This document shows positions 1 to 64,000 of a DNA stretch of 64,000 nt, one piece after another (within the stretch, counting starts at the first letter, position 1; every line of letters starts with the position of its first letter). A program made the position numbers and the translations under genes. The stretch is from contig OY762429.1 in NCBI GenBank assembly GCA_963665655.1, forward strand, positions 2,224,503 to 2,288,502, written 5' to 3'. This stretch comes from Terriglobia bacterium (GTDB lineage Bacteria; Acidobacteriota; Terriglobia; Versatilivoradales; Versatilivoraceae). Under the pieces are notes generated by a model. That model ran no database searches. It had not been told where the DNA came from and saw nothing but the letters and a program-made list of their open reading frames with translations.

Positions 1-529
1 CAGCCTGAGAGAGTTCATCATCCTCAATCCCGGAGGAGGCTGGGTGACCAAGAACTGGTCTCCCTCCAACTATGGCCTGCTCCACCGTCGAATCCGGCGC
101 GAGCTGGGTCTGAAGACGCTTCTGACCTGGGGCCCGGGAGAAGAGGCCCTGGTCCGGGAAGTGATGGCTGCCTGTCCGGGCGATCCGCCCCCGACCTTTT
201 CGACCACCCTGCCCCAGTTCATCGCCCTGGCCCGGCGAGCCCGCTTGTTCGTGGGGGGCGACACCGGGCCGCTGCACCTGGCCGCGGCCTGCCGGACGCC
301 GGTGGTGGCGATCTTCGGCCCGACCGATCCCCGCCGGAACGGGTCCCCCCACCCGGACGACCTGGCGGTTTTCCACCCGGTTCCCTGCGGGCCCTGCTAC
401 AAGAGGACCTGTCGCAAGTACCGGCGCCAGTGCATGACTCTGGTCACGGTGGATCAGGTCTTCGACGCGGTGGTGAGGCGGCTGGAGCAAGCCCGGGGCC
501 AAGCGTTGCCTCCATTCCGGTCCAACTGA
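1..529 (+). CDS. C-terminal fragment of an ADP-heptose:LPS heptosyltransferase-like glycosyltransferase (GT9 family); the 5-prime end lies outside the window
   Basis: ORF 44..529 is open back to the window edge. The GDTGPLHLAAA...PVVAIFGPTDP motif is characteristic of the GT9 heptosyltransferase C-terminal domain. Confidence 0.55.
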   Translation, partial: SLREFIILNPGGGWVTKNWSPSNYGLLHRRIRRELGLKTLLTWGPGEEALVREVMAACPGDPPPTFSTTLPQFIALARRARLFVGGDTGPLHLAAACRTPVVAIFGPTDPRRNGSPHPDDLAVFHPVPCGPCYKRTCRKYRRQCMTLVTVDQVFDAVVRRLEQARGQALPPFRSN

Positions 530-542
530 GTCGGAACGCCTC

Positions 543-1076
543 ATGCTGCCGATCCTCACCCGCCTCCGAGTCCCCGCCGGCTTTCTCCTGGCCGGCCTTT
601 ATTTCTGGCTGGCGCGCCCCACCTGGCCCCTCTGGCCGGTGGGAATCGCTCTGGCCTTCCTGGGAATGCTCTTTCGGGGATGGGCCGCCGGCCATGTCCG
701 CAAGAACGACCAACTGGCCGTCTCCGGACCCTACGCCTTCACCCGTCATCCTCTCTACCTCGGCAGCCTGGTGATCGGCCTGGGATTCAGCCTGGCCGGG
801 CGCAGCCTGCTGATCCTGGTCCTGTTTCTGGCCTGCTTCTTCCTTCTTTACCTTCCGGCCATGCGGGCCGAGGAGGAGCGCCTGAAACACCTGTTCCCCA
901 CCCGATATCCGGATTACCGAAAAACCGTCCCCTTCTTTCTCCCGACTCGCTGGCCGACCGGCCGGGGACGGTCGCCGTTCAGCCTGCAACACTACCGCCG
1001 CAACCGCGAGTACCGGGTGGTGCTGGGATTTGCCGGCGCCCTGGGCCTGCTCTTCTGGAAGGCGTGGTGGTTTTAA
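543..1076 (+). CDS. Isoprenylcysteine carboxyl methyltransferase / phospholipid methyltransferase family membrane protein
   Basis: Multi-helix hydrophobic protein with the TRHPLYLG motif and a C-terminal EEERL...FP..Y..Y signature of the ICMT/PEMT family. Confidence 0.6.
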   Translation: MLPILTRLRVPAGFLLAGLYFWLARPTWPLWPVGIALAFLGMLFRGWAAGHVRKNDQLAVSGPYAFTRHPLYLGSLVIGLGFSLAGRSLLILVLFLACFFLLYLPAMRAEEERLKHLFPTRYPDYRKTVPFFLPTRWPTGRGRSPFSLQHYRRNREYRVVLGFAGALGLLFWKAWWF

Positions 1077-1275
1077 CCCGCATTGCTCACCAGGGGGCGT
1101 GATCATGACAGCAGGCGGCATCCCGGTCACGAATTTCCTTCCCACAACCGAGGGCTTTGGTTTAGAATTCCCGCCTCGCTATCAGACCGCGTGCCCCGTT
1201 TCGGGCTGGCCCCGCCGGTTTTCCCGCAGGAAGCACATCGCACGGTTACTTGACAGGACGGAGAAGGAGTGGTGA

Positions 1276-2400
1276 ATGTCCAGGTTTAAGGAAGGCTTGC
1301 AGGATGTTGTGGCGGCGACCTCATCCATCTGCTACATCGACGGACAGAAGGGGATTCTGTCCTATCGAGGCATAGACATCCACGATCTGGCGGAACATTC
1401 GACCTTTGAGGAAGTCTGCTATCTGTTGTGGTTCGGCCGCCTCCCCAAGCAGACGGAGCTGGACGAAATGAAATCGGACATGGGTCGCAGCCGGGCCTTG
1501 CCGGAGCCTGTGCTTCAGTTGCTGAAGAGCTTGCCCGCGGACGCTCCCCCCATGGATGTTTTGCGCACGGCTGTCTCCGCCCTGTCCCACTTCGACCCCG
1601 ATGCCGCGGCCAACGACAAACCGGCCAACCTGAGAAAGACCTATCGCCTGACCGGCCAGATCGCGTCCATCGTGGCCACGGCTGACCGCATTCGCAACGG
1701 CCAGGAACCCGTCAGCCCCGATTCCGGGCTTTCCCATGCCGCCAACTTCGTCTACATGCTCACCGGGAAAAAGCCCGATGCGACCGCCGAGCGGGCCCTG
1801 GACGTGGCTCTCATCCTGCATGCCGACCATGAATTCAACGCCTCGACCTTTGCGGCCCGGGTGACTGTCGCCACCTTGACCGACATCCATTCCGCCATTG
1901 CCTCGGCCGTCGGAACCTTGAAAGGCCCCCTGCACGGCGGCGCCAACCAGGATGTCATGCGCATGCTGATCGCCATCGGGGAGACTGAGCGAGCCGAAAC
2001 CTACGTCAAGGAAGCCCTGGCCAGAAAGCAGAAGATCAGCGGCTTCGGGCACCGGGTCTATCGGACCGAAGACCCGAGAGCCACCCACCTGCGCCGAATG
2101 TCCCGCGACCTTTCCGAGAGCTCCGGCACCCGCAAGTGGTTTGAAACCTCCCGGGTGATCGAAGAGGTGGTGAAACGGGAGAAGAACATCAACGCCAACG
2201 TGGATTTCTATTCCGCCACGGTGTACTACAACCTCGGGATCCCGGTGGACCTGTTCACCCCGCTGTTCGCGGTCAGCCGCATTTCCGGTTGGGCCGCTCA
2301 CGTGCTCGAGCAACTGGACAACAACCGCCTGATTCGGCCCAGGGCCGATTACACCGGCCCCTCTCATCCGGCGCCCTACATTCCCATGAACGAGAGGTAG
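1276..2400 (+). CDS. gltA: Citrate synthase
   Basis: 374 aa, with the GFGHRVYRTEDPRA citrate synthase signature and the overall length and layout of bacterial type I citrate synthase. Confidence 0.85.
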   Translation: MSRFKEGLQDVVAATSSICYIDGQKGILSYRGIDIHDLAEHSTFEEVCYLLWFGRLPKQTELDEMKSDMGRSRALPEPVLQLLKSLPADAPPMDVLRTAVSALSHFDPDAAANDKPANLRKTYRLTGQIASIVATADRIRNGQEPVSPDSGLSHAANFVYMLTGKKPDATAERALDVALILHADHEFNASTFAARVTVATLTDIHSAIASAVGTLKGPLHGGANQDVMRMLIAIGETERAETYVKEALARKQKISGFGHRVYRTEDPRATHLRRMSRDLSESSGTRKWFETSRVIEEVVKREKNINANVDFYSATVYYNLGIPVDLFTPLFAVSRISGWAAHVLEQLDNNRLIRPRADYTGPSHPAPYIPMNER

Positions 2401-2437
2401 TCCCCTGCTGCCGCCACCCCTGTCATTCCGCACCCCG

Positions 2438-2926
2438 TTGTTCCGCGGGCTGGTTGCCCTCGGCATATTGGCGGCAACTTTCGGCCTGGCTCACCATTCC
2501 TCGGCCTCAGAGGACGTTTTCTCCCCCGAGGAGTTCTCTCCATCGGAAGAGGAGGCCCTTCAGAAGGCCAAGAACCCCCGAAAGCGATTGGGCGTATACC
2601 TGGACATCGTTTTTGACCGGCTGAAACAGTTCCGGGTCCTGGTTCGGAAATGCGATCAGGACCAGGCCGGGAGGTACCTGACCGGGTACGCCCTGGCCCT
2701 GAACCGAGCCGACGACCTGGCTGCAAGCGAAGATCCCGACCGGAAAGAGGGTCAGAAACTCCTGAAGGCACTGTTGAAGGCCACCCAGAAGATCAACGCC
2801 TCCCTGATCCAGACCATCGAAAAAGTGCCCCAGGATTGCCGCCCCGTGGTCCAGGAGGCCCTGCAGGTCTCCCAGCAGGTCAACGGCGCCGTCCACGTCC
2901 AGCTCCTCAGAGCCGGCACGCCCTGA
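2438..2926 (+). CDS. Hypothetical secreted protein
   Basis: Signal-peptide-like N-terminus (MFRGLVALGILAATFGLAHHSSASE) and coding-like composition. No recognisable domain. Confidence 0.4.
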   Translation: MFRGLVALGILAATFGLAHHSSASEDVFSPEEFSPSEEEALQKAKNPRKRLGVYLDIVFDRLKQFRVLVRKCDQDQAGRYLTGYALALNRADDLAASEDPDRKEGQKLLKALLKATQKINASLIQTIEKVPQDCRPVVQEALQVSQQVNGAVHVQLLRAGTP

Positions 2927-2946
2927 GAATCCAGGATGATTTTTCC

Positions 2947-3528
2947 ATGAACGGGTTTCGGATCTTTGCGCTGCTGGCGCTGGCTGGCTGCCTTGCCGCT
3001 TGTGCCTCCTCTCGCAAGCTCAGCCCCGACACCGCTCGAAGCAGAATTCTGAAGTTGGGGCTGATGGAGATCGAGGGCAAAACGCTGGAAGTCCTGAAAG
3101 TCCGGCAGGTCGGAGGCAAACAAGCGGTTGCCGAAGCCAGCTTGAACATGGTTTTTCAGCTGACTCGGAACTCTCGGGGGAGGTGGGAGGTGGAAGCCGT
3201 CCGCTTTTCGGACGGGAACTGGGTTCAGGTCGAGACCCTGCGCCAGGCCCTGGACATGACCAGAGACCGGCAGACCCGCCAGGACCTGAGCAAGCTGGTC
3301 AAAGCCGTCAAGGAGTACAAGGCGGTCCATGGGAAGTACCCCCAGGCCGATAACCTGTCCGGGCTGAACGATCTGCTTTTCCCCCGGCACATGGCCACTT
3401 CCATTCGCTTCGACGCCTGGGGGCGTCCGCTCATTCTCCAGCGCACCGGTCCGGAGGGTCTGCAGATCCTGTCCTTGGGCGCCGACGGCGTCCGGGGAAA
3501 CAAGGATGACATCTCCCTGTCCCCGTAG
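2947..3528 (+). CDS. Lipoprotein with a type II secretion pseudopilin (GspG)-like C-terminal domain
   Basis: Internal start of ORF 2650..3528 at MNGFRIFALLALAGCLAAC (lipobox LAGC). The C-terminus FDAWGRPLIL...LSLGADGVRGNKDDISL resembles the GspG C-terminal motif. There is no prepilin N-terminus. Confidence 0.45.
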   Translation: MNGFRIFALLALAGCLAACASSRKLSPDTARSRILKLGLMEIEGKTLEVLKVRQVGGKQAVAEASLNMVFQLTRNSRGRWEVEAVRFSDGNWVQVETLRQALDMTRDRQTRQDLSKLVKAVKEYKAVHGKYPQADNLSGLNDLLFPRHMATSIRFDAWGRPLILQRTGPEGLQILSLGADGVRGNKDDISLSP

Positions 3529-3573
3529 GGATTTGGCGATAGGAATCGTGGCTCGGATTCGGAGAATTCACTG

Positions 3574-4308
3574 ATGCCAAAGGCGTCCTCCTCCCAAAGA
3601 CAGCGTTCGGGGGCCCGCGGCAAGTCCGGAGGGCGAAAGAGCCCTTCGATCGCCAAACCCCTGGCCGTCCTGGCCGTGGTGGTGGTCGTGGCTCTTGGGG
3701 CGGCCTTCTACTTGCAGCGAAGCGCCAACGATCAGGCGGTCTCCACACCGGCCGCAAGCTCCCACGACACCCTTTCCCCGATCAGTCCGCAGGGCTGGAG
3801 CAAGGGAAACAGCCTGGCCAAGGCCGTCCTGGTCGAATTCGTCGACTTTCAGTGCGGGGCTTGCGCCGCCGCCAGCAGCCGCATGGCCAAGATCGCAAGA
3901 AAGTACGGCTCCGAGTTGAAAATCGTCTTCAAGCACCACCCCATGCAGAGGGCTCACGGCAACGCCATGATCGCCGCCCGGGCGGCCGAGGCCGCCGGAC
4001 TCCAGTACAAGTTCTGGGAAATGCACGACCTGCTCCTGCAGCGCCAACACGAGTGGGCCAAGGTGCCGGATGCCCAAACCCACTTTCTCCGCTACGCCGC
4101 CGAACTACAGCTCAACCTGGCCCGCTTCCGGCGAGACCTCTGGGCTAAAGAGGTGGGGGACAAGATCTACCGTGACATCATGGAAGGCCGGATGGCACAG
4201 GTCCGCTCGGTTCCCGCCTTCTTTCTGAACGGAAAGCCCATCCCCAACAGCAGGGACGAATTCGAGTTCGAACAGAGAATCGTCGACGGCATCCGGTCTC
4301 TCCAGTGA
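3574..4308 (+). CDS. DsbA-family thiol:disulfide oxidoreductase (membrane-anchored thioredoxin fold)
   Basis: N-terminal TM segment, a CGAC active site (FVDFQCGACAAAS) and the thioredoxin-like C-terminal pattern FFLNGKPI. Confidence 0.65.
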   Translation: MPKASSSQRQRSGARGKSGGRKSPSIAKPLAVLAVVVVVALGAAFYLQRSANDQAVSTPAASSHDTLSPISPQGWSKGNSLAKAVLVEFVDFQCGACAAASSRMAKIARKYGSELKIVFKHHPMQRAHGNAMIAARAAEAAGLQYKFWEMHDLLLQRQHEWAKVPDAQTHFLRYAAELQLNLARFRRDLWAKEVGDKIYRDIMEGRMAQVRSVPAFFLNGKPIPNSRDEFEFEQRIVDGIRSLQ

Positions 4309-4739
4309 GCGGCAATCCCTGGTCGATTCGCGTGATGGTGCTGGCCGGCTTTGCCGGAATGGTCGATTCCGGCTACGTAGGCTTCCACAGCCTCACCGGC
4401 TTGCTGATCCCCTGCGGTCCTGCCGGCGGCTGCGACCAGGTCCTCAACAGCGCCTATTCCCACTGGGGCGGCGTCTCCATCGCCTGGTTCGGCTTCGCCT
4501 TTTATCTGGCCATTACCGGCGCCGGCATCTTCGGCCTGTCGGGCTTCCGGCAGGTGTTCCGCTTCAGCCTGATCGCCAGCCTGGCGGCCTTCCTGGCAAC
4601 CCTTTACCTGCTGTATGTGCAGGCGTTCATCTTGCGGGCCTTCTGCGACTACTGCCTGCTCTCGGCCCTTCTGGTTTTCGTGATACTGGGAGCTCACCTG
4701 GCATTGCGGCCCTGGAACGCCCCGGCCGACCCCCACTGA
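4305..4739 (+). CDS. Vitamin K epoxide reductase (VKOR) family protein
   Basis: 144-aa polytopic membrane protein with a loop cysteine pair (CGPAGGC) and a CDYC active-site motif in a helix. ATGA start/stop overlap with the preceding DsbA-like gene. Confidence 0.6.
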   Translation: MSGNPWSIRVMVLAGFAGMVDSGYVGFHSLTGLLIPCGPAGGCDQVLNSAYSHWGGVSIAWFGFAFYLAITGAGIFGLSGFRQVFRFSLIASLAAFLATLYLLYVQAFILRAFCDYCLLSALLVFVILGAHLALRPWNAPADPH

Positions 4740-4786
4740 TCGGCGGACTTGTCTGAAACAACCCCTGATTTAACTGCCTGATTAAC

Positions 4787-5025
4787 ATGGATGAACAGGA
4801 TATACAGGATTCCTGGTAGATGGGCCTGGACAGAGTGCTCCGGGACGAACGTTCTCTCTCCCCCCCTCGAGTTCGACCGTTACCCTTTCTTCAACAACGA
4901 TTCCAATGCCCGTCCCCATGGTCATGGATCACCTTGAATGAGCATCCGATCAGCGAGCCCGTCCGCTGCCCGCGCAACAGCGTCTCATTCTTTTTATCCT
5001 GTTCATCCTGTCTATCCATGTTCCC
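4787..5025. repeat. Imperfect inverted repeat (~25 bp arms, AACATGGATGAACAGGATATACAGGA vs reverse complement GGAACATGGATAGACAGGATGAACAGGATAAAA) flanking a ~180-bp non-coding segment, with internal GAACAGGAT 9-mers
   Basis: Read directly in the 320-bp intergenic region between the VKOR-like gene and rimI. Confidence 0.5.
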
Positions 5026-5058
5026 TAATGCAACCAACCGGTTTAACAGAACATGGGC

Positions 5059-5592
5059 CTATTCCCGATAGGCCATGAAGACACCCTGTTTCTTCACCTT
5101 CAAGAGACCGGTGGCCCCCGTTGAGAGCCGGGCCGCCGCGGTTGCCCGCTCCATCACCCAGGCATCCTCCGGGGGATCCCGATAGTAGTTTTGGCGGCTG
5201 GAGACGATCCGGAATCCGTTGCGCCGGTAGAAGCGGATGGCGCGGTGGTTGGAATGGCGCACCTCCAGGAAGATGCGGGTCAACTGCCGCTGCCGGGCCA
5301 CCTCCAGACACTGCTCCAGGAGCAGCCGGCCCACCCGCTTTCCCAGGTATCGGGGCGGAACCATCAGGTTGCAGAGCTCGCCGTGATCGACCATCAGGGC
5401 CAACACGGCTGCCCCGGCCAGGGTCCCCGCTTCCCCTGGTGACGTCCTTCCGCCAGATTGCACCTCCGCCACCAGGGGGCAGAAGAGAAAGGGCTTCCCG
5501 AGCACCTGCAGATAGCCCTCCTCTCTCCATTTGCTCAAGTAGTCCCAGCAGTTCTCCATGGCCACTACCCGGGCCACGTCCGCCTCCACCAT
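5059..5592 (-). CDS. rimI: Ribosomal-protein-alanine N-acetyltransferase-like GNAT acetyltransferase
   Basis: GNAT motifs (RRLGVGRLLLE-type Q/RxxGxG/A motif: KRVGRLLLEQ). Start chosen at the internal Met MVEADVARV; ORF 5059..5682 allows a longer N-terminus. In the undisturbed arrangement this gene would follow tsaB. Confidence 0.6.
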   Translation of the reverse strand: MVEADVARVVAMENCWDYLSKWREEGYLQVLGKPFLFCPLVAEVQSGGRTSPGEAGTLAGAAVLALMVDHGELCNLMVPPRYLGKRVGRLLLEQCLEVARQRQLTRIFLEVRHSNHRAIRFYRRNGFRIVSSRQNYYRDPPEDAWVMERATAAARLSTGATGLLKVKKQGVFMAYRE

Positions 5593-6026
5593 CCGGCGAA
5601 TTTCAACGTTCAAGGGCCTTGCCCAATAACGGCGCCAGGAGACTTGCAAGCAGGGAGTTAATCCCCCGTGCCAAAAACTCAATCCGACAGAACAGCAGGC
5701 GGATCGCTTCCCGTTGTCCGTCCGGAATCGGCGGGCCAGGAAGCCTATACTATCGAGGCATAAACGCCCAACGATGCCAATGGATGCAGACAGATGGCCG
5801 ACTGATTAACCATTCCTCGCAAAACCGTTCCTCGCAGCTGGACAAAGTTTGCTTCGTGCTGCTTTCGACGGCAGTTTAGGAATCGATTTTCCACTTGATC
5901 ATCTAACCACCCTCGCAAGAGCAAATACCTCGGTGGCCACTTCAGCGTCAGAAGATTTCGGTGGTCGTGGGAGGTAAAGTGAAATCTTCTTGTCTTTTGA
6001 AACATAGTCAAAGCCACTCTCATCAT

Positions 6027-7199
6027 TCAGACTGGCGAAGACAACTTTGCTAAGGTTTCTTCAATAAAACCGACGGCCTCTTCAACGTCCTCGTCGCTTG
6101 TGCCAAAGCCGAGACTGAAACGGATAGATGCCTCGGCATCGTCACTGTCCAAGCCAATGGCTCTGAGGACATGCGACGGTTCCGGGATTCCTGTAGTGCA
6201 CGCGGAACCTGTCGAGGCCGCGAGACGCGGCTGAAGCGCACCGAGAATATCGTGCGCAGAAAAGCCCGCAAATCGGACATTGGCGTTGCCGGGGTGACGG
6301 TGCTCGCCACGCGGGCCATTCACAGCAACGGGCCAAGCCAGATTGTTCAGCTTAGCGAGGAATGCATCGCGCCGACGACGCAATTGCGAGCGCTTTTCGT
6401 CGGCATCGCACTGAGTAAATAGATCCGCTGCGGCAGCCATTCCAACACAAAGCGGTACAGGAACAGTACCGGAACGCAATCCGTTCTGTTGGCCCCCACC
6501 GTATAACAGCGGCTCGATCTGATCTTCCAAGGCGCGCGATATGCAAATAATTCCGATTCCTTTCGGTCCGTACATTTTGTGAGACGATAGGCTCAAGATA
6601 TCCACGTATTGCAATATGGTGTCAAGGCGCATTGCAAGGGGCGCTTGCGCAGCATCGCAGTGATAAATCGTCCCCTGACGTCTTACTACGTCTGATACCA
6701 CTTTAATGTCCTGAACTGTCCCGATTTCGTTATTCACCACCATCACAGAAACCGCGAGGACATCTTCGTCCAGCATTTCTTCCAGGGTCGATAGTTCGAC
6801 GAATCCTTCGCCATCGACCGGTATTGTTTCAACTGTGAAACCGTATTGCTTTTCTAGGACTCTGCCAGCTTCCAGCACGCTTTTGTGTTCTACTGCACTC
6901 AACAAAATGCGGCGGCGCTTGCCACCAGCCGCGCGGCGTCCTAGGCCAAGTAACGCCAAGTTGTTCGACTCGGTTGCCCCTGAAGTAAAGATAACCTCAT
7001 CGGCATCGGCACCGATCAGCCGAGCGACGCGACCAGTGGCGTCCTCGACCGCACGCGAAGATTCCCATCCGAAGCAATGCTCCGACGAGTGCGAATTCCC
7101 GAACAAATTACTAAAATAAGGGATCATTTCGTCCAAAACATGTAGATTGACCGGTGTTGTAGCCTGATGGTCAAAATAAACGCTGTTTCTATTTTTCAT
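6027..7199 (-). CDS. sspA: Cysteine desulfurase (class V aminotransferase, IscS/NifS/DndA/SspA-like)
   Basis: 390 aa with the PLP-lysine motif SLSSHKMYGPKG, a C-terminal active-site Cys region (STGSACT) and an N-terminal YFDHQATTP. It is divergent from sspBCD inside the low-GC island. Confidence 0.8.
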   Translation of the reverse strand: MKNRNSVYFDHQATTPVNLHVLDEMIPYFSNLFGNSHSSEHCFGWESSRAVEDATGRVARLIGADADEVIFTSGATESNNLALLGLGRRAAGGKRRRILLSAVEHKSVLEAGRVLEKQYGFTVETIPVDGEGFVELSTLEEMLDEDVLAVSVMVVNNEIGTVQDIKVVSDVVRRQGTIYHCDAAQAPLAMRLDTILQYVDILSLSSHKMYGPKGIGIICISRALEDQIEPLLYGGGQQNGLRSGTVPVPLCVGMAAAADLFTQCDADEKRSQLRRRRDAFLAKLNNLAWPVAVNGPRGEHRHPGNANVRFAGFSAHDILGALQPRLAASTGSACTTGIPEPSHVLRAIGLDSDDAEASIRFSLGFGTSDEDVEEAVGFIEETLAKLSSPV

Positions 7200-7352
7200 T
7201 TCCTCTTTATGAAACTGAGTCTAAAATTCTTAAGGCTAGCGGGTTCGAAAGCTAAGTAGGATTAGTGGGGAGCAACTCCGGTCACTGTCGAACATAGCAC
7301 AGTTTGTCAGCTACAGTCGACCTGGAGGTATCATCCAGTAGCCGGAGTACGC

Positions 7353-8312
7353 ATGGCGCGCGGACCACTTTTTCAAGCAGGCTACAACCCTCAGTTTTCG
7401 GGCCATGAAACCTTTCCACTCCGCTACGGATGGCTGAAAAAGGCATTGGACCGCGTCGTAGAAACCGAACATCAAGCTGACAACCGAGTCACATGCTGGG
7501 GCGGAGACGCTATCGCACGTTTTGGCGTCGGTAAAAATATGGTGGCGTCTATGCGCCATTGGGCCAAGGCAGCCCGAGTAATCATTGAACCCGCAAAAAA
7601 TACGGTTCGGACCACAGCACTCGGCCGCCTACTGTTTGGACGGACGGGAGTCGACCCGTATATGGAGCACCCCGCAACGTTGTGGCTAATCCATTGGCAG
7701 TTGGCGGCCTACGAAGAGAAGACTACATGGTATTGGGCGTTCAACCACTATTCTGCTGTGACCTTCGACCGTGAAGCGGTGATCATAATGCTCAAACGTC
7801 TTGCTAAGGACCGAAATTGGCTGAGAGTTGCCGATACGACAATCAAGAACGATGTTGCGTGTTTCGTTCGCACATACGTCGCGTGGCAACCGTCCAGCAA
7901 GACTGGCCATGATGACGTGCTTGAGTCACCGCTCACAGAATTGGGGCTAATCAAGGCCATCGGCAAAAAGGACGGTTTTCGCTTTGTAAGAGGCCCCAAG
8001 ACGACATTGGGCGATGGTGTATTTACTTATGCCTTGGTCGACTTCTGGTCACGGTATGCACCAAACTCAGCCACATTGTCCTTCGAGGCCATCGCTCATG
8101 CGCCCGGCGGTCCGGGCCGCGTATTCCTTTTAGACGAAAACGATGTCGTCGACCGTCTTGCTGCACTTGATGAGGTTACAGGCGGTACGCTGAGATGGTC
8201 CGAGACTGCCGGTCTGAAGCAGGTTATTCGCACTACCGAAATGGAAGGGGGTTCTGCCCTGTCCTGGGTCTACTGCGATTTCAACACGCCTACCGACATG
8301 GAGCCAATGTGA
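7353..8312 (+). CDS. sspB: SspB-like DUF4007 protein (phosphorothioation nickase component)
   Basis: N-terminal FSGHETFPLRYGWLKK motif typical of DUF4007. It is immediately followed and overlapped by the large ATPase and the PAPS-reductase-like gene in the sspBCD order. Confidence 0.7.
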   Translation: MARGPLFQAGYNPQFSGHETFPLRYGWLKKALDRVVETEHQADNRVTCWGGDAIARFGVGKNMVASMRHWAKAARVIIEPAKNTVRTTALGRLLFGRTGVDPYMEHPATLWLIHWQLAAYEEKTTWYWAFNHYSAVTFDREAVIIMLKRLAKDRNWLRVADTTIKNDVACFVRTYVAWQPSSKTGHDDVLESPLTELGLIKAIGKKDGFRFVRGPKTTLGDGVFTYALVDFWSRYAPNSATLSFEAIAHAPGGPGRVFLLDENDVVDRLAALDEVTGGTLRWSETAGLKQVIRTTEMEGGSALSWVYCDFNTPTDMEPM

Positions 8313-11300
8313 TGTCATTGAACGACCGTGTTCGGATAGCCCGGCGCTTCCTTAGATCGATCCGCATCGATTCTGATCTTGGCCATGTGGCGGCCCTTGA
8401 AGGATTCGTATGTCCGCAGTCGTCCTCCAACATTCTTTTGACAATGGCACGCCACGTCTCCCAAACGGGACAGGGCGCATTCACTTGGACTGGCCCCTAC
8501 GGCAGTGGTAAATCAAGCCTTGTCGTCGCCCTAAGTGCTTTATTAAACGGCGATACAGGACTGCAGGACGAAGCAGCAAAGATCTTCGGCCAGGAGTTGA
8601 CGAGGACGATCAGGGACACTTTGCCGATTGGAACAAAGGGGTGGCGTATTCTTCCCGTCGTCGCACGACGCGACGATCCCGTCACTGTCATCGGAGAATC
8701 CGTAAGGCGGACAGCGCTCGTATCCCGTCGGCCGCGTGGCGGCTGGACCGAAAGCAACCTGATCGCCACACTGACCAAAATCGCTAGCGAAAATCCCGAG
8801 ACACACGGCGGGCTCGTTCTTTTCATCGATGAGCTAGGCAAATTCCTAGAGGCAGCCGCCCGCGACGGCTCCGATATCTACATTCTCCAGCAGCTCGCCG
8901 AAGCGTCGTCACGGAGTCAGGGGCGGTTTCTTGTCGTGGGTGTGTTACACCAAGCGTTCGAGGAATACGCCCATCGCCTTTCATACGAGATGCGAGACGA
9001 GTGGGCGAAGATCCAGGGCCGTTTCATCGACCTTATTGTCAATACAGTAGGCGAAGAACAGATCGACCTGATCTCACGCGCGATCGAAAGCGATCATCAC
9101 CCAAAGAAGCCTAGCACCCTAGCAGCCACCGTCGCGAGCTTCGCATGTCGGGATCGTGCATCTGATGCGGGGCGCATAGCCTCCATTCTGGAAACATGCT
9201 GGCCGCTGCACCCTGTCGTAGCATGCCTTCTTGGACCGATTTCGCGTCGGCGTTTCGGGCAGAACCAACGAAGTATATTCGCCTTCTTGAACTCATCTGA
9301 GCCTCACGGGTTTCGAGACTTTCTGTGTCACGCTAGGGAAGGTGAACTATACGGCCCGGACCGGCTTTGGGACTACCTTCGCGCCAACTTAGAGCCATCC
9401 ATTTTAGCTTCACCCGATGGTCACCGGTGGGCGTTGGCAGCGGAAGCGCTTGAACGCTGCGAGGCAATCGGCGCCGACGCCGTTCACATCCGGTTGCTCA
9501 AAACAATTTCCGTCATTGACCTGTTCAAGGAGCGTTCGGGACTCGTCGCGAATTCGGCCTTGCTAGGCAGCTGTTTCCCTGAAACCTCAGCCAATGGGCT
9601 TGAAAGGGCGCTTTCGCAACTAGGTACATGGTCGTTCACGATCTTCAAGAAATTCCTCAACGCCCACACCATCTTTGCAGGGAGCGACTTCAACATAGAC
9701 GAGGCGGTCCGCACCGCACTCGACGAGATCGACGAGTTTGATTTAAAGGCGCTCAAGTCGCTCGCCGGGCTGCACCCGATCCTCGCCAAACGCCACTACC
9801 ACGACACAGGTGCGCTCAGATGGTTTGACGTGAACATCGTCTCAGTCAGCAGCCTTGTCGATTTCGTCGCCAAACATGAACCGGAGAACGGCGTGATCGG
9901 CCAGTTCCTTTTGGCGATTCCAACGGAGGGAGAAAGCCGCGACTACGCCGAGGACGTATGCCGTAAGGCCACGCGCCATAGTGACGCATGGGACATCATT
10001 GTAGGGATATCGAAAAGTTTCTGGGCTATAGTTCCACTAGCGCGAGAATTGTTTGCACTGGACAGCGTCAGCAACAATCACCCAGGGCTTGCGGGAGATT
10101 CCGTCGCGCGACGGGAAGTCTCCGCACGTCTCGTTACTCTACAAACATTGCTGGAAGCGGAACTGCGCAAGGCATTTGACAATGCGCTATGGTTCCAAAA
10201 AGAACACAGGCCCAAGCGGTTACGGCAGGCCGATCTGAACGGTATAGCTTCCGAGCTAGCGGATCGTCGTTTCGGTCAATCGCCGCGCCTACATAGCGAA
10301 TTGCTAAACCGCCAGAAACCATCAAGCAACGCAATCGCAGCTCAGAACGCCCTGTTACGGTGCATGGTAATGAATGAGGGTGCGCCGCGGCTTGGGATCG
10401 TGGGGTTTCCAGCCGAGGGTGGTCTGTTTGCTTCCATTCTGGAAGCCACAGGCCTGTACGTTACGGAGGAAGCAATTGGGCGTTACGTTTCACCGATAAC
10501 AAGCACTGATCCTTGCAACTTAGCCGCGATCTGGAAGAAGGCGATTAACCACGTCAAGGAATGTGCCAACCGCACGGTAACCTTCTCTGAGTTGTTCGAG
10601 CAGTGGTCTAAGCCGCCCTTCGGCGTGAAACAGGGCATGATGCCAGTCCTTGCGGTCGCCTTCGTGTTATCGCATCGCGACAAAATTGCGGTGTATCGTG
10701 ACGGTATTTTCAGGGCGAAATTCGACGACGTGGATGTCGACTATCTGGCCAAAGACCCGACGTTTGTCCAAGTGCGCTGGATGGACCTTAGCTATGTTGC
10801 GCGTCGACTATTGTCGGGACTGGCTCAAGTTGTCCGCGATCTTGACACGGCGAACCAGCTTATTCACCTTGAGCCCATCGATGTCGGACGTGGCCTTGTC
10901 GCAGTGTACGAGCGGCTTCCGAAATGGACCAAGAGGACGATGCGGCTATCTTCGAATGCCTTAAGAATACGCGAACTGTTCAAGCGCGCCCACGATCCAA
11001 ACCAGTTCCTGTTTAACGATCTTCCGGAAACACTCGGCGAGGACGTTTCGTTTGGAGACGAAAACGATCTGCGCCTTGTTATCGAAAGCGTTCGTGAGGG
11101 GCTGCATGAGCTAGTTGGAGCGTACACGTCAATGCTGCACCGCTTGCGGGAAATCATGTTGGCAGAGTTGCAGGTTCCTAACATTTCGCCCCGGTCTTTA
11201 CAGGAGTTGCGCGTCCGCGCTGAGAATATAAAACAGCTCTCCGGTGATTTTCGACTCGAGGCTTTCGTGGGCAGACTATCGCAGTTCGATGGTTCCGACG

Positions 11301-11698
11301 AGAGTGTGGAGGGTATAGCCAGTCTTGCCGCAAATAAGCCGGCCGGAGAATGGTTCGATCCCGACCTTGATCGGTGCGCCATAGAGCTCGCCGAAATGGC
11401 CCAAAAATTCCTACGTGCCGAGACGTATGCTCGCGTTAAAGGCCGTCCTGACAAACGGCAGGCGATAGCCGTTGTGATCGCCATGGACGGCCGACCTCAA
11501 CCGCTGTTGGAGGAATTCAACATCGCGGATACGGATCGCACTGCCGTCAAAGATCTAGTTGAGCGTGTCGCTAACACCATCGGACAGACCGCCACCAGCC
11601 AACGCGGAATAATTCTGGCAGCGCTAGCGGAACTCACGACGCGCTATATTCAGACAGCGTCGACTGGGCACAATAAGAAAGAAAGAGCAGCCTCATGA
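8312..11698 (+). CDS. sspC: SspC-like large P-loop ATPase
   Basis: Walker [17 protein letters not shown] and a Walker B-like LVLFIDELGKF. Start chosen at the ATG overlapping the sspB stop (TGATG); the ORF is open from 8195, so the start is uncertain. The 3-prime end overlaps sspD by 4 nt. Confidence 0.7.
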   Translation: MSLNDRVRIARRFLRSIRIDSDLGHVAALEGFVCPQSSSNILLTMARHVSQTGQGAFTWTGPYGSGKSSLVVALSALLNGDTGLQDEAAKIFGQELTRTIRDTLPIGTKGWRILPVVARRDDPVTVIGESVRRTALVSRRPRGGWTESNLIATLTKIASENPETHGGLVLFIDELGKFLEAAARDGSDIYILQQLAEASSRSQGRFLVVGVLHQAFEEYAHRLSYEMRDEWAKIQGRFIDLIVNTVGEEQIDLISRAIESDHHPKKPSTLAATVASFACRDRASDAGRIASILETCWPLHPVVACLLGPISRRRFGQNQRSIFAFLNSSEPHGFRDFLCHAREGELYGPDRLWDYLRANLEPSILASPDGHRWALAAEALERCEAIGADAVHIRLLKTISVIDLFKERSGLVANSALLGSCFPETSANGLERALSQLGTWSFTIFKKFLNAHTIFAGSDFNIDEAVRTALDEIDEFDLKALKSLAGLHPILAKRHYHDTGALRWFDVNIVSVSSLVDFVAKHEPENGVIGQFLLAIPTEGESRDYAEDVCRKATRHSDAWDIIVGISKSFWAIVPLARELFALDSVSNNHPGLAGDSVARREVSARLVTLQTLLEAELRKAFDNALWFQKEHRPKRLRQADLNGIASELADRRFGQSPRLHSELLNRQKPSSNAIAAQNALLRCMVMNEGAPRLGIVGFPAEGGLFASILEATGLYVTEEAIGRYVSPITSTDPCNLAAIWKKAINHVKECANRTVTFSELFEQWSKPPFGVKQGMMPVLAVAFVLSHRDKIAVYRDGIFRAKFDDVDVDYLAKDPTFVQVRWMDLSYVARRLLSGLAQVVRDLDTANQLIHLEPIDVGRGLVAVYERLPKWTKRTMRLSSNALRIRELFKRAHDPNQFLFNDLPETLGEDVSFGDENDLRLVIESVREGLHELVGAYTSMLHRLREIMLAELQVPNISPRSLQELRVRAENIKQLSGDFRLEAFVGRLSQFDGSDESVEGIASLAANKPAGEWFDPDLDRCAIELAEMAQKFLRAETYARVKGRPDKRQAIAVVIAMDGRPQPLLEEFNIADTDRTAVKDLVERVANTIGQTATSQRGIILAALAELTTRYIQTASTGHNKKERAAS

Positions 11699-12534
11699 CC
11701 AAACCTGCTGTGAAGCATGTGCTCGGGCTGTCCGGTGGGCGAGATAGCGCGGCGCTAGCCGTCTACATGCGGCAAAACCATCCCGCAATCGATATCCAGT
11801 TTTTTTTTACGGACACAGGCAAGGAACTGCCCGAAGTGTATGAATTTCTAGGGCGACTTGAAGGTTTTCTTGGTAAACCGATCTTGCGGCTGAATCCTGA
11901 CCGTGACTTCGATTTCTGGCTTAAGCAATACAACCACTTTCTGCCATCGCCGCAAACGCGCTGGTGCACACGGCAGCTTAAACTGCGCCCGTTTGAGCAC
12001 TGGCTTCGCCCATTGCTTGCCAATGGAACGATGATCTACAGTTATGTTGCTATTCGCAGTGACGAGCAGTTCCGTGAAGGGTACTCCTCTAAACATAGCA
12101 ATTTGGTTGTCAAACTGCCGTTCAAGCAGGCCGGGATCGATAAAGCTGGTGTGCTTGAAATCCTAGATGGAGCCGGGCTTGGCCTACCGAATTATTATTC
12201 TTGGAGAACGCGTAGCGGCTGCACTTTTTGTTTTTTCCAGCAGAAGATCGAATGGGTTCGGCTCAAACAGCAGCACCCGGAGGCGTTCGAGGAAGCCAAG
12301 GCGTACGAAAAAAACGCCGTTGAAAACGGTTCACCTTTTACATGGAGCCAAGGTGAATCTCTCCAGCAGCTTGAAAAGCCGGAGAGGATCGTGCAGATTA
12401 GGGCGGATCATGAACGACGTTTGGCCCGCATGCGCTCCAAAGCCAAGCCAAACCCGCTTAGGCCGGATAGCGAGCCTCTAGATATTGACGACTTGTACGG
12501 AAAAGCCAAAGTCTGCCTCGCATGCCACAAGTAG
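11695..12534 (+). CDS. sspD: SspD/DndC-family PAPS-reductase-like ATP pyrophosphatase (PP-loop)
   Basis: PP-loop motif LGLSGGRDSAALAV at the N-terminus, the PAPS reductase fold pattern, cysteine-containing C-terminal motifs (CTFC; CLACHK) and ATGA overlap with sspC. Confidence 0.8.
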   Translation: MTKPAVKHVLGLSGGRDSAALAVYMRQNHPAIDIQFFFTDTGKELPEVYEFLGRLEGFLGKPILRLNPDRDFDFWLKQYNHFLPSPQTRWCTRQLKLRPFEHWLRPLLANGTMIYSYVAIRSDEQFREGYSSKHSNLVVKLPFKQAGIDKAGVLEILDGAGLGLPNYYSWRTRSGCTFCFFQQKIEWVRLKQQHPEAFEEAKAYEKNAVENGSPFTWSQGESLQQLEKPERIVQIRADHERRLARMRSKAKPNPLRPDSEPLDIDDLYGKAKVCLACHK

Positions 12535-12552
12535 CTAAAATATTGACTGAAA

Positions 12553-14028
12553 TCAACTAAGAGCGTGTAGGGACATCAGCCTTGGGTAACGCTTAGCGAT
12601 ATCGGGATGCCGTCGCAGTCGATCTTCAAGATCCCGAGCTTCCCACCATTCGGCTTGAAAGACCTTCTTCCTTCTCATACCGTCCAAATGATCCACAAGT
12701 GAAGAACTGATTCTCGGATGTGCGATCAGGAGAAATCCGTCCGCCTGATGGCGCTCAAGCGTGTCTCTGATGTCCTGAACATCGCTTTTGCCAATCGTCC
12801 GTTGTCGGGATTTCACCTGCGCTATGAAGCGCAAAACTCTTGTTCCTTTGAAACAGACTGCGGCACCACCCTTAGACGTGGAGTCTTTTGCTCCTGTCGA
12901 ATGGGGAGCGGGAACTTTCCTGTCAATCAGAATATCACGTCCGCTATCTCTGTCGTTGACCGTCCCAACCGGTTTCGCTTGAAGGACTCCTGGTTCCCTC
13001 CGAACCAAATCAACACAAAGGTCTTCAAAGTCGCCTGGAGACATTGGTGTCTTCCAGTCAATAATCGAATCCGCAAAAAATACGCTATTTTCCCCGCTTC
13101 GTCGCTCAAGTAGGTTTTTTCTTTCCCGTTCATAAACGACGCGTCCACATTCGCCGCGAATTGCAACAATTGTCTTATCTCCGATGAAGAGACAGTGACT
13201 ATCTAGTGGCATCACAACTACGTTCTCACACCCATCGGCAGTGAGTGAAAACAGTTTGTGCGCCTTCTTGGTTAAAGCGAATGGAATTGCATTCGGTATA
13301 CCATTTGCGAGGATCGCCAATGATTTTTCGCCCTTTACCATCTCGGGTGAATAGGGGCTCAAAGCGCCTCTCAGAAGAGCTAAACGGTTCTTCGGCATCC
13401 GAATGATTGTCACGCCGCGATCATGTGACGCGAAATACATCCAAACCGGAAATGTTCTTTTGCTGATCGTCACATCTTTCGGATTTCTCAGGTACCTTGT
13501 GACAGGAACCACCCATACCGGTTCTTCGGTTTTGTGTACCACGGTCAAATCTGGACGATTTTGCAATCGGCCTTGATCCCACTGGAACACATCGCTTAAG
13601 AGGTGAAAGGCGAATGCGGTCCATGCATTCATGGATTTTCTTGCGGCCTCGAATGTGTCATCCGAGATGTTCCAAGGGCATTGCTCAAATATCACGTAAC
13701 GTGCGCCGATCTCACCTGGAACAAAGCCGTGAGGCTCATCAATTAGCCGCACAGAACCAAGCCCAAATGCGCGTAGCACTCCACCCCAAATCAGCGACAA
13801 GACGTCATGCACGTCGGTCCGGTCGCCATCGAATTGAGCGCCAGATGTGGTGACTACACCCCAAAGCAGTAGCCGTTTCTCACAGTCTTGACCAGCCGGC
13901 AAGTCAAGCATACGAAAGGGTTCGTGTGTTAGACCTGAACATTCAAATACGGGAGGTTTGTATAGTGTCTCTTGACCGCCAACTGACAACGCGGAGGCCG
14001 CCCTTGCAAATATGCTGTCAGCTTCCAT
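12553..14028 (-). CDS. Hypothetical protein with a C-terminal Mrr-like restriction endonuclease (PD-(D/E)xK) domain
   Basis: The C-terminal segment RFIAQVKSRQRTIGKSDVQDI...ADGFLLIAHPRISS resembles the Mrr_cat core. Last gene of the minus-strand operon, abutting the upstream gene. Confidence 0.5.
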   Translation of the reverse strand: MEADSIFARAASALSVGGQETLYKPPVFECSGLTHEPFRMLDLPAGQDCEKRLLLWGVVTTSGAQFDGDRTDVHDVLSLIWGGVLRAFGLGSVRLIDEPHGFVPGEIGARYVIFEQCPWNISDDTFEAARKSMNAWTAFAFHLLSDVFQWDQGRLQNRPDLTVVHKTEEPVWVVPVTRYLRNPKDVTISKRTFPVWMYFASHDRGVTIIRMPKNRLALLRGALSPYSPEMVKGEKSLAILANGIPNAIPFALTKKAHKLFSLTADGCENVVVMPLDSHCLFIGDKTIVAIRGECGRVVYERERKNLLERRSGENSVFFADSIIDWKTPMSPGDFEDLCVDLVRREPGVLQAKPVGTVNDRDSGRDILIDRKVPAPHSTGAKDSTSKGGAAVCFKGTRVLRFIAQVKSRQRTIGKSDVQDIRDTLERHQADGFLLIAHPRISSSLVDHLDGMRRKKVFQAEWWEARDLEDRLRRHPDIAKRYPRLMSLHALS

Positions 14029-15930
14029 CTATTCTCCCTCTGCTGAGAGGATATCGGTGATTTTCATGACGAAAGGCGCCTTGCGGTAATTACTCTTTGC
14101 AGAAATACCTTCTTCGACTCCCTCATTTCGCACGAGGTAAAGGTACGTCCGATTGTCTTTACCCTTTTCCGCATTCCATTTTCCATTCTGTCGCGGAAGT
14201 TCCATCAATCCCCGTTCAAATCGCTCGAAGAAGTCAAGATCGGTCTTCATGGCTGAGAGGCTTTCCTTCGCCGACGTGCGTACATCCTCAAGCGGATAAC
14301 TCTGCATAGTTTCCCTCAACGCATCGCACACGTCTTCTCCAAGCACCAAATGGTCGACTCTCCTTCCCTGTGCGTCTCGACCCACGAAGCAGCTCGCGGT
14401 TTCCATCGATTCAACCGGAACTGAGCGCGTAGTCGCATCAGGGGAAACTACATATAAGGCAATTGAAACCGGAAACGTCGCGGGAGGTTTTGCAGGCTGA
14501 CCAATACGCCCCATATCAGCCAGCAACTTCTGCTGAAGTTCCGTGGCAAAGATCTCACGAATTCGACCTACGCGTACGTAACTGCTACTGTGCTGGAGCC
14601 CCTCGCAAAGTGTTGCAAGAGGGATTGTTTGTCGTTTTTTAAGATGCCACCTGATCCAATGCCTTGACCCATCTTGCGATTTGAAGATCGGCGTCTTGGT
14701 TACCGTAGCTCCATAAGACCAATCTTTCGCCACAAGGGGCATTAGAGTACCAGGCAGAACGAACACATTTTCTGTCTCAGCGCGCGCTAAATCGCACGCG
14801 GGTGTTGCAACGAGAAATACCTCACTTGTCAATTTCCCAGTTTCTGTGTTCTTGCGTCGCAAAACGTCCCCGTATTGAATTGTTGGCACGTCCTGACCGA
14901 CTGAGAGTTCCAACCTTCGGACGTGTTGAAAGATCATGCGATGCACAAGGTCTTGGAGATCAGATGAACCTGCCAAATGCGGAGCAGGGTACTGGCCCAA
15001 CTCAATCTTGTTTAATTCTTGAGCCGCGGATATTGTTCCAACTTGGGCTTCTATCTCGTGCTGTAAGACACGATCTGAAACATCCAAGAGATACTCGCCG
15101 AGCTTTTGCCCTTCGAAATCCAGCAAAAGTGTCCGAATCTGTGCCAAATCAGATAAATCTAGGCGGCGTAGAATTCTTACAAAGTTGTCTCGTGCCTGCT
15201 CCAAACCGTCATTCCACGATTGGACGAATGCAGCAACCCGTTTGGCATCTTCATAATGGTTTGCCAGCCGGGTCAGCAAAGTTTCGAGCCTGCCATCCTT
15301 CGTCAAATCAGCCTTGCTTGCGATCCGAAATGTTGAACCGAGAAGTCCCGCCTTATCACGAAAATCATTGCGCTTCTCCCAGAGCCGAGTGCTCCTTGAC
15401 ATCAATACTACTAGTGGCGGCTTGTGCGCACGATTCGTAACGAGTTGCGAGACACGGGAGACTGCACGGTCCATATCCTGTTCAGACTGATGAAAGCCGA
15501 GGAACAAATCGATGAAGATTAGGTCCGCCTCTCTCGCTCTCTCATCGAACTCCTTCCCCATCGTTGAACAGGTCAAGCCGAAACCTTCAAGGGCCACGAT
15601 AAGTGCCTCTAAGATTTTCCGCTCTGCCTCCTGGGTACTCTCGTAGTCTCTGAATAAATGCTCACGCGCTTCAGTTGGCAGCTTGTCCCGGTATTCCCAC
15701 AAGATACTGATAAACTCCTGAGATCCGATCAGATCGCCCATAGACGTGCGTTCATATCCCGGAAACAGGTTCGAAAGTAACGCGTTTCCGGAAGCGCCCA
15801 GGTCATCAAAGAAATTCGACCAATCGCCCTCGGTGAGTTCGTCAGGACGCGGTATATCGTCGAAGACGTCATCGATAACAACAGCGTTTTTGACAACCCT
15901 CTTTTTCAACAGCTCGCGCAGTTTCTTCAT
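14029..15930 (-). CDS. Hypothetical protein with receiver-domain-like N-terminal motifs
   Basis: N-terminal VVIDDVFDD, a later IFIDLFLG and PLVVLMSRS resemble REC beta1/beta3/beta4 elements, but the spacing is non-canonical. 4-nt overlap with the upstream histidine-kinase-like gene. The C-terminal 400 aa has no recognisable domain. Confidence 0.4.
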   Translation of the reverse strand: MKKLRELLKKRVVKNAVVIDDVFDDIPRPDELTEGDWSNFFDDLGASGNALLSNLFPGYERTSMGDLIGSQEFISILWEYRDKLPTEAREHLFRDYESTQEAERKILEALIVALEGFGLTCSTMGKEFDERAREADLIFIDLFLGFHQSEQDMDRAVSRVSQLVTNRAHKPPLVVLMSRSTRLWEKRNDFRDKAGLLGSTFRIASKADLTKDGRLETLLTRLANHYEDAKRVAAFVQSWNDGLEQARDNFVRILRRLDLSDLAQIRTLLLDFEGQKLGEYLLDVSDRVLQHEIEAQVGTISAAQELNKIELGQYPAPHLAGSSDLQDLVHRMIFQHVRRLELSVGQDVPTIQYGDVLRRKNTETGKLTSEVFLVATPACDLARAETENVFVLPGTLMPLVAKDWSYGATVTKTPIFKSQDGSRHWIRWHLKKRQTIPLATLCEGLQHSSSYVRVGRIREIFATELQQKLLADMGRIGQPAKPPATFPVSIALYVVSPDATTRSVPVESMETASCFVGRDAQGRRVDHLVLGEDVCDALRETMQSYPLEDVRTSAKESLSAMKTDLDFFERFERGLMELPRQNGKWNAEKGKDNRTYLYLVRNEGVEEGISAKSNYRKAPFVMKITDILSAEGE

Positions 15931-18356
15931 GAGACAACGACCTCGTCGGGCAGTTGCAGAATGAAACGATGGAGGCGGCCTGTTTCGGGATTGAACTCGT
16001 CCTGCAGTGTCAGGCTTCCGCCGTGGTATTCGGCACAGTCGCGGGCGATGTAGAGACCGAGACCCCTGCGTTTGGATTTTTCTTTCAGCGAAAAGAACGC
16101 CCGAAAGACCTTCTCTCGGTTCTCCTTCGCGACACCACGGCCATTATCTTCATAGTTGATCGTGAGGGGATCATCTTCCATCGCAATGGTGATAAACGGC
16201 TGGAAGCCCGGCTGGTGCTGTTGGCGAAGGTCCAGCCAATAAAGCGAGTTCGATATCAAGTTTTCGATTATCTGCACGATCATTCCCTTGACGGCGCGAA
16301 TACGAACAGCACGCTCAGGCACGATAACCTTCAGCTTCACATCATGACGTGCAAATTGCAGCTCGTGACCGCTCAAAATATCTCCAATCAGGCTACCCAA
16401 ATTGAACGTTTCCTTTCGTTGACGGCCCGAAACACTAAGCGGATCAAGAACACGAAGGCGCTTACTTACCGACTTCATCTCCGACCGCAACGAATTCAGC
16501 AATCCGTCTATCTGGGCCGGAACGTCTTCCTCACGTAAGGCCTCAAGTGCAGCAAGCGCATTTTCCGTCGATCGGGCTAGTTCATGGGCCACGACTTCGA
16601 CTAGCAGCCCAACACCCGCCATCTGCATCATCTGCCGATTCTCGCTCTCGACCTCGGCAATCCGCCTTTCAGCACGAGTGAAGAATTCTTTTATTTCAAA
16701 GAAGGTGTGCTGCAATTCATCAACAATACTCGCCGAGACTGGAGCTATGTGCCTTATTTTCTTTAGTGCCACGCTTGCCCTTTTTTCGAGGCTAGACACA
16801 TCCGTCTTGGCTTCCGTCATATCGATGGGCTGGCCTTTGTAACGCCGTTGCACGTCCTTCAAAAACTCACGGAGGTGGTATTGAATGGCAAATTGCAGCA
16901 GGCCAATGAACGCTTGCTGTTCGGGGCAAACACGCAAGCCTTCGCGGTTTGTCTGGTCAGTGAGTGGCGGGTTGCCTAGCCGTGAAATCTTAACACGGCC
17001 GCAGAATTGTGCTTTGTTGAGGAGGTACCCCATACTACCGAGCGCACGCCGGTCCAAGCCTAGCCAATCGTCGTCGTCGTCTCCGTAAGGCAAAATCCGG
17101 AATCCATCACGGAATAGTAGGATCCCGGACCAGCGCTTTTGCAGTTCTCGCACAACGTTCCGATTTCCAATGCTGTCGATGGCTCCCAAGCGCCGCCGAT
17201 TAAACCAATACGCCTCGAATTCGAATTCACCCAAATCGTCTAGTGCTGACGGCGGGATTTCTCTCGATGTGCCGGTAATCGCCCCTTCAAGGTCGGGCGG
17301 GGTGAATACCCGTTTTTCAACTTCACGCGGGTGATCGAATCCCAGATTCAAAGCTTCGTAGCTGCATTCCAGAGTTGGGCCGGAATCATTGCAGACATAA
17401 CGTCCCTTTACCGCTGCATGTCGATGCGCCAAGAGAAGATGATCCATGCGAGCTATAGAAACGCGCGCACCATTCCAAAATAAAGCAATTCGGGGTCTCC
17501 GCTTGGCATCAGCGAACGGATCGGTAAGCCGCGCAAAGTCATGCTCACCTAAGTATTTGACTCGCTCATATGTCCAGTCCGCTCCTAGAGCACCGATGAT
17601 CAACCGTGTGCCGCTCCAGTCTGGCTCCGGCTTCGCCGAACCGCACTCAGGTATGATGTCGATCTCATCAATCATCGCTTCTAGGTCGCCAAAAGCAGAC
17701 CAGTCAATTTTGAGCAAATTTAGGTATTTGTCCTGTTTCTCTGCCGTTTCGACCGTAAGCTTGTCGCCTAGGCGCATGGCGGAGAGTCGTCCGATCCCCT
17801 TTTCACCTAGATAGGGTGCGCGCTGTTTTTCTGCGTTAGGACTCGCGAGCGCGGCGTCTATCACGCGTTTCCGAGAAGCTGTTCCCACTACGAGATAGTT
17901 ATCGATCAAATCCTGATGCGACATCCCCGTGCCCCTGTCGGACACGATAATTCGATTTTCAACGGTGTACGCATTGTCAAGGGCCTGAACAAGAGATGCT
18001 GGATCTTCGGCTCTGTCGATCGCCCTGCGGAAACGATTCAGTGAGCTCTGTGGGGCAGACGGATTGAGAACATGCTCAACATTCACCTTCAGACCGTTGA
18101 TATCAACCGATCCGTCAGTTGCCCTCTGGCGGATCCTCAAATAGTCATTCCGCCGTAGGACGATTTCAAAATGAATTTCCACACCGTTCGTAGACTTAGC
18201 GTCAAACGCGTTCTTGATCAGCTCATAAAATGCAATAATATCCGAACTGATAAGTTCAGCCCCGAGTTCCAGAATTGTCCGGGCGCAAATCTTGAACAAC
18301 CTGTTTACCTCCCTTTGTTGTTCGGCTTGCTGGTCAACGGTCAGGCGATGATGCAA
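15927..18356 (-). CDS. Cytoplasmic GHKL ATPase - histidine kinase fusion protein
   Basis: N-terminal GHKL domain (N-box FYELIKNAFDA, G1 VSDRGTGMS, G2 GEKGIGRLS). Central H-box VVAHELARSTENALAAL. C-terminal HK catalytic domain (N-box ENLISNSLYW, G1 EDNGRGV, G2 GLGLYIARDCAEYHGGSL). No TM segments. Confidence 0.65.
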   Translation of the reverse strand: MHHRLTVDQQAEQQREVNRLFKICARTILELGAELISSDIIAFYELIKNAFDAKSTNGVEIHFEIVLRRNDYLRIRQRATDGSVDINGLKVNVEHVLNPSAPQSSLNRFRRAIDRAEDPASLVQALDNAYTVENRIIVSDRGTGMSHQDLIDNYLVVGTASRKRVIDAALASPNAEKQRAPYLGEKGIGRLSAMRLGDKLTVETAEKQDKYLNLLKIDWSAFGDLEAMIDEIDIIPECGSAKPEPDWSGTRLIIGALGADWTYERVKYLGEHDFARLTDPFADAKRRPRIALFWNGARVSIARMDHLLLAHRHAAVKGRYVCNDSGPTLECSYEALNLGFDHPREVEKRVFTPPDLEGAITGTSREIPPSALDDLGEFEFEAYWFNRRRLGAIDSIGNRNVVRELQKRWSGILLFRDGFRILPYGDDDDDWLGLDRRALGSMGYLLNKAQFCGRVKISRLGNPPLTDQTNREGLRVCPEQQAFIGLLQFAIQYHLREFLKDVQRRYKGQPIDMTEAKTDVSSLEKRASVALKKIRHIAPVSASIVDELQHTFFEIKEFFTRAERRIAEVESENRQMMQMAGVGLLVEVVAHELARSTENALAALEALREEDVPAQIDGLLNSLRSEMKSVSKRLRVLDPLSVSGRQRKETFNLGSLIGDILSGHELQFARHDVKLKVIVPERAVRIRAVKGMIVQIIENLISNSLYWLDLRQQHQPGFQPFITIAMEDDPLTINYEDNGRGVAKENREKVFRAFFSLKEKSKRRGLGLYIARDCAEYHGGSLTLQDEFNPETGRLHRFILQLPDEVVVS

Positions 18357-18412
18357 AGAAACGCGCCCGACTCCGATTTCCCCCAGCTACCAATCTGATC
18401 ATCCGTGCCGTC

Positions 18413-18877
18413 CTATGCTACCTTTGCATTCCTCAAAAGCGCGTCAATACAATCCGAGAGGTTCCAGATCGGCTCCGCATCACCGTCATTGAGCATTTCA
18501 ATGATCTTGGGTAGCCCAGCTACGGCAAGTCCGCTGGCGAGCACCATCATCCTTCTCGGTTCCGATACGATCTGCACATCGCCAGTCTTTCCGATCGCGA
18601 TCAGCATAAGGGTATGCACGCGCCACGGATCGCTGCCGAATATCGATCCGTCGATGATCTTCTTCGTTTTGAATTTAGAGGGGTCTCTAGGTTCCAGACC
18701 AAGCCGCGCTGCGACGCAGACAGACAGGAACCAGAGATCGACCATGCGCGGAAACGGACTCTGATCGATGATCGCATCGGCGCTCCTTTGGCAGTAACGA
18801 GTAAACGCCTCGTGGAATTCCTCTGGGACGTTAATGTCGATCGCCTGAAACGGATTGAAATAACGGTCCGCCATCAC
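18413..18877 (-). CDS. Hypothetical protein (154 aa)
   Basis: Tightly packed between the SMC-like ATPase (4-nt overlap) and the HK-like gene, with island-like low GC. No recognisable motif. Confidence 0.45.
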   Translation of the reverse strand: MMADRYFNPFQAIDINVPEEFHEAFTRYCQRSADAIIDQSPFPRMVDLWFLSVCVAARLGLEPRDPSKFKTKKIIDGSIFGSDPWRVHTLMLIAIGKTGDVQIVSEPRRMMVLASGLAVAGLPKIIEMLNDGDAEPIWNLSDCIDALLRNAKVA

Positions 18878-21030
18878 CTGTCTCCTATGATTGACGCTAT
18901 GTCTCTGTCGACCTGCGCATCGTCATGGCGTTGACAAAGTTGGCATTCCTTGCGGTGATTGCATTCACAGCGCAGAACCTTACGTTCAGCGACGCCCGGA
19001 TCGTTGACGAGCATTTTCGGGTAATGCGTCGTATTGGTCAGCGTGAAAACTACACCCGCCGTCTCATCGATGATGTCCTCGCACCCGGCGATTTCATCGT
19101 GAGTGAGAAAGAGCACGAGCTGTGTACTTTCGCGTACTGCCTTTCGCAGTATCGAGCGCTTGACGTACCCGCTTGTCATCCCGAGCGGCGTGTCGATGAC
19201 ATTGGGCGCTTCGACCTCGCTGACCCTCGTTAGCGCAAGGATGAAAGCCAGTGTCAGTGCGCGTCGCGATGCCCCGTTGAGGTCACGGTCCGGGTTGAGC
19301 ATCCTGTTGTTCGGCCCGTAGACGATTATGTCGAATTCCCGGCTGATTTCGGCGTGCCGGATAATCGCGCCCTGTTGCGGGTCCGCGCCGATCATTTCGA
19401 GAAAGATGTAATTCATCCGTTCGCTGACCTTGGCGAGTTCCTCATTCGCCATCCGCCTATACGCGCTCATCAATACCTTCATCACATCCTGAGTGACTTC
19501 AAGTTCGGCCAGTATGCGTGCGCCTTTCTTCTGCTCGCGCAGCAGTCGGTCGCGTGTGTTCTCAAGGATTTCGCGTTCACGGTGGAGCCCTGTGAGCTGT
19601 GTTTCGATTGCAGCACGCTTTGCCAGACACCGGTCGCGCTGGTCCTTGTATTGCCGCAGGGTTACCCGCAGGCCTTGGATGTCTGTGTTCGGCAATGCGT
19701 CGAGTTGTAGTTCCAGCCCTCGGTATTTGCGTCCCGCTTCATCGCGAACGATCTGGATGCCATCCCGACGTTCGACGACCTTCTTGTACTCTTCTAGCCA
19801 TTCGCTAGTCGCCGCATTGCCAGCACCTTGCAACGGCTTAGCACTGTAAAACAGGTCAGTAATAATCTCTTGAATTTCGTCGGCGCGCTGGCTGTCATCG
19901 ATCAGCTTCTGAATATAGGCGCGACGCTTGTCACCTTGCAGGTCTCCCGGTTCAAGCGTTTCACCACAAATGCAGAGTTCGGCTGAGAGGCGCTCTTGCA
20001 AGACCGGGATCGTCGTGTTAGGGATCTTGCCCTGATCGTGTAGTTCTTCGAGTTTCTCGTAGGCCTTGCCGAGCAGGGGCGCAAGCAGATCGGTCGCGAT
20101 TGAGCGGCTACGGAAAAGGGCCGAATGTTCCTTGTTGGCTGTAGCGAGCTGGTAATCGAGTTGCCCTATATCTTGCCTGGTGGTTTCAAGCTCCTTCCGT
20201 AGCTTCACCTTGTCACCTTTTTGAAGGGCGGCTGCGATTTTGCGGTCGGTTTCGTTCACCTTCTCTTCGAATGCTGCGAATTGCTGTTTCACATCCTCGA
20301 GATCGTCTTCCAGTTTGTTCCAGTCCTCATTAATTTCTTCGAGGCGTGAAGCGGTGCTGTTCAGCTCGCTGTCACTTCCGACCTGTTTCGCGTTCCTGTT
20401 CACTTCTGCTGCAGATTTGCGGACATGCTTAATCGCATCGCCGATCACACCGACGCCGAGAAGGGAACGGATAGCGCGCTGAACGCGCTCGCGCTTGGTC
20501 GAAAGTGCTGCATCGGCTTCGATGAAGCTGAGCGCGCGGTCGCCATCCGTAAAGAAGACCTCACGCAGTTCCGGCGGTAGTTCGTCGTTGATAAGGGATT
20601 CGGGTGCAACGATGGGAGCTGCGCCGCTGTCGTTCAGCGCAAACAGCTTCACCGTTGATGCTGAACGGTAAGATCTGCTTTCCACGTCTTCGAAAGCGGA
20701 ACGAACGAGGCGATAGTGCCGCCGCGTTTTGCGTAGTTTACCGGCCAATCTCCGGTAAGTCTTTAACTCGAACTCCAACGTCGCAGTGATTGGAACCCGT
20801 TTGCGCTCATTCGCATCCCAGTCGATAGGATGCAAGCGAAAACCATCGCCCTTGCCCGGCAAGGCAACGTCGCCGTAGAGCGCCCATTGCAGCGCATGAA
20901 GGATCGTCGTCTTACCTGATTCGTTCGCCGCACGTATGATCGTGAGGTTCCTCTCGGCATCGCTGGCGAATTCAAGCTCCAGATTCCGGAGCAGCCGGAA
21001 ATTTTCAAATGAGGCGCGAAGTAGCTTCAT
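18874..21030 (-). CDS. SMC/RecF/SbcC-like AAA ATPase with a long coiled-coil (DndD-like architecture)
   Basis: N-terminal Walker A NESGKTTILHALQWALYGD, a long heptad-rich middle region, a C-terminal signature/Walker B region (LVLFLTHDE) and terminal Cys cluster CECNHRKECQLC. Confidence 0.6.
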   Translation of the reverse strand: MKLLRASFENFRLLRNLELEFASDAERNLTIIRAANESGKTTILHALQWALYGDVALPGKGDGFRLHPIDWDANERKRVPITATLEFELKTYRRLAGKLRKTRRHYRLVRSAFEDVESRSYRSASTVKLFALNDSGAAPIVAPESLINDELPPELREVFFTDGDRALSFIEADAALSTKRERVQRAIRSLLGVGVIGDAIKHVRKSAAEVNRNAKQVGSDSELNSTASRLEEINEDWNKLEDDLEDVKQQFAAFEEKVNETDRKIAAALQKGDKVKLRKELETTRQDIGQLDYQLATANKEHSALFRSRSIATDLLAPLLGKAYEKLEELHDQGKIPNTTIPVLQERLSAELCICGETLEPGDLQGDKRRAYIQKLIDDSQRADEIQEIITDLFYSAKPLQGAGNAATSEWLEEYKKVVERRDGIQIVRDEAGRKYRGLELQLDALPNTDIQGLRVTLRQYKDQRDRCLAKRAAIETQLTGLHREREILENTRDRLLREQKKGARILAELEVTQDVMKVLMSAYRRMANEELAKVSERMNYIFLEMIGADPQQGAIIRHAEISREFDIIVYGPNNRMLNPDRDLNGASRRALTLAFILALTRVSEVEAPNVIDTPLGMTSGYVKRSILRKAVRESTQLVLFLTHDEIAGCEDIIDETAGVVFTLTNTTHYPKMLVNDPGVAERKVLRCECNHRKECQLCQRHDDAQVDRDIASIIGDR

Positions 21031-21041
21031 GTGTCCAATTC

Positions 21042-21272
21042 CTACTTACCCGCATTTTGGGCTCGCTGGTCCGCCAGGAAGTGCGCAGCGGCGTTGCATT
21101 TGTCATTGATTTTCTTCTGGATAGTCGTCGCAGAAACGCGATGACCTCGTTCGTATTCAAAAATGTCTGAAATCACGTCGATAATCTCTTCCCTGTAGCC
21201 ATTGCAGCGTTCTTCGATCTCTGCGCATTCCTCAAGGATGATCGAGATTATCTTCTTGTCATTCAGTGGCAT
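21042..21272 (-). CDS. Small hypothetical protein (76 aa)
   Basis: Fits exactly between the helicase and the ATPase genes, with gaps of 18 and 12 nt. No recognisable domain. Confidence 0.4.
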   Translation of the reverse strand: MPLNDKKIISIILEECAEIEERCNGYREEIIDVISDIFEYERGHRVSATTIQKKINDKCNAAAHFLADQRAQNAGK

Positions 21273-21289
21273 CTTGCAATCCTCCAGCC

Positions 21290-23542
21290 CTACAAGTAGG
21301 CAGCATCCACCATCTTGTCAATTGTTGCCAACGGCCCGTCCGGACGTCCAGCATTGCCAGCAAGCCGCGCGAATTCCTGTGCGCGGCGCAACTCGGAGCG
21401 CACGAGGCTACGTGCATCGGGGTCGAGCCCGTCTTCCATCTTGGGTGGTAACGCCAGTAAGTCATGAATGACACTAAACGTCTTTCCGATCGCACTGCAG
21501 GTTCGCAGTAATCGTCCGCGCCGCTGCACCCATTGCCGCTCCACAGTAGTGCTCGCGAGAATGAACGCCTTGCATATTTGCGGAATGTTCACGCCTTCAT
21601 CGAGTACGCGCTTGGCCGTCAGAACCTGAATCTCGCCGTCTTGGAAAGAGCCAATAATTCGTTTTGTCTGGTCTCTGCTCGCGGTTTCTTTCGCTGTTAG
21701 CTGATGGAACAAAATGTTCTTGTCCCGTAGCAGTCGGTTCACATTGTCGAGCTGTTCTGGTCCTTTATCCGAAGCATACACAAGAGTATGCCGCAACCCG
21801 CTGGCATCCTTTTCTTCAAGCAGGGACTTCAGCATTGCCACTTTGCCTGAGGCAGTTTCCAGTAGCGCCCGCCGATCGCGTAGCAGCTTGGCGAGGTACT
21901 CGTCTGGCTTGCCGTCCTTTTCGCGCCAAGCGTTCTGCTTGATCTTACCTGTCATAAAGAACCACTGGTCCATTTCACTTTCAGTCAGATAGACCGGGTG
22001 CAAGTAGTAGTCGTATTCGACAAGGCAGCGCCCGATTGCTTCTTCAAGCGTAAAGCGAAAAACTACCGGACCAAAAAATCCTAACAGCGCTTCCGTTCCC
22101 TTTTCGTCATATTGGCGGCTCGGTGTTGCTGACAGACCGATCCTATGCTCGAAAAACTCCGGCGGTCCTCCGGTGAATGAAACGCGCCCGAGATTGTGAG
22201 CTTCATCTGCGATTAGCAGCCTCGTGCACTCGAATCCATCTACAACATCGAGAAATTCTGGTGTGCACAGAGTATCGTGGCTGACGACGACTGCCTCGAC
22301 CTGCGACAGACCAGTGCGCAAGCGCCGTTTGATTTTGTGAAGCTCTCTCGCACGGTTGTTAGCGCCACCTGCCGTCGTAAGATTGATTGGTTTCAGTCCG
22401 AAGGGAACGATTTCATCGCACCACTGTTCGATCAAGGGTACATAGGGCGCAGCAATGACAATCAGAAGGGTATTGCACCTTTGATAAAGGCGGTGTGCAG
22501 CGATCATCGAGGTGATGGTTTTCCCAGAGCCAGTCGCCATCTCCAGGATGCCGCGAAATCCTGCCTTGCACCAAGCATTGACCGCCTTGCCCTGGTGTTC
22601 AAACGGACCGTCTTCGTATCGCAGAAATCTCGGTATCGCAAAGTCTTTCTTCAGTGCGGGAACGGACCCGTAAGATTCGGGGGGTTCCGCAACCCTCGTG
22701 GCGCGACAGTAGAGCGTGCGAAGTTCGTCTTCGGTCGGTGGGGTCTCCGCGCTGTAGGTACGCAGCAGGCGCAGCTTCACGGCCTCCGGCATCGCGATTA
22801 CTATGCAATTATCATCCCTGTTCTCCCACAAGCCTCCGAATTTATAGCTCAGCTTGTCGGTAATGTAGCGCTGGTTCGGGTCCTGCCAAGAACGCGAGAT
22901 TGCTATTTGTTCTATGTTTTTGCGAATACCAGCATAGGTTACATTGCTCGATCCGTGAGCCGCGACGATATCGGTACCATTTTCGAACAACCAAACCTTC
23001 GGATGAAAGAGCGCTTCTTTCATCAGGGCAACCTTGATTTCGATACGATGCTCACGTACTAGCCAGGTCAAACATTTCAACGTGTGGCGCTGCAGCAGAT
23101 CTTCCGTGACTGTCAGCTCTTTCAAAATCCTATCGGCGACTGTTTCCGGGGAGTGTAAACCGTCCCTGATGGCGGCCTGGTCTTCGGTCCGTAGCACTGG
23201 ACTGATGATCAGCCTGAAGCTACTCTCCGAACAGGCAATATAGGTTGCAAGGCCAGGAGCAAGCGAGGCTAGCACTTCACTTGAGAAAAAACCAACCATA
23301 CACGCAACCCTTTCCGCTGCCTGGAAGCTGGGAATCAACACTTCTTCGGCGAGCGGATCGCCCGGGAGTATGTAAAGTGGTCTGGCTTCGTCCAGCGACT
23401 GCAAACTCCTCACTTGTGTCAATGTGTTCGGGTCTCGCCGCACTGGCGGTTCATTTGTCATATGAATTCCCTTCATTCGTCGTTGTCGAATTGACCGACT
23501 CGATCGCGCGTAATGAAGTGCCGGTTGCAATGCCGGCACCAT
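21290..23542 (-). CDS. PLD-like (HKD-variant) nuclease domain fused to an SF2 DEAH-box helicase
   Basis: N-terminal HPKVWLFE...AAHGSSN resembles an HxK...GSxN PLD motif. Helicase motif I EMATGSGKT, motif II LLIADEAHNLG and a C-terminal QRRGRLLR (motif VI). The start is uncertain: alternative Mets at 23476 and 23461. Confidence 0.65.
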   Translation of the reverse strand: MVPALQPALHYARSSRSIRQRRMKGIHMTNEPPVRRDPNTLTQVRSLQSLDEARPLYILPGDPLAEEVLIPSFQAAERVACMVGFFSSEVLASLAPGLATYIACSESSFRLIISPVLRTEDQAAIRDGLHSPETVADRILKELTVTEDLLQRHTLKCLTWLVREHRIEIKVALMKEALFHPKVWLFENGTDIVAAHGSSNVTYAGIRKNIEQIAISRSWQDPNQRYITDKLSYKFGGLWENRDDNCIVIAMPEAVKLRLLRTYSAETPPTEDELRTLYCRATRVAEPPESYGSVPALKKDFAIPRFLRYEDGPFEHQGKAVNAWCKAGFRGILEMATGSGKTITSMIAAHRLYQRCNTLLIVIAAPYVPLIEQWCDEIVPFGLKPINLTTAGGANNRARELHKIKRRLRTGLSQVEAVVVSHDTLCTPEFLDVVDGFECTRLLIADEAHNLGRVSFTGGPPEFFEHRIGLSATPSRQYDEKGTEALLGFFGPVVFRFTLEEAIGRCLVEYDYYLHPVYLTESEMDQWFFMTGKIKQNAWREKDGKPDEYLAKLLRDRRALLETASGKVAMLKSLLEEKDASGLRHTLVYASDKGPEQLDNVNRLLRDKNILFHQLTAKETASRDQTKRIIGSFQDGEIQVLTAKRVLDEGVNIPQICKAFILASTTVERQWVQRRGRLLRTCSAIGKTFSVIHDLLALPPKMEDGLDPDARSLVRSELRRAQEFARLAGNAGRPDGPLATIDKMVDAAYL

Positions 23543-23799
23543 ACCAGGTAATGAATTCCCATAAAGCTCGCCAGATCAATCAACCCACAAATTGGTTAAG
23601 CGCTTCCATGTTCAAACCGCTTGGGGACGTGCTTAACTGTCTCGCTAGTTTCAAAAAAAGAGTGTTGACTCCTATGAAAGTCATCGCCTACGGCGATTGC
23701 TACGCACAACCCAAGTTGGGGCGGATGCTCCGCAAAAGGGGGGTTAACGTTTTGTTTGAGGGCATGGACGGGGGGCACCACCGCTGTGGTTCCACTAAA

Positions 23800-24513
23800 T
23801 CAGCGCCCTAATAGTGTTCTAAGTTTCTCTATTACGTGCCATTGTCTGGATCGCCTTAGATAACCCGGATGGTACGTTCGGAAGGATTTCCTATGCTCTT
23901 TGTCGTGGTTCAAACGGTTCAAGCAAGCTAAGCAACGCAAATTGAATCCCTTGACCTGTTCGAACTCCACACAGGGGAAGGTTGCTTTGATTCGGTTATC
24001 ATACCAATGCCCAGTGAAGAGAATGACAACATCTGGTTTTGTTACGCACAGTTCGTACTGGCGAAGACAGGTCGAGCAGATTAGCTCCTCAAGCTCATGG
24101 TGAGGCTTCTGCCCATTGTCATCAACTTTGATCAGGTTTGACCAAAGGAATCCCCGCGGTGGTCCGTCGGGATTCAGAAAATTGTAGACCTCATAAGCCG
24201 CTTGCCAGAAAGGCGATTTCATTTTCCTTTTCCCCATCTCGAAACGACGATACTGGTCGAGGAGAGCCTCAATACCATCTTCTGGGTGGCCCCACCCGTT
24301 CGTTTGCTGGCCGACCACCATCAACTTCACGCTTGCTTCGTGGTACGCGTGGGGAACATGGATAAGCAATGGTCCTCCAAGATTCCGTTCCTTAGAAAGC
24401 TGGGACCAAACATCATTATCAAGAACCGTCGAATACATCTCGAAGAGCTTACGATTCATGTCGAACATTCGGTCCCCTTTATTGGCGTCCCAGGTGCTCA
24501 GCGTGCGGACCAC
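23800..24513 (-). CDS. Hypothetical protein (237 aa), first gene of the minus-strand island operon
   Basis: Coding-like ORF in the low-GC island, preceded by a ~330-bp AT-rich non-coding region. No recognisable domain. Confidence 0.4.
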   Translation of the reverse strand: MVRTLSTWDANKGDRMFDMNRKLFEMYSTVLDNDVWSQLSKERNLGGPLLIHVPHAYHEASVKLMVVGQQTNGWGHPEDGIEALLDQYRRFEMGKRKMKSPFWQAAYEVYNFLNPDGPPRGFLWSNLIKVDDNGQKPHHELEELICSTCLRQYELCVTKPDVVILFTGHWYDNRIKATFPCVEFEQVKGFNLRCLACLNRLNHDKEHRKSFRTYHPGYLRRSRQWHVIEKLRTLLGR

Positions 24514-24847
24514 AATGGGATCAGGAGGCTACGAACAACCTTGAGTCCCATCTCAGCAATGAACTTTGCAGATGTTGCTGCCTTCCAACCGACTGTCATG
24601 GAGTTGCTAAGTTCAATGGTCAAGCTGGAATAGCCCATAATATGGGTCCGCGTTTCTACAGAAACACCACTCGCATGAAAGTGAAACGATTCAGAAGCAA
24701 TTTATAACCCCTGACACACACTATTTCGCACACTTCCAAGAAAACATCCTGGCTGAGATCCCATAGGTCGTGAGTTTTCTCGTTCAGGATAAGTGATAAA
24801 TCTGGCACCCATGGTTTGTTCGCCCCACTTCAGGTACAGACTTCACC

Positions 24848-25600
24848 TCACGGCCACTTCCAATTGACTTTCGCTTCGGACCGCCGCACGGTGAGGGCGC
24901 GTAGGTCCGGGGCCGCGGTCTAATACCCGCGGCCGGCCTTTGGCCCAAAGAGCCTTGATTTCCTGGACGAGTGCCCCTGACGGATCGTTGCACAGGTCAC
25001 CCGTCGGGATCCCACGGTCGCAGCCTGGGGATCCAGCGCGGCACGTTGGCCTTGTAGCACCGATAGCTGTCTCCGAATCGCCTTTCCAGGCCCGGCTCCT
25101 CAAACCTCAGGAAATAGAGCATCTTGAGCAGGAAAAAGACCGCCATCCACCCGGCCAGGTGCCACGAGCCCAAGAGCAGCGATTCGGCGCCGAGGAGGAG
25201 AAGCACGCTCGTAATAATAGGATTTCTGACGTGGCGGTAGGGGCCGTAAACAACCAGTCTGGTTGGTGGAGCCCAGGGCGCGGGAGTCCCCCTGCCGACC
25301 TTCACAAACAGCTTGGCGCACCAGGTAGACAAAACCAGGCCGGTGGTCGCCAAGGCAATGCCGCTCCAGAATCGGACCTGTTCCGGCCCTGCCGGAGCAA
25401 TGGCGCCCGGCCTATCGGCCACCAACCACAGGATCGCGCCGGGAATGTACACGAGGATGGTGCCCGGAAGGATGAGGATGTGCTTGACCCACTGCAGAAT
25501 CATTCCCGTCCCAACGGCCAGACTGCTCTCAGGGCCCTTTCCAATTGACCTCCGCGTCGGGCCGCCGCAGGTAGAAGGCGCGCAGGTCCGGGGGCGCGGT
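24848..25600. repeat. Imperfect direct repeat (~63 bp, ~84% identity): one copy at 24848-24910, the other at 25535-25600 (the 3-prime end of tsaB)
   Basis: TTCCAATTGAC followed by about 52 further alignable bases with ~10 mismatches in both copies. The second copy encodes the TsaB C-terminus; the first lies at the right edge of the low-GC island. Confidence 0.7.
24997..25503 (-). CDS. Isoprenylcysteine carboxyl methyltransferase / phospholipid methyltransferase family membrane protein (paralog of the gene at 543..1076)
   Basis: YRHVRNPIITS motif and a C-terminal EEPGLERRFGDSYRCYKANVPRWIP, with hydrophobic helices. High GC. Confidence 0.6.
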   Translation of the reverse strand: MILQWVKHILILPGTILVYIPGAILWLVADRPGAIAPAGPEQVRFWSGIALATTGLVLSTWCAKLFVKVGRGTPAPWAPPTRLVVYGPYRHVRNPIITSVLLLLGAESLLLGSWHLAGWMAVFFLLKMLYFLRFEEPGLERRFGDSYRCYKANVPRWIPRLRPWDPDG

Positions 25601-26212
25601 CCACTCCCCCCGGTCCGCCTTGGAATACGCCAGGGCGGCCAGGGCGCGGCCCAGAAAGGGATCGGTCTGGGCTACCCGCCACCGGGCGCGGTTCCTGGAC
25701 CGGATAAGCTCCCGATATTTCTGGGCCCCGCCTCCCAGGAAGAGCACGGTCTCCTCGTCCAGGGCGTCCAGCAGTTCTCCCGGGGCGCCCACAAACCCGG
25801 AGTCCCGCTGAACCAGGCCGGTCCGGCCGCGCTCGAAGACCGCAGCGTACACCTCGCCCCGGCGGGCATCGATCATGGGGACCATCACCCCGCGCCACTC
25901 CGGGAACCTTTCCACCCAGGCCTCGAAGGCGGTAACGGCAACGGTGGGCCTGTCCCGCGTTTCCGCCAGACCCTTGACCGTGGTCAATCCGATCCGGACG
26001 CCGGTGAAGGAACCGGGACCGCAGATGACCCCGAAGGCCTGAATGTCATCAAGAGACCATTCCGAATGGCTGAGGAGGTGCTGGATGCCGGACAGCAGTC
26101 GAGCGGTGTGGGTAAGGGCGGAATCCAGGTTGATCTCGCCCAGGATGGTGTCATCCTCCGATAACACAATGCTTCCGGCGCTGCCGGAGGTGTCCAGGCA
26201 AAGGAGTTTCAC
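25529..26212 (-). CDS. tsaB: tRNA threonylcarbamoyladenosine biosynthesis protein TsaB (YeaZ)
   Basis: MKLLCLDTSGSAGSIVLSEDD N-terminus and the inactive-Kae1-like ASKHSD fold pattern, ~227 aa. Confidence 0.75.
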   Translation of the reverse strand: MKLLCLDTSGSAGSIVLSEDDTILGEINLDSALTHTARLLSGIQHLLSHSEWSLDDIQAFGVICGPGSFTGVRIGLTTVKGLAETRDRPTVAVTAFEAWVERFPEWRGVMVPMIDARRGEVYAAVFERGRTGLVQRDSGFVGAPGELLDALDEETVLFLGGGAQKYRELIRSRNRARWRVAQTDPFLGRALAALAYSKADRGEWTAPPDLRAFYLRRPDAEVNWKGP

Positions 26213-26438
26213 AGTGGGAATCTCCCCGCGGACCAGCGCGCCGCCGGCCCGGCTTCAATGGGGGTCGGGGGTTCGTTGACACCCCCCGGGGCAGATTATA
26301 TACTCCGGGATTTTGACGGAACAATCGCCAATCGCATAGAGTCCAGCGCGTGCCGCTCCCGCCCGGGAGGTCCACACCCGGCACGCTTCCAGCACCTCTC
26401 GGGGCCGCTCTTCCCGACCCATCTCAGCGGACTTCGGC

Positions 26439-29048
26439 ATGCAACCCTCCACCCCCATGATGGCCCAGTACCATCAGATCAAGAAGTCGGTCCCCGGCGC
26501 CATTCTGTTCTTCCGGCTGGGCGACTTCTACGAGATGTTCTTCGACGATGCCGTCGTGGCCGCCCGCGAGCTGGAGATCACCCTGACCTCGCGCAACAAG
26601 GAAAAGGGGACCCCGATTCCCATGTGCGGGGTTCCCTACCACAGCGCGGACGCCTACGTCTCCAAGCTGATCCGCAAGGGCTACCGCGTGGCCGTGTGCG
26701 ATCAGGTCGAGAACCCCAAGACCGCCAGGAAGCTGGTGAAGCGGGAGGTGACCCGGGTGGTGACTCCCGGCACCCTGAGCGACGGCAATCTGCTGGAGCC
26801 TCGGGAGAACAACTTCCTGAGCGCCGTTTTCTCCGACGTCTCCGGACTGGGCCTGGCTTCGGTGGACGTTTCCACCGGCGATTTTCGAATCACCGAGTTT
26901 CGGGACGGCGCCCGGGAATCCATGCTGCAAACGGAACTGGAACGGCTGGGCCCCAAGGAACTGATCTGGTGCTCGCGGCTCAGCGACCAGAATCCTGCCT
27001 GGGCCCGAAACCTGTCGGCTCTCAAGACGGTGGTGGAGGAGTGGATCTTCGCCTCGGACTTTGCCCGGCGCCTGCTCGTGGATCATTTCAAGGTCGCCAG
27101 CCTGGATGGATTCGGCTGTCAGGGGCGGGACCTGGCGGTGGCCGCGGCCGGCGGAGCCCTGCACTACCTGCAGGAGACCCAGCGGGGCGAGTTGCTGCAC
27201 CTGGACAGCCTGCAATTCTACGAGCTGGACCAGTCGATGCTGCTGGACCAGTCCACGGTGAAGAACCTGGAGTTGCTGGAGTCTCTCTACGACGGTTCCC
27301 GCAACGGCACCCTGCTTCAATGCCTGGACGAGACCGCCACCGGAATGGGGGGACGTCTTCTCAAGACCTGGATGCTGCGGCCGGAAATCGACCTGAAAGA
27401 GATCGCGAGCCGCCAGGAGGCGGTGGCCGCGCTCACCGAAAACCTGGTCTTGAGGGAGGAGCTCAGGGAGCAGCTCAAGCAGGTCTACGACCTGGAACGG
27501 CTGGCCTCCAAGGTGGCCCTCTCCAGCGCCAACGCCAGGGACCTGATCGCGCTCAGGCAGTCGCTGGAACAGATCCCCGGAATCAAGCAGCGGCTGGAGC
27601 CGCTTGCCCCGGCCCGGCTCCGGAGCCTGGAGCAGGCCAGCGACCCCCTGGCCGACGTGGCGGCAAAGATCGGGGAGGCCCTCAACGACGATCCTCCGGT
27701 GGTTCTGACGGAAGGTCGGCTGATTCGGCCGGGGTTCAACCCGGAGCTGGACAGCTTGCGCAAGGACAGCTCCTCCGGGAAGCAGACCATCGCCGAGCTG
27801 GAGGCCGGAGAACGCGCCCGCACCGGTATCTCCAATCTGAAGGTCAAGTTCAACCAGGTCTTCGGCTACTACCTGGAGGTCTCCAAATCCAACCTGGGAC
27901 TGGTGCCCCCCGACTATGAGCGCAAGCAGACCCTGGTGGGAGCCGAGCGCTTCACCACCCCCCAACTGAAGGTGTACGAACGCCGGGTGCTGGGGGCCGA
28001 GGAGCGCCTGGTGGAGCTGGAGTATGAGCTCTTCTGCCGCCTCCGGGCCGCCGTGGGCCGGGAGTGCCGGCGCATCCGCAACACGGCCCGCGCCCTGGCC
28101 CAACTGGATTGCCTGGCGACCCTGGCCGGCGCCGCCCATCAGTTCGGTTACGTGAGACCCCGCCTCCACTCCGGCGAGGAGCTGGCGGTCAAAGGGGGGC
28201 GGCACCCGGTCATCGAGCGTCTGGCCGAGCAACTGCCCACCGGCCGGTTCATTCCCAACGACCTCTATCTGAATCAGGGCGCCGATCAGATCCTCATCAT
28301 CACCGGGCCCAACATGGGGGGCAAGTCCACCTATCTCCGCCAGGCGGCGCTCTTCTCGGTCATGGCCCAGATGGGCTCCTTCGTTCCGGCTCAGGAGGCC
28401 AAGCTGCCCGTCGTGGACCGGATCTTCACCCGAATCGGGGCCTCCGACAACCTGGCCCGGGGCAGGTCCACCTTCATGGTGGAGATGACCGAGACGGCCG
28501 TCATCCTGAACTCGGCCACGCCCAGGAGCCTGGTCATTCTGGACGAGGTGGGCCGCGGCACCGCCACCTTCGACGGACTCTCGATCGCCTGGTCGGTGGT
28601 CGAGCACCTCCACTCCCGCAACCAGGCCAAGACCCTCTTCGCCACCCACTACCACGAGCTGACCGAGCTGGCCCAGCTGCTGCCCAGAGTGAAGAACTAC
28701 CAGGTGACGGTCAAGGAGTCGGGCAACGAAATCGTATTTCTCAGGCGGGTCGAGCCCGGAAGCGCCGACAAGAGCTACGGCATCGAGGTGGCCCGGCTGG
28801 CGGGCCTGCCGCGGCCCGTGATCCAGCGGGCCCGGGAGATCCTGCGGGGGCATGAACAGGGGGAGCACCAGATCAGCAGCCATCTGACCCGGAACTACCA
28901 GCGCAGAAAGAACAACTCCGGCAAGCAGCTCAACCTGTTCGTGGTCACCGAGCACGAGGCGCTGGAGCAACTGCGCCGGATGGACCCCGACCGGATGACT
29001 CCCTTGCAGGCGCTGCAAGCCATCCACCGACTCAAGGAAAGCCTGTGA
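26439..29048 (+). CDS. mutS: DNA mismatch repair protein MutS
   Basis: MMAQYHQIKKSVPGAILFFRLGDFYEMFFDDA N-terminus, Walker A ITGPNMGGKSTYLRQ, an HTH-bearing C-terminus, 869 aa. Confidence 0.9.
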   Translation: MQPSTPMMAQYHQIKKSVPGAILFFRLGDFYEMFFDDAVVAARELEITLTSRNKEKGTPIPMCGVPYHSADAYVSKLIRKGYRVAVCDQVENPKTARKLVKREVTRVVTPGTLSDGNLLEPRENNFLSAVFSDVSGLGLASVDVSTGDFRITEFRDGARESMLQTELERLGPKELIWCSRLSDQNPAWARNLSALKTVVEEWIFASDFARRLLVDHFKVASLDGFGCQGRDLAVAAAGGALHYLQETQRGELLHLDSLQFYELDQSMLLDQSTVKNLELLESLYDGSRNGTLLQCLDETATGMGGRLLKTWMLRPEIDLKEIASRQEAVAALTENLVLREELREQLKQVYDLERLASKVALSSANARDLIALRQSLEQIPGIKQRLEPLAPARLRSLEQASDPLADVAAKIGEALNDDPPVVLTEGRLIRPGFNPELDSLRKDSSSGKQTIAELEAGERARTGISNLKVKFNQVFGYYLEVSKSNLGLVPPDYERKQTLVGAERFTTPQLKVYERRVLGAEERLVELEYELFCRLRAAVGRECRRIRNTARALAQLDCLATLAGAAHQFGYVRPRLHSGEELAVKGGRHPVIERLAEQLPTGRFIPNDLYLNQGADQILIITGPNMGGKSTYLRQAALFSVMAQMGSFVPAQEAKLPVVDRIFTRIGASDNLARGRSTFMVEMTETAVILNSATPRSLVILDEVGRGTATFDGLSIAWSVVEHLHSRNQAKTLFATHYHELTELAQLLPRVKNYQVTVKESGNEIVFLRRVEPGSADKSYGIEVARLAGLPRPVIQRAREILRGHEQGEHQISSHLTRNYQRRKNNSGKQLNLFVVTEHEALEQLRRMDPDRMTPLQALQAIHRLKESL

Positions 29049-29050
29049 TG

Positions 29051-29246
29051 AGTGGATAGTGATCAGTGGCCAGCCCAGCCCCCGCCCCACAAGACGGGGC
29101 GGATCATGCAGGGTGAAACCGGGGAGGTTTCAGGCAAGTGGATAGTGACTTGATCGACACGTTAACCCGCATTTCTGAAGCACTCCTGTTTCACAGGGTA
29201 TGATCCGCCGGGCAGGTGGGGGCTCGGCTGACCACTGATCACCAGC
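29051..29246. repeat. Intergenic repeat cluster between mutS and anmK: a 22-bp imperfect inverted repeat (29058-29080 vs 29221-29243) plus a 12-bp direct repeat AGTGGATAGTGA (29051 and 29137)
   Basis: Read directly: GTGATCAGTGGCCAGCCCAGCC against the reverse complement of GGCTCGGCTGACCACTGATCACC (2 mismatches), and AGTGGATAGTGA twice. Confidence 0.5.
29082..29103 (+). terminator. Possible stem-loop terminator after mutS (CCGCCCC-acaagac-GGGGCGG), no U-tract
   Basis: 7-bp GC-rich stem with a 7-nt loop, 33 nt after the mutS stop. There is no following T-run, so this may be only a structural element. Confidence 0.3.
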
Positions 29247-29268
29247 CACTAAACCAGGCGTTGGCCCC

Positions 29269-30456
29269 ATGAAAAACTCCAGGCTGGTGGTCGGCCTCAT
29301 GTCGGGAACTTCGCTGGACGGCGTGGATGCCGCCCTGGTGCGGATTGTCCGGTCGGAGCCGGACTGCTCCGTTCAACTGAAGCATTTCATTACCAATCCC
29401 TATCCGGAAGAGGTCCGACAGGCGCTTTTGAGGGTCGCTTCCGGCCAGACGGTTCCGGCCGGCTTCATCAGCCACCTGGGGATCCTGCTGGGCCGCCTCT
29501 ACGCGGAAGCGGTCAAGGACCTGTGCCTGGCCAACGGGGTCCCCCTCGACCGGCTGGATCTGATCGGGTCCCACGGCCAGACGGTTTTCCACCAATCCGA
29601 ACCCGGCGACTTCTGCGGCCGGCCAGTCGCCTCCACCCTGCAGATCGGAGAGGCGGCCGTGCTGGTGGAGGAGACGGGAGTGACCACCGTTTCCGACTTT
29701 CGTCCCGGCGACATGGCGGCCGGAGGGACCGGGGCTCCGCTCATTCCGCTGGTGGATTTTCTGCTGTTCCGGGATCCCCGACGGGGACGGGTGCTGCTGA
29801 ACCTGGGCGGCATCGCCAACCTCACTCTGCTGCCCCCGGCATGCCGCATCGACGAGATCGTCGCCTTCGACAGCGGACCCGGCAACATGGTGATCGACGC
29901 CCTGGTCCGGCGCCTGGGCGCCAATCCCCGGGGGTTTGACGCGGGCGGCTGCCTGGCGCTGGCGGGCAGGCCCATCCCGGCCCTGCTGGAATCCCTGCTG
30001 GCCGATCCCTACTTTGGCCGCAAGCCTCCCAAGTCGGCGGGGCGGGAACAGTTCGGCGAGGCCTTTGTGGAACGGATCTTGGCGGCGGCGTCCGGCGCCC
30101 CGGACCTGGTCTGCACCGCGGCCGAGTTGACAGCCCGCACCGTCGGCGACGCCGTGCTGGGCTACACCGAGGCTTCCGAGGGCTGGGACCGGGTGCTGGT
30201 TTCCGGCGGGGGCGTCCACAACGCCTACCTGATGCGGCGCCTGCAAGAACTCCTGCCCCACCTGAAGGTGGCGCCCACCGACTCCCTGGGGGTTCCCGCC
30301 GATGCCAAGGAGGCCATCGGATTCGCGGTTCTGGCCAATGAGACCCTGGAGCTGGCTGCCGGAAACGTTCCCTCGGCTACCGGCGCCCGCCATCCGGCAA
30401 TCCTGGGGAAGGTCACTTACGGGCGGAACTACGGTCGGCTGAGAGGGATCTCCTGA
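29269..30456 (+). CDS. anmK: Anhydro-N-acetylmuramic acid kinase
   Basis: The N-terminus LVVGLMSGTSLDGVDAALV is the AnmK signature. 395 aa. Confidence 0.85.
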   Translation: MKNSRLVVGLMSGTSLDGVDAALVRIVRSEPDCSVQLKHFITNPYPEEVRQALLRVASGQTVPAGFISHLGILLGRLYAEAVKDLCLANGVPLDRLDLIGSHGQTVFHQSEPGDFCGRPVASTLQIGEAAVLVEETGVTTVSDFRPGDMAAGGTGAPLIPLVDFLLFRDPRRGRVLLNLGGIANLTLLPPACRIDEIVAFDSGPGNMVIDALVRRLGANPRGFDAGGCLALAGRPIPALLESLLADPYFGRKPPKSAGREQFGEAFVERILAAASGAPDLVCTAAELTARTVGDAVLGYTEASEGWDRVLVSGGGVHNAYLMRRLQELLPHLKVAPTDSLGVPADAKEAIGFAVLANETLELAAGNVPSATGARHPAILGKVTYGRNYGRLRGIS

Positions 30457-30486
30457 AGCCGCGCGGACGGAGCCAAGGCCTGCAGG

Positions 30487-31332
30487 TCAGGGGGCGAGCC
30501 AGGTGTTGTCGATCAGGCGGGTGGTCCCGATGAAGGCGGCCAGGGCCAGCAGCGATTCCCCTTCGAGCCGATCCACCGGCTCCAGCTCGACCGGGTCCAC
30601 GACGGCGGCATAGTCGACTCGGACCCGAGCCTCGCCGGCCAGGCAGCGCCGAACCCCAGCCAGCAGCGCCGGCGCCCGGCGTTCTCCCCGGGCCACCTCC
30701 CGCTTGGCCCATTCCAGGGACCGGAACAGGATCGGAGCAGCCTTTCTCTCTTCACGACTCAGGTACCGGTTTCGGGAACTGACCGCCAGGCCGTCTTCTT
30801 CCCGGACCGTCGGACAGACCACCACCTCGATGTCCAGGTCCAGGTCCCGGACCATTCGTCGAATCAGGATGGACTGCTGGCCATCCTTCTGTCCGAAGAA
30901 AGCCGCCCGCGGGCGCACCAGGTGGAAGAGCTTGAGCACCACCGTGGCCACCCCCTGGAAGTGGGTGGGGCGGCTGCGGCCGCACAGCTTCCGGCCCAGC
31001 CCCTCCACCAGGACCTGGGTGCGGTGGCCCTCCGGGTACATCTCGCCGGCCTCGGGAACCAGGACTGTTCCGACGCCCAGCCGCTCCAGCGCCTTCAAGT
31101 CGCGTTCGAGAGGCCGGGGATAGCGCTCGAAGTCTTCTCCCGGAGCGAACTGGGTGGGATTGACGAAGATGGAAACCACCACCCGGTCGGACCTTTTGCG
31201 GGCCGCTTCGACCAGGCTGAGGTGGCCGGCGTGAAGGGCCCCCATGGTGGGCACCAGGCAGACTTCCGGGCCTTGATCCGGCCAGCTCCGGCGGAGGCAC
31301 CTGAAGGCCTCCAGCGATCGAACCACGTCCAT
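30487..31332 (-). CDS. panC: Pantoate--beta-alanine ligase
   Basis: PTMGALHAGHLSLV HIGH-like motif of PanC, 281 aa, adjacent to panB. Confidence 0.85.
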   Translation of the reverse strand: MDVVRSLEAFRCLRRSWPDQGPEVCLVPTMGALHAGHLSLVEAARKRSDRVVVSIFVNPTQFAPGEDFERYPRPLERDLKALERLGVGTVLVPEAGEMYPEGHRTQVLVEGLGRKLCGRSRPTHFQGVATVVLKLFHLVRPRAAFFGQKDGQQSILIRRMVRDLDLDIEVVVCPTVREEDGLAVSSRNRYLSREERKAAPILFRSLEWAKREVARGERRAPALLAGVRRCLAGEARVRVDYAAVVDPVELEPVDRLEGESLLALAAFIGTTRLIDNTWLAP

Positions 31333-31333
31333 C

Positions 31334-32194
31334 CTAGCGTTTCAGCGCCTCTTCCAACCGGGGGAACTCGGCTGGATAGTAGGTCTCCTTGCGGGAGGGG
31401 AACTCTCCTGAGAGGCAGTCGCTGATGTACTGGCGGGTGGCTTGGGAGAGGATTTCCCTGAGATCGACGTACTGCCTGACAAACTTGGGTTTTCGTGAGA
31501 AGGACAGGCCGAAGAGGTCGTCGCAGACCAGGATCTGCCCGTCGCAGTGGGGTCCGGCACCGATGCCGATGGTGGGAATTCTCAGTTCCTGGGTAACCTG
31601 AAAGGCCAGAGCCTCGGGCACGCCCTCCAGCACCACGGCGAAGGCGCCGGCTTCCTGCAAAGCCAGGGCATCCGCCATCACCGCCTCCGCCGACTCGGGG
31701 CTCTTGCCCTGCACCCGGTATCCCCCCATCACATGCAGGGACTGGGGTGTCAGCCCCACGTGCCCCATGACCGGAATTTCAGCTCGCACCAGCTTCCTGA
31801 CCAGGCGGCTTCGCTTGGCTCCGCCTTCGATCTTCACCGCCTCGGCGCCCGCCTTGACGAACTTCAAGGCGGCCTGGAGGGCTTCCTTGCTGCTCAGGTG
31901 ATAGGAACCGTAGGGCAGATCGGCGACCAGCAGGGCTCGCTGCAGCCCCCGGCGAACGGCTTCGAGGTGCGCCAGGAGATCCTTGACCCTCAGAGGCAGG
32001 GTCGAATCGTGACCCAGGCGGGTGGTGGCCAGAGAGTCTCCCACCAGCACCAGATCAATGCCCGCCTGATCCAGGATACGGGCAAAGGGGTAGTCATAGG
32101 CGGTCAGACAGACGATCCTGCCGCCCTTGTGCTTGCGACTGAGGAGGTTGGGTACGGTGACCTTGTCGGTCCGAGGGGGAGGGGTAGCGCTCAT
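31334..32194 (-). CDS. panB: 3-methyl-2-oxobutanoate hydroxymethyltransferase
   Basis: KHKGGRIVCLTAYDYPFARILDQAGIDLVLVGDSL matches the PanB N-terminal core. 286 aa. Confidence 0.85.
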   Translation of the reverse strand: MSATPPPRTDKVTVPNLLSRKHKGGRIVCLTAYDYPFARILDQAGIDLVLVGDSLATTRLGHDSTLPLRVKDLLAHLEAVRRGLQRALLVADLPYGSYHLSSKEALQAALKFVKAGAEAVKIEGGAKRSRLVRKLVRAEIPVMGHVGLTPQSLHVMGGYRVQGKSPESAEAVMADALALQEAGAFAVVLEGVPEALAFQVTQELRIPTIGIGAGPHCDGQILVCDDLFGLSFSRKPKFVRQYVDLREILSQATRQYISDCLSGEFPSRKETYYPAEFPRLEEALKR

Positions 32195-32301
32195 TCGATA
32201 CGCTCCTTGTCATCGGGATTGAATGCTTGCATGGGGCCTGAAGGCCCGGAGGGCGTCCCGGTCAGAGCACTGATCCAGGCGCCGGCGATAGCCTAACAAA
32301 T

Positions 32302-32844
32302 TCACGCCAATCGGACAACCTGGGCCGGGTCCCGGCAGCGCTCCAGCAAACCGGCCACCGACAGGCCGAGGCGCGGGTGCTTCCACCCGGCGGCGACCTC
32401 TGACGCCGGCGTCAGGGCAAACCGCCTGAGGTGGAATCGGGGGTGGGGGATGGTCAGCTTGCGGTCGCTGAGAACCCGGTCGGCGTAGAGCAGGATGTCG
32501 ACGTCAATGGTGCGGGGGCCCTTGGGCAGCCGGCGCTGCCGGCCGTGCACCTCTTCCACCCCCAGGCAGCGGGCCAGCAGGCCGTAGGGCGATAGCCGGG
32601 TGCGGACCAGCAGGGCCTGGTTGAGAAACCAGGGCTGGTCGGGAAAGTCCACCGGCTCGGTGAGATAGAGGGAGGAGGTTTGGACGATTTCCAGTCGGGA
32701 TGATGCGAGATCCCCAATGGCGCGTTGCAGCTGGGAACGCCGGTCGCCGACATTGGAACCGAGACCCAGGACCGCCAGCGAGGCCGCTTCCCGGGTTCCG
32801 GCGCCGCGATTCCGCATGGTCGGGTTCCATTTGCAGACTGCCAC
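32302..32844 (-). CDS. folK: 2-amino-4-hydroxy-6-hydroxymethyldihydropteridine pyrophosphokinase
   Basis: LGLGSNVGDR and PRTIDVDIL motifs typical of HPPK. 180 aa; the N-terminal ~20 aa may be an extension. Confidence 0.8.
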   Translation of the reverse strand: MAVCKWNPTMRNRGAGTREAASLAVLGLGSNVGDRRSQLQRAIGDLASSRLEIVQTSSLYLTEPVDFPDQPWFLNQALLVRTRLSPYGLLARCLGVEEVHGRQRRLPKGPRTIDVDILLYADRVLSDRKLTIPHPRFHLRRFALTPASEVAAGWKHPRLGLSVAGLLERCRDPAQVVRLA

Positions 32845-33051
32845 TCACCGCGACGCGACCGTTTTACCTGTTATCTCTGTGCCTCGACGAAGGCGCTCCA
32901 GTACGTCCGCGGCAAGGTAGTAGTCCTCCATATCCTCAAGGCCACGCTCAATCAACTCACGCAGGTAGAAGGCCTTGGTGCGCCCGGTCTGCGAGGCCAG
33001 AAAATCAAGCCGTTGCTCCGTTTCAGGAGCAAGTCGAACCGAAGTCGGCAT
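32845..33051 (-). CDS. Ribbon-helix-helix protein (CopG/ParD-like), orphan
   Basis: 68 aa: MPTSVRLAPETEQRLDFLASQTGRTKAFYLRELIERGLEDMEDYY has the RHH beta-strand plus two helices pattern. No adjacent toxin ORF; it abuts the folK start. Confidence 0.45.
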   Translation of the reverse strand: MPTSVRLAPETEQRLDFLASQTGRTKAFYLRELIERGLEDMEDYYLAADVLERLRRGTEITGKTVASR

Positions 33052-33144
33052 GTCGCTGGTCCTCCGTAGTCCTCTGAATATATGTATTCATCGTATCACA
33101 CCCTTGAGATAAGACGGCTGACCAGGACGCATCAGGGTTGCCCG

Positions 33145-34164
33145 TCACAGCAGGCTGAGTTGGCCGGGGGTGGGGGTCAGACCGAAGTGTTCGTAGGCCA
33201 GCTTGGTGGCCATCCGGCCTCGCGGAGTGCGTTGCAGCAGGCCACGCTGAATCAGATAGGGTTCGTAGATGTCCTCGATGGCGTCCACTTCCTCGCTGAT
33301 GGCAGCCGCCAGGGTGGCCACCCCCACCGGTCCGCCGGAGAATTTCTCGATGATGGTCTTGATCAGCTTCTTGTCGTTCTCGTCAAAGCCGGTGTCGTCG
33401 ATGGCCAGCAGGGCCAGGCTTTGGCGGGCCACTTCCCGGTTGATGAACCCGTCGGCCTTCACCTGGGCGTAGTCGCGGACCCTTCGCAGCAGGCGGTTGG
33501 CCACCCGGGGCGTGCCGCGCGAGCGGACGGCGATCTCCCTGGTTCCCGCCGCGTCGATCCGGATGCCCAGGATTTCGGCCGAGCGTCTCACGATCACCCC
33601 CAGCTCCTCCTCGTTGTAGTAGTCCAGCCGGTGCACGATGCCGAAGCGGGACCTCAGCGGAGAGGAGATCAACCCCGCTCGGGTGGTGGCGCCCACCAGA
33701 GTGAACGGAGGCAGATTGAGCGCCACGCTTCTGGCGCTGGGTCCCTGGCCGATGATCAGGTCCAGCTTGAAATCCTCCAGGGCCGGATAGAGGATCTCCT
33801 CGATGTGAGGCAAGAGGCGGTGAATCTCGTCGATGAACAGAACGTCGTTGGCCTGGAGATTGGTGAGAATGGCCGTCAGATCTCCCTTGATCTGAATGAT
33901 GGGACCGGTGGTGGTCTTCAGACTCACTCCCAGCTCGTTGGCGATGACGCCGGCCAGGGTCGTCTTCCCCAGGCCGGGCGGACCGTAGAGCAGCACGTGG
34001 TCCAGGGCTTCGCCCCGCGAGCGGGCCGCCGCCACCGAAATCTCCAGGTTCTGCTTGACCTGGGTCTGGCCGATATACTCCTGCAGAACCTTGGGGCGCA
34101 AGCTGAGCTCGAAGCTCTGCTCCTCCTCGAAGGGAGCCCCGGAAATGATTCGATCCTGGTCCAT
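33145..34164 (-). CDS. ruvB: Holliday junction branch migration ATPase RuvB
   Basis: [18 protein letters not shown] Walker A, the sensor and arginine-finger region, and a winged-helix C-terminus. 339 aa. Confidence 0.9.
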
Positions 34165-34500
34165 AAAGAGACTGGGGAGGGTGAGAAAGGGAGACTAGCC
34201 CCAACGGTAGCACAAAGATCGAAAGGCATTCAACCGGAGGCCGCGGCCGGCCAGGGTGATCCCACGCTACCAGACTTGAGGTGACATGTACGTCAGAGCG
34301 CCCGAATTACGCCCATTTCCCATACACAAACCGCTTGCAAATCACCCAAATCGACCAAAATCAGCCCTCCCGCAGAGAAAAAAACTGGCGTGAGAGCCTT
34401 TTGCAAAATTCCTCAGGCAACGGTTTCATGGAGGCTCGGAACAGGTTTTGGGATAGTCCTGGCGTCCGGCTAAGTGGGTGCCGTATAGGCGGGGGCCCGC

Positions 34501-35109
34501 CTAACTTCGCTTCGGCCGGGAGAGCACCTTCAAGGCCGCCTTGATCAGCAGCTCCATGCTTCCCTCTGCCGGGGCCTCCCGGGCGGCTTCCTGAAAAGCC
34601 CTCAGGGCCGAGGCTTTGGGGTAACCCAGGTTCACCAGGGCCGAGACCACATCCTCCTGCAGGGAAGGCGGTCCCGGCGACTGCGGGCGGGGCTCATCCG
34701 GGGCAGTCCGGGCCAGCTTGTCCCTGAGCTCCACCACCAGCCGCTCGGCTGTCTTCTTCCCCACCCCCGGGATCAGGCACAGCCGGGTCGCGTTGCTCTG
34801 GCGGATGGCCGGGATCAGCTCCTCCACGCTCATCCCCGAAAGAATGGTCAGGGCCAGCCGGGGACCAACGCCCGAAACGGAGGTCAGGTGCTCAAAGGCC
34901 GACTTCTCCTCCTGGCTCTTGAAACCGAAGAGCTGGAGAGTGTCCTCGCGAACGTGGGTGTGGATGCGAAGCTGAACCGGGGACCCGAGCTCGCCTGCCT
35001 CGTAAAAGGTGGAGAGGGGGACGTGGACTTCGTAGCCTACGCCGTTGACGTCGATGACAACCTGTTGGGGTTCCTTGGAAAGAAGCGTGCCCGAGAGGTG
35101 AGCGATCAT
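34501..35109 (-). CDS. ruvA: Holliday junction DNA-binding protein RuvA
   Basis: MIAHLSGTLLSK...VIDVNGVGYEVHVP N-terminus and HhH motifs (GVGPRLALTIL; IPGVGKKTAERL). 202 aa. Confidence 0.85.
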   Translation of the reverse strand: MIAHLSGTLLSKEPQQVVIDVNGVGYEVHVPLSTFYEAGELGSPVQLRIHTHVREDTLQLFGFKSQEEKSAFEHLTSVSGVGPRLALTILSGMSVEELIPAIRQSNATRLCLIPGVGKKTAERLVVELRDKLARTAPDEPRPQSPGPPSLQEDVVSALVNLGYPKASALRAFQEAAREAPAEGSMELLIKAALKVLSRPKRS

Positions 35110-35133
35110 GGGCAGAGGTCCGGGAAACCCGGG

Positions 35134-35406
35134 CTATTCCGACAGATGCACCTGATCGATGACACCGACCACGGCCATGTCGATCGGAGAGTAGGGTTTC
35201 CCCACCGATGTCATGGCCGACCACCCTTCCTGGGCGACCAGCACGTCGTCCCCCACCCCGGCATCCACCGCATCCACCGCCAGGTAGGGCGAGCCCCGCT
35301 CGCTTCCGTCCAGGTTGAGCATCTGGACGCACAGAATCTTCTGTCCCTCGTGGGAGGGGTGCTTGCGGGTGGCGACGACTTCGCCGATGACTTTGCCAAT
35401 CAGCAT
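35134..35406 (-). CDS. Bacterial microcompartment vertex (pentamer) protein, EutN/CcmL/PduN family (BMC-P), copy 3
   Basis: 90 aa with MLIGKVIGEVVATRK...AVDAVDAGVGD...AVVGVID, the EutN/CcmL pattern. One of three tandem paralogs. Confidence 0.7.
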   Translation of the reverse strand: MLIGKVIGEVVATRKHPSHEGQKILCVQMLNLDGSERGSPYLAVDAVDAGVGDDVLVAQEGWSAMTSVGKPYSPIDMAVVGVIDQVHLSE

Positions 35407-35431
35407 GGTGGCCGGACCGCCGCTTCAGGAA

Positions 35432-35701
35432 TCAATCGATGGTTACCGAGTCGACGATGCCGACGACGGCGCATTCCGTCGGCACGGCATGATGGGGATG
35501 CCAGGCCAGGGAAGCTTCCCGGCCGCGGCACCAGTAGATGGTCTCTCCTGCGCCCGCGCCGACCGCGTCCACTCCGACCAGGGTCCTGCCCCGGTCTCGT
35601 CCCTGCTTGTCCAGGGGCTGAATCAGGAGCAGCGTCTTGCCCTCGAGCGCGTCGTCCTTGCGGGTGGCCACCACTTGTCCGACCACGCGACCCAGTTGCA
35701 T
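35432..35701 (-). CDS. Bacterial microcompartment vertex protein (BMC-P), copy 2
   Basis: 89 aa with MQLGRVVGQVVATRKD...GVDAVGAGAGE...AVVGIVDSV. Confidence 0.7.
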   Translation of the reverse strand: MQLGRVVGQVVATRKDDALEGKTLLLIQPLDKQGRDRGRTLVGVDAVGAGAGETIYWCRGREASLAWHPHHAVPTECAVVGIVDSVTID

Positions 35702-35714
35702 GGCGGGGCTCCTC

Positions 35715-35984
35715 CTAGCTGTTCACTTCCACGGAGTCGACAATGCCGACGATGGCCGTGTCCACCGGACAATCCCTGCACCCCCCCGCCATGCGGGCGG
35801 AACTCCCGGAGACCAGCAGCACTTTTTCCTTGAAACCGGCGCTCACGGTATCCACGGCAACCAGGTAACCGGCCTGATCCTTGCCGGAGGGATCGATGGT
35901 CCGGACGACAAGCAGCTTCTTGCCCTCCAGACGCGGGTCCTTGCGGGTGGCGACAACAGTTCCAACAACCCGACCTAAAAGCAT
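35715..35984 (-). CDS. Bacterial microcompartment vertex protein (BMC-P), copy 1
   Basis: 89 aa with MLLGRVVGTVVATRKD...AVDTVSAGF...AIVGIVDSV. Confidence 0.7.
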   Translation of the reverse strand: MLLGRVVGTVVATRKDPRLEGKKLLVVRTIDPSGKDQAGYLVAVDTVSAGFKEKVLLVSGSSARMAGGCRDCPVDTAIVGIVDSVEVNS

Positions 35985-36043
35985 GGGGCACCCTCAGGGA
36001 CTGGGCCGCTGGTCCCGGCCCGGCCCTCCTCAACCGAATCGGG

Positions 36044-36328
36044 CTATGCCCCCGCTTTGCCGATAGGGAGGACTTCCTCCAGGTTGGCATGGGGCCTGGG
36101 GATCACGTGAACGCTGATCAGTTCGCCGACCCTCCGAGCAGCGGCGGCCCCGGCGTCGGTGGCCGCCTTGACCGCGGCCACGTCCCCGCGCACGATGGAA
36201 GTCACGTACCCGGACCCGATCTTCTCCCACCCCACCAGGGTCACCTTGGCTGCCTTGACCATGGCGTCCGACGCCTCAATCATGGCCACCAGCCCGCGCG
36301 TCTCGATCATTCCTAGAGCTTCACCCAT
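36044..36328 (-). CDS. Bacterial microcompartment hexameric shell protein (BMC-H, PduA/EutM/CcmK family)
   Basis: [26 protein letters not shown]...[19 protein letters not shown]...HVIPRPH is the canonical BMC domain. Start placed at the internal Met MGEALGM; the ORF extends to 36361. Confidence 0.75.
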
Positions 36329-36502
36329 CTTCCCTTCCTTTCCGTGGTGATCTGTCGACAAGCCAGTTGCTGCGAACGACCCGGTCCGAGTCCGCCGAAC
36401 TCACCGGGAACCGGCCTCCGGCCGCTCCGCGAAACAAACCCAAACCCGCCTTTCTCGCCTGGGACTGCACGCATCACAAGTGCGCAGCCCGGCCAGTGCG
36501 GG

Positions 36503-37279
36503 TTACCTCCCTTTTTGCAGAGACACCAACGCCGATTGGATGATATCGACCAGTTGACTTCGGGTCAACGTTATCCTTGGCTCGGACTCTTCCTTGCCCA
36601 GGGTGGGACACCCCTCCCCCACCGGCGAGGGGCCCTGGATCCCGTACTTTTCCCGGGCAACCAGGAGCTTGTCCACGTCTTCTCCGCTGAGCAGCGTTTC
36701 CCGACCCAGAACCTTGGTGGTGAGACTGATGCGGGCGAAGTGCTCCACCGTTTCCATCTTGGCGTGAGCCAGGAACAGATCGCTTCCGTAGGTGACCACG
36801 CCGTGGTTGGCCAGCAGCAAGGCGTCGTGACGGGGGACGTAGTCCCGAATGGCATCCGTCAGCTCGGAAGTCCCGGTGGTTCCGTAACGGGTGAGCGGGA
36901 TGCAGCCCAGGACCAGCACCACCTCGGCCAGGATGGCCTTGGTCAGGGGGACGCCGGCGGCAGCGTAACCGGTCGCGCAGGGGGGATGGGCGTGCACTAC
37001 CGCCTGAACGTCGGAACGCAGCCGATAGATCAGCAGGTGCATGGCGATTTCCGAGGAGACCTTGCGCTTGCCCTCCACGGCCCGCCCGTCGGGATCGACG
37101 ATGACCAGATCCTCCTCGGCCATGAAGCCCTTGCTCATGGCGGTGGGGGTGGCCAGCACGTTGCCGTCTTCCAGCCGTACGCTGATGTTGCCGTCAAAGG
37201 CCGCCACGTAGCCGAGCCGGTAGATGCGCCTGCCGATCTCGACAATGTCCTTGCGGTGTTGCTCCAGAGTCTTTGTCAT
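36503..37279 (-). CDS. Class II aldolase/adducin family protein (fuculose/rhamnulose-phosphate aldolase-like)
   Basis: N-terminus DIVEIGRRIYRLGYVAAFDGNISVRL, HAHPP and a C-terminal HGVVTYG motif typical of class II aldolases. 258 aa. Confidence 0.75.
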   Translation of the reverse strand: MTKTLEQHRKDIVEIGRRIYRLGYVAAFDGNISVRLEDGNVLATPTAMSKGFMAEEDLVIVDPDGRAVEGKRKVSSEIAMHLLIYRLRSDVQAVVHAHPPCATGYAAAGVPLTKAILAEVVLVLGCIPLTRYGTTGTSELTDAIRDYVPRHDALLLANHGVVTYGSDLFLAHAKMETVEHFARISLTTKVLGRETLLSGEDVDKLLVAREKYGIQGPSPVGEGCPTLGKEESEPRITLTRSQLVDIIQSALVSLQKGR

Positions 37280-37305
37280 CCGAGCCTTCCGCCGGGTGCG
37301 CTCGG

Positions 37306-37959
37306 TCAGGGTGGAGACGGGCCTTCGAGACCCGAGTCGGAAAGGAAGTAGGACAGGCTCTCGAAGGAGATGGCCAGATCCATGGTCTTGAGCTGAACCC
37401 CGGGTCGGGTGCTGGGACGCACCGGCGCAAAGTTGAGAATGGCGCTGATTCCGGCCTCTGTCAATCGGTCGACCACCTCCTGGGCGTTTTCGGCCGGCAC
37501 CGCTACCACCCCGATGACGATCCGCTCGCGGGCCACCACTTCATCGAGCTTGTCGATGTGGTGGACGACAACGCCGCTGCGGGAGGTGATTCCGAGTCGG
37601 GAGGCTTCCTTGTCGAACAGGGCCGCCACCTGAAAACATTCGTGCTCGAACCCCCGGTAGTTGGCCAGGGCCATCCCCAGATTGCCGGCGCCCACAATGC
37701 CGATCCTGTGCTGCCTGTCCAACCCAAGGATCTCGTTGAGATGTGCCCGCAGCTCGGTCACGTTGTAGCCGACGCCCCGCACCCCGAATTCGCCGAAATA
37801 GGTCAGGTCCTTGCGGATCTGCGCCGAGTTCAGTTGAAACTGTTCGGCCATGGCCTGGGAGGAAGTGGTGGTCACCCCGGATGCGGCCAGCAGATTCAGA
37901 CATCTGAGATAGATGGAGAGGCGGTTGATGGTGAATTCGGAGATTTTTTCTGTCTTCAT
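37306..37959 (-). CDS. rex: Redox-sensing transcriptional repressor Rex
   Basis: Winged-helix N-terminus (RLSIYLRCL...SQAMAEQFQLNSAQIRKDL) and Rossmann motif GIVGAGNLG. 217 aa. Confidence 0.8.
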   Translation of the reverse strand: MKTEKISEFTINRLSIYLRCLNLLAASGVTTTSSQAMAEQFQLNSAQIRKDLTYFGEFGVRGVGYNVTELRAHLNEILGLDRQHRIGIVGAGNLGMALANYRGFEHECFQVAALFDKEASRLGITSRSGVVVHHIDKLDEVVARERIVIGVVAVPAENAQEVVDRLTEAGISAILNFAPVRPSTRPGVQLKTMDLAISFESLSYFLSDSGLEGPSPP

Positions 37960-38330
37960 GCGCCGGGTTGGCTATAGTACTCTCAAGCCGGGGCGGGCAC
38001 CCTGTCGGGTCGGCCGAAAGTGCCGTTCAGTATACCATAGGGACAGTCGGCCTCCCCGTTCAGCCGACTGCGACCCAGGGCCATTCTTTGTTCGGTTTGC
38101 TAGGGTCTAGGAGGGCAGGAGCAGGGCGAAGCCTGCCAGTCATGCCCGGGAACAGCGGCTTTTTTTGACGGTTTCCTGCTCACGGGTGGCCCACTCCGGT
38201 GCCTTTCAGTCGACGTCGGTGAACAAAAAATGGCCTTGGACTGCGACCGGACCGAAAGGGGAGCCGGGAGTATTCCAGGGCCGGGACTCGGGCATCAGCC
38301 GGCCGATGCCTGCCAAACGGATGCAGCCGC

Positions 38331-39287
38331 ATGAAAGACCATTTCGTCAGCGATCTTGAACCCAACCAGAACATCACCACCACCTTTCTGGTGAAGGACA
38401 AGGAAGTCCGCACCGCCAAGAACGGCAACTCCTACCTCTCTTTGACCTTGGGCGACAAGAGCGGGAGCCTGGACGCCAAGATGTGGGACAACGTGGCTGA
38501 GGTGGAGCCCACTTTCGGCAGGGACGACTTCGTCAAGGTGAAGGGCCAGGTCCGGCTCTTCAACAACAGGCAGCAGCTCACCATTCATCGGATCCGGCGC
38601 TGCCAGGAATCGGAGGTCGACCTGGGGGACTATCTTCCCAGGACGACCAGGGACGTGGAGCGGATGTTCGGAGACCTGCTCGCTCTGGTGAGCCGGATCG
38701 GGAATCCCCACCTTGGGAAGCTTCTGGAAAATCTCTTGAACGACTCGGAGTTCGCCGCCAGGTTCAAACAGGCGCCCGCCGCCAAGTCCCTCCATCACGC
38801 CTGGCTGGGCGGCCTGCTCGAACACACGCTGTCGTTGTGCCGGCTCTGCCAGGGGATGGCCGAACACTATCCGGAACTCGACCTGGACCTGCTGTTGACC
38901 GGAGCCGTCCTTCACGATATCGGCAAGACGGAAGAGTTGAGCTACAGCCGCAGTTTTGCCTACACCACCGAGGGCCAACTGCTCGGCCACATGATCCTGG
39001 AACTGGACCTCATCAATCGGAAGATGGCTGAAATCGAGGATTTTCCTCCCAGGCTGAAGACCCTGGTCCAACACCTGATCATCTCCCACCACGGCGAATA
39101 CGAGTTCGGCAGCCCCAAGCTCCCCATGTTCCCCGAGTCGCTGGTGCTCCATTACCTGGACAACCTGGACAGCAAGCTGACCTCCATGCTGGATCTGATT
39201 GCCGGCGACACCAGCGCCGACCCGGAGTGGACCGCCTATAATCGAATGTTCGAACGCCCCCTCTTCAAAGACTCGAAAATTAAATGA
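38331..39287 (+). CDS. OB-fold plus HD-domain phosphohydrolase (YhaM/Cbf1-like 3-prime-5-prime exonuclease family)
   Basis: N-terminal OB-fold (TTFLVKDKEVRTAKNGNSYLSLTLGDKSG) followed by HD motifs (HHAWLGGLLEHT; VLHDIGK). Confidence 0.6.
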   Translation: MKDHFVSDLEPNQNITTTFLVKDKEVRTAKNGNSYLSLTLGDKSGSLDAKMWDNVAEVEPTFGRDDFVKVKGQVRLFNNRQQLTIHRIRRCQESEVDLGDYLPRTTRDVERMFGDLLALVSRIGNPHLGKLLENLLNDSEFAARFKQAPAAKSLHHAWLGGLLEHTLSLCRLCQGMAEHYPELDLDLLLTGAVLHDIGKTEELSYSRSFAYTTEGQLLGHMILELDLINRKMAEIEDFPPRLKTLVQHLIISHHGEYEFGSPKLPMFPESLVLHYLDNLDSKLTSMLDLIAGDTSADPEWTAYNRMFERPLFKDSKIK

Positions 39288-39742
39288 ACCGCCCAGACAA
39301 GACGACTCAAGCCACCGCCGGGGCCGGGCGCGTTTCGGCCGATGAAGGCTCACCGGCATCGGCAAGGCTCACCGCGGCCGAGCTGAAATGCATGAAGGCC
39401 CTCTGGTTCGAGGGAGCCACAACCGTGCGCGACGTCCATCGGGTCCTCCAGCCCGACCATCCCCTGGCCTACACCACCGTCCTGACGGTCATGGACCGAT
39501 TGACCCGGAAGGGCTTCCTGGCTCGAACCCGGCGGGGCAGAGCCCACACCTATCTCCCCCGATGCTCCTTCGAAGAATCGCGCAGCCGGGCGGTTTCGGA
39601 ACTGGTCCAGACCTGGTTCGACGGATCGGCCGACCAACTGGCGGCTTCTCTCACCGGTGCTCCGCCGCAAGCCGTGCCCGTCCTTTCCCGACCGAACGAA
39701 AAGGTCGAGCCGGGGCCTCAATTGAACGAACACCTGCTTTAG
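39284..39742 (+). CDS. BlaI/MecI/CopY family transcriptional repressor
   Basis: LTAAELKCMKALWFEGATTVRDVHRVL...YTTVLTVMDRLTRKGFL winged-helix penicillinase-repressor pattern. ATGA overlap with the upstream HD-domain gene. Confidence 0.65.
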   Translation: MNRPDKTTQATAGAGRVSADEGSPASARLTAAELKCMKALWFEGATTVRDVHRVLQPDHPLAYTTVLTVMDRLTRKGFLARTRRGRAHTYLPRCSFEESRSRAVSELVQTWFDGSADQLAASLTGAPPQAVPVLSRPNEKVEPGPQLNEHLL

Positions 39743-39755
39743 CCAATCTTCCGGG

Positions 39756-40814
39756 ATGCACCGTTCCGACTTCGAATACCCGCTGCCCAGCGACCGGATT
39801 GCTCTCTACCCCTCCGAAAAGCGCGACCGGTCCCGCCTCCTGCGGCTGGTTCGAGCTACCGGTCGGATCTCCCACCACCGATTCGCCGAACTGCCTGAGC
39901 TGCTGACCCCCCGCGACCTGCTGGTTTTGAACGACACCAAGGTCTTCCCGGCCCGTCTGATCGGAAACCGAGCCGGACTGACCAGCGACAAGCCACCCCC
40001 GGGAGGAATCCTGAAAGCGCCCATCGAGGTGCTCCTGGCAAGGCCCGTGGGACCGGATACCTGGGAAGCGCTGGTAAAGCCGGGCCGCAGGATTCGGGTT
40101 GGCGAGCGCCTGCTGTTCGGCGACGGCCAACTGAGGGCGGTGGTTGCGGGGCGGGGCGAACGGGGCTTGCGGGTGCTTCGCTTCGAATACGAGGGCGACT
40201 TCGACACCATCGTGGACCGGCTGGGCCACGTCCCCCTGCCCCCCTATATCCGCCGGCCCGACGAGTTCCACGACCGTGACCGCTACCAGACCGTGTACGC
40301 CCGCAAGCGGGGCGCCGTGGCGGCCCCGACGGCCGGGCTGCACTTTACCCCCCAGGTCTTTACCGATTTGAGCCGCAAGGGAGTTTCCCGCTGCGAGGTG
40401 ACGCTGCACGTCGGTCTGGGCACCTTCCGGCCGGTGGTCAGCGAGCGCATCGAGGACCACCGCATGGAGACCGAGTCCTTTGAGATGACCCCGGAGGCCG
40501 CCCGCGCCATCTCCACAGCCGGTTCCGCCGGGCAGCGCATGGTGGCCGTGGGCACCACCGTGACTCGTGTTCTGGAATCGGCCTTCCGGGGAGCGGAGCC
40601 CCAGCTTCGCGGGGAAACCGACCTGTTCATCTATCCCGGCTTCCGCTTTCGCAGGGTGGGAGCCTTGCTGACCAACTTCCACCTGCCCGGCTCCACCTTG
40701 CTCATGCTGGTGTGCGCCTTCGCCGGACGCGCCCTGGTACTAGAGGCCTACCGGGAAGCCCTCAAGATGGACTACCGCTTTTACAGCTACGGCGACTGCA
40801 TGCTGATCGAGTGA
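39756..40814 (+). CDS. queA: S-adenosylmethionine:tRNA ribosyltransferase-isomerase
   Basis: N-terminus SDFEYPLPSDRIALYP, VAAPTAGLHFT and a C-terminal YRFYSYGDCMLI match QueA. 352 aa. Confidence 0.85.
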   Translation: MHRSDFEYPLPSDRIALYPSEKRDRSRLLRLVRATGRISHHRFAELPELLTPRDLLVLNDTKVFPARLIGNRAGLTSDKPPPGGILKAPIEVLLARPVGPDTWEALVKPGRRIRVGERLLFGDGQLRAVVAGRGERGLRVLRFEYEGDFDTIVDRLGHVPLPPYIRRPDEFHDRDRYQTVYARKRGAVAAPTAGLHFTPQVFTDLSRKGVSRCEVTLHVGLGTFRPVVSERIEDHRMETESFEMTPEAARAISTAGSAGQRMVAVGTTVTRVLESAFRGAEPQLRGETDLFIYPGFRFRRVGALLTNFHLPGSTLLMLVCAFAGRALVLEAYREALKMDYRFYSYGDCMLIE

Positions 40815-40841
40815 AGGCGGGGGAGGCGGGCCAGACCCGCT

Positions 40842-42596
40842 TCAGAGGTTCACGTAGTTGGGACCGCCGCCGCCCTCGGGAGGCACCCAAGTGATCACCT
40901 GGTAGGGATCCATGATGTCGCAGGTCTTGCAGTGGACGCAGTTGGAGGGATTGATCTGGAGTCGGCGGCCCCTGCCGTCCTCGCGGGAAACGACCTCGTA
41001 CACGTTGGCCGGACAGAAACGCTGGCAGGGGCTTCCGAACTCCTGAGGGCACCGGTCCCGGCAGATCCCGGGGTCGCTGATTCGCAGGTGGGAGGGTTGG
41101 TCTTCCTCGTGCCTGGTGCCCGAATAATAGACGTTGGTGAGCTTGTCGAAGGTGGTCTTGCCGTCAGCCTGCAGCGGACTCGGAGGAACCGCGCCGGGGC
41201 CGTGGTAGGCGGCAATGGACCGCATTCGCCGGTGGCCGGGCCGACTCGGGAGCGGGTCTTTCCAGCCCCGTCCTCCGGTCGCCATCTGGAGCCCCGCCTG
41301 GAGCAGCCCCCAAACCAGGCCGCGCTCGAACCCCTGGTGGAAATTGCGCACCCGGTAAAGCTCCCGCCCCGCCCAGCTCCTGTCGAGCAGCAGGGGGTAA
41401 CGGCTCAGTGTCCGTTCCGAAAAGTCATCCCTGAGCAGGGCCTCCAGAATGGTCTCGGCAGCCAGCATGCCCGACTTCATGGCCAGGTGGATGCCCTTGA
41501 GCCGCATGGAATTCACCAGGCCCGCCGAATCGCCGATGAGCAGCCCGCCGTCGAAATGGCTCCGCGGCATGGCGTAATGGCCGCCCTCCGGCAAGGCCTT
41601 GGCCCCGTAGGCGGCCAGCCGGGCTCCCGCCAGCCGGGAGGCGATCACAGGATGGGTCTTGAAGCGCTGGAACTGCCGGTGCGGGTCCAGGAACGGGTCC
41701 TTGTAGTCCAATCCGACCACCAGGCCCAGTGAGACGGTGCGGCCCATGTGGTAAAGGAACCCTCCCCCGAATTCCTCCTGTCGGAGCGGGTAGCCCAGGG
41801 TGTGGATCACCTGCCCCCTTTCCGGGGACTCCTCGGGGAGTTCCCAGACCTCCTTCACGCCGACGGCATAGACCTGGGGGGCCTTGCCCCGGTCCAGCCC
41901 GAGGCGCTTCACCGCTTGCCCGGCCAGCGAACCGTGGACCCCTTCCCCCAGGACCACCACCTTGGCCAGGATGTCGACACCGGGTTCCCGGGAGGACTTG
42001 GGCCGGTTTTCCCGGTCGATGCCCTTGTCTCCGGTGCGCACTCCGATCAGGCGCTCGCCCTCGAACAGCAGCTCCGTCCCGGCGAACCCGGCGAAGAGGT
42101 CGACCCCTCGGGCTTCCACCAGTTCCCCCAGCCACCTGACGAACCGGCTGAGCGAAATCAGGCTGTTGCCGTGGTTGTTGAGCGCAGGAGGCACCCAGGG
42201 AAGCCTGAACCGGTTCCCCGCGGTGAGGTAGTAGATGGAGTCCCCGGTGACCGCCGGACCCAGAGGCGCATTTCGTTCCCGATAGTCGGGGATCAGCTCG
42301 GCCAGCGCGATGGGGTCCAGGATGGCCCCCGACAGGGTGTGGGCTCCCACTTCCCGGCCCTTCTCGATGAGAGCGATGCTGACCGATTCCAGCCGCTCGC
42401 CGGGAGGGGACTTCCGGTTGTGGGACCGGATCAGATTGGTGAGGTGGAGAGCGGAACTCAGACAGGCGGGGCCGGCCCCAACGAAGAGGACGTCGACCTC
42501 CAAACGCTCGCGGGTCTCACTCACGCTGGATCCCTTCTCCCGTCCTGGAATCGACTTGCAGACCGATGGCCTGACTATAGCACACGGCCGGAGCAC
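40842..42596 (-). CDS. Electron-transfer flavoprotein:ubiquinone oxidoreductase (ETF-QO)
   Basis: FAD-binding N-terminus DVLFVGAGPACLSSAL and a C-terminal 4Fe-4S motif CPANVYE...CVHCKTCDI. 584 aa. Confidence 0.75.
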   Translation of the reverse strand: MLRPCAIVRPSVCKSIPGREKGSSVSETRERLEVDVLFVGAGPACLSSALHLTNLIRSHNRKSPPGERLESVSIALIEKGREVGAHTLSGAILDPIALAELIPDYRERNAPLGPAVTGDSIYYLTAGNRFRLPWVPPALNNHGNSLISLSRFVRWLGELVEARGVDLFAGFAGTELLFEGERLIGVRTGDKGIDRENRPKSSREPGVDILAKVVVLGEGVHGSLAGQAVKRLGLDRGKAPQVYAVGVKEVWELPEESPERGQVIHTLGYPLRQEEFGGGFLYHMGRTVSLGLVVGLDYKDPFLDPHRQFQRFKTHPVIASRLAGARLAAYGAKALPEGGHYAMPRSHFDGGLLIGDSAGLVNSMRLKGIHLAMKSGMLAAETILEALLRDDFSERTLSRYPLLLDRSWAGRELYRVRNFHQGFERGLVWGLLQAGLQMATGGRGWKDPLPSRPGHRRMRSIAAYHGPGAVPPSPLQADGKTTFDKLTNVYYSGTRHEEDQPSHLRISDPGICRDRCPQEFGSPCQRFCPANVYEVVSREDGRGRRLQINPSNCVHCKTCDIMDPYQVITWVPPEGGGGPNYVNL

Positions 42597-42806
42597 TGTT
42601 GCCGGGCGCCCCTGGAGAGGATGACGCCGCGCCTGGACCAGAGCGGTGGCGAGGTCGGCTGCCGTCAGACGGCCCTCCCTTGAAAATCCGCCCGCCCCGA
42701 GACTACTATGCCGATACCATCACGGCGTCAGGCATGCGACCGGGAAGCGAGTTCCCTTAATGTTTCTGGTTCCTGCTGATGACCGCTTCACGGATGAGTA
42801 TCCCGT

Positions 42807-44198
42807 TCACAGTGGTTTTCTCTCCATTTGATACAGCATCCTTTCCGTTTGTCTGATCTTGCTGACCGCTCTGATTTCGAAATAGCGGCTGAAGGCCTGC
42901 TCGAAGACCTCCTGGGTGTAGCTGGGAAAGATGTCCTCCCTCGAAGCCAGCAACCGTTGCACCTGCGAGTCGGCCTTGGGGACGAACTCAATGATCAGTG
43001 AGCGGCACAGTTCACCGAAAAAGCCGGCCAGACGGGATAGAGGCAGGTTGTTCGCAATGGCCAGATGGTGAATCAGAGCCAGGGCCAGGACAGCGTCCGG
43101 GGAGCCTCGCTCCAACAGGGACATTCGTTCACGGCCATGCCAACCCAGGTTGGGGCTCGGATTGGTCAAGTCGACCCAAAGGGGCAGGATGTTGGTATCC
43201 CCTTCCTGCCGGCAGACCCGGTAGTTCCGCTCAACGCAGGCGGGGTCCTGATCGAAGGCGATAGTGGTCATCCCGCGGCTCGCGGCCAGGCGACTGAACA
43301 GCCCCGTGTTGGCGCCCAGATCCCAAACCATGTCGGGTTTGGGGGTGATTCGGTCCAGATACCGGCCCACCAGTTGCTCCTTGTGGCCAAAGGCTTCTCT
43401 GGTGTAATTGGTGTCTTCATAGTAGGAGGCCCATTCCTGTTGGGGCGGCTTCCAATCGAGCGCCGCCACGCAGGATTCCAGGTTCTCGATCAAGCCCTGC
43501 AACGCCCTGCGGCTGACGGACCGGCGGACCTGGCGCGCCGGCTTGTCGGCAAAGTGCGTCTGGGCCTTGGCGTGAAGATGAAGGTGGGTCAGCAGGGAAA
43601 ACCGGAATCGGGTGTGAAAGGGTAGCAGTCGACTGGCCAGGTCCAAGGGAACACCGTCCAGGTGAATCCGGAGCAACTGGCTGAGTCGAATATCGGAATA
43701 GCTTGCCAGAGCCAGGGGCGCCAGGAAATGCTGGCAGAATTGGCGATAGGCTGTCCAGGGCCGGCCTTCCGAGTACTTTTCAAAGGACAAGGTATCGATA
43801 AACAGGGGTTTCCCATTGCGGAACTGGATATTGTAGGCGGTGCCGTCCTTGAGGGACATGCCATGTTCCAGGCTTCGCTTCTGGATCGCCAGCGTGGTCA
43901 GGGCGGCATCCTGGAGCTGGCTGAAGCTCCACTCGAAGGGATAGGAAATGAAGGGTAACCGATCCGGCCTGAGAATCTTGAAACATTCCAGCGGCTCCGC
44001 TGGTGGCAAGTCCACTTCTTCATGAGCCACCAGGAGCCCTGTATCGACCAGGCTCGAACAGAGCCCCGAGTCCACCAAGTGCTCAAAATCTTCCCGATAG
44101 CTGCGATTGACCTGGCGGTAGAGCACACCCCGATCGAGAAACAGAAATCCGCTGGGGTCGCGAAAGGAGGAAGGCAGACCCTCGATCGAATCATTCAT
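42807..44198 (-). CDS. Putative class I SAM-dependent methyltransferase
   Basis: C-terminal motif I-like VWDLGANTGLFSRLAASRG and a following acidic motif IAFDQD. The N-terminal FRDPSGF region is of unknown function. Confidence 0.5.
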   Translation of the reverse strand: MNDSIEGLPSSFRDPSGFLFLDRGVLYRQVNRSYREDFEHLVDSGLCSSLVDTGLLVAHEEVDLPPAEPLECFKILRPDRLPFISYPFEWSFSQLQDAALTTLAIQKRSLEHGMSLKDGTAYNIQFRNGKPLFIDTLSFEKYSEGRPWTAYRQFCQHFLAPLALASYSDIRLSQLLRIHLDGVPLDLASRLLPFHTRFRFSLLTHLHLHAKAQTHFADKPARQVRRSVSRRALQGLIENLESCVAALDWKPPQQEWASYYEDTNYTREAFGHKEQLVGRYLDRITPKPDMVWDLGANTGLFSRLAASRGMTTIAFDQDPACVERNYRVCRQEGDTNILPLWVDLTNPSPNLGWHGRERMSLLERGSPDAVLALALIHHLAIANNLPLSRLAGFFGELCRSLIIEFVPKADSQVQRLLASREDIFPSYTQEVFEQAFSRYFEIRAVSKIRQTERMLYQMERKPL

Positions 44199-44541
44199 GC
44201 TTGTCCGGATCGTTTCCGCCGAATGGCGGGTTTCCCTTGAAGAAGGCCTTGATCCTTGCCCAATAGATCCTGAGGGAAACCAGGGCTCCCAACAGGCCCG
44301 CGATCACAACCTGAAGAATGTAGCTGCCGGCCCCGGGGTCGATGTAGGCGTAGGTGGGCGGCGGGAAGAGAAGCCAGCAAAAGCCCAGCAGCACACACCA
44401 CGCCAGGCGCGGCCGGAAGGATGGCCGCCCCGGCCGGGGCGGGCCGAACGGGTTGGCCGCAACTCCATTGGACATCCCGGAAGTTCGACCCGCCATCCCG
44501 GAACTCGGCCTCAACGGCAACTGGTTCGATCGGCTCATCAT
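44191..44541 (-). CDS. Small membrane protein (116 aa)
   Basis: Two hydrophobic segments (CVLLGFCWLLF; ILQVVIAGLLGALVSL) and 8-nt overlap with the downstream methyltransferase gene. Confidence 0.4.
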   Translation of the reverse strand: MMSRSNQLPLRPSSGMAGRTSGMSNGVAANPFGPPRPGRPSFRPRLAWCVLLGFCWLLFPPPTYAYIDPGAGSYILQVVIAGLLGALVSLRIYWARIKAFFKGNPPFGGNDPDKHE

Positions 44542-44749
44542 CGAGACCCTTCCCTGAAATCAAGTCGGTCGGGCTTCCTGGTGGCATTCCTTACCCACCA
44601 ACCTTGCGTAGGGGTAGATTATATGATTGTCTGATTTCCTCCCAAGCAGGAAAAACCGGTTCTTTCTTGAGCTTTTTTTGTATTTGTGTCCATTCGTGGT
44701 TCGCCGTTCATGCGCGTGCCGTCCGGATGGATCGCCCAAGCACGCAAAG

Positions 44750-46945
44750 TCATGGCCCCTCACCGTCGTGCAGCGTGATGTCAAAAAAGGTCGCAGCCAG
44801 AGTGCGGATATCGCGACTCGCCCCGATCTCCTTGGGGGACGCCGCGTTGGGAAATCCGAAATCGATCACGACTTCGTTCTCATTGAAATGGGTTGCAGGG
44901 ACAGCGATCGAATGGGTTCGAAGCCTCCTCTCGGTCAGTAGCCATTCACCGATGGGTTTGTCATTGATGTGGACCAGAATGCGTTGGTGTGGAAGCTTGT
45001 CCTGCACAATGAAGGGGAACAGTCTTGCGCTCAGCAGCACCGTGTCGCTTTCGGGAGGATCGACCTCCAACCTCAGTCTTGCGGCTTTGGCTGCTGTCCA
45101 GGTTCCGTTTTTTTCAGGTGCGCTCCAGCCGCCCTGCAGAAATCGATGGACGTTACCCTTCGATCCGAACTCCAGTGGAGTGCCCCATAAATACTTTCGG
45201 TTCCTGTGCGCGGTCGGCTTGCGATAGATCTTTCCGACTTGCCATGAGGATTCCCGGAATACGCTTCCCGAAATGACGTATTCCTGCAAGCTTTCGAAAT
45301 ATCCGATTCTTGCAGCCTGACCCCGTTCAGACATCTCACGATAGAATTTTCGCTGCCTCTCCTCTCCACTCTTGACTGCGAAAACATTACTGCCGCCAAA
45401 GTCATGGGGCAACCCCAGCTGCGCTGTGATCGTTGCCGGGATGTCGTTGAGTTCAACCGGAGCCTCGGACACCTTGAGGGGTTCGCCACTATTCGCAGGC
45501 TTGACCAGAAGCAAAGGCAAGACACCTCCCCATACCCGCAGCCTGGATTTCAGACTATCTATCCAACGTCCCGAACCCGCTTCCCGCATCTGAAACGACT
45601 CCCCGCTTCCATGATCCGACTGGATGATGATCGTCGAACGATCGTAGATTCCGAGCCCTCGCAGTTTGTCAAGCAAGGCGACGATCCTGGAGAGAGTAAA
45701 AGCGGACTGCCGCTTGTGGTTCTCTCGGGTACGCGGCAGGGGTTTCCTGGCCGGGACGTCCCCTTCGGCAACCACCAGCGGGGGGTGGGGCGTGATGAGG
45801 TGAATGTACTTGTAGACGACCGCCTCTCGGCCCAGCGATGACTTTTCAGTGAAATGCCGTAGGAACTCATTCCCGGAGAAGTGTTTATGCTGCAGGCCGG
45901 ACAGGTCCAGTATCGCCGATGAGACCCTCCAGGCTTGTTGGTTGTAGATCGCTCCCTTGATGAAATGGGGGGTGCATCGAAACAGCGAAAGGTCCAACAT
46001 GAAACCGGCGTGCCATTTCTCTGCTTCCTCCTTCCCCCGAAAGGGTCTCGGGATGTGGTAGTAGTTTCCGTTTCGATGAAAGTTCAACGAGAAATCTGTG
46101 GCCGAAGCCATATCGACCTGGTAACCGGCGTTGGCCAGAACCTGGACCATGTTCCTGCCTTCCAACGCCTCTTGCTTGAATCTCCAGACGGGAATGTGAT
46201 TCAGGTAGGTGGTGGCGGTCATGAAGGATGGAACGCTCAAATAGGTGACGGTGGACGAGGTAATGGCTTCCTTGAAAAAGGTGAAGCCACGCAGGGCATC
46301 CCGATAGCGTTTGGAGTCCGCGACGATCTCCTCGAAAATGTCCGACTGAAATCCGTCCAGGACAATGTGAATCACATTCCCGGTGGCTGAGAACCGGAAG
46401 AGCGTCTCGGGAGGATCAAAGCGAGCAAGCGAGCTCCCGAGTTTGTCACCCGGTTCAGCTCGTGGATCCGGTTCCAGGAACCACAGGGAGCCCACCTGAA
46501 CCGCCAACAGGAACAGGCAGAGTGGCCGGACCATCGGGAGCACTCGGCGCCGCCAATAGACGGCAGCTACAATTACCGCCACCCATATGGGGGTGTCGAC
46601 ATAGCCCTTCCACGCCTCCCGCCGCCAGTCTATGGGGGTTCCATCCAGCGCACCGTAATCCCAGAGAAGAACGTCGCCCTGCAGCCAGAGAAGGACGCCG
46701 ATCGCGGCCAGAACAGCCGCGTAGAATTGGCGCGGACCACGCGGCAGGGCCAGTCCCAGACCGGCAACCAGGGCGGCGCATGCCAGGAACGGGAGGACAT
46801 AGAGCCAGGCCAGAGTCTGGAATCCGACTCTCATTTCCTCCGCATTGGTGATGTGGATGGTAAGAGGGCAGAAGAGAAAGATCTTGAGATTGATCCAACC
46901 CGACAGGAGTATGAGAGAAATGGCTGCGCTTCTTCTGTCAGTCAT
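44750..46945 (-). CDS. Membrane-anchored sulfatase / alkaline-phosphatase-superfamily protein (LtaS/phosphoethanolamine-transferase-like)
   Basis: Multi-TM N-terminus followed by HIVLDGFQSD and IIIQSDHGSGE metal-binding motifs of the sulfatase/LtaS fold. 731 aa. Confidence 0.55.
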   Translation of the reverse strand: MTDRRSAAISLILLSGWINLKIFLFCPLTIHITNAEEMRVGFQTLAWLYVLPFLACAALVAGLGLALPRGPRQFYAAVLAAIGVLLWLQGDVLLWDYGALDGTPIDWRREAWKGYVDTPIWVAVIVAAVYWRRRVLPMVRPLCLFLLAVQVGSLWFLEPDPRAEPGDKLGSSLARFDPPETLFRFSATGNVIHIVLDGFQSDIFEEIVADSKRYRDALRGFTFFKEAITSSTVTYLSVPSFMTATTYLNHIPVWRFKQEALEGRNMVQVLANAGYQVDMASATDFSLNFHRNGNYYHIPRPFRGKEEAEKWHAGFMLDLSLFRCTPHFIKGAIYNQQAWRVSSAILDLSGLQHKHFSGNEFLRHFTEKSSLGREAVVYKYIHLITPHPPLVVAEGDVPARKPLPRTRENHKRQSAFTLSRIVALLDKLRGLGIYDRSTIIIQSDHGSGESFQMREAGSGRWIDSLKSRLRVWGGVLPLLLVKPANSGEPLKVSEAPVELNDIPATITAQLGLPHDFGGSNVFAVKSGEERQRKFYREMSERGQAARIGYFESLQEYVISGSVFRESSWQVGKIYRKPTAHRNRKYLWGTPLEFGSKGNVHRFLQGGWSAPEKNGTWTAAKAARLRLEVDPPESDTVLLSARLFPFIVQDKLPHQRILVHINDKPIGEWLLTERRLRTHSIAVPATHFNENEVVIDFGFPNAASPKEIGASRDIRTLAATFFDITLHDGEGP

Positions 46946-47182
46946 CGCGAGATGTCCGGGGAACGACCACCTCTATCCCCTGAGCCTTTTGCAAATACCC
47001 TCGGGTAACGGCATTTTGGGGGGTGGGGGATAAGGGGCCCGATGCGTGAAAGGGCAAGATCGCTCTCTGTTATATCATGGAGATGAAGAGTCCACCTGAT
47101 CAACGGAAGCAGAACTTGCCCCTAAAATGGCTCAAAAAGGAGAAGCACGGCATCCCGACAGCCCCCCTCGAGAGGTGAAACC

Positions 47183-47954
47183 ATGGATCAAACAGCCCAG
47201 GGGCCAAGCGCCCCTACCCACGAGACGCGAGTCCCCGAATCCACCCGTCTTTATCGACGGGCCGACAATCTGATTGCCGGTCGCACCCACCTGTTCGGAA
47301 GGCGTGCCGAACTTCACGCGCAGGGGATCTCGCCCGTCTACAGCCACCGCCAGCAGGGCTGCCGGCTATGGGACGTGGACGGCAACGAGTATCTCGACTT
47401 CAATCTCGGCGCCGGCTCGGTCCTTCTGGGACATGCCTTTCCCAGCGTGGTCCGGGCCGTCCGGGAGCAGGCCGCCAGGGGTACCGGGCTGACCGTCAAC
47501 CACCCTCTGGAGTCAGCAGCGTCTACTGGGCCGAAGCCACCGGCCTGGCGGCCTGCAAGGCCACCCTGCAGGAAACCGCGCCCGCAACGTCAGTGCGATC
47601 ATCCAGGACATCGGCTGCAGCTTCATGAAAGGCCTGAGCGGGATTTTCGGGGAGTTGGGGCTGTCCTTCCGCATGATCGGACTGCCCTCCTTCCCCGCCA
47701 TGGTCTTCGAAGGGGTTCCTGCCGAGCAGAATCCCGCCGCGGCCACCCTCTACCTGCAGGAAACCGCCAAGAGAGGCGTGATTGGCGGGCCGGGCTTCAT
47801 GTTCTGCATGCAGCACTCCCAGGCGGACCTGGATTTGGCGCTGGAGAGAATCGGAGAAGCCCTGGAAGTGGTGGGAAAGGCGGTGGACGAGGGCGACCCG
47901 GTCAAGTACCTGGAGTGCCCCGTCAAGCAGTCGGGTTTTCGGCGGCTGGTTTAG
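47183..47954 (+). pseudogene. Class III aminotransferase (glutamate-1-semialdehyde aminomutase-like) pseudogene: N-terminal and C-terminal fragments in different frames with an internal deletion
   Basis: Residues 1-~110 of ORF 47183.. match an aminotransferase class III N-terminus (LIAGRTHLFGRR...RLWDVDGNEYLDFNLGAGSVLLGHAFPSVV). ORF 47625..47954 matches a class III C-terminus. The frames differ and the total span is ~770 bp against the ~1.3 kb expected. Confidence 0.5.
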
Positions 47955-47994
47955 CCCGCATTTCTCGCCGGGTGGGTAAGGAGAAGCCCTGGCC

Positions 47995-49071
47995 TCAGAC
48001 AGTCGGCATAGCCGGAACCACTTCCTCGGCCAGCAGTTTCATGGAACGGCGCCACTTGTCCTCGTCGTCCCAGTCCTTGGAGGTCATCAGCAGGGTCCCG
48101 AACCCACCCGTCACCTCCCAGACCTCCTCCAACTGGCGAATGCAATCCTTGACGTTGCCCATGATGCAGAGGTGCTTCACGGCATACTCCGGAGTCACCT
48201 CCTCGTCGGGCACCTCGGGATCGTGCTTGGCCAGGTGAAGCATCTTGGCCGACTTCAACAGCCCCAGAAGGTACTCGAAGGAGCGGGCCACATTGCCGTT
48301 CATGAGGTGATCCCAGGCCTCGTCCTTGGACTCGCCCACGTAGACGCTGCGGGAGACTCTCCAGACGTCGCGGCTGGGAGGCGGCTGGCCGGCGTCTTCG
48401 GCGCCCCGGCAGTAGTGGCGCCAGTGCTGGGCCGCCGTGGAGTCCGGAATCAGGTTGGTGCTGAGCGGGAGATAACCGCGCTGGCCGGCCATGAAGGCAG
48501 CCCGCGAGTCTCCTCTCACAATGCTCATGCCGATGGGAGGATGGGGCTTCTGGTAGGGCTGCAGAATGGTCCCGATCCCCAACTCCTGCCTGGGACTCTG
48601 AATCCTGATACGCCAGAACTTCCCCTGAAAGTCGAAGGGGACTTGCGTTTGCCAGAGCTTCAGGATCATGTCGATGCCCTCGAGCGTCATCAGGCCCTGG
48701 GTCTGGGGGTCCGGCAGGTCGAACAGCTCCCAGTCGGTGGGCACGCCCCCCTGACCGAAGCCGCAGTTGAGCCGCCCCCTCGAGAGGTGATCCAGCATCG
48801 AAAGGCGGATGGCGATGTTGGCGGGGTGGTGCTGGGGAATGATCGAGACCCCGGTCCCCAACCGGATCTTGCTGGTGAGGGGCAGAATGTGGGCGATGAA
48901 CAGATCGTTGGAGGGAATGGGTTCCCAGGCCAGCGTGTGGTGCTGGCCGATCCAGGCCTCGGTGAAACCCAGGGCTTCGGCCAGAAGAACGTAGTCCACG
49001 TCCTCCTGGAAGCACTCGGTCCGGGATTTCTCCGGAGGATGCAGCGGCATCATGAAAGTTCCCAGCTTCAT
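47995..49071 (-). CDS. LLM-class (luciferase-like) flavin-dependent oxidoreductase
   Basis: MKLGTFMMPLHPPEKS...LLAEALGFTEAWIGQHH TIM-barrel LLM N-terminus. 358 aa. Confidence 0.75.
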   Translation of the reverse strand: MKLGTFMMPLHPPEKSRTECFQEDVDYVLLAEALGFTEAWIGQHHTLAWEPIPSNDLFIAHILPLTSKIRLGTGVSIIPQHHPANIAIRLSMLDHLSRGRLNCGFGQGGVPTDWELFDLPDPQTQGLMTLEGIDMILKLWQTQVPFDFQGKFWRIRIQSPRQELGIGTILQPYQKPHPPIGMSIVRGDSRAAFMAGQRGYLPLSTNLIPDSTAAQHWRHYCRGAEDAGQPPPSRDVWRVSRSVYVGESKDEAWDHLMNGNVARSFEYLLGLLKSAKMLHLAKHDPEVPDEEVTPEYAVKHLCIMGNVKDCIRQLEEVWEVTGGFGTLLMTSKDWDDEDKWRRSMKLLAEEVVPAMPTV

Positions 49072-49108
49072 TGAGCGAGTCCTCCTGTGGGTCCGGTGTC
49101 GGACGGGG

Positions 49109-49420
49109 TTACTGAGGCAATCCAGGTCCCGGGCGGGCCTTCATGAGACGCACTTCCCGCCGCCTGATGGTGGGTCGTATCTTGCCCACGATCTCGAGCC
49201 ACTCCGGGCTGCCGTAGTAGGCATCGACGGCCTTCTGGCGCTGTTTCAGGGACGAGAAGGAACGCATCCAGATGAACTCGTCCTCGCGTTCCAGGTTCTC
49301 CCAGGCCGTGACGAAAGTGACGCCGTACTTCTCCATGAAGGTGCGAGCCACCTTGAAGTACTTCAGGAAGGTGGGCTTGCGCCCCGGGTGAAAGCGGTAG
49401 ATTCTGAGTTCGTAGATCAT
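49109..49420 (-). CDS. NIPSNAP family protein
   Basis: 103 aa: MIYELRIYRFHPG...FMEKYG dimeric alpha/beta barrel pattern typical of NIPSNAP. Confidence 0.55.
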   Translation of the reverse strand: MIYELRIYRFHPGRKPTFLKYFKVARTFMEKYGVTFVTAWENLEREDEFIWMRSFSSLKQRQKAVDAYYGSPEWLEIVGKIRPTIRRREVRLMKARPGPGLPQ

Positions 49421-49436
49421 TCCGCGGGTTCCTTCT

Positions 49437-49548
49437 AGTGTTGCGTTTGGAAACCGAGTTCTTTCGACAACGGTTTGTATATTTTTGAATTCGTTGCCTT
49501 TGGCCTACTGGAGCAGGTCAACGGGGTTTCCAAACGCAACACTAGTTA
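49437..49548. repeat. Perfect ~20-bp inverted repeat (GTGTTGCGTTTGGAAACC...GGTTTCCAAACGCAACAC) with a ~65-nt AT-rich spacer
   Basis: Read directly at 49437-49458 and 49527-49548. It lies between the 3-prime end of the low-GC gene 49563..50513 and the NIPSNAP gene start. Confidence 0.6.
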
Positions 49549-49562
49549 ACCGGTGCGTGGAC

Positions 49563-50513
49563 CTAACCCTTCTCGGATGGTGATTGGCCGAGTATCTCCT
49601 CCAGGCGAGGATCGAAGATTTGTTTGAGTTTCAGCAGATGTTCACGTATCCATTCCCTTATCTGATTTAGCTTCTCAGGCGGATCGTTTATCCAAGCTTC
49701 CTCACCCTGTAGAATTAATTGGATCTTCTTCGTGTCTTTCCATATAAGCTTTCGCCCCAGGCTCTCCTCAATGTCACTTTTTTCTAATTCGAGAGAACCG
49801 AAGATTTTCTTTTCGTGTTCTCGGTCCCCCGTCTTCATCTCCAGATAAACCGCAACTGGTTGAGCCCTATTTCGCTCCATCGACCAGTAATATCTGAAGC
49901 CTGAAACACTTGACGGAATTGAATTCCAATTCAAGAGTGCCCCAGTGGTATCGGCGAGCCCTTGCTCCCTCAGTCTATCAAGGATTTGCTGGTTGAAATG
50001 ACGCTGTTTCTTATTATCTGGAGATACAGATCTCCTGGTCTGCCTTGACCAAGTGTTGGGACGTGCCACGAGACGGAAATCCGGTGCGGGAAGCGAATCA
50101 CCGATCTTGACGACGCGGACCTCAACCCCGTAGAAATCGACCTCGTCGCGCGTCCGGGCGTTGAGCCAGTCTATGGCTGCGAGATGCTCATCCGTGAAGC
50201 GAGCCGCAACCCATATCACGATTCGCGCTTCATATCCTGCAGCGTAAATCAGCAGTCGCGCCAGATGATCGTGATTGGTCGCATCTAGCTGGTTTTCTAC
50301 AACAACCGTCTGGCCTTCTCGATCCTTTGCGCGAATGTCCAGGCGATTAGGTCCCACAGGTGCTTCCTGCTCAACTGCCTCCAAGGCTATTCCCAGTGTT
50401 TCACTCAGCAGATTCAGTTTTTTTGCAAGCCAAGGCGTGAAGTCACGCGCCTCATCCGGCCATATTGTTCGGATCTCCACTTCCTGGATCCTTCCCAGTT
50501 CCGCCACTCCCAT
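49563..50513 (-). CDS. Hypothetical protein with a PD-(D/E)xK nuclease-like N-terminal core; lower GC than its surroundings
   Basis: NRLDIRAKDREGQTVVVENQLDATNHDHLARLLIYAAG fits a D...E-x-Q/K restriction-endonuclease-like core. By eye, composition is clearly AT-richer than the flanking genes. Confidence 0.4.
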   Translation of the reverse strand: MGVAELGRIQEVEIRTIWPDEARDFTPWLAKKLNLLSETLGIALEAVEQEAPVGPNRLDIRAKDREGQTVVVENQLDATNHDHLARLLIYAAGYEARIVIWVAARFTDEHLAAIDWLNARTRDEVDFYGVEVRVVKIGDSLPAPDFRLVARPNTWSRQTRRSVSPDNKKQRHFNQQILDRLREQGLADTTGALLNWNSIPSSVSGFRYYWSMERNRAQPVAVYLEMKTGDREHEKKIFGSLELEKSDIEESLGRKLIWKDTKKIQLILQGEEAWINDPPEKLNQIREWIREHLLKLKQIFDPRLEEILGQSPSEKG

Positions 50514-50796
50514 TGCTGTTTACCTTCCTCGTTGGCCGGCAGCACCCGTCTGAATCACGACGTCCGCGCGCTGATGGCCGAGGGTATTGCGGTCCTCATC
50601 CAGAGGGTTGATTGGGCAGCGAATTATGTTCCCCCGCCACGGAGGTGTCAAGGGACGGGAGGCCGAGTTACCCCATGACCGGTTACCGGAATTCACCCCC
50701 TGACCGCCCGCAGGGAAGGAACCTTCAAGTCTTTCTTCGTGGTCCTTCGCGTCCCTTTGTGGATAGCTCTTTTCCCTGGTGGTCCGTCCCGCTCCA

Positions 50797-53328
50797 CTAG
50801 TGCAGGTAAGCCGAAGGGGCCTCGGCCGCCTTGAGTCCGGGCGGCATGAGCAGCGGCGCCAGAGCATGGCCCGTATGGGAGCCGGGAACCCGGGCCACCT
50901 CTTCCGGAGTCCCCTGGGCAACGATCCGTCCGCCCTGTTCGCCACCCTCCGGACCCAGGTCTATGATCCAGTCAGCCGTCTTGATGACGTCGATCTGGTG
51001 CTCGATGACGATCACGGTGTTGCCCCGATCGGTCAAGCGGTGGAGCACCTCCAGGAGCCTCTTGACATCCTCGAAATGCAGGCCCGTGGTGGGTTCGTCC
51101 AGGATGTAGAGGGTCCGCCCCGTTGCCCTGCGACTCAGCTCCCGAGCCAGCTTGATCCTCTGGGCCTCGCCTCCGGACAGGGTGGTCGCCGACTGTCCCA
51201 GGTGGACATACCCCAGTCCGACCTCGCTCAGCGTCTGAAGCTTCATGCGGATCGAGGGGACGTTGGCCAGGATTTCGAGCGCTTCGTCCACCGAGCTTTC
51301 CAGCAGATCGGCAATGGAGCGCCCCTTGTAGCCGACGGTCAAGGTCTCGCGGTTGTAGCGGCGGCCCCGGCAGACGTCGCACTGGACGTAGACATCGGGG
51401 AGAAAGCTCATCTCGATGCGTCTCAGTCCGTCCCCCTGGCAAGCCTCGCAGCGCCCTCCCTTGACGTTGAAGCTGAAGCGGCCCGGCTTGTAGCCGCGCT
51501 CGCGCGATTCCGGCAGCGAGGCGTAGAGCTCGCGGATGGCTGTAAACAGGCCGGTATAGGTGGCGGGATTCGAGCGGGGCGACCGCCCGATGGGTTGTTG
51601 GTCGATCTCGATGACCTTGTCGATCAGAGCGGCGCCGGAAAGACTCCGGTGCCGGCCGGGCTCGGCCAGCGAACCGTACAGACGCCTGGCCAGGGCGCGG
51701 TAGAGGATGTCATTGACCAGAGAGGATTTGCCGGAACCGGAGACTCCGGAGACGACCGTGAACAGACCCAGGGGAAAGCGCACGTTGATTCCCTTCAGGT
51801 TGTTCTGGCGGGCACCCCGGACGACCACGGCCTTGCCGTCGCCCTTGCGCCGTTGGTCGGGAACCGGAATCTCCAACTCTCCGGAAATGTAACGCCCGGT
51901 CAGGGAACGGGGATTGTGCGATATCTGCGCCGCAGTGCCCTTGGCAATCAGATCGCCTCCGGCCTTGCCGGCTCCCGCGCCCAGATCGACCACGAAATCG
52001 GCCCGGCGGATGGTGTCCTCGTCATGCTCGACCACCAGCACCGTATTGCCCAGGTCCCTGAGATGCTGCAGCATTTTCAGCAGTTTCCGGTTGTCGCGAT
52101 GGTGCAACCCGATGGAAGGCTCGTCCAGGACATAGAGCACCCCTCGAAGCCTGGATCCGATCTGGGTGGCCAGCCGGATCCTCTGAGCTTCTCCTCCGGA
52201 AAGGGTCGCGGCGGAACGGTCGAGACTCAGATACTCCAGACCCACCGCGCACAGGAACTCGATGCGGTCGATCACCTCCTGAACCACCCGGCCAGCCACG
52301 GTTTCCTCCCGGGGGGTCAGCTTGAGATTCCGGATGACCTGCAGGGTGTTCCCCAGGGGAAAAGCAGTCAGGTCCGCAATGGACAGCCGCGCCACCTTGA
52401 TGGCCAGGCTTTCGGGTCGCAGTCGCCGGCCCCCGCACGTCGAGCAGGGCCTGGGGGTCAGATCCGGCTCCAAACGGGTGCCCAGACCCGAACAGCTCGG
52501 GCAGGCTCCATAGCGGCTGTTGAACGAGAAGGTCCTGGGCTCGACCGCCGGGATGGAAATGCCGCAGTCGACGCAAGCCAGCCTCTCCGAGTAGAGCCGC
52601 TCCTGGCCGTTGACCACCGCAATCAGCACGATGCCCCCGGTCAACTTCATGGCCGTCTGAATCGCGCTCTCTACCCGGCGCTCGATGCCGGGCTTGATCA
52701 ACAGCCGGTCGACCACAACCTCGATGGTATGGTTCTTGTGCCTCTCCAGACGAATCTCCTCATCCAGCGGCCGCAGCCGGCCGTCGATCCGGGCCCGGAC
52801 AAATCCCTGGCCGGCCAGATCCTCCAGGAACTGGCGGTATTCCCCCTTGCGGCCGCGCACCACCGGGGCCAGCACCATGATGCGTTCGCCCGGGGGAAGT
52901 TCCTGAATCCGCTCCAGAATCTGCCGAATCGACTGGCGGGCGACCAATCGGCCGCACCGGTGGCAGTGGGGGACCCCGATGGAGGAGTAAAGCAGGCGAA
53001 GATAATCGTAGACCTCGGTGATGGTGCCAACGGTTGAACGCGGGCTGCGGCTGGTGGTCTTCTGCTCGATGGAAATGGCCGGGCTGAGTCCCTCGATGGA
53101 ATCCACGTCGGGACGTTCCATCTGATCCAGGAACTGGCGGGCATAGGCGGACAGCGACTCGACGTAGCGCCGTTGACCTTCGGCGTAAATGGTATCGAAG
53201 GCCAGACTCGACTTGCCGGATCCGCTCAGGCCGGTGATCACCGTCAGCCGGCGGCGGGGGATCTCGACCGTGATGTTTTTGAGGTTGTGCTGCCGGGCTC
53301 CCCGGACCACAATGCTGTCTAGACCCAT
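50797..53328 (-). CDS. uvrA: Excinuclease ABC subunit A (UvrA), short form
   Basis: N-terminus [60 protein letters not shown], two ABC modules and zinc modules. 843 aa against ~940 typical. Confidence 0.9.
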
Positions 53329-53580
53329 GGCGCTCGACCCAGGAATGAAACAGGGGCTCTATCGAAACCAGCCATCATAGTCCTGGCGGCGAAACACCGT
53401 CAAGCGCGGTGCCGGAGACGGCTGCGCGGAGAGGCCGCAGGCTTCGCCCGATCACTCCTCCGTTGAGGAGGAAACAGGATGCGGGCGAGACTCCCGCGCT
53501 TCCCGGGCGTGCCGCCCGGATGCGCGGTGGGGGATGTCTCTCGGGGGACTTCTCAAAAATGTGACGTGCATCCGGCGATT

Positions 53581-53610
53581 TTGACTTCGACGCCGGCGGC
53601 GCCCTACAAT
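53581..53610 (+). promoter_or_regulatory. Candidate sigma-70-type promoter TTGACT-N18-TACAAT upstream of the TPR protein gene
   Basis: Near-consensus -35 and -10 hexamers read directly, ~50 bp upstream of the ATG at 53664, in the divergent intergenic region shared with uvrA. Confidence 0.35.
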
Positions 53611-53663
53611 TTTGGGGAATGTGAAGTTCGGGATAAATCCAGGGCAGAGGAAGGAACCGCAGA

Positions 53664-54764
53664 ATGGGGAATCGGTGGTACAGGCCTTGGCCATTGGCAT
53701 TGCCGGCGCTTCTCGTCCTTGTGACGGCGACTGCCTCTGCCCAGACGACAACTGGCCGGGAGGAGCCTATCCACCATTCGGTGGCCGGACGGGTCCTCAC
53801 CCAAGACGGCCGTGCCAGCCAGAACATCAGCGTCGTTCTCTCCCGGTCGGACGGCAGTCAAGTGGGCCGCAAGACCGTGGGGTATGACGGCTCCTTCGTC
53901 TTCGAATCCCTGACCTCGGGAGACTATCTTCTCACCATCGAACGCCCCGATTTCGCCTCCGTCGGACGTCCGCTGGAGATCAGGAAATACAAGGAAGCCC
54001 GCACGGTGGTCCTGGACATCCGGCTCAAGGGCAACGAGTCCGCCTCCTTCCGGGAGGTGGTGAAGGCCTACGGATCCCTCCCCTCGGACCGCAAGGCCGA
54101 AGAAAAGTCAAAGAAAGTCAGCAGGAAGGCGGGCCAGGCCTACTTGAAGGCTTCGGCGGCCGCGGCCAAGGGAGACCGAGCCAGGGCCATCCGGCACCTC
54201 CGGAAAGCCGTGCGGGAGCAACCGGAATTCTTCGAGGCCCACTACAACCTGGGGGTGCACTACCAGGCGCTGGAACAGTGGGAGAATGCCACCCAAGCCT
54301 ATCTGAGGGCCATCGAGCTCCGCAGCAATTCGGCCAGGCCCAATTTCAATCTGGGGGTCATCTACCACAACCAGGGCAAGCTGGATCAAGCCATCCAGCG
54401 ATACCGGCAGGCCCTGGAATACGACCCCAGCTTCGCCGAAGCCCACCAGGCGCTGGGTGAAGCCCGCTTTCAGCAAGGTCGCCACTACGCCGCCGAGCAG
54501 CACCTGGAAACGGCCACCCGGCTGGCGCCCGCCCGAGCGGCGCCTTCATTCGGTCTGCTGGTGAAGATACAGCTTCTCAACAAGGATCCGAGCCAAGCCC
54601 AGTTCTACCTGGACCAGTTCCTGCAACACCACCCCGACGCCCCCATCGCCCCAACCCTCCAGCAGGAGATCGACAGCCTGCTGGCTGCAGGCCAGGGAGG
54701 CGCTACTCCTGGTACTGCAGCAGGGAACGGACCTCGACGTCGGGCAGGCGGGCGCGGCCGTTGA
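53664..54764 (+). CDS. Secreted TPR-repeat protein with an N-terminal carboxypeptidase-regulatory-like beta domain
   Basis: Signal peptide ([17 protein letters not shown]). The N-terminal region with GRVLTQDG...[16 protein letters not shown] is CarbopepD_reg-like. Several TPR units follow ([18 protein letters not shown]; [18 protein letters not shown]). Confidence 0.6.
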
Positions 54765-55224
54765 GGAATTCCAGCTCCACCAGGAAGGCCGCCCCCACCA
54801 ACCGCCCCCCCAACCGCCGAACCAGCCGGACGGTGGCGGCGGCGGTGCCCCCGGTCGCCAGCAGGTCATCCACCAGCAGAACCCGCTGACCGTCACGGAT
54901 GGCATCCTGGTGGACCTCGAGGCTGTCCTGGCCATACTCCAGGTCATAGGTTTCCACAATGGCTTCGGCGGGGAGCTTCCCCGGTTTTCGGACCGGAACG
55001 AATCCGGCGCCCAGCTCGCAGGCCACGGTGGGAGCAAAAATGAACCCCCGGGACTCGATCCCCACCACCAGGTCGATGGCCTGGCCCCGGTAGAGATCCA
55101 CCAGCCGCTCCGTCACCTCCTTCAAGACCCCTTTCTCCTTGAGCAGGGTGGTGATGTCGTAAAAGAGAATCCCCTTCTTGGGGAAATCGGGAACGTGACG
55201 GATCAGCGACTTGAAATCATCCAT
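54703..55224 (-). CDS. apt: Adenine phosphoribosyltransferase
   Basis: Start at the internal Met [28 protein letters not shown]; PRPP-binding motif [19 protein letters not shown] 54703..55257 allows 11 extra residues. Confidence 0.75.
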
Positions 55225-55486
55225 TGGGGTGGCCTCCTGAACCCAGGGGAGCGGCAAGTGAAATGCGCAGCAGACTATATCACGGTCGCCGGACCCCTTT
55301 CAGGCGCTCCATTCCGGAGCTATTTGCCTTTGACAACCCTTTTTGCACTGTGGTACCTACCTGCTCTCACGCGATCGGCGCCCACGCCGGCCTCTGAAAC
55401 GCTACCGGCCCGCGTTTCTGGTCGCGTCGCCGGGTACAGGCCCCTTTCGATTCCGGCGCCCTTTCCCCACTGGAGCACACTGAACC

Positions 55487-56257
55487 ATGATTCATGCGTC
55501 CTTTGACCTGAGTGGAAAAGTCGCCGTGGTCACCGGAGGCAACCGCGGCATCGGACTGGGGATCGTTTGGGGCCTCGCCGAAGCCGGGGCGGGAGTGGTC
55601 GTGGCCGCCAGGAACGAGGAAAAATCCCGCCAGCTGGTCCGGGAAATTCAAGAGGAAGGGGGAGAGGCGCTGGCGGTAAACGTGGACGTCGGCGACGAGT
55701 CTTCGGTGGAGTCCCTGATGCAATCCACCCTGGAACATTTCGGGCGCCTGGACATTCTGGTCAACAACGCCGGCATCAATATCCGCAAGACTCCCGAGAA
55801 ACTGACCCTGCCCGAGTGGTCGGAGGTCCTCCAGGTCAACCTTACAGGAATCTTCCTCTGCTCCCGGGCGGCCTACCCAACCATGAAGAGCGCCGGCGGG
55901 GGCAAGATCATCAACATCGGCTCGATGCTGTCCATCTTCGGCGCCTCCTTCAGCCCGGCCTACGGCGCCAGCAAGGGAGGGGTGGTACAGCTCACCAAGT
56001 CGCTGGCCTCGGCCTGGGCGGCGGACGGCATCCAGGTCAACGCCATCCTTCCCGGCTTCATCGACACCGACCTCACCCGGCAGGGCCGCCGGGACGTCCC
56101 CACCCTGCATGAGCACGTCTTGAAGAGGACTCCGGCCGGCCGCTGGGGCACCCTGAAGGACTGTGCGGGAACGGCCGTTTTTCTGGCCTCGCCCGCTTCC
56201 GACTTCGTGACAGGCGCGGCCATTCCGGTCGACGGCGGTTTCTCGATGCAGGTGTGA
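55487..56257 (+). CDS. SDR-family oxidoreductase (3-oxoacyl-ACP reductase-like)
   Basis: VAVVTGGNRGIGLGI cofactor motif, a catalytic YGASK tetrad element and NAILPGFIDT. 256 aa. Confidence 0.75.
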   Translation: MIHASFDLSGKVAVVTGGNRGIGLGIVWGLAEAGAGVVVAARNEEKSRQLVREIQEEGGEALAVNVDVGDESSVESLMQSTLEHFGRLDILVNNAGINIRKTPEKLTLPEWSEVLQVNLTGIFLCSRAAYPTMKSAGGGKIINIGSMLSIFGASFSPAYGASKGGVVQLTKSLASAWAADGIQVNAILPGFIDTDLTRQGRRDVPTLHEHVLKRTPAGRWGTLKDCAGTAVFLASPASDFVTGAAIPVDGGFSMQV

Positions 56258-56396
56258 CGGACCGATCCCAGCCGCCGACTCCCGGCCAAACAGCCCGTTC
56301 CGCTTCAGTTGTTCTTGGTGGCCCTTGGTGGTCCTTCATGCAACTCCGCGGATAACTCGTTTCTGCCGTTGCGGTCAGTTTCTCAAATGCTTCCGT

Positions 56397-57674
56397 TCAC
56401 CGGGTGACCCGAATCTCACGGGCTTCGATGACGGTGCCGGACTTGTCGTGCCAGTCGTGCCATTGGCTCTCCCATTTCTGAAGGACCTCTTCTCTCGACA
56501 GGCCGTCGATCACGATGCGGCGGGACAGTAGCAGGCAGGTGTCGGGACCGGTGGGCGCCAGCAGCGTATAGCCCACCGTGAGCGGATCGGCGACCTTGAC
56601 GGGCCTGCTCCAGGTGTGCCCCTTGTCGAAGCTGGCCATGACGTAGTCCCCGGCGGCCGCCGAGGGATCCTCGATGCCGACCAGCGACCGGTACCGCTGC
56701 CGGTAGTCCCTGAGGGCCCCGACATAGGCCCCGCCGTCCACTTGGGAGGGAATGGCCTTGAAGGGCCTCCACCCGAAGCTGCACACCAGGGCGCCGTTGG
56801 GCAGAACCGCCATCATGGGCGAGAGCCCAAGGGTCTTCAAGGGTTCCGGAGGCCCCCAGGTCTCTCCTCCATCCATGGAGCGCGCCTGGTACATGGGCGC
56901 ATAGCGCCCGGTCCTCATGACGCTGAGAAGCTCGCCCCCTCCCAGGTCCACCAGGGCCGGCTCGCAAAAGCTCTCCTGCCCGCTGACGCCGTCGTAGGCG
57001 ACCGTGGAGCGATAGTGCCAGCTCCGGCCGCGGTCGGTGGAAGCCAGCAGGAAGGTGCGATACTTGAACCACTTCTCCCCCCTGGTCGGAACGAATCCGG
57101 GCATCGGCGCCGTGTCGCCCACGAAATTCCCGCCCTTGGCGGTCAGCAAGGTGCCGTCCTCCAGTTCCAGCATCGGCCCGCCAAACTTGAAGGTGGTGAC
57201 GGGACGCCCGTCGTCGCCGTGCAGGTCGGTCCAGCGCTCTACCCTCACCGGCAGCTCCGTCCACCGATCCTCGGCCCAGGAAGAGGCGTCGTCCAGATCG
57301 GCCAGTTCCAGCCGCCGGCCCACGAAGTGCCCGCGCTGCTCGGCATGCCGGGTCAGGGGGTCCAGCACGCAAAAGGATCCATCCCGAAGCTGCAGCAGTT
57401 GGCGGCTGGGAAGTTCCGGCGCCCGCAGCCAGGCGCCGCCCCCGTCGCTGGACCGATGGGAGAACCCGGAGTCACCCAGAACCAGTGTTCCGTCCTGAAG
57501 AGCCAACAGCGGTCCCACGCTCCACCGTCCCTCGGCGGCAGCCCCGGGAACAACCCGGCTGTCTCCGACCTCCACCACGGGCTGGCTCCGCGGCGGCGGC
57601 TTCGCTCCCGAGCAACCGCCTCCAGCCAAGAACAGGACCAGGGCCAGACCGGAAACTCCTTTTCTCGCTTGCAT
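56397..57674 (-). CDS. BNR/Asp-box repeat (sialidase-like) lipoprotein
   Basis: Lipoprotein signal (LALVLFLAGGGCSG) and several Asp-box repeats (STDRGRSW; SMDGGETW; SFDKGHTW). 425 aa. Confidence 0.6.
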   Translation of the reverse strand: MQARKGVSGLALVLFLAGGGCSGAKPPPRSQPVVEVGDSRVVPGAAAEGRWSVGPLLALQDGTLVLGDSGFSHRSSDGGGAWLRAPELPSRQLLQLRDGSFCVLDPLTRHAEQRGHFVGRRLELADLDDASSWAEDRWTELPVRVERWTDLHGDDGRPVTTFKFGGPMLELEDGTLLTAKGGNFVGDTAPMPGFVPTRGEKWFKYRTFLLASTDRGRSWHYRSTVAYDGVSGQESFCEPALVDLGGGELLSVMRTGRYAPMYQARSMDGGETWGPPEPLKTLGLSPMMAVLPNGALVCSFGWRPFKAIPSQVDGGAYVGALRDYRQRYRSLVGIEDPSAAAGDYVMASFDKGHTWSRPVKVADPLTVGYTLLAPTGPDTCLLLSRRIVIDGLSREEVLQKWESQWHDWHDKSGTVIEAREIRVTR

Positions 57675-57859
57675 GATTCCTCCTGATGATCGATTCTTGC
57701 AGGGTCCTGGTTACCCGAGGGAGGCCCCGTTGCGGACCGCACCCGCGCAGGCTGGAAGTCGGACCGCCGAATTATGCCGCATCTCCAGGGGGAAGCCAAC
57801 CCGGACGGGAAACCCCGGAGAAGACCGGTCGTCTTTAATCCAACCATAGGAGGACTGTC

Positions 57860-59119
57860 ATGTTGGCCTTCGATCGCCGCCACTTTCTGTCATCGTTGAC
57901 CGGTGCGGCCGGCGCCCTGCTGGTGGGCCCCGGTCACGATCGGAATTCCATGCATGCCGCGGGAACCGAGCCGAAGCCCGAGATAAGCATCACCGACGTG
58001 AAGACCACCATGCTGGAGGTGGACTGGGGCTGGCGGCGGCGCTGGATGCTGATCCGCATCGATACCGACCAGGGGATCAGCGGCTACGGCGAAACCTGGG
58101 CCAATGATGCCGCCCGAGCCCATGTGCGGGGCTACCGCCAACTGCTATTGGGCGAGGACCCCACGGAGGTCGAGAGGCTGTTTCGACGGATGATGGGCCG
58201 GGCCTACGGCAATTTCGGCGCCGCCCATTTCGACAGCGGCGTGGCCGCCCATGCCGCCAGCGGCGTGGAAACCGCCCTTTGGGACATTGCCGGGAAGGCC
58301 CTGGGCGCCCCGGTATACAAGCTGCTGGGGGGAAAGCACTGGGACCGGGTGCGCCTCTATTGCTGCGTGGGCGGTTTGCAGGACTATCTACCAATGGCCG
58401 ACGTCTATAAGGAGTTGGGCATCACCTGCCTCAAATTCGATGCCACGCCCCCCAAGGTGCTTGGGGTCCCGGGCGCCGTCATGGACAGCCATCTCACCCG
58501 CAAGGGCCTGAGCCGGCTGGTCCGTCAGATCGAGGACATTCGGCGGGAAGTCGGCGAGGAGGTGGAAATCTCGGTCGAGGCCCGCTGCGGAACCCTGTCC
58601 AACGCCATGCGCTACCTCAAGGCCGTGGAGCCCTTCGACCTCACCTGGGTGGAGGATCCCATCCCGGCCACCGACGTCGAGGCCTGGGCGACCCTGACGG
58701 CATCCTCGCACACGCCCACCCTGGTGGGGGAGGGACTCCACCTGCGCCACGAGTTCCTGGAGTTCTTCCGGCGGTCGGCCACCCGCCTGGTGGCTCCCGA
58801 CATCCAGGTCAGCGGCGGCATTGCCGAATCCAAGAAGATTGCGGACCTGGCCGACATCCACCACCTGCAGACCTGTCCTCACAACGCCTCCAGCGCCATC
58901 GGCATTGCCGCCGCCGTTCACTCCTGCGCCGCCATGCCCAACCTGCTGGCGCTGGAATTCCACGCCATGCCCGGTTGGGACCGCATTCTCAAGGGATACC
59001 GGCCCAGGATCAGCAACGGGTTTATCGATATTCCCGAGGGACCGGGACTGGGGGTGGAGCTGGACGAAGAGGAATCCCGCAAGTACCTGATGGAAGGGGA
59101 AACCTGGTTTAGGACTTAG
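57860..59119 (+). CDS. Enolase-superfamily enzyme (mandelate racemase / muconate-lactonizing enzyme family) with a Tat-type signal
   Basis: Twin-arginine N-terminus (MLAFDRRHFLSSLTGAAGALLV). MR/MLE N-terminal capping region and a TIM-barrel with metal-ligand region (WVEDPI; EF at the C-terminus). Confidence 0.65.
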   Translation: MLAFDRRHFLSSLTGAAGALLVGPGHDRNSMHAAGTEPKPEISITDVKTTMLEVDWGWRRRWMLIRIDTDQGISGYGETWANDAARAHVRGYRQLLLGEDPTEVERLFRRMMGRAYGNFGAAHFDSGVAAHAASGVETALWDIAGKALGAPVYKLLGGKHWDRVRLYCCVGGLQDYLPMADVYKELGITCLKFDATPPKVLGVPGAVMDSHLTRKGLSRLVRQIEDIRREVGEEVEISVEARCGTLSNAMRYLKAVEPFDLTWVEDPIPATDVEAWATLTASSHTPTLVGEGLHLRHEFLEFFRRSATRLVAPDIQVSGGIAESKKIADLADIHHLQTCPHNASSAIGIAAAVHSCAAMPNLLALEFHAMPGWDRILKGYRPRISNGFIDIPEGPGLGVELDEEESRKYLMEGETWFRT

Positions 59120-59310
59120 CTCGGCGGCGAATGTCTGCGACTGAGGATCGATTCCCACTCCGCCGGCTGGCGGCAAACTTCACTCACCGCTTACGCGCGT
59201 GGAACTATCGGACTGGTTGCCTTCCCGAGCCGCCCTCAGTCAGGCAGTCCCAAGCGGGCCTGCACCCAGCGGACCCTTGGGAGCGCTGTCCGGCTTGGAT
59301 GCGGATTTCC

Positions 59311-59586
59311 CTATGAGGCGTGTTGCGGTTCGGTGAGGTGCTGGAGGTGGGCTTCAACCCGGGAAAGACGCTGTTGAACGTCCTTCGTGTCCTGACGAAG
59401 GTTGTTGATGGCGTTTTTGAGGTCTTGCTTCAAATCCCGGTTCATGCGCCAAAGCGCAACAACGTTGGCAATACCAATCCCGAGGACAGATAGAACCGTT
59501 TGATAGTCCATCGTGCGGTAGACCCTATCGTTCCATGAGGCGATTTCGCCTCCGACTTGCCACTTATTCGGCCTTGCCCTTCCCAA
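59311..59586 (-). CDS. Small hypothetical protein (91 aa) with one hydrophobic helix
   Basis: ORF with somewhat lower GC, a central TM-like segment (VLSVLGIGIANVVALW) and a coiled-coil-like C-terminus. No domain. Confidence 0.3.
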   Translation of the reverse strand: MGRARPNKWQVGGEIASWNDRVYRTMDYQTVLSVLGIGIANVVALWRMNRDLKQDLKNAINNLRQDTKDVQQRLSRVEAHLQHLTEPQHAS

Positions 59587-59701
59587 CCGACCTGGCCCGA
59601 AGGCGGCACACGAACTGTGTCATTGGTCCGACATCCCGTTCGACCGGCGGAGCACCGCGTTTGCCCCTGGACCGGACTTGGCCGCTCAGCGGGGCCGGGG
59701 G

Positions 59702-61072
59702 CTAAACCAGCTCGTGGACGGGCTCTCCCTGCTTGTCGCCGATGGAGTTGGCGATGTAGATGGGCCGGCGCCCGGGACCCAGGTAGGTCTTGGTCCAATC
59801 GATGCCCAGGGCCTTGTAGACGGTGGCGAAGAGATCCCCGATGGTGACCAGGCGTTCCGCCACGTAGGCCCCCCGCTCATCGCTGGCTCCCACCACCTGA
59901 CCTCCCTTGATGCCGCCGCCGCCCAGCACCAGGGACCAGCAATGACCCCAATGGTCTCGCCCCCGACCCGGATTGATGTGGGGGGTGCGGCCGAACTCAC
60001 CCATTACCAGGACGATGGTGGACTCGAACAGGCCTCGTTCCTTGAGGTCGACCAGCAAAGTGGAGAGGGCGCGGTCCAAGGGGGGAACGAGCTCTTCTTT
60101 CACATAGTAGTCGTTTCTGTAGTGGGTGTCCCAATCGTGCTTGGCCTCCTTGTTCCATCCGTCGATGGTCACGAATCGACATCCCGCTTCCACCAGGCGG
60201 CGGGCCAGCAGGGTCCCCTGTCCAAACCTTCCGGGCCCGTAGGCCTCCTGGGTCTTTTCCGATTCCTGGGAGAGATCGAAGGCGTTGCGGACCGCCGGCG
60301 AGGTAATGAGGTTGAGCGCCCTCTCGTTAAAAGAGTCGACCTTGGCGAAGTTGGCGTGGTTCTCCATCTGCCGGTAGCGTTCGTCCACCAGATTCAAAAA
60401 AGCGTGCCGGGCATGGAGGGCGTCCACCGAGACCTCATCGGGCAAGACAAGATCGGTGACCTTGAAATCCTTGGCTCCCGGCTCCGGGATGATGAAAGGC
60501 TCGTAGTGGGGCTCCACGAACCCGGCGCTGCGGCAGTTCAGCCTTCCCCGTCCGGTGGTCACGTAGGCCGGAATGCTGGTGCGCGTGCCCAGTTCCTTGG
60601 CGACCACGGTGCCCACGCTGGGAAAGCGGGTGGTGGTGGTGGGCATGTGCCCCGTCATGGCGTAGTAGGTGCCTTCGGAGTGGGCGTTGGACTCGTTCTT
60701 CATCGAGCGGATGATCGACAGCTTGTCCATGTGTCTGGCCACGCGGGGCAGCAACTCCGAGATCTGGATGCCGGGCACGTTGGTGGAGATGGGCTTGAAG
60801 CCGCTGTTCCCCTTCACGTCCCAGGTGTCCAGGTGGCTCTGCCCTCCGTGCATCCAGATGAGAATGCAGGACTGCGCCTTGGCCGGTTTGGCGGTGGGGG
60901 AGGCCATAAGATTGGACAACTGGAAATACTCGCTCAGGCCGAGGCCCAGATAGCTCAAGGCGCCCACCCTCAGGAATTCCCGCCGTCCCCAAAGGTGCGG
61001 CCAGGGCTCTTGTACCGTTCCTTGCCTTTTCATCGGATTCTCCTGTTCTTGTCCGGCCAAGCCGGCACGCAA
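59702..61072 (-). CDS. DUF1501-domain protein (sulfatase-like, Tat signal)
   Basis: Tat-like N-terminus (RREFLRVGALSYLGLGL). Sulfatase-fold motifs (CILIWMHGGQSHLDTWD; GEFGRTP). Paired with the downstream DUF1549/DUF1553 gene. Confidence 0.7.
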   Translation of the reverse strand: MRAGLAGQEQENPMKRQGTVQEPWPHLWGRREFLRVGALSYLGLGLSEYFQLSNLMASPTAKPAKAQSCILIWMHGGQSHLDTWDVKGNSGFKPISTNVPGIQISELLPRVARHMDKLSIIRSMKNESNAHSEGTYYAMTGHMPTTTTRFPSVGTVVAKELGTRTSIPAYVTTGRGRLNCRSAGFVEPHYEPFIIPEPGAKDFKVTDLVLPDEVSVDALHARHAFLNLVDERYRQMENHANFAKVDSFNERALNLITSPAVRNAFDLSQESEKTQEAYGPGRFGQGTLLARRLVEAGCRFVTIDGWNKEAKHDWDTHYRNDYYVKEELVPPLDRALSTLLVDLKERGLFESTIVLVMGEFGRTPHINPGRGRDHWGHCWSLVLGGGGIKGGQVVGASDERGAYVAERLVTIGDLFATVYKALGIDWTKTYLGPGRRPIYIANSIGDKQGEPVHELV

Positions 61073-61075
61073 GTC

Positions 61076-63727
61076 TCAATGATTATGGACAAACTCCCGC
61101 GAACTCACAAGCGCCCAGGTCAGAGACTGCAACCCTTCCCGGCGCGACGGCTGCTCGGCCAGCTTGGCCTCGATCCCGGAGAATTCCCGGTCGGAGGGAA
61201 AGCGAGTCAGAGCCGAGAGGTAGAGTTCCTCGATGATCTGCCGGTCGCCGGCCCCCTGCTTCAACAGACGGTCCACCCGGCTGCCTTCCTGGGTGAGCCG
61301 GGTGGTGAAGGTCGGTCCCGACAGTCGGTGCAGGCTCTGCAGCAGGGTGAGCTGGGGCTTGTTTTCCGGCACGCCCCGGCGATCGTTGCGGTTGTAGACC
61401 TCGAAGAAGGGTGAAGGAACCATTCCCGGAATCAGGCTGATGGCCCGCGTGCCCGGAGGAGCGCCGCTGGAGGCATCGGGCTTGTCGGAGACAACGAGCT
61501 CCGAATCCACCCCCGTGGCTTGAGTGATGGCATCCAGCAGCACCGGCGCTTCCAGCAGACGGGGCAAGGCCCGGGAATAGTTGACCTTGTCGTCCCGGTT
61601 GGTCTGGTTGGCCTGCCCCGACAACTGATAGGTTCGAGAGCGCAGGATGGTTCGCAACAGGTGCTTCAGATCGTAGCCGTAATCCACGAAATCCCGGGAC
61701 AACGCCTTCAGCAGTTCGGGATGAGTCGGCGGGTTGGTGGCGCGGAAGTCATCCACCGGCTCCACCAGGCCCCGTCCGAAGAAGTGGCCCCAGATGCGAT
61801 TGACGATGGCCTCGGCAAAGTAGGGGTTCTCCGGAGCGGTCATCCATTCGGCCAATCTCATGCGCAGGTCCCGCCGCTCGCTGTCAGGAAGAAGGCTGCC
61901 GTCGGGGAAGCTGGGCCGGACCTGCTCCTTGGTCCTGGGATGCAGGATCTTGGCCGGACTTCGATCCTTCCGCCGGCCATGCCCCTCGATGTCGTCAATC
62001 ACGAAATAGGGCCCGCGTATCTTCTCGACTTCCATGATCTGGGTCATGTCGCCGAAGAAAGCCGCCAGTCCCCAGAACTGGTCCTGGCTCCAGTTCTCGA
62101 AGGGGTGGTTGTGGCACTGGGCGCACCCCAGCCTCCGTCCCAGGAACACCCGGATCTGCTCGGTGGCGATTTCGGGAACCGGGGTCAGGTCCCGGAAGGT
62201 CCAATAGGACCAGGCCGGACCGCTGAAGCCCTGGGCCGCCAGCCGCTCTCTCGCCATCCGGTCGTAGGGAGCGTTGCCGGCAATGTTCTTTCGAACCCAG
62301 TCCTCGTAGATGAGCGCATGCTCCGCATTGAGCGTCGCCCCGGAATACACTCTGAGCACCTCACTGAAGAAATAGGTCCAGTACTCGACGTACTCGGGCG
62401 AGTTCAGAAGCGTCTCGATCAGAGCATCCCTCTTGTCGGGATCCCCGCTCGACAGGAATTCACGGACCCTGTCGGCCGGCGGCAGGGTTCCGGTCAGGTC
62501 CAGGCAGATGCGCCGCAGGAACTCGCTGTCGCTGGAGGTCTCGGAGGGAATGATGTTGAAACGCTCCAACTTTCCGAACACGTGCTCGTCCACGTAGTTT
62601 CTCTTCGCCACTTCGGGGTAGCGGGGCAGAGGCTTGGCAATGACTCCGAACCGGGCGCTGGTGGCCTGCCCGGCCGCGCGGATCATCACGGCGCTCTCAC
62701 CGATCCCCTTGGCCCTCACCACTCCCGACTCGTCCACCTCCACGATCTCGTGGTCGTTGGACTCGTAGAGCACCTGCTCGGAGACGTCTTCTCGGCGTCC
62801 GTTGGACATATGGGCGGTGACCAGCAGGCGGTGCCGTCCCTTGCGGTCCAGGACCACCTCTCGGGGCAAGACCTCCAGCCGCTCGATGCGGGCGCTCTCT
62901 TCGCTGCCCTCCTCGCCGTAGGGCGCGCCATCCCGGATCCAACGCAACAAGGTACGATAACTGGAGGACTCCGCGTTGAGCCGCAGGCCTCCTCCGTGGG
63001 GCACCGCCAGCGTGGGCTTCAGCAGCAGCAGCGACTGTTCGGGATCCTTCAGATTGACCCGGGGATTCTTCTCTCCGGCCGCCTCGGCCGACATCACCTG
63101 GTAGATCCCCCCTTCGGTGATCCAGCGGTAGTCCTCCTTGGGAAAGAGCGCGTTCACCGACAGCTTCAGGCCTCCCTGGCCCTTGACGCCCCCGTGGCAC
63201 TCGCTGTTGTTGCATCCCGTCTTGGTGAAGATGGCTCCGATATCGCGGGCAAAGCTGAAGGGCCTGGCCTCGGAGATCCCGTCGATCACGACCCCGGTGC
63301 TGGCCGTCCGGTCCCGGAAGGCGGCCGTCAGCACGACCCTTCCGTTGGAACGGGCCACCACCTTGCCCTCCCCATCGACCTCGGCCACCTGCGGATCGGA
63401 GAGGTCGTAGCGACCCTGGCCGGTGACGTCCCGCTCCAGGCCATCGGCAAACCGGGCCAGCAGCAGGAACTGCTGGGAAGCTTCAGCCCCCCAGATTTGG
63501 GGATCGCCGGGAAGCAGCCGGAGCGACACCACCGGCTGCGAAGCCTCGGGGGGCGTCGCCGCCCGAGGCTCTTCGCCGACGGCCACGCCGGGCAGCGCCT
63601 GAGCCGCCAGCATCGATCCCGCCAGCAGGACGACTCCCGGAATCGGCAACCGCCAGTGGCTGCCCCGACCCTCTGCCTTCCCTCTCTTCATGACCGCCTC
63701 CATTTCCCTTTCACCGCCGCCAATCAT
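61076..63727 (-). CDS. PSCyt/PSD (DUF1549 plus DUF1553) domain protein with an N-terminal Ig-like region
   Basis: Signal peptide. TGCNNSECHGG and LGCAQCHNHPFENWSQDQFWG (the DUF1549 CxxCHxHPF-type motif), then a long DUF1553-like C-terminus. 883 aa, with a 4-nt gap to the DUF1501 gene. Confidence 0.7.
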   Translation of the reverse strand: MIGGGEREMEAVMKRGKAEGRGSHWRLPIPGVVLLAGSMLAAQALPGVAVGEEPRAATPPEASQPVVSLRLLPGDPQIWGAEASQQFLLLARFADGLERDVTGQGRYDLSDPQVAEVDGEGKVVARSNGRVVLTAAFRDRTASTGVVIDGISEARPFSFARDIGAIFTKTGCNNSECHGGVKGQGGLKLSVNALFPKEDYRWITEGGIYQVMSAEAAGEKNPRVNLKDPEQSLLLLKPTLAVPHGGGLRLNAESSSYRTLLRWIRDGAPYGEEGSEESARIERLEVLPREVVLDRKGRHRLLVTAHMSNGRREDVSEQVLYESNDHEIVEVDESGVVRAKGIGESAVMIRAAGQATSARFGVIAKPLPRYPEVAKRNYVDEHVFGKLERFNIIPSETSSDSEFLRRICLDLTGTLPPADRVREFLSSGDPDKRDALIETLLNSPEYVEYWTYFFSEVLRVYSGATLNAEHALIYEDWVRKNIAGNAPYDRMARERLAAQGFSGPAWSYWTFRDLTPVPEIATEQIRVFLGRRLGCAQCHNHPFENWSQDQFWGLAAFFGDMTQIMEVEKIRGPYFVIDDIEGHGRRKDRSPAKILHPRTKEQVRPSFPDGSLLPDSERRDLRMRLAEWMTAPENPYFAEAIVNRIWGHFFGRGLVEPVDDFRATNPPTHPELLKALSRDFVDYGYDLKHLLRTILRSRTYQLSGQANQTNRDDKVNYSRALPRLLEAPVLLDAITQATGVDSELVVSDKPDASSGAPPGTRAISLIPGMVPSPFFEVYNRNDRRGVPENKPQLTLLQSLHRLSGPTFTTRLTQEGSRVDRLLKQGAGDRQIIEELYLSALTRFPSDREFSGIEAKLAEQPSRREGLQSLTWALVSSREFVHNH

Positions 63728-63733
63728 CCCTGA

Positions 63734-64000
63734 CTATTTCCCGACCGCATCCCCGGGAACGGCTTTTGCCACCGATCCGGCAACCACCATCAGGGGCACC
63801 TCGGCCACCGGGATGGTTGGACCGGGCCTGCTCCCGATCAAGGGCCGGGCCGTGAGGCGGACCGACCCCGGCAGGGCCATGGCCCGGGCGTCGTCCTCGG
63901 CATGGAACACCATCACCGCCTGCAGCACGTCGGGAAGATAATTGTATTTCCGGAGGGTCTCGTAGCGCGGTTTCCCCTTGATCTTCAGGATGCCGGTGCC
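63734..64000 (-). CDS. 3-prime part of a hypothetical gene continuing beyond the window end
   Basis: The minus-strand frame is open from the window edge to the stop at 63734 (ORF 63734..63928 is the Met-initiated tail). No recognisable domain in the visible 88 aa. Confidence 0.3.
   Translation of the reverse strand, partial: GTGILKIKGKPRYETLRKYNYLPDVLQAVMVFHAEDDARAMALPGSVRLTARPLIGSRPGPTIPVAEVPLMVVAGSVAKAVPGDAVGK

What the first reader, a model, noticed from the sequence alone, without database searches (positions are those of the whole stretch)
5600..25600. About 19.8-kb low-GC island splitting the tsaB-rimI gene pair, with no integrase
tsaB (25529..26212, minus) and a rimI-like acetyltransferase (5059..5592, minus) are normally adjacent and co-transcribed in many bacteria. 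Here they are separated by a segment whose base composition is visibly AT-richer than the flanks, from about 5.75 kb to 24.85 kb. That segment carries only Ssp and defence-type genes plus hypotheticals, with no integrase, transposase or tRNA. This points to an old or non-canonical insertion such as a recombination-mediated island swap at a conserved hotspot.
Basis: partly seen in the sequence, partly recalled or inferred. Interest (0 to 1): 0.6.

Follow-up and report, generated by a model that had tools for sequence, protein, structure and literature searches.

The report
Integrase-less phosphorothioate defence island at tsaB–rimI
A 19-kb stretch of foreign, AT-richer DNA carrying phosphorothioate-based anti-phage genes sits exactly between two housekeeping genes that are normally fused end to end; this is an ordinary kind of defence-island hotspot, though its cargo includes a kinase/receiver gene pair always found beside Ssp genes and apparently not yet described.

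Summary
tsaB (TIGR03725, 144 bits) and a rimI-type GNAT are 19.9 kb apart. Window 5715-24846 has GC 0.528, against 0.626 and 0.633 in the flanks; GC3 is 0.48-0.65 against 0.78-0.88.

The host is a Candidatus Versatilivorator-like acidobacterium. In 17 relatives the tsaB stop abuts or overlaps the rimI start, or the gap holds other small cargo:
- a PEMT-like gene
- a vapBC cassette
- an LRR protein
- in one genome, IS elements and a tyrosine integrase

None of them carries this island. It therefore occupies a genuine variable hotspot and is not ancestral.

The cargo is all defence-type:
- SspABCD
- a complete PbeABCD-like (CxC ABC ATPase) module
- a histidine kinase / receiver-domain protein / Mrr-like nuclease trio that is not SspE or SspFGH
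- two orphan genes at the edges

I found no integrase, transposase, relaxase, tRNA, Rfam RNA or bracketing repeat. The scars are a 94-nt degenerate copy of the tsaB 3' end and the last ~17 codons of vapC.

The 17-kb core recurs in the same gene order in four other genomes at other sites, and only one of those has mobility genes nearby. The route of entry is unresolved: recombination through the conserved flanks, or a decayed site-specific element.

As an island this is a new member of a known kind. The Ssp-linked kinase/receiver pair (9 of 9 contexts) is the novel lead.

The parts
5059..5613 (-). rimI-type GNAT acetyltransferase; conserved left flank of the hotspot
   Evidence: TIGR01575 86.4 bits, at the cut-off. 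72-86% aa identity to the gene that follows tsaB in relatives.
5690..5734 (-). Remnant of the 3' end of a vapC (PIN toxin) gene, its last ~15-17 codons (…PIPDGQREAIRLLF)
   Evidence: DNA homology with L001, L004 and L006 starts at 5714. Those loci carry intact vapB (74 aa) and vapC (135 aa, ending …PIPAVDPREAIRLLF) at this spot.
5715..24846 (.). Foreign low-GC cargo (19.1 kb): the island proper
   Evidence: GC 0.528 against 0.63 in the flanks, GC3 0.48-0.65. No synteny with any of 11 relatives between these coordinates.
5745..6026 (-). 93-aa orphan ORF at the island edge
   Evidence: No hit in Pfam, NCBIfam or PADLOC. Not part of the composite shared with L032 and L036.
6027..7199 (-). SspA/DndA-type cysteine desulfurase
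   Evidence: PADLOC SspA 405.6 bits; Pfam Aminotran_5 265 bits.
7353..8312 (+). SspB (DUF4007, DNA-binding subunit)
   Evidence: PADLOC SspB 356.8 bits; PF13182 290 bits.
8309..11698 (+). SspC (BrxC-like AAA+ ATPase). Likely start is GTG 8309, overlapping the sspB stop.
   Evidence: PADLOC SspC 1321 bits, aligned from residue 42 of the longer ORF that starts at 8195. The GTGA overlap was read (repeat D13). The orthologue in L032 is 1129 aa.
11695..12534 (+). SspD (PAPS-reductase family)
   Evidence: PADLOC SspD 447.3 bits.
12553..14028 (-). 491-aa protein with a C-terminal Mrr-type restriction-endonuclease domain; accessory third gene of the kinase/receiver module
   Evidence: PF04471 Mrr_cat E=2.8e-5, residues 329-437. 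An orthologue (55% id) occupies the same position in Methylocaldum L033/L034. It is truncated in L032 and L035 and absent in L036-L038, L067 and L068.
14029..15930 (-). 633-aa protein: N-terminal receiver-like (REC) domain plus an uncharacterised C-terminal region
   Evidence: No Pfam domain. More than 731 homologues, all unnamed. D20, D21, D141, S178 and K206 are invariant in 25 homologues. The AF2 model (pLDDT 74) has receiver-domain regulators as its best PDB matches, and these are weak (E 3e-3 to 0.3).
15927..18356 (-). Histidine kinase with an N-terminal MORC/Hsp90-like GHKL module. The real start is probably near 18296, giving 790 aa.
   Evidence: Pfam HATPase_c_3 (residues 131-218), HEF_HK and HATPase_c (693-804). 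PDB LvrB E=1.6e-14. H591, N699, D737, G741, G765 and G767 are invariant in 9 orthologues. Its stop overlaps the start of the 633-aa gene by 4 nt.
18413..18877 (-). 154-aa protein in the PbeD (DndE-cognate) position
   Evidence: The assignment is by position only. It lies immediately downstream of PbeC, overlapping it by 4 nt. Orthologues of 153 aa occur in L032, L036, L067 and L068. It has no HMM hit, and BLASTP gives only E=0.08 to a PF27807 protein.
18874..21030 (-). PbeC-like CxC-type ABC ATPase (DndD relative)
   Evidence: PADLOC PbeC 171.6 bits; AAA_23; C353-I-C355 motif. Definition taken from PMC10853773.
21042..21272 (-). 76-aa small protein in the PbeB position
   Evidence: ORF. 79% identical to the 81-aa gene between the PbeA and PbeC orthologues in L032.
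21290..23542 (-). PbeA-like HKD (PLD) nuclease fused to an SF2 helicase
   Evidence: PADLOC PbeA 635.2 bits; Pfam PLDc_2, ResIII and Helicase_C; TIGR04095 359.9 bits, below its 600-bit cut-off.
23800..24513 (-). 237-aa orphan ORF at the island edge
   Evidence: No hit in Pfam, NCBIfam, PADLOC or PDB. Outside the shared composite.
24847..24940 (-). Degenerate duplicate of the last 93 nt of tsaB plus its stop codon (pseudo-fragment with an in-frame TAG); marks the right edge of the cargo
   Evidence: 80% identical to 25528-25621 (D1). The 21-nt tsaB end occurs only at these two places in the window, against 0.01 expected by chance. An orthologous copy sits at L007:11361-11453, at 82% identity with a shared spacer.
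24997..25503 (-). PEMT/ICMT-like membrane methyltransferase; an older insertion with native GC
   Evidence: PF04191 E=4e-8. GC3 0.78. Present in L003, L006, L007, L009, L010, L039 and L040, as fragments in L001 and L004, and absent in L002, L008, L011, L012 and L041.
25529..26212 (-). tsaB; conserved right flank of the hotspot
   Evidence: TIGR03725 144.3 bits. 85-92% aa identity in 10 Versatilivorator-like genomes.

Best explanation
Window 5715-24846 is a horizontally acquired defence island based on DNA phosphorothioate (PT) modification. It lies in a genus-specific variable spot at the junction between the tsaB stop and the rimI start of a Candidatus Versatilivorator-like acidobacterium.

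Shown:
- The site is empty in outgroups and in one congener.
- It was filled in layers. First came a native-GC PEMT-like gene together with a duplicated tsaB 3' end. Then came a vapBC cassette. The 19.1-kb cargo now lies between that duplicate and the last codons of vapC.
- The cargo core (sspA to pbeA, about 17.3 kb) is a recurrent unit with fixed gene order. It is found at unrelated chromosomal sites in at least four other genomes.

Inferred, how it got in:
- The cargo has no recombinase, and no repeat brackets it. The most likely route is recombination rather than self-integration.
- That could be a double crossover in the conserved flanks with DNA from a related donor delivered by transduction, conjugation or transformation. 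Alternatively, one homologous and one illegitimate crossover could have deleted vapB and most of vapC.

Inferred, how it works:
- SspABCD puts single-strand PT marks on host DNA.
- The PbeABCD-like module (HKD nuclease-helicase, CxC ABC ATPase, small proteins) and the kinase / receiver-protein / Mrr-like nuclease trio act as the effector arms against unmarked invading DNA.
For: - Composition.
- Gene identities.
- Host lineage.
- Empty sites: L008, L011, L012 and L041.
- PEMT only: L003, L009, L039 and L040.
- PEMT with vapBC: L006, with decayed forms in L001, L004 and L002.
- PEMT with an LRR protein: L010.
- PEMT with the tsaB duplicate, IS elements and an integrase: L007.
- The flanks are collinear for more than 5 kb on both sides in 10 relatives at 85-94% nt identity.
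- No mobility gene, tRNA or RNA family, and no repeat bracketing the cargo.
- Collinear composites at 70-77% nt identity occur in L032 and L036. L067 and L068 have the same gene order. Each lies between different housekeeping genes and is lower in GC than its flanks.
- All 11 genes of the three defence modules are intact ORFs here. In L032 PbeA is frameshifted and the Mrr-like gene is deleted.
- An analogous hotspot model, with transfer through conserved flanks that leaves no MGE scars, was proposed for P. aeruginosa cDHS1 (PMC10250203).
Against: - No donor or sister genome with the same island at this site was found, so no recombination tract could be shown.
- The closest copy of the cargo is only about 75% identical in DNA (L032).
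- Flank recombination only moves an island that already sits at this site. The first insertion still needs another mechanism.
- The cargo in the window and the different cargo in L007 both start at the same nucleotide after the duplicated tsaB end, which looks site-specific.
- PT modification and any anti-phage activity are untested.
- The source is a metagenome-assembled genome.
Confidence: 0.8

Rival explanations
1. This is a decayed site-specific integrative element. An element with a tyrosine recombinase targets the 3' end of tsaB and duplicates it as an att site. Its integrase end was later lost in a deletion that also removed vapB and most of vapC.
For: - A 94-nt direct repeat of the tsaB 3' end, including the stop codon, is present.
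- An orthologous repeat exists in L007. Unrelated cargo begins there at the same nucleotide, and that cargo holds a tyrosine integrase (L007:18692-19798) and two IS elements.
- All cargos at this spot start within about 15 nt of a tsaB-type stop codon.
- A distant relative of the kinase/receiver-Ssp cluster on Agrobacterium plasmid pAtK224b lies next to vapBC and a site-specific integrase.
Against: - The two repeats bracket only the 0.5-kb PEMT gene, not the 19-kb cargo. There is no third copy on the rimI side at up to 3 mismatches in 21 nt.
- No integrase remnant was found by Pfam or tblastn.
- The same composite sits without any recombinase between housekeeping genes in L036, L067 and L068.
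- The common breakpoint could simply reflect selection. With overlapping essential genes, only insertions at the junction leave both genes intact.
Confidence: 0.25
2. This is an assembly artefact: a chimeric join in a metagenome-assembled genome placed foreign low-GC DNA between tsaB and rimI.
For: - The window comes from a MAG-type lineage, and every relative found is a MAG.
- The island protein's exact sequence was reported on a single 4.9-Mb contig.
Against: - Two precise misjoins would be needed. Both junctions lie inside structures shared with other genomes: the tsaB duplicate with L007, and the vapC remnant with L001, L004 and L006.
- Both flanks are collinear with relatives.
- Equivalent composites occur as lower-GC inserts between housekeeping genes in four other long contigs.
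Confidence: 0.03
3. This is an ancestral segment: the cluster is old and vertically inherited, and relatives lost it.
For: There are no mobility genes. The neighbouring scars (tsaB duplicate 80% identical to its source, vapC remnant) are old.
Against: - GC3 is 0.48-0.65 against 0.78-0.88 for host genes.
- Thirteen close relatives lack the island and instead hold six other states of the same spot.
- Outgroups have tsaB overlapping rimI.
- The nearest homologues of the cargo are in unrelated hosts such as Methylocaldum and Pyrinomonadaceae.
Confidence: 0.03

Closest known systems
Core defence hotspots (cDHS1/cDHS2) of Pseudomonas aeruginosa (PMC10250203)
   Same: - A variable region is pinned between conserved core genes.
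- Cargo differs between close genomes and is rich in defence systems.
- GC is lower than in the core genome.
[quoted passage not shown]
- Transfer by recombination through the conserved flanks has been proposed.
   Different: - The phylum is different and the flanking pair (tsaB | rimI) is new.
- Only 17 related loci were seen here, most holding small non-defence cargo, so enrichment for defence at this spot is not established.
- This site also carries a duplicated flank end.
Integration hotspots of the E. coli pan-genome (PMC10121019)
   Same: Dedicated chromosomal positions between core genes are mostly empty and occasionally hold defence-carrying islands.
   Different: In E. coli the occupants are nearly always recognisable MGEs (prophages, satellites, ICEs, transposons), often at tRNA genes. 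Here there is no integrase, transposase or tRNA.
SspABCD-SspE and SspABCD-SspFGH phosphorothioate defence systems (PMC8092258)
   Same: - The modification module SspA, B, C and D is complete, with strong model matches.
- Candidate effector genes lie next to it.
   Different: - No island protein matches SspE.
- The adjacent trio is not SspFGH, because no FtsK/SpoIIIE-like SspH is present.
- In Methylocaldum (L033) and Agrobacterium pAtK224b (L069), FtsK-domain (SspH-like) genes lie beside the kinase/receiver pair, so the pair is a separate module.
PbeABCD / CxC ABC ATPase-DndE systems (PMC6459918; re-annotated in PMC10853773)
   Same: The four genes appear in the expected order: HKD nuclease-SF2 helicase (PbeA), a small fast-evolving protein, a CxC-motif ABC ATPase (PbeC), and a small protein in the PbeD position.
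   Different: - The module is coupled here to SspABCD rather than to DndCDEA.
- The PbeD-position protein shows no detectable similarity to DndE-type models.
- The host is bacterial, not a haloarchaeon.

Membership tests
Horizontally acquired genomic island in a core-gene-flanked hotspot | Base composition and codon usage deviate from the host | tested here: met
   GC 0.528 against 0.63; GC3 0.48-0.65 against 0.78-0.88.
Horizontally acquired genomic island in a core-gene-flanked hotspot | Flanking genes are adjacent (empty site) in related genomes | tested here: met
   The tsaB stop overlaps the rimI start in L008, L011, L012 and L041.
Horizontally acquired genomic island in a core-gene-flanked hotspot | Different cargo at the same site in other genomes | tested here: met
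   PEMT only; PEMT with vapBC; vapB with a vapC remnant; PEMT with an LRR protein; PEMT with IS elements and an integrase.
Defence island | Clustering of several defence systems | tested here: met
   SspABCD, a PbeA/PbeC module and an Mrr-type nuclease gene by PADLOC and Pfam.
Integrative element (prophage / ICE / IME / transposon) | Encodes an integrase, transposase or relaxase | tested here: not met
   Pfam on every ORF of 76 aa or more in the island, plus tblastn with 12 mobility proteins from related loci, gave nothing at E<0.01.
Integrative element (prophage / ICE / IME / transposon) | Direct (att or TSD) or inverted repeats bracket the element | tested here: not met
   The only significant repeat (94 nt) brackets the PEMT gene, not the cargo. 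No third copy of the tsaB end is present.
Integrative element (prophage / ICE / IME / transposon) | Insertion at a tRNA or tmRNA gene | tested here: not met
   ARAGORN found 0 genes in 64 kb. Rfam found 0 matches in 4500-26500.
SspABCD modification module | All four proteins present: cysteine desulfurase, DUF4007, BrxC-like ATPase and PAPS reductase | tested here: met
   PADLOC SspA 406, SspB 357, SspC 1321 and SspD 447 bits.
SspABCD modification module | Produces single-strand PT (5'-CpsCA-3') in host DNA | not testable with these tools
   Requires LC-MS or sequencing-based PT mapping.
SspE partner | An SspE homologue adjacent to sspBCD | tested here: not met
   No island protein matched any SspE-named PADLOC model at E<=1e-3. 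I did not verify independently that the library contains an SspE model.
SspFGH partner | A three-gene module with a Walker-A SspF and an SspH whose C-terminus is FtsK/SpoIIIE-like (PMC8092258) | tested here: not met
   The trio is a histidine kinase, a REC-like protein and an Mrr-like nuclease, with no FtsK domain. FtsK-domain genes are separate neighbours of the pair in L033 and L069.
PbeABCD / CxC-ABC system | PbeA: HKD nuclease fused to an SF2 helicase | tested here: met
   PADLOC PbeA 635 bits; PLDc_2, ResIII and Helicase_C.
PbeABCD / CxC-ABC system | PbeC: ABC ATPase with a CxC motif in the coiled coil | tested here: met
   PADLOC PbeC 172 bits; C353-I-C355.
PbeABCD / CxC-ABC system | PbeD is a DndE cognate | tested here: inconclusive
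   The position and size are right and 153-aa orthologues are conserved. There is no HMM hit, and BLASTP gives only E=0.08 to a PF27807 protein.
Two-component system (histidine kinase + receiver protein) | Kinase with H, N, G1 and G2 boxes | tested here: met
   HATPase_c 66.5 bits and HEF_HK. H591 (AHELARS), N699, D737xG, and G765xG are invariant in 9 orthologues.
Two-component system (histidine kinase + receiver protein) | Partner with a receiver domain: acidic pair, phospho-acceptor Asp, Ser/Thr and Lys | tested here: inconclusive
   D20, D21, D141, S178 and K206 are invariant with REC-like spacing apart from an ~80-aa helical insert. Foldseek's best hits are receiver proteins but weak (E 3e-3). 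There is no Pfam Response_reg hit.

The most novel reading that the evidence does not exclude
The histidine kinase (with an N-terminal MORC/Hsp90-like GHKL module) and the 633-aa receiver-domain protein may form a phosphorelay hard-wired to SspBCD. That would make them an undescribed third type of Ssp partner, besides SspE and SspFGH.

Here and in at least four other genomes the pair is part of a fixed ~10-gene unit in the order PbeA-B-C-D / kinase / receiver protein / SspD-C-B / SspA. This unit moves between chromosomes without its own recombinase.

If so, it would link DNA-backbone modification to a two-component signalling step in phage defence. It might also explain part of the ~84% of sspBCD clusters reported to lack a known restriction partner (PMC8092258).
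Probability: 0.4. Interest if true: 0.7.

Novelty: new member of a known kind. Interest (0 to 1): 0.42.

Why it matters
As a genomic feature this is a clean, well-bounded example of an integrase-less defence island in a hotspot between core genes. It lies in an uncultivated acidobacterial genus, and the layered scars let the order of events at the site be read.

That is useful, but it is not surprising given the P. aeruginosa and E. coli hotspot studies.

The cargo has more potential. A strongly conserved kinase/receiver gene pair was found next to SspBCD in all nine contexts examined, across hosts with GC from 0.40 to 0.63 (kinase 69-81% aa identity across the eight closer contexts). It is annotated only as 'sensor histidine kinase' plus 'hypothetical protein'. 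It gives a concrete, testable candidate for the missing effector or regulator of the many 'orphan' Ssp systems.

Tried and rejected
- SspFGH identity for the trio at 12553-18356 is rejected. The published features (Walker-A SspF, FtsK-like SspH) are absent, and FtsK-domain genes occur as separate neighbours in L033 and L069.
- Repeats bracketing the cargo: the repeat finder gave only chance-level short pairs between the two ends. The 21-nt tsaB end has no third copy.
- tRNA and RNA families: none.
- Integrase, transposase or relaxase remnants: none.
- Promoter and terminator scan at the rimI side: counts were within about one to three sd of shuffled sequence (promoter-like 2 vs 1.7; terminator-like 7 vs 3.1, sd 1.5) and gave no usable signal.
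- The metagenome scan with TsaB added only two close relatives, both in the PEMT-only state.
- The viral-contig scan with the 633-aa protein found nothing.
- The exact-sequence look-up of the window's own 633-aa protein was not on record, so the source record and sample could not be named.
- Sequence searches of PDB with the 633-aa, Mrr-like, 154-aa and 237-aa proteins found nothing useful.
- Literature searches linking Ssp with GHKL, HATPase, histidine kinase, receiver or two-component terms found nothing relevant. Subscription-only papers were not searched.
- A test for discordant flank divergence as a recombination signature was inconclusive. Identities to relatives are 90-94% on the tsaB side and 84-92% on the rimI side, with the same nearest relatives on both sides.

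Full report
**1. Observation**

The 64-kb window has a sharp compositional trough.
- GC is 0.528 over 5715-24846, against 0.626 to the left and 0.633 to the right.
- All 17 two-kb windows inside the trough fall between 0.499 and 0.564. The 42 outside average 0.631 (sd 0.028).
- Third-position GC separates the gene sets cleanly: 0.48-0.65 for the 13 genes in the trough, 0.78-0.88 for tsaB, mutS, rimI, the PEMT-like gene and neighbours.

- 25529..26212(-) is TsaB (TIGR03725, 144 bits against a 69-bit cut-off).
- 5059..5613(-) is a RimI-type GNAT (TIGR01575, 86.4 bits, at the cut-off).

There is no tRNA or tmRNA in the window. No Rfam family reaches threshold in 4500-26500.

**2. Host and site**

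TsaB relatives in species-representative genomes place the window in Acidobacteriota, next to Candidatus Versatilivorator (family Versatilivoraceae). TsaB is 85-92% identical in ten genomes.

Protein and DNA comparison of 12 such loci plus 3 metagenome contigs shows both flanks collinear for more than 5 kb at 84-94% nt identity. Collinearity breaks exactly at the tsaB stop (25528) on one side and at 5610-5714 on the other.

The interval between the flanks takes seven different states.
1. Empty, with the tsaB stop overlapping the rimI start: L008 (same genus), L011 (family), L012 and L041 (more distant).
2. A 168-aa PEMT/ICMT-like methyltransferase only: L003, L009, L039, L040.
3. PEMT plus a vapB (74 aa) / vapC (135 aa PIN) cassette: L006. 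L001 and L004 have the same with PEMT reduced to fragments.
4. vapB plus the last 21 codons of vapC plus 0.5 kb of other DNA: L002.
5. PEMT plus a 684-aa leucine-rich-repeat protein: L010.
6. PEMT, a duplicated tsaB end, then native-GC DNA: L007. That DNA holds a broken FGE-sulfatase gene, an IS6-family transposase, a DruA-domain DDE transposase and a tyrosine integrase. No rimI lies within 9 kb.
7. The window itself.

More distant phyla (L013-L016, L023) also keep rimI within 20-430 bp of tsaB. The empty site exists, the spot is variable, and the island is unique to this genome among those sampled.

**3. Anatomy of the junctions**

Reading the minus strand:
- tsaB ends at 25529.
- The PEMT-like gene runs from 25503 to 24997.
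- After a 56-nt spacer comes a 94-nt copy of the tsaB 3' end with its stop codon (24940-24847).
- This copy is 80% identical to 25621-25528 and carries an in-frame TAG.
- The 21-nt tsaB terminus occurs only at these two places in the window, against 0.01 expected by chance.
- The low-GC DNA starts at the next base.

L007 has the orthologous spacer (76% identity) and duplicate (82% identity). Both copies share derived bases (AAGGCCGGCCGCGGG) that the functional tsaB ends lack. L007's unrelated cargo starts at the same nucleotide. The duplication is therefore older than the cargo and has a single origin.

At the other end, homology with L001, L004 and L006 starts at 5714. The translated sequence 5734-5690 (PPIPDGQREAIRLLF) matches the C-terminus of their VapC (SPIPAVDPREAIRLLF). 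The cargo therefore lies between the tsaB duplicate and the stump of a vapC gene; vapB and most of vapC are gone.

No repeat brackets the cargo itself.

**4. Cargo**

Every ORF of 76 aa or more was scanned.
- **SspABCD:** SspA (6027..7199-), SspB (7353..8312+), SspC (8309..11698+) and SspD (11695..12534+) match PADLOC models at 357-1321 bits.
- **PbeABCD-like module:**
  - PbeA (21290..23542-, HKD nuclease plus SF2 helicase, 635 bits).
  - A 76-aa gene (21042..21272-).
  - PbeC (18874..21030-, 172 bits, with a C-I-C motif at 353-355).
  - A 154-aa gene (18413..18877-).
  - This matches the four-gene architecture as re-annotated in PMC10853773. The PbeD/DndE identity of the last gene rests on position only.
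- **A translationally coupled trio between the two modules:**
  - An ~790-aa histidine kinase with an N-terminal MORC/Hsp90-like GHKL module (15927..18296/18356-).
  - A 633-aa protein with no Pfam domain (14029..15930-).
  - A 491-aa protein with a C-terminal Mrr-type nuclease domain (12553..14028-).
- **Orphans:** two ORFs at the edges (5745..6026 and 23800..24513).

Nothing resembles an integrase, transposase or relaxase. This includes tblastn with 12 mobility proteins from related loci.

**5. The trio is not SspFGH**

SspF has a Walker A motif and SspH a C-terminus like FtsK/SpoIIIE (PMC8092258). Neither feature is present here.

The 633-aa protein has more than 731 homologues of nearly constant length, all unnamed.
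- An alignment of 25 shows invariant D20, D21, D141, S178 and K206. Their spacing matches a receiver domain apart from a helical insert.
- An AlphaFold model (pLDDT 74) has receiver-domain regulators (AmiR, PorX, EutV, CheY-like) as its best PDB matches. These matches are weak, E 3e-3 to 0.3.

The kinase has invariant H, N, G1 and G2 boxes in nine orthologues that are 69-81% identical.

In all eight genomic contexts looked up, the kinase/633-aa pair lies directly beside SspBCD. The same holds for a 37%-identical pair on Agrobacterium plasmid pAtK224b (L069). The eight are L032, L033/L034 (Methylocaldum), L035, L036, L037 (GC 0.40), L038 (Pyrinomonadaceae), L067 and L068.

The Mrr-like gene is accessory. 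It is intact only here and in Methylocaldum.

The pair has no PADLOC model. I found no paper linking Ssp to a kinase, GHKL or receiver protein. This is a lead, not a demonstrated system.

**6. The cargo core is a travelling unit**

Window 6049-23403 (sspA to pbeA) is collinear with L032 and L036 at 70-77% nt identity. L067 and L068 have the same ten genes in the same order.
- Each copy sits at a different chromosomal place between housekeeping genes and is lower in GC than its flanks.
- Only L032 has mobility genes nearby, an IS3 and a TrwC relaxase.
- The absence of an integrase is therefore typical of this cluster, not peculiar to the window.

**7. How it got there**

Shown:
- It is foreign DNA at a recurrently used junction.
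- Two older layers (PEMT with the tsaB duplicate, and vapBC) lie around it.
- It has no self-mobility functions and no bracketing repeats.

Inferred:
- I favour entry by recombination (about 0.5). This could be exchange through the conserved flanks with DNA from a related donor. Alternatively, one homologous and one illegitimate crossover could have removed vapB and most of vapC. The flank model is the one discussed for P. aeruginosa core defence hotspots (PMC10250203).
- The main rival (about 0.25) is a decayed site-specific element that used the tsaB 3' end as its attachment site.
  - For it: the duplicated tsaB end, the identical cargo start point in L007, and L007's integrase.
  - Against it: the repeats bracket only PEMT, and the same composite lacks recombinases elsewhere.
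- The shared breakpoint could also reflect selection alone. With tsaB and rimI overlapping, only insertions at the junction leave both genes intact.
- An assembly chimera or vertical inheritance is each very unlikely (about 0.03).

**8. How it probably works (inference from family knowledge)**

- SspA supplies sulfur. SspB, C and D install single-strand PT marks on host DNA.
- The HKD nuclease-helicase and CxC ATPase module, and the kinase / receiver protein / Mrr-type nuclease module, would attack or respond to unmarked invading DNA.
- All 11 genes of the three defence modules are intact here. In L032 PbeA is frameshifted and the Mrr-like gene is deleted. This fits a recently acquired, still functional island.
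- One side effect is that rimI is no longer co-transcribed with tsaB. It now lies downstream of sspA and the 93-aa ORF on the same strand.

**9. Verdict**

The hotspot, the empty site, the alternative cargo and the lack of an integrase all hold. 'Old' is unlikely for the cargo. The recombination mechanism is unproven.
- As a genomic feature it is a new member of a known kind, a defence island in a hotspot flanked by core genes.
- The most novel element is the Ssp-linked kinase/receiver pair and the fixed ten-gene composite.

Noticed in passing
window 14029-18356 (-); L032, L033, L035-L038, L067, L068, each at about 7632-11900; L069 9587-13863: A histidine kinase (with an N-terminal GHKL module) and a 633-aa receiver-like protein form a translationally coupled pair. 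It lies directly beside SspBCD in 9 of 9 contexts across several phyla. It is annotated only as 'sensor histidine kinase' plus 'hypothetical protein', has no PADLOC model, and I found no paper on it.
   Followed up: partly
window 6049-23403; L032 2548-18716; L036 2533-18410; L067 and L068 at about 2480-18480: A fixed ten-gene order (PbeA-B-C-D / kinase / receiver protein / SspD-C-B / SspA) recurs in five genomes at five different chromosomal sites. Each copy is lower in GC than its flanks. Mobility genes (IS3, TrwC relaxase) lie nearby only in L032.
   Followed up: partly
window 24847-24940 and L007:11361-11453: A 94-nt degenerate duplicate of the tsaB 3' end (with stop codon) follows the PEMT-like gene in this window and in L007 only. 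The two copies share derived bases, so they have one origin. Different cargo begins at the same nucleotide in both.
   Followed up: yes
window 5690-5734; L001 10982-11610; L004 10950-11578; L006 5703-6331; L002 10699-10984: A vapB/vapC (PIN) toxin-antitoxin cassette occupies the same tsaB-rimI spot in several sister genomes. The window keeps only the last ~15-17 codons of vapC, and L002 keeps vapB plus 21 codons of vapC.
   Followed up: yes
L010:11322-13376: In one sister genome the same spot holds a 684-aa leucine-rich-repeat protein (LRR_8, E=4e-29).
   Followed up: partly
L007:11353-19798: In L007 the spot holds native-GC DNA containing:
- an FGE-sulfatase gene interrupted by an IS6-family transposase
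- a transposase with DruA and DDE_Tnp_1 domains
- a tyrosine integrase
rimI is not within 9 kb. The far end of this cargo could not be read.
   Followed up: partly
L069 (Agrobacterium tumefaciens plasmid pAtK224b, 66915-92765): A distant kinase/receiver pair (37% identity) is followed by three genes, the last an FtsK/SpoIIIE-domain protein (SspFGH-like), and then by SspD and SspC. A vapBC pair, a site-specific integrase, a recombinase and an IS110 lie a few kb upstream.
   Followed up: partly
window 12553-14028; L032 11903-12239; L035 11907-12038: The Mrr-like third gene is unstable. It is intact in the window and in Methylocaldum, reduced to short remnants in L032 and L035, and absent in L036-L038, L067 and L068.
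   Followed up: partly
window 44000-47000 and 49000-50500: There are two smaller GC dips.
- 44-47 kb (GC 0.56-0.58), with a sulfatase-like 731-aa ORF (44750..46945-).
- About 49-50.5 kb (GC 0.52), with a DUF4268 protein (49563..50513-) next to a UvrA-like ABC ATPase (50797..53328-).
These may be further small insertions.
   Followed up: partly
L007 4163-5089 and L008 634-4282 (equivalent to window ~31333): L007 and L008 carry 0.9 kb and 3.6 kb of extra DNA between the homologues of window genes 31334..32194 and 30487..31332. This is a second variable spot in the neighbourhood.
   Followed up: no
window 8195-8312 and 18296-18356: Mechanical ORF calls over-extend two genes.
- SspC most likely starts at GTG 8309, a GTGA overlap with the sspB stop.
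- The kinase most likely starts near 18296, where the orthologue consensus begins MFKICART.
   Followed up: partly

What the first reader, a model, noticed from the sequence alone, without database searches (positions are those of the whole stretch)
6027..12534. Ssp-type DNA phosphorothioation gene set (sspA divergent from sspBCD)
A DUF4007 protein (FSGHETFPLRYGWLKK), a ~1130-aa P-loop ATPase (GPYGSGKSS) and a PP-loop PAPS-reductase-like protein (SGGRDS) are translationally coupled in the sspB-sspC-sspD order. They sit next to a divergent IscS/DndA-like cysteine desulfurase with an SSHK PLP lysine. This is the signature of SspABCD, which installs single-strand phosphorothioate modifications. 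Finding it on a low-GC island suggests horizontal acquisition into a high-GC host.
Basis: partly seen in the sequence, partly recalled or inferred. Interest (0 to 1): 0.7.

Follow-up and report, generated by a model that had tools for sequence, protein, structure and literature searches.

The report
Ssp DNA-sulfur system with unusual partners
Instead of the known Ssp restriction partners it sits beside a PbeABCD module and an undescribed histidine-kinase/receiver gene pair that is found next to ssp genes in nearly every genome examined.

Summary
Observation confirmed. Window 6027-12534 holds sspA (-) divergent from overlapping sspB-sspC-sspD (+). All four are full length, carry the quoted motifs, and hit the SspA/B/C/D models at E 1e-107 to 0.

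The set lies on a ~19-kb low-GC island (0.48-0.56 against 0.62-0.67) between rimI-like and PEMT/tsaB genes of a probable Acidobacteriota MAG. SspC is 60-80% identical to copies in many phyla.

SspABCD itself is a known kind.
- **No known Ssp partner.** SspE and SspFGH are absent.
- **PbeABCD.** One minus-strand array converging on sspD ends in pbeA-B-C-D (23542-18413). This module was previously described with Dnd or methylases, not Ssp. It neighbours sspBCD in 28 of 54 related loci.
- **A three-gene cassette (18299-12553).** It encodes a GHKL+histidine-kinase protein, a 633-aa protein with a receiver domain and a MazF/CcdB-fold domain, and an Mrr-like nuclease.

The kinase/receiver pair has no Pfam or PADLOC family, though the receiver protein has about 955 clusters at 50% identity. 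Ssp genes lie beside it in 23 of 24 informative independently seeded loci, down to 23% identity.

I read the pair as an Ssp-dedicated two-component module, probably a phosphorylation-gated effector. That function is inferred, not shown.

The parts
6027..7199 (-). sspA: IscS/DndA-like cysteine desulfurase, 390 aa. PLP lysine in SSHK (205-208); catalytic Cys in GSACT (331-335).
   Evidence: PADLOC SspA 5.8e-122 and DndA 7.2e-119. Pfam Aminotran_5 1.2e-78. NCBIfam DndA 3.7e-105, below the curated cut-off.
7200..7352 (.). 153-nt divergent intergenic region between sspA and sspB. Presumed promoter region.
   Evidence: Read directly. The sigma-70 consensus scan found nothing here and was at chance level overall.
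7353..8312 (+). sspB: DUF4007 protein, 319 aa. DNA-recognition/nicking subunit.
   Evidence: Pfam DUF4007 2.2e-86. PADLOC SspB 2e-107. PDB SspB 6juf/6lb9 8e-33.
8309..11698 (+). sspC: ~1129-aa P-loop ATPase. Walker A GPYGSGKSS (61), Walker B LFIDELGK (170). Start GTG 8309 or ATG 8312, overlapping the sspB stop.
   Evidence: PADLOC SspC E = 0 (1321 bits, model 1-1043 of 1045). BrxC-PglY is only 1.1e-103. Junction read.
11695..12534 (+). sspD: PP-loop PAPS-reductase-like protein, 279 aa. SGGRDS at 13-18; CxxC at 176 and at 274. ATGA overlap with sspC.
   Evidence: PADLOC SspD 5.9e-135. Pfam PAPS_reduct 1.6e-6. DndC only 1e-4.
12553..14028 (-). Mrr-like nuclease, 491 aa. C-terminal Mrr_cat with invariant D361, D365, Q404-V-K406; the N-terminal ~320 aa are unknown. 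Last gene of the minus-strand array; its stop lies 18 nt from the sspD stop.
   Evidence: Pfam Mrr_cat 2.8e-5 (24.7 bits, cut-off 21). Five-sequence alignment. Present only in a subset of loci: window, L013, L025, L054/55, L058, L068, L074.
14029..15930 (-). 633-aa protein ('u633'). N-terminal receiver (REC) domain with a helical insert: D20, D21, D141 and S178 invariant, K206 nearly invariant. Then a helical linker, a MazF/CcdB-fold domain (~355-470, invariant TPACDL at 376) and an unassigned C-terminal domain.
15927..18299 (-). 790-aa GHKL + histidine kinase. N-terminal Bergerat ATPase (ELIKNAFDA 26, DRGTGM 121, GEKGIGRLS 165). H-box AHELARS (571). C-terminal kinase ATPase (N 679, G1 718, G2 746). 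ATGA overlap with the REC gene.
   Evidence: Pfam HATPase_c_3 3.3e-14, HEF_HK 1.4e-4, HATPase_c 3.2e-18. 357 of 790 positions invariant in 10 orthologues. The TTG start at 18299 is supported by a GGGAGG SD and by a 100%-identical 790-aa database entry.
18413..18877 (-). pbeD candidate, 154 aa. Small protein overlapping the pbeC stop.
   Evidence: Position and size match published PbeD (152 aa). Conserved cluster of 18 in related loci. No Pfam or PADLOC hit, and the profile against PDB found nothing.
18874..21030 (-). pbeC: CxC-type ABC ATPase, 718 aa. Walker A ESGKTT (37); C353-I-C355 Zn-hook motif.
   Evidence: PADLOC PbeC 7.9e-51. NCBIfam DndD 5.8e-28, below cut-off. Walker A G/K and the CxC cysteines are invariant in 24 sequences.
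21042..21272 (-). pbeB candidate, 76 aa. Small acidic protein between pbeA and pbeC.
   Evidence: Position and size as published PbeB (66 aa). Cluster of 11 homologues in the same position. No family model.
21290..23542 (-). pbeA: HKD (PLD) nuclease fused to an SF2 helicase, up to 750 aa (true start uncertain; models match from residue ~62). H180-x-K182, G197-S-x-N200, ATGSGKT (338), DEAH (446).
   Evidence: PADLOC PbeA 3.6e-191. NCBIfam TIGR04095 'DNA phosphorothioation system restriction enzyme' 2.2e-107, below cut-off. Pfam ResIII, DEAD, Helicase_C, PLDc_2. Motifs invariant in 15 sequences.
5700..24846 (.). Approximate extent of the low-GC defence island, between a rimI-like GNAT gene (5059-5682, -) and PEMT-like/tsaB genes (24997-26212, -).
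   Evidence: GC profile. Pfam on the flanking genes. A 94-nt, 80%-identical copy of the tsaB 3' end lies at 24847-24940, at the island edge. No tRNA and no integrase found.

Best explanation
**What it is.** Window 6027-12534 is a complete, apparently functional SspABCD DNA-phosphorothioation module on a ~19-kb horizontally acquired defence island.

**How the modification works (steps inferred from the characterised Ssp and Dnd systems).**
1. SspA, a PLP cysteine desulfurase, takes sulfur from cysteine.
2. SspD, a PP-loop ATP-pyrophosphatase-type enzyme with two CxxC pairs, carries and activates the sulfur.
3. SspB (DUF4007) recognises and nicks the target site, and the large SspC ATPase drives or regulates the reaction.
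4. One non-bridging backbone oxygen is replaced by sulfur on one strand at a short motif. The motif here is unknown.

**How the mark is probably used.** Neither SspE nor SspFGH is present. Two co-oriented modules converge on sspD.
- **PbeABCD.** It comprises an HKD-nuclease/SF2-helicase, a small protein, a CxC ABC ATPase and a small PbeD. I infer that it restricts DNA lacking the mark, as shown for Dnd-Pbe in archaea.
- **A translationally coupled kinase/receiver pair.** One gene encodes a GHKL+histidine kinase. The other encodes a receiver protein with a MazF/CcdB-fold domain. Here they are followed by an Mrr-like nuclease. The pair's genomic linkage to sspBCD is shown here. I infer that it is a His-Asp phosphorelay in which the kinase senses DNA or PT status or infection, phosphorylates D141 of the receiver, and so releases the toxin-fold and/or nuclease effector.
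For: **SspABCD identity.** Searches give full-length model matches with intact motifs. One search shows the overlapping genes.

**Island and transfer.**

**Known partners absent here, present in sister loci.** SspE and SspFGH are absent from the window. They are recognised in sister loci with the same tools, so the absence is not a sensitivity problem.

**Pbe module.**
- PbeA scores 3.6e-191 and PbeC 7.9e-51, with HKD, SF2, Walker A and CxC motifs invariant.
- pbeC or pbeA lies within 10 kb of sspBCD in 28 of 54 loci seeded with SspC.
- Arrangements vary: directly abutting sspD (L035, L038, L053), or on one strand as sspBCD>pbeABCD>HK>u633 with a divergent Ssp (L063, L065).

**Kinase/receiver pair.**
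- ATGA coupling.
- Kinase H, N, G1 and G2 boxes plus a second GHKL domain.
- Receiver hallmark residues: D20, D21, D141 and S178 invariant and K206 nearly invariant in 32 sequences.
- Of the loci found by searching for the 633-aa protein itself, 23 of 24 informative ones carry sspD or sspBCD within ~13 kb.
- This covers at least four gene orders, loci with no Pbe (L054, L056, L061, L073, L075-L081; L072 keeps only a pbeD remnant), and homologues at only 23-37% identity on plasmids of Agrobacterium, Rhizorhabdus, Ensifer and Devosia.
- SspE occupies the same slot between sspD and pbeD in sister loci, and is never found together with the pair (0 of 54).
Against: - No biochemical evidence exists for PT in this organism, and the motif is unknown.
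- Defence genes cluster for reasons other than function. Pbe also occurs without any PT genes, and 26 of 54 related Ssp loci lack it.
- PbeD could not be linked to DndE by sequence. The NCBIfam scores for PbeA, DndD and DndA are below their curated cut-offs.
- The pair co-occurs with several different restriction modules (Pbe, SspFGH, a GHKL+PLD pair). That fits a regulator of modification as well as an effector.
- The neighbourhood samples are modest (54 plus about 27 loci) and mostly MAGs.
- The novelty claim rests on an open-access literature library only.
Confidence: 0.75

Rival explanations
1. SspABCD here is an orphan, epigenetic modification system. PbeABCD and the kinase/receiver/Mrr cassette are independent defence systems that merely share a defence-island hotspot.
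For: In the published survey, 84% of sspBCD loci have no known partner, and solitary PT systems have non-defence roles. Pbe occurs without PT genes in more than half of published cases. 26 of 54 related Ssp loci lack Pbe. The slot after sspD holds many different cassettes: SspE, SspFGH, GHKL+PLD, kinase+DUF262, DndB-like.
Against: The kinase/receiver pair is next to ssp genes in 23 of 24 independently seeded loci. This holds across several gene orders, on plasmids, and at 23-37% identity. Co-directional sspBCD>pbeABCD>HK>u633 arrays exist with a divergent Ssp (L063, L065). Hotspot co-location alone does not predict such family-wide linkage.
Confidence: 0.12
2. The kinase/receiver pair is not an effector. 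It regulates or senses for the Ssp modification machinery (a DndB-like role), tuning PT levels or coupling modification to cell state. Restriction is left to Pbe, SspFGH or others.
For: The pair is tied to sspBCD but is indifferent to which restriction module is present: Pbe, SspFGH, GHKL+PLD, or none recognised. Two-component systems are classically regulatory.
Against: The receiver protein has no recognisable DNA-binding output. It carries a MazF/CcdB-fold domain instead. A variable third gene follows it: an Mrr-like nuclease, or in L073 a STAND/TPR protein (L020 has an unexamined 977-aa ORF in that slot). This is typical of effector cassettes. It occupies the SspE slot and is never found with SspE (0 of 54; expected ~2, so weak). 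In L056, L080 and L081 the only other candidate is an uncharacterised GHKL protein.
Confidence: 0.25
3. The locus is a Dnd-type or BREX type 4 phosphorothioation system rather than Ssp.
For: SspA scores almost equally as DndA. SspC is homologous to BrxC (1.1e-103), and SspD gives a weak BrxP hit (1.4e-10). PbeC and PbeD are relatives of DndD and DndE according to Rakesh et al. 2024.
Against: The SspB, SspC and SspD models win by 30 to more than 100 orders of magnitude. No PglZ, BrxL, DndB or DndE hit occurs among the island ORFs. DUF4007 is a separate gene, not fused to the PAPS reductase as is frequent in BREX type 4. DndC matches only at 1e-3 to 1e-4.
Confidence: 0.02

Closest known systems
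SspABCD-SspE (Vibrio cyclitrophicus FF75, E. coli 3234/A, Streptomyces; Xiong et al. 2020)
   Same: The same four modification genes, with contiguous sspBCD and overlapping reading frames. SspB matches the solved SspB structure. Sister loci at 60-80% identity do carry SspE immediately after sspD.
   Different: No SspE (DUF262-DUF1524) in this island. The slot after sspD holds the Mrr-like, receiver and kinase genes instead. sspA is linked and divergent here, whereas some model systems use a distant iscS. The PT motif is unknown.
SspABCD-SspFGH (Vibrio anguillarum FF-93; Wang et al. 2021, PMC8092258)
   Same: An SspBCD modification module paired with a multi-gene restriction module that acts on non-PT DNA. 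That paper explicitly predicts further, unidentified restriction partners for the 84% of sspBCD loci without SspE or SspFGH.
   Different: No SspF, G or H homologues here. In other genomes the kinase/receiver pair sits between sspFGH and sspBCD (L054, L075, L078), so it is additional to SspFGH, not a variant of it.
DndCDEA-PbeABCD (Haloterrigena/Natrinema; Xiong et al. 2019, PMC6459918), equal to the CxC-ABC/DndE-anchored systems of Rakesh, Aravind & Krishnan 2024 (PMC10853773)
   Same: The same four-gene order and sizes: an HKD+SF2 PbeA, a ~70-aa PbeB, a CxC ABC ATPase PbeC and a ~150-aa PbeD. Strong PADLOC PbeA and PbeC matches. Placed next to a PT-modification module.
   Different: The adjacent modification module is Ssp (single-strand type, DUF4007 plus SspC), not DndCDEA or a cytosine methylase. 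I found no paper describing an Ssp-Pbe pairing. PbeD shows no detectable sequence link to DndE here.
Classical two-component systems and response-regulator-fused effectors
   Same: A histidine kinase with H, N, G1 and G2 boxes, translationally coupled to a protein with a receiver domain that has all the hallmark residues.
   Different: The kinase is cytoplasmic (no membrane segments noticed) and carries an extra N-terminal GHKL/MORC-like ATPase. The receiver has a ~100-residue helical insert, and its output is a MazF/CcdB-fold domain rather than an HTH or enzymatic domain with a known family. The pair is defence-island-borne and Ssp-linked.
MazF/Kid/CcdB toxins
   Different: Sequence identity is only 11-19%. 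No antitoxin gene is present. The domain is embedded in a 633-aa multidomain protein. Catalytic or gyrase-binding residues are not established.

Membership tests
SspABCD (single-strand DNA phosphorothioation) | SspB: DUF4007 DNA-binding/nicking protein | tested here: met
   Pfam PF13182 2.2e-86 (290 bits, cut-off 27). PADLOC SspB 2e-107. PDB SspB 6juf/6lb9 8e-33.
SspABCD (single-strand DNA phosphorothioation) | SspC: ~1100-aa BrxC-related P-loop ATPase next to sspB | tested here: met
   PADLOC SspC E = 0, model covered 1-1043 of 1045. Walker A and B present.
SspABCD (single-strand DNA phosphorothioation) | SspD: PP-loop PAPS-reductase-like sulfur-transfer enzyme | tested here: met
   PADLOC SspD 5.9e-135 over the full length. 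SGGRDS and two CxxC pairs.
SspABCD (single-strand DNA phosphorothioation) | SspA/IscS cysteine desulfurase with PLP Lys and catalytic Cys | tested here: met
   PADLOC SspA 5.8e-122. SSHK at 205, GSACT at 331.
SspABCD (single-strand DNA phosphorothioation) | Single-stranded PT at a short motif (e.g. 5'-CpsCA-3') in genomic DNA | not testable with these tools
   Needs LC-MS/MS or PT-specific sequencing.
Ssp defence system (SspBCDE / SspBCD-FGH) | Adjacent SspE or SspFGH restriction component | tested here: not met
   No SspE, F, G or H hit for any island ORF even at E <= 10. The same models hit sister loci at E = 0 to 1e-161.
PbeABCD / CxC-ABC-anchored system | PbeA: HKD nuclease fused to an SF2 helicase | tested here: met
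   PADLOC PbeA 3.6e-191. HxK and GSxN plus helicase motifs I, II, III and VI invariant.
PbeABCD / CxC-ABC-anchored system | [quoted passage not shown] | tested here: met
   PADLOC PbeC 7.9e-51. C353xC355 invariant in 24 sequences.
PbeABCD / CxC-ABC-anchored system | Small PbeB between pbeA and pbeC, and small PbeD (DndE cognate) after pbeC | tested here: inconclusive
   ORFs of 76 and 154 aa sit in the right places and are conserved in sister loci. No family model matches, and the PbeD profile finds no DndE in PDB or Pfam.
PbeABCD / CxC-ABC-anchored system | Published pairing with DndCDEA or a cytosine methylase | tested here: not met
   No dndC/D/E modification genes and no methylase in the island. 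The neighbour is SspABCD.
BREX type 4 | PglZ and BrxL present; PAPS reductase (BrxP) usually fused to DUF4007 | tested here: not met
   No PglZ or BrxL hit among island ORFs. sspB and sspD are separate genes. BrxP scores only 1.4e-10.
DndABCDE | DndC, DndD, DndE (and DndB) as the modification set | tested here: not met
   DndC 1e-3 to 1e-4 only. No DndB or DndE. The DndD-like protein is PbeC, where PbeC models score better.
Two-component phosphorelay (HK + REC) | Kinase H-box His and N/G1/G2 ATP-binding boxes; receiver acidic pair, phospho-Asp, Ser/Thr and Lys | tested here: met
Two-component phosphorelay (HK + REC) | Actual His-to-Asp phosphotransfer | not testable with these tools
   Needs an in vitro phosphotransfer assay.
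MazF/CcdB toxin superfamily | SH3-like barrel fold of MazF/Kid/CcdB | tested here: met
MazF/CcdB toxin superfamily | Catalytic (MazF) or gyrase-binding (CcdB) residues; cognate antitoxin | tested here: inconclusive
   No residue-level structural alignment was available. No Arg-Pro MazF motif is evident by eye before the TPACDL strand. No antitoxin gene is present.
Mrr-like type IV restriction endonuclease | Mrr_cat domain with a D...(Q/E)xK active site | tested here: met
   Pfam Mrr_cat 24.7 bits (cut-off 21). D361, D365, Q404 and K406 invariant in 5 sequences.

The most novel reading that the evidence does not exclude
The GHKL-histidine kinase and the REC-MazF/CcdB-fold protein (with a variable third gene, here an Mrr-like nuclease) form a previously unrecognised, Ssp-dedicated effector class. 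This would be a His-Asp phosphorelay that reads phosphorothioate or foreign-DNA status and switches on a toxin or nuclease. It would account for part of the ~84% of sspBCD loci that have no known restriction partner. Together with PbeABCD it would make this locus a three-layer PT-based defence island. [quoted passage not shown] Homology to that system was not tested.
Probability: 0.35. Interest if true: 0.8.

Novelty: new variant of a known kind. Interest (0 to 1): 0.58.

Why it matters
SspABCD itself is textbook by now. The open question in the field is what reads the phosphorothioate mark in the large majority of ssp loci that lack SspE and SspFGH (Wang et al. 2021).

This locus and its relatives give two concrete, testable answers:
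- **A recurrent Ssp-Pbe pairing.** It may also explain some 'solitary' PbeAC systems reported in 2019, before Ssp was known.
- **A large, unannotated two-gene family.** The receiver protein has about 955 clusters at 50% identity. Its only consistent neighbour is sspBCD, and its domain make-up points to phosphorylation-gated toxicity.

If confirmed, this would be a rare case of classical two-component signalling wired into an epigenetic anti-phage system. The cassette occurs in cultured, tractable hosts: Rhizorhabdus wittichii RW1 pSWIT01 (Swit_5323/5324), Agrobacterium, Ensifer and Methylocaldum. Experiments are therefore feasible.

Tried and rejected
- **Exact-sequence look-ups.** SspD, the 633-aa protein and TsaB were not on record. 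The source contig could not be retrieved. The host was inferred only from the MutS 90% cluster, which is named Acidobacteriota.
- **tRNA scan and Rfam.** Nothing in the whole window, so there is no tRNA-type integration site.
- **Promoter/terminator consensus scan of the island.** Counts were at or below the shuffled expectation, so it was uninformative.
- **Repeat search for att-like island ends.** It found only the 94-nt tsaB-end duplicate at the right edge. There was no matching left-end repeat and no integrase.
- **PbeD profile against PDB, and Pfam at E <= 1.** No DndE link.
- **PADLOC at E <= 10 for the kinase, receiver, Mrr-like, PbeD, 237-aa and 93-aa ORFs.** No meaningful defence-family hit, apart from a weak PDC-S02 hit on the Mrr domain and a REase_II hit on the GHKL domain.
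- **Dnd and BREX type 4 readings.** Considered and rejected on model scores and missing signature genes.
- **SspFGH identity for the three-gene cassette.** Considered and rejected: no hits here, and true SspFGH co-occurs with the cassette elsewhere.
- **Taxonomy for distant family members via cluster look-ups.** No names were returned.
- **Link to the A. baumannii GC2 'two-component system'.** It could not be tested. The papers give no identifiers, and no searchable collection holds those chromosomes.
- **Two key papers not held.** Xiong et al. 2020 and Krishnan et al. 2020.

Full report
**1. The observation**

The ORF map shows a 390-aa gene on the minus strand (6027-7199). A 153-nt gap separates it from three plus-strand genes: 7353-8312 (319 aa), one ending at 11698, and 11695-12534 (279 aa).

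- FSGHETFPLRYGWLKK at residue 15 of the 319-aa protein.
- GPYGSGKSS at residue 61 of the large ATPase, followed by a Walker B LFIDELGK.
- SGGRDS at residue 13 of the 279-aa protein.
- SSHK at residue 205 of the desulfurase, which also has the catalytic-cysteine motif GSACT at 331.

The junctions read GTGATG for sspB/sspC and ATGA for sspC/sspD, so translational coupling is plausible. The only correction concerns the mechanical ORF for the ATPase. It starts upstream at 8195 (1167 aa), but the real start is 8309/8312, giving about 1129 aa.

**2. Identity of the four genes**

| Gene | Best matches |
|---|---|
| SspB | Pfam DUF4007 2.2e-86; PADLOC SspB 2e-107; crystallised SspB (6juf/6lb9) 8e-33 |
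| SspC | PADLOC SspC E = 0 (1321 bits, end to end); BrxC only 1e-103 |
| SspD | PADLOC SspD 5.9e-135; BrxP 1.4e-10; DndC 1e-4 |
| SspA | PADLOC SspA 5.8e-122 (DndA nearly as good, as expected for these close desulfurases) |

No island ORF hits PglZ, BrxL, DndB or DndE. The set is therefore Ssp, not Dnd and not BREX type 4. In BREX type 4, DUF4007 is usually fused to the PAPS reductase and PglZ and BrxL are present.

**3. The island and its origin**

GC falls from 0.60-0.69 to 0.49-0.56 between about 5.7 and 24.9 kb. Gene by gene, the island is 0.48-0.555, against 0.62-0.67 for the flanking genes.

- On the left is a GNAT (rimI-like) gene.
- On the right are a PEMT-like gene and tsaB, then mutS.
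- A 94-nt, 80%-identical copy of the tsaB 3' end lies exactly at the right-hand GC step (24847-24940 against 25528-25621).
- No tRNA, integrase or matching left repeat was found.

MutS falls in a 90%-identity cluster named Acidobacteriota. A scan of one genome per species with SspC returned 53 loci at 60-80% identity. They come from Gamma-, Alpha- and Betaproteobacteria (including Nitrococcus mobilis), Binatia, Nitrospirales, Spirochaetia, Latescibacterota, Terriglobia and others. That distribution makes sense only with horizontal transfer.

**4.

Eighteen nucleotides after the sspD stop, a seven-gene minus-strand array ends. Read 5' to 3' it runs as follows.

- **pbeA (23542-21290).** PADLOC PbeA 3.6e-191; TIGR04095 'DNA phosphorothioation system restriction enzyme' 2e-107; PLD plus SF2 helicase.
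- **A 76-aa ORF (21272-21042).**
- **pbeC (21030-18874).** PADLOC PbeC 8e-51; CxC motif.
- **A 154-aa ORF (18877-18413).**
- **A 790-aa protein (18299-15927), after a 113-nt gap.** It has an N-terminal GHKL ATPase and a C-terminal histidine kinase.
- **A 633-aa protein (15930-14029, ATGA overlap).** It has no family hit in any library.
- **A 491-aa protein (14028-12553).** It has a C-terminal Mrr-type nuclease domain.

The first four genes reproduce the published PbeABCD layout. That layout is an HKD-helicase, a ~66-aa protein, an ABC ATPase later re-annotated as CxC-type, and a ~152-aa protein.

PbeA keeps HxK and GSxN and helicase motifs I, II, III and VI across 15 homologues. PbeC keeps Walker A and CxC across 24. 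I could not link PbeD to DndE by sequence.

No ORF hits SspE or SspF/G/H.

**5. Is the neighbourhood conserved? Loci seeded with SspC**

I mapped the window's proteins onto the 53 SspC-seeded loci and clustered all ORFs.

- Essentially all loci keep sspA(-)/sspBCD(+).
- Downstream of sspD there is a slot with alternative contents, identified with PADLOC:

| Content after sspD | Loci |
|---|---|
| SspE | 10 |
| SspFGH | 6-7 |
| MzaB-like GHKL plus PLD pair | 12 |
| Ser/Thr kinase plus DUF262 pair | 3-5 |
| DndB-like pair | 4-5 |
| The window's kinase/633-aa pair | 11 |

- pbeC or pbeA is present in 28 of 54 loci, usually just beyond that slot.
- In L035, L038 and L053 the pbe genes abut sspD directly.
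- SspE and the kinase pair never co-occur. This is 0 of 54 where about 2 are expected, so it is only suggestive.
- The Mrr-like gene is present in only a few loci.

**6. Is the kinase/633-aa pair tied to Ssp? Loci seeded with the 633-aa protein**

The independent test was to search for the 633-aa protein itself. It has 731 homologues in the 90%-clustered database, none with a Pfam domain or a name other than 'hypothetical'. It has 955 clusters at 50% identity (744 at E <= 1e-10).

Contexts came from three sources:
- Exact-protein look-ups.
- A metagenome scan.
- tblastn against plasmids, which reached 23-37% identity.

Of 24 loci with enough flank, 23 carry sspD or sspBCD within about 13 kb. 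The exception, L074, has a truncated kinase.

The arrangements differ:
- Convergent with sspD, as in the window.
- sspFGH>HK>633>Mrr<sspDCB (Methylocaldum, L054).
- Co-directional sspBCD>HK>633 (L056, L073).
- Co-directional sspABCD>(pbeD remnant)>HK>633 (L072).
- sspBCD>pbeABCD>HK>633 with a divergent Ssp (L063, L065).
- HK>633>XRE>sspABCD (Rhizorhabdus wittichii RW1 pSWIT01, Swit_5323/5324, L079).
- HK>633<sspDCBA (Ensifer, L080).
- Next to SspFGH on Agrobacterium and Rhizorhabdus plasmids (L075-L078).

The pair therefore follows Ssp, not Pbe and not SspFGH. In Pbe-less loci a further ~810-aa GHKL protein often accompanies it (L042, L056, L073, L080, L081).

**7. What the pair looks like**

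*The kinase.* It has two Bergerat ATPase domains.
- An N-terminal GHKL/MORC-like domain, with ELIKNAFDA, DRGTGM and GEKGIGRLS. It also resembles the ATPase part of BbrUII/HgiDII restriction enzymes (1.7e-13).
- A C-terminal kinase core, with an H-box (AHELARS, His572) and N, G1 and G2 boxes.
- 357 of 790 positions are invariant in ten orthologues.
- A 100%-identical 790-aa database entry supports the TTG start at 18299.

*The 633-aa protein.* It was modelled with AlphaFold2 from a 32-sequence alignment (pLDDT 76).
- D20, D21, D141 and S178 are invariant and K206 is nearly invariant. These are the acidic pair, phospho-acceptor, Ser/Thr and Lys of a working receiver.
- Foldseek also put E. coli MazF on top, but at a weak E-value of 0.016.
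- The last ~150 residues have no convincing match.

*The Mrr-like protein.* It keeps D361, D365 and Q404-x-K406.

**8. Most likely mechanism**

*Shown.* Gene content, motifs, folds and genomic linkage.

*Inferred from the characterised Ssp, Dnd and Pbe systems.* SspA mobilises sulfur. SspD carries and activates it. SspB and SspC select and open the site. A single-strand PT mark is written at an unknown motif. PbeABCD then blocks replication of, or cleaves, DNA lacking the mark.

*Inferred from anatomy.* The kinase senses DNA or PT status or infection, perhaps through its DNA-clamp-like GHKL domain. It phosphorylates D141 of the receiver. This releases the MazF/CcdB-fold domain, and where present the Mrr-like nuclease, giving growth arrest or nucleic-acid damage.

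The main rival for the pair is a regulatory role over modification, similar to DndB. The pair's indifference to which restriction module is present fits that reading. The lack of a DNA-binding output, the toxin-like fold, the variable third gene and the use of the SspE slot argue for an effector. My estimates are about 0.85 that the pair is functionally tied to Ssp, and about 0.35-0.4 that it is a PT-dependent effector.

**9. Comparison with the literature**

Papers and reviews up to December 2025 list only SspBCD-E and SspBCD-FGH as Ssp defence systems. They list Pbe only with DndCDEA or methylases.
- Wang et al. 2021 found no partner for 84% of sspBCD loci and proposed that other partners exist.
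- Xiong et al. 2019 found 58% of PbeAC without dndCD. Some of these may be Ssp-linked, which is my inference.
- No paper mentions the kinase/receiver pair. The only hint is a sentence on A. baumannii global clone 2. [quoted passage not shown] I could not test homology.
- The library is open-access only, and two key papers were not held. 'Not described' therefore means 'not found'.

**10. Verdict**

The finding as written is correct, and on its own it is ordinary: a new member of a known system. The locus as a whole is a new variant. It is SspABCD without SspE or SspFGH, joined to PbeABCD and to an unannotated, Ssp-linked two-component cassette.

Scores:
- Interest: 0.58. This is driven by the testable answer to 'what reads the PT mark in most ssp loci', not by SspABCD itself.
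- Confidence in SspABCD identity: about 0.97.
- Confidence in the composite explanation: 0.75.

Noticed in passing
window 24847-24940 and 25528-25621: A 94-nt direct repeat at 80% identity. The second copy is the 3' end of tsaB. The first lies exactly at the right-hand GC step of the island. The two copies bracket only the PEMT-like gene (24997-25503). It may be a scar of insertion or recombination at the tsaB end. No integrase and no left-end partner were found.
   Followed up: partly
window 23800-24513 (-): A 237-aa ORF at the far end of the island (GC 0.49). It has no Pfam or PADLOC hit and no homologue in any of the 53 related loci.
   Followed up: partly
window 5745-6026 (-): A 93-aa ORF that abuts the sspA stop, between sspA and the rimI-like gene. 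It has no family hit and no homologue in related loci. It may be spurious or a remnant.
   Followed up: partly
L002, L005, L006, L010, L012, L018, L027, L032, L033, L040, L051, L052 (and L061), downstream of sspD: A recurrent pair lies beside sspBCD in 12 of 54 related loci: a ~630-aa GHKL ATPase (PADLOC MzaB-like, 1.8e-15) and a ~315-aa PLD-family protein (DrmC-like, 1.3e-6). This is another candidate, apparently undescribed, Ssp partner module.
   Followed up: partly
L042:18573-21005, L056:1-2237, L073:15028-17484, L080:4544-6961, L081:12176-14596: An ~810-aa protein with GHKL-like motifs and no PADLOC hit. It recurs next to the kinase/receiver pair, specifically in loci that lack Pbe.
   Followed up: partly
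L003, L048, L049 (also L031); L012, L032, L034, L039, L021: Other cassettes occupy the slot after sspD: a Ser/Thr kinase (mad6/PD-T4-6-like) with a DUF262/NsnA-like protein, and a small protein with a DndB-like (DGQHR) protein. The position after sspD behaves as a swap site for effectors.
   Followed up: partly
L073:12054-14987; L020, the 977-aa ORF between sspD and the 633-aa gene: In L073 the third gene after the receiver protein is a ~977-aa AAA_16/TPR (STAND-like) protein instead of the Mrr-like nuclease. L020 has a 977-aa ORF in the equivalent slot, but I did not examine it or compare the two. The third position of the cassette appears to be variable.
   Followed up: no
L072:7047-7580: A pbeD homologue (76% identical) survives alone between sspD and the kinase gene, with only a 6% fragment of pbeA beside it. 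This looks like a decayed Pbe module in an otherwise co-directional sspABCD>HK>633 array.
   Followed up: no
window 49563-50513 (-) and 44750-46945 (-): Two further low-GC patches in the window (0.52-0.58). One is a 316-aa DUF4268 protein next to uvrA (50797-53328). The other is a 731-aa sulfatase-like protein. Both may be other small acquired segments.
   Followed up: partly
window 26424-29090 (-), 5121-5879 (+), 25313-26164 (+) and similar: Long ORFs lie antisense to real genes such as mutS in the high-GC flanks. They are the usual high-GC artefacts, not genes.
   Followed up: no
literature: PMC12421847 (mBio 2025): [quoted passage not shown] Whether that system is the kinase/receiver family found here was not testable with the available collections.
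   Followed up: partly

Follow-up and report, generated by a model that had tools for sequence, protein, structure and literature searches.

A MORC-like histidine kinase and receiver protein encoded beside SspABCD phosphorothioate modification genes: a predicted two-component module

The known restriction partners of the phosphorothioate (PT) modification system SspABCD are SspE and SspFGH, and ~84% of sspBCD clusters have been reported to have neither nearby (PMC8092258). What else accompanies the ssp genes is the question raised by a locus of a Terriglobia bacterium, which lies in a window of 64,000 nucleotides (the whole stretch of DNA analysed; contig OY762429.1, positions 2,224,503 to 2,288,502). 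Here a low-GC insertion carries, on the strand opposite to sspBCD, the PbeABCD genes, a kinase/receiver pair and a gene for an Mrr-like nuclease (Table 1). An earlier note, made from the sequence alone, had described eight minus-strand ORFs at this position as a candidate single defence system, and both the ORFs and its domain calls were found to be correct on the basis of Pfam and PADLOC profile matches and motifs. The comparison sample was seeded by two peptide patterns and capped at the 59 related loci listed.

Table 1. Genes of the island in the window.
Feature	Position	Strand	Remarks
sspA (cysteine desulfurase)	6027..7199	-	divergent from sspB; PADLOC SspA E 5.8e-122
sspB (DUF4007)	7353..8312	+	PADLOC SspB E 2e-107
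sspC (BrxC-like ATPase)	8309..11698	+	PADLOC SspC 1321 bits, alignment begins at residue 42
sspD (PAPS-reductase-like)	11695..12534	+	PADLOC SspD E 5.9e-135
Mrr-like PD-(D/E)xK nuclease, 491 aa	12553..14028	-	uncharacterised N-terminal 320 aa; abuts receiver gene
Receiver-domain protein, 633 aa	14029..15930	-	intact REC; uncharacterised output half
Kinase, 790 aa, cytosolic: MORC/SMCHD1-like GHKL ATPase head fused to complete histidine-kinase core	15927..18299	-	ORF reaches 18356
pbeD-position protein, 154 aa, putative DndE cognate	18413..18877	-	size and position fit PbeD; overlaps pbeC stop
pbeC (CxC-type ABC ATPase, DndD-related), 718 aa	18874..21030	-	PADLOC PbeC E 7.9e-51
pbeB-position small protein, 76 aa	21042..21272	-	flanked by pbeA and pbeC, like PbeB
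pbeA (HKD/PLD nuclease-like domain and SF2 helicase), 750 aa	21290..23542	-	PADLOC PbeA E 3.6e-191, residues 62-731

The ssp genes and the PbeABCD cassette

The modification genes of the island are sspABCD, and apart from the DndA-like SspA no Dnd genes were found near the Pbe cassette. The sspC ORF is open from 8195, and reading of the sequence puts the likely start at the sspB stop, with which either candidate codon (GTG 8309 or ATG 8312) overlaps; its homologues are 1129-1131 aa long. Genes two to five of the minus-strand group (750, 76, 718 and 154 aa) correspond to PbeABCD, a PT-dependent defence cassette from earlier work that was named and experimentally tested as a four-gene system (Xiong et al. 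2019, PMC6459918) and has since been re-annotated as a CxC ABC ATPase-DndE system (Rakesh, Aravind and Krishnan 2024, PMC10853773). The gene order is identical (HKD/PLD-SF2 helicase, ~70 aa protein, CxC ABC ATPase, ~150 aa protein), and in the window the cassette likewise adjoins PT modification genes. PbeA, the likely true start of which is ATG 23461 (MTNEPP), matches ResIII, DEAD, Helicase_C and PLDc_2 in Pfam and has TIGR04095 at E 2.2e-107 (359.9 bits, under the 600-bit equivalog cut-off), with HxK at aa 180-187, GSSN at 197-202, GSGKT at 337-342 and DEAH at 446-449. PbeC also matches AAA_23 and TIGR03185 DndD (E 5.8e-28), and carries a Walker A GKTT (aa 39-42) and a C353-I-C355 zinc hook. 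Even with E allowed up to 10, no HMM matched the 76-aa protein, and the 154-aa protein matched DndE/PbeD neither among PADLOC HMMs nor among PDB sequences, whether the query was one sequence or a nine-sequence profile; since the two counterparts match no model, their homology is judged from size and position only, PbeB and PbeD of the type system being 66 and 152 aa (PMC6459918). In Pbe-bearing loci their conservation is 44-80% and 55-86%, respectively. The original cassette is paired with dndCDEA (double-strand PT), whereas its partner here is SspABCD (single-strand PT), and in the window it is followed by the kinase/receiver pair in the same direction of transcription. The window thus shows that Ssp systems, too, recruit PbeABCD, which was described with Dnd; Rakesh et al. 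had already noted that Pbe-type systems can accompany other modification genes or none (PMC10853773).

The Mrr-like nuclease matches Mrr_cat (PF04471) over residues 329-437 at 24.7 bits (cut-off 21), with a D...QxK motif at aa 363-369 (GRDILID) and 403-407 (AQVK). It is an optional accessory, present in 7 of the 59 listed loci; a full-length homologue sits right behind the receiver gene in six other loci. Among the compared loci only the window has the 237-aa gene, which is not conserved with the other genes.

The kinase/receiver pair and its linkage to ssp

The catalytic residues of both proteins are intact. In the kinase (809-aa numbering) the Bergerat motifs of the head lie at aa 44-53, 140-145 and 184-189, the H-box AHELARS at aa 590-596, where the His is followed by an acidic residue as in canonical two-component proteins, and the N, G1 and G2 boxes of the CA domain at 698-704, 737-741 and 765-769. 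HATPase_c_3 (53.4 bits) and HATPase_c (66.5 bits) both score above their Pfam cut-offs, whilst HEF_HK (PF19191) reaches 22.6 bits, just below its cut-off of 24.1, and precomputed annotation places it on one of 120 close homologues. AF2 gave a mediocre model for the kinase (pLDDT 64.7); the structures of eukaryotic MORC2/3 and SMCHD1 offer a point of comparison for the MORC-like head. The REC domain of the 633-aa protein spans aa 1-~225, includes a helical insert of ~95 aa, and has the (beta-alpha)5 fold with the acidic pair, phospho-acceptor Asp, Thr/Ser and Lys all present (D20, D21, D141, S178 and K206). Neither Response_reg_2 (PF19192) nor Response_reg (PF00072) has a match in the 27 family members searched at E up to 1 or in the 10 distant ones searched at E up to 0.1. 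Beyond a helical middle, the C-terminal output region is rich in beta structure and conserves G354-D355, P377-x-C379-D380, W404, W428, R456, R458 and G474-R475-x-G477; the output half gave no significant match, CcdB in Foldseek (E 0.03-0.08) and MazF/PemK in hhalign (P ~0.02) both falling short.

The two genes are strictly paired, being adjacent in 58-59 of the 59 listed loci, across many phyla, with an overlap of 4 or 1 nt in 53 of 58; in the window they are translationally coupled. The link to PT modification that the earlier note had considered, and the co-occurrence it had proposed to check, are borne out by the relatives of the 809-aa and the 633-aa protein: sspB, sspC or sspD lies within 10 kb of the pair in 50 of the 59 loci, and the remaining nine comprise three with sspFGH, five on truncated contigs and one that is decayed. 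This linkage persists at identities down to 24%. The most frequent arrangement, sspB-C-D-kinase-receiver, lacks Pbe genes, and in at least 22 loci the pair is the sole conserved partner of sspBCD within one operon; the short sspD-kinase spacers indicate co-transcription. SspFGH accompanies the pair in 11 loci. The pair has also been swapped between distant SspC subtypes (in locus L002 the receiver is 57% identical and SspC 25%), so its coupling to Ssp may be loose.

Proposed mechanism and alternative readings

On balance it is probable that SspABCD forms the core of a composite PT defence island, in which a constant kinase/receiver companion, working as a PT-linked phosphorelay, is joined by interchangeable Pbe, SspFGH, Mrr, HNH-STAND and PLD additions. 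SspABCD would place the PT mark on host DNA, and the MORC-like head of the kinase would bind DNA in an ATP-dependent manner, like MORC, MutL and SMCHD1, reporting unmodified or foreign DNA or a disturbed Ssp machinery. Autophosphorylation of the H-box His would then be followed by transfer to D141 of the receiver, the C-terminal domain of which may act as effector where a locus encodes no other nuclease, as is the case for many, or may alternatively license neighbouring nucleases. The pair, found beside ssp genes in many phyla, is a testable candidate partner for the sspBCD clusters without SspE or SspFGH, either as an effector or as a controller of interchangeable nucleases. A more specific proposal, which we offer only tentatively, is that it is the missing partner of many such 'orphan' clusters, an immune module driven by a phosphorelay and dependent on modification of the DNA backbone, with a DNA-clamping GHKL ATPase that senses non-PT DNA and phosphorylates a receiver with a novel toxic or restrictive output domain, perhaps a CcdB/MazF-like barrel.

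It is rather unlikely that the pair, instead of being a restriction or abortive-infection module, regulates PT modification, tuning the activity or expression of SspBCD in a role like that of DndB in Dnd, or couples PT to an epigenetic or stress response. Regulation is the usual role of two-component systems, no partner other than the pair is conserved in the operons described above, the receiver protein shows no recognisable nuclease motif, and an Ssp system of A. baumannii with a histidine kinase nearby has raised the idea of an epigenetic role (PMC12421847). However, no DNA-binding output is recognisable in the receiver protein either, the kinase head is of the MORC/MutL-like type tied to R-M systems (PMC8011034), and nucleases (PbeA, Mrr, HNH-STAND, PLD and SspFGH) recurrently flank the pair. 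Independence of SspABCD, PbeABCD, the pair and Mrr, brought together by hitch-hiking in a defence island, a setting that gathers unrelated systems, is improbable. In its favour are the many module combinations, with Pbe, SspFGH and Mrr each dispensable, the low GC of the insertion, the frequent occurrence of PbeAC without PT genes (PMC6459918), and related kinase/receiver pairs that stand beside C5-methylases rather than PT genes (PMC8011034). Against it speak the adjacency to ssp that persists across phyla, the short spacers, and the presence of Ssp in a reported ~2% of genomes (PMC12421847). The earlier idea of a single new system in which all seven or eight genes are obligate components is very improbable, for despite the tight packing from pbeA through the Mrr gene and a pbeD-kinase junction of ~113 nt that is the same in about 18 loci, the window arrangement (Pbe, kinase/receiver and Mrr, convergent to ssp) recurs in only four of the other loci (L006, L010, L014 and L019), four of the genes belong to a cassette that already has a name (PbeABCD), the Mrr-like gene is mostly absent and the 237-aa gene is unrelated.

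Comparison with known systems

SspE (DUF262/ParB-like N-terminus and DUF1524 HNH) gave no PADLOC or Pfam match among the eight proteins and the other island ORFs tested, and the PADLOC SspF, SspG and SspH models match nothing in the window, whilst in L036 and L060 they hit genes neighbouring the pair at E 1e-75 to 0; the earlier note was right that the genes are not SspE, SspFGH or DndFGH. SspE and SspFGH occupy the same genomic niche beside sspBCD as the pair, but share no sequence or domain kinship with it and include no kinase or receiver, SspF being a Walker-A protein and SspH a protein of ~1750 aa with an FtsK/HerA-like C-terminus. For DndFGH, MADS, Lamassu, Gabija and Hachiman there was likewise no PADLOC match, the only hits being to PbeA, PbeC and generic ATPase/helicase tails; the library used (v2.0.0) contains mad6/7/8 models, and the pair itself matches no PADLOC model, those of SspE, SspFGH, DndFGH and MADS included.

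Detocs, reportedly described by Rousset and colleagues in 2023, is said to use a histidine-kinase-to-receiver phosphorelay for immunity rather than for regulating transcription, and to have its effector in one protein with the receiver; the window pair is predicted to use a comparable relay. Detocs is said, however, to comprise three genes including an Hpt buffer protein, to use a nucleosidase effector, and to have neither a MORC-like head nor a link to DNA modification; no Hpt or nucleosidase domain of that type was found in the window genes. Prokaryotic MORC/paraMORC GHKL ATPases in R-M contexts were reportedly recognised by Iyer, Abhiman and Aravind in 2008, and the window module differs from these in being joined to a full histidine-kinase transmitter, not to nuclease or chromatin-reader domains.

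The closest described relative of the pair is the 'TCS-like' HEF_HK/Response_reg_2 pair with a paraMORC head, a computational prediction (Bellieny-Rabelo et al. 2021, PMC8011034). It too consists of a soluble HATPase_c_3, DHp and HATPase_c protein beside a receiver-like protein with long loop insertions, and shows strict gene linkage (91.6% co-localised) near DNA-modification or restriction genes (PMC8011034). A kinase/receiver pair with such a head had been predicted near R-M genes in 2021, although the PT connection is absent from that paper, the text of which nowhere mentions PT, Dnd, Ssp, PAPS or DUF4007; nor was a link between the pair and PT found in open-access literature text. Genes for C5-cytosine methylases, Vsr and type II R-M are enriched around the HEF_HK pair (PMC8011034), whereas the neighbours of the window pair are sspA/B/C/D, SspFGH and Pbe. 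The pair is accordingly best described as a predicted PT-linked version of this R-M-associated two-component module; a function in PT defence would give the first functional context to HEF_HK/Response_reg_2-like phosphorelays, so far predicted only, and would tie MORC-type ATPases to phosphotransfer signalling.

Layout of the Ssp island

The region is a mosaic, in which PbeABCD is known and well established and the kinase/receiver pair is conserved yet unexplained. It lies in a low-GC island at roughly 6-24 kb of the window (GC 0.50-0.56 vs 0.62-0.67 in the flanks), the left part of which holds a complete Ssp modification set. All eight minus-strand ORFs that the earlier note had placed convergent to the Ssp genes were found in the window. 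Their description as a tightly packed group holds for six of the seven junctions, which are 4-nt overlaps, gaps of 0-17 nt and a 56-113 nt stretch that separates the kinase gene from the 154-aa gene; it fails for the 237-aa ORF, which is set apart from pbeA by at least 257 nt. This ORF had no match in Pfam, PADLOC, NCBIfam or PDB and no counterpart in the 59 related loci, and it is an orphan cargo gene of the island or possibly not a real gene. Scans for promoter and terminator consensus sequences across the region gave chance-level hits only, and no tRNA or integrase was found at the island borders (window 2650-5900 and 24997-25503). The flanking host genes there encode a T2SS-G-like protein, a DsbA-like thioredoxin and a PEMT-family methyltransferase; ORFs of 252 and 189 aa, between the DsbA gene and sspA, were without matches.

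Coordinates of the island features in the window
Feature	Position	Strand	Remark
sspA	6027-7199	minus	part of the Ssp modification set
sspB	7353-8312		left part of island
sspC	8309/8312-11698		left part of island
sspD	11695-12534		eight-ORF group convergent to it
Receiver gene	14029-15930	minus	633 aa
Kinase gene	15927-18299	minus	790 aa, MORC-like GHKL ATPase/histidine kinase
pbeD-kinase spacer	18300-18412		about 113 nt
237-aa ORF	23800-24513	minus	upstream of pbeA

PbeABCD in an Ssp context

Genes 2-5 of the group are PbeABCD. The 750-aa protein matches the PADLOC model of PbeA (E 3.6e-191) and contains PLDc_2, ResIII, DEAD and Helicase_C domains with the motifs HxK, GSSN, GSGKT and DEAH, whilst the 718-aa protein matches both PbeC (E 7.9e-51) and DndD (E 5.8e-28). 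The latter carries a Walker A motif and C353-I-C355, which corresponds to the 'CxC hook' that defines this class of ATPases (Rakesh et al., PMC10853773). The 76-aa and 154-aa genes occupy the exact places of pbeB and pbeD in the type system, where the products are 66 and 152 aa (PMC6459918), and they are kept in all related loci that have PbeA and PbeC; their identity is positional because the proteins matched no HMM or PDB sequence. Sequence and profile searches (PDB, PADLOC) for a relationship between PbeD and DndE were likewise empty, and this homology stays a positional inference. In experiments, PbeABCD together with DndCDEA stopped viruses from replicating, and this effect depended on phosphorothioate (PT) modification (PMC6459918). 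Whereas that tested system works with DndCDEA, PbeABCD adjoins SspABCD in the window, a pairing for which no description was found in searchable papers; the context is thus new for a system that is itself already known.

The kinase and receiver proteins and their distribution

The kinase has two complete ATP-binding modules. Its start is most likely the TTG at 18299, downstream of a AAGGGAGG ribosome-binding site, which gives the 790-aa form found in all homologues and a spacer of 113 nt after the 154-aa gene. This spacer, which ends in the strong AAGGGAGG site, is of constant length in Pbe-bearing loci (among the sampled related loci L001, L003, L004, L006 and others, at about 7517-7632), and an internal promoter or regulatory element within it may allow the pair to be expressed independently of pbeABCD. 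The AF2 model of the kinase is only moderate (pLDDT 64.7), and what it shows of the middle region should not be relied on in detail.

The 633-aa protein had no sequence match in Pfam, NCBIfam, PADLOC or PDB. The 'receiver-like motifs' attributed to it earlier are nevertheless real: the D20-D21 acidic pair, the acceptor D141, S178 and K206 stand at the expected strand ends and are at least 95% conserved among 53 sequences of 31-70% identity. Between them, the kinase and the receiver protein have all that His-to-Asp phosphotransfer would require. The C-terminal half (about 345-633) is beta-rich, with conserved G354-D355, P377-x-C379-D380, W404, W428, R456, R458 and G474-R475-x-G477, and no significant structural or sequence relative of it was found. 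A CcdB/MazF-like barrel is a lead only: Foldseek gave CcdB at probability 0.98 with non-significant E values of 0.03-0.08 (TM 0.51-0.57), and hhalign against MazF, Kid, ChpB and NdoA, as single sequences and as a profile, gave a colinear alignment of 95 columns that was also not significant (P about 0.02, probability about 2%). A Cys-His protease was considered for this half and discarded, as neither H318 nor H330 is conserved among the 53 sequences.

The 633-aa family is large: the candidates scored form 731 clusters at 90% identity, and at 50% identity there are 955 representatives (E up to 1e-3). One genome per species was scanned, giving at least 59 loci over a very wide range of phyla, which were compared using tblastn with the window proteins and all-against-all ORF clustering. 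The receiver gene immediately follows the kinase gene in 58 or 59 of the 59 loci, and the two overlap by 4 nt in 45 of 58 and by 1 nt in eight. Ssp modification genes are found within 10 kb of the pair in 50 of the 59 loci (sspD in 49, sspC in 48, sspB in 39). The commonest layout, in 22 loci, is sspB-sspC-sspD-kinase-receiver on a single strand without Pbe genes, and the distance from the end of sspD to the kinase is 3-206 nt in 16 same-strand loci; in many loci sspBCD has no conserved partner other than the pair, which shares its operon. The layout of the window, with pbeABCD-kinase-receiver convergent to sspDCB, occurs in 12 loci, four of which also have the Mrr gene. Nine loci lack sspBCD matches: in three, SspF/G/H immediately precede the kinase (PADLOC E values as low as 0), five are on contigs ending within a few kb and one is decayed. 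On RefSeq plasmids the pair is likewise linked to Ssp, even where identity falls to 24-27% (Agrobacterium, Rhizorhabdus, Ensifer). Its annotation there goes no further than 'sensor histidine kinase' or 'ATP-binding protein' for one gene and 'hypothetical protein' for the other, and its neighbours are the Ssp genes for PAPS-reductase, ATP-binding, DUF4007 and class-V aminotransferase proteins. Kinase and receiver identities co-vary strongly (Spearman 0.81) and more loosely with SspC (0.60), consistent with a cognate pair that now and then passes from one Ssp subtype to another. The Rahnella copy of the pair had no DNA-level match in E. coli genomes.

Around this core the modules vary by locus. 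They include PbeABCD, SspFGH (11 loci), the Mrr-like gene (seven loci, window included), an HNH-STAND-TPR protein, a helicase/MzaB-like GHKL/PLD trio and an 812-aa protein. In SspFGH-type loci (L036 5906-7396, L058 6060-7505, L043) a protein of about 490 aa with a weak Methyltransf_23 match (E 5.6e-4) lies between sspH and the kinase gene. The HNH + AAA_16/STAND + TPR protein (about 980 aa) directly follows the receiver gene in five loci (L004 11924-14857, L011, L033, L046, L055); it matched no PADLOC model and is a candidate for another plug-in effector. The trio, which replaces PbeABCD in L033, L037, L041 and L042 (examples L033 6579-7496; L032 2196-4028), consists of a PbeA-like helicase, a 610-aa MzaB-like HATPase_c_3 protein and a PLD/HKD protein of about 305 aa. 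The protein of about 812 aa, without Pfam or PADLOC match, adjoins the pair on one side or the other, shortly before the kinase or after the receiver gene (L011 15028-17487; L017, L018, L032, L034, L051). In one Terriglobales locus (L040 461-6832) the histidine kinase is immediately preceded by a protein of 2123 aa that contains a Ser/Thr kinase domain of PD-T4-6/mad6/PglW-like type.

L014, L025, L026, L027, L044, L052 and L061 carry a kinase or receiver gene that is split, fragment-duplicated or broken up by inserted genes, and two clusters of inserted ORFs are shared by L014 and L044. This suggests that in some genomes the pair has taken up IS elements and is decaying. On three rhizobial plasmids (Agrobacterium, Ensifer; L063 2523-7538, L064 1-2352, L065 1-2770) the Ssp-kinase-receiver islands adjoin the same genes, for a site-specific integrase, VapC, VapB and an RHE_PE00001-family protein, suggesting a shared mobile scaffold.

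Possible role of the pair and its described relatives

That the pair sits almost without exception beside ssp genes speaks for a functional connection with PT modification. In the preferred mechanism, a conjecture built on domain logic and context, the MORC-like head would engage DNA in an ATP-dependent manner and report its modification state or an infection-related disturbance, the kinase transmitter would phosphorylate D141 of the receiver protein, and the output domain would then act as an effector or license the adjacent nucleases. The main rival is that the pair, so often alone with sspBCD, regulates PT modification itself. That independent systems merely share a defence island is less likely, since the depth and breadth of the ssp linkage count against it. 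The single 7-8 gene system proposed earlier is contradicted by the distribution of the genes across loci, and half of that 'operon' was already known as PbeABCD; its proposed PT link is supported. The distal genes are not SspE, SspFGH or DndFGH: PADLOC returned no match to these, or to MADS, for the three distal genes in the window, and the same models score on neighbouring loci. The pair is widespread, and experiments on it could show directly which partners 'orphan' SspBCD clusters have.

A literature search for an Ssp-linked kinase (mostly non-subscription text) returned only the 2021 paper predicting a 'TCS-like' pair associated with restriction-modification (R-M) (Bellieny-Rabelo et al., PMC8011034) and a passing remark on A. 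baumannii. That HEF_HK/Response_reg_2 pair is the closest described relative, with the same architecture, strict pairing and R-M association. It is tied, however, to C5-methylases and Vsr, and PT is absent from that paper; in addition, the window kinase scores just below the HEF_HK cut-off and, unlike the described pair, the 633-aa family had no match to Response_reg_2 (or Response_reg) when 37 of its members were run through hmmscan. The pair would represent a new, PT-linked variant of the predicted R-M-associated phosphorelay. The contrast between a PT-linked and a C5-methylase-linked pair mirrors the pattern of the CxC-DndE systems, the partner of which is either PT or cytosine methylation (Rakesh et al., PMC10853773).
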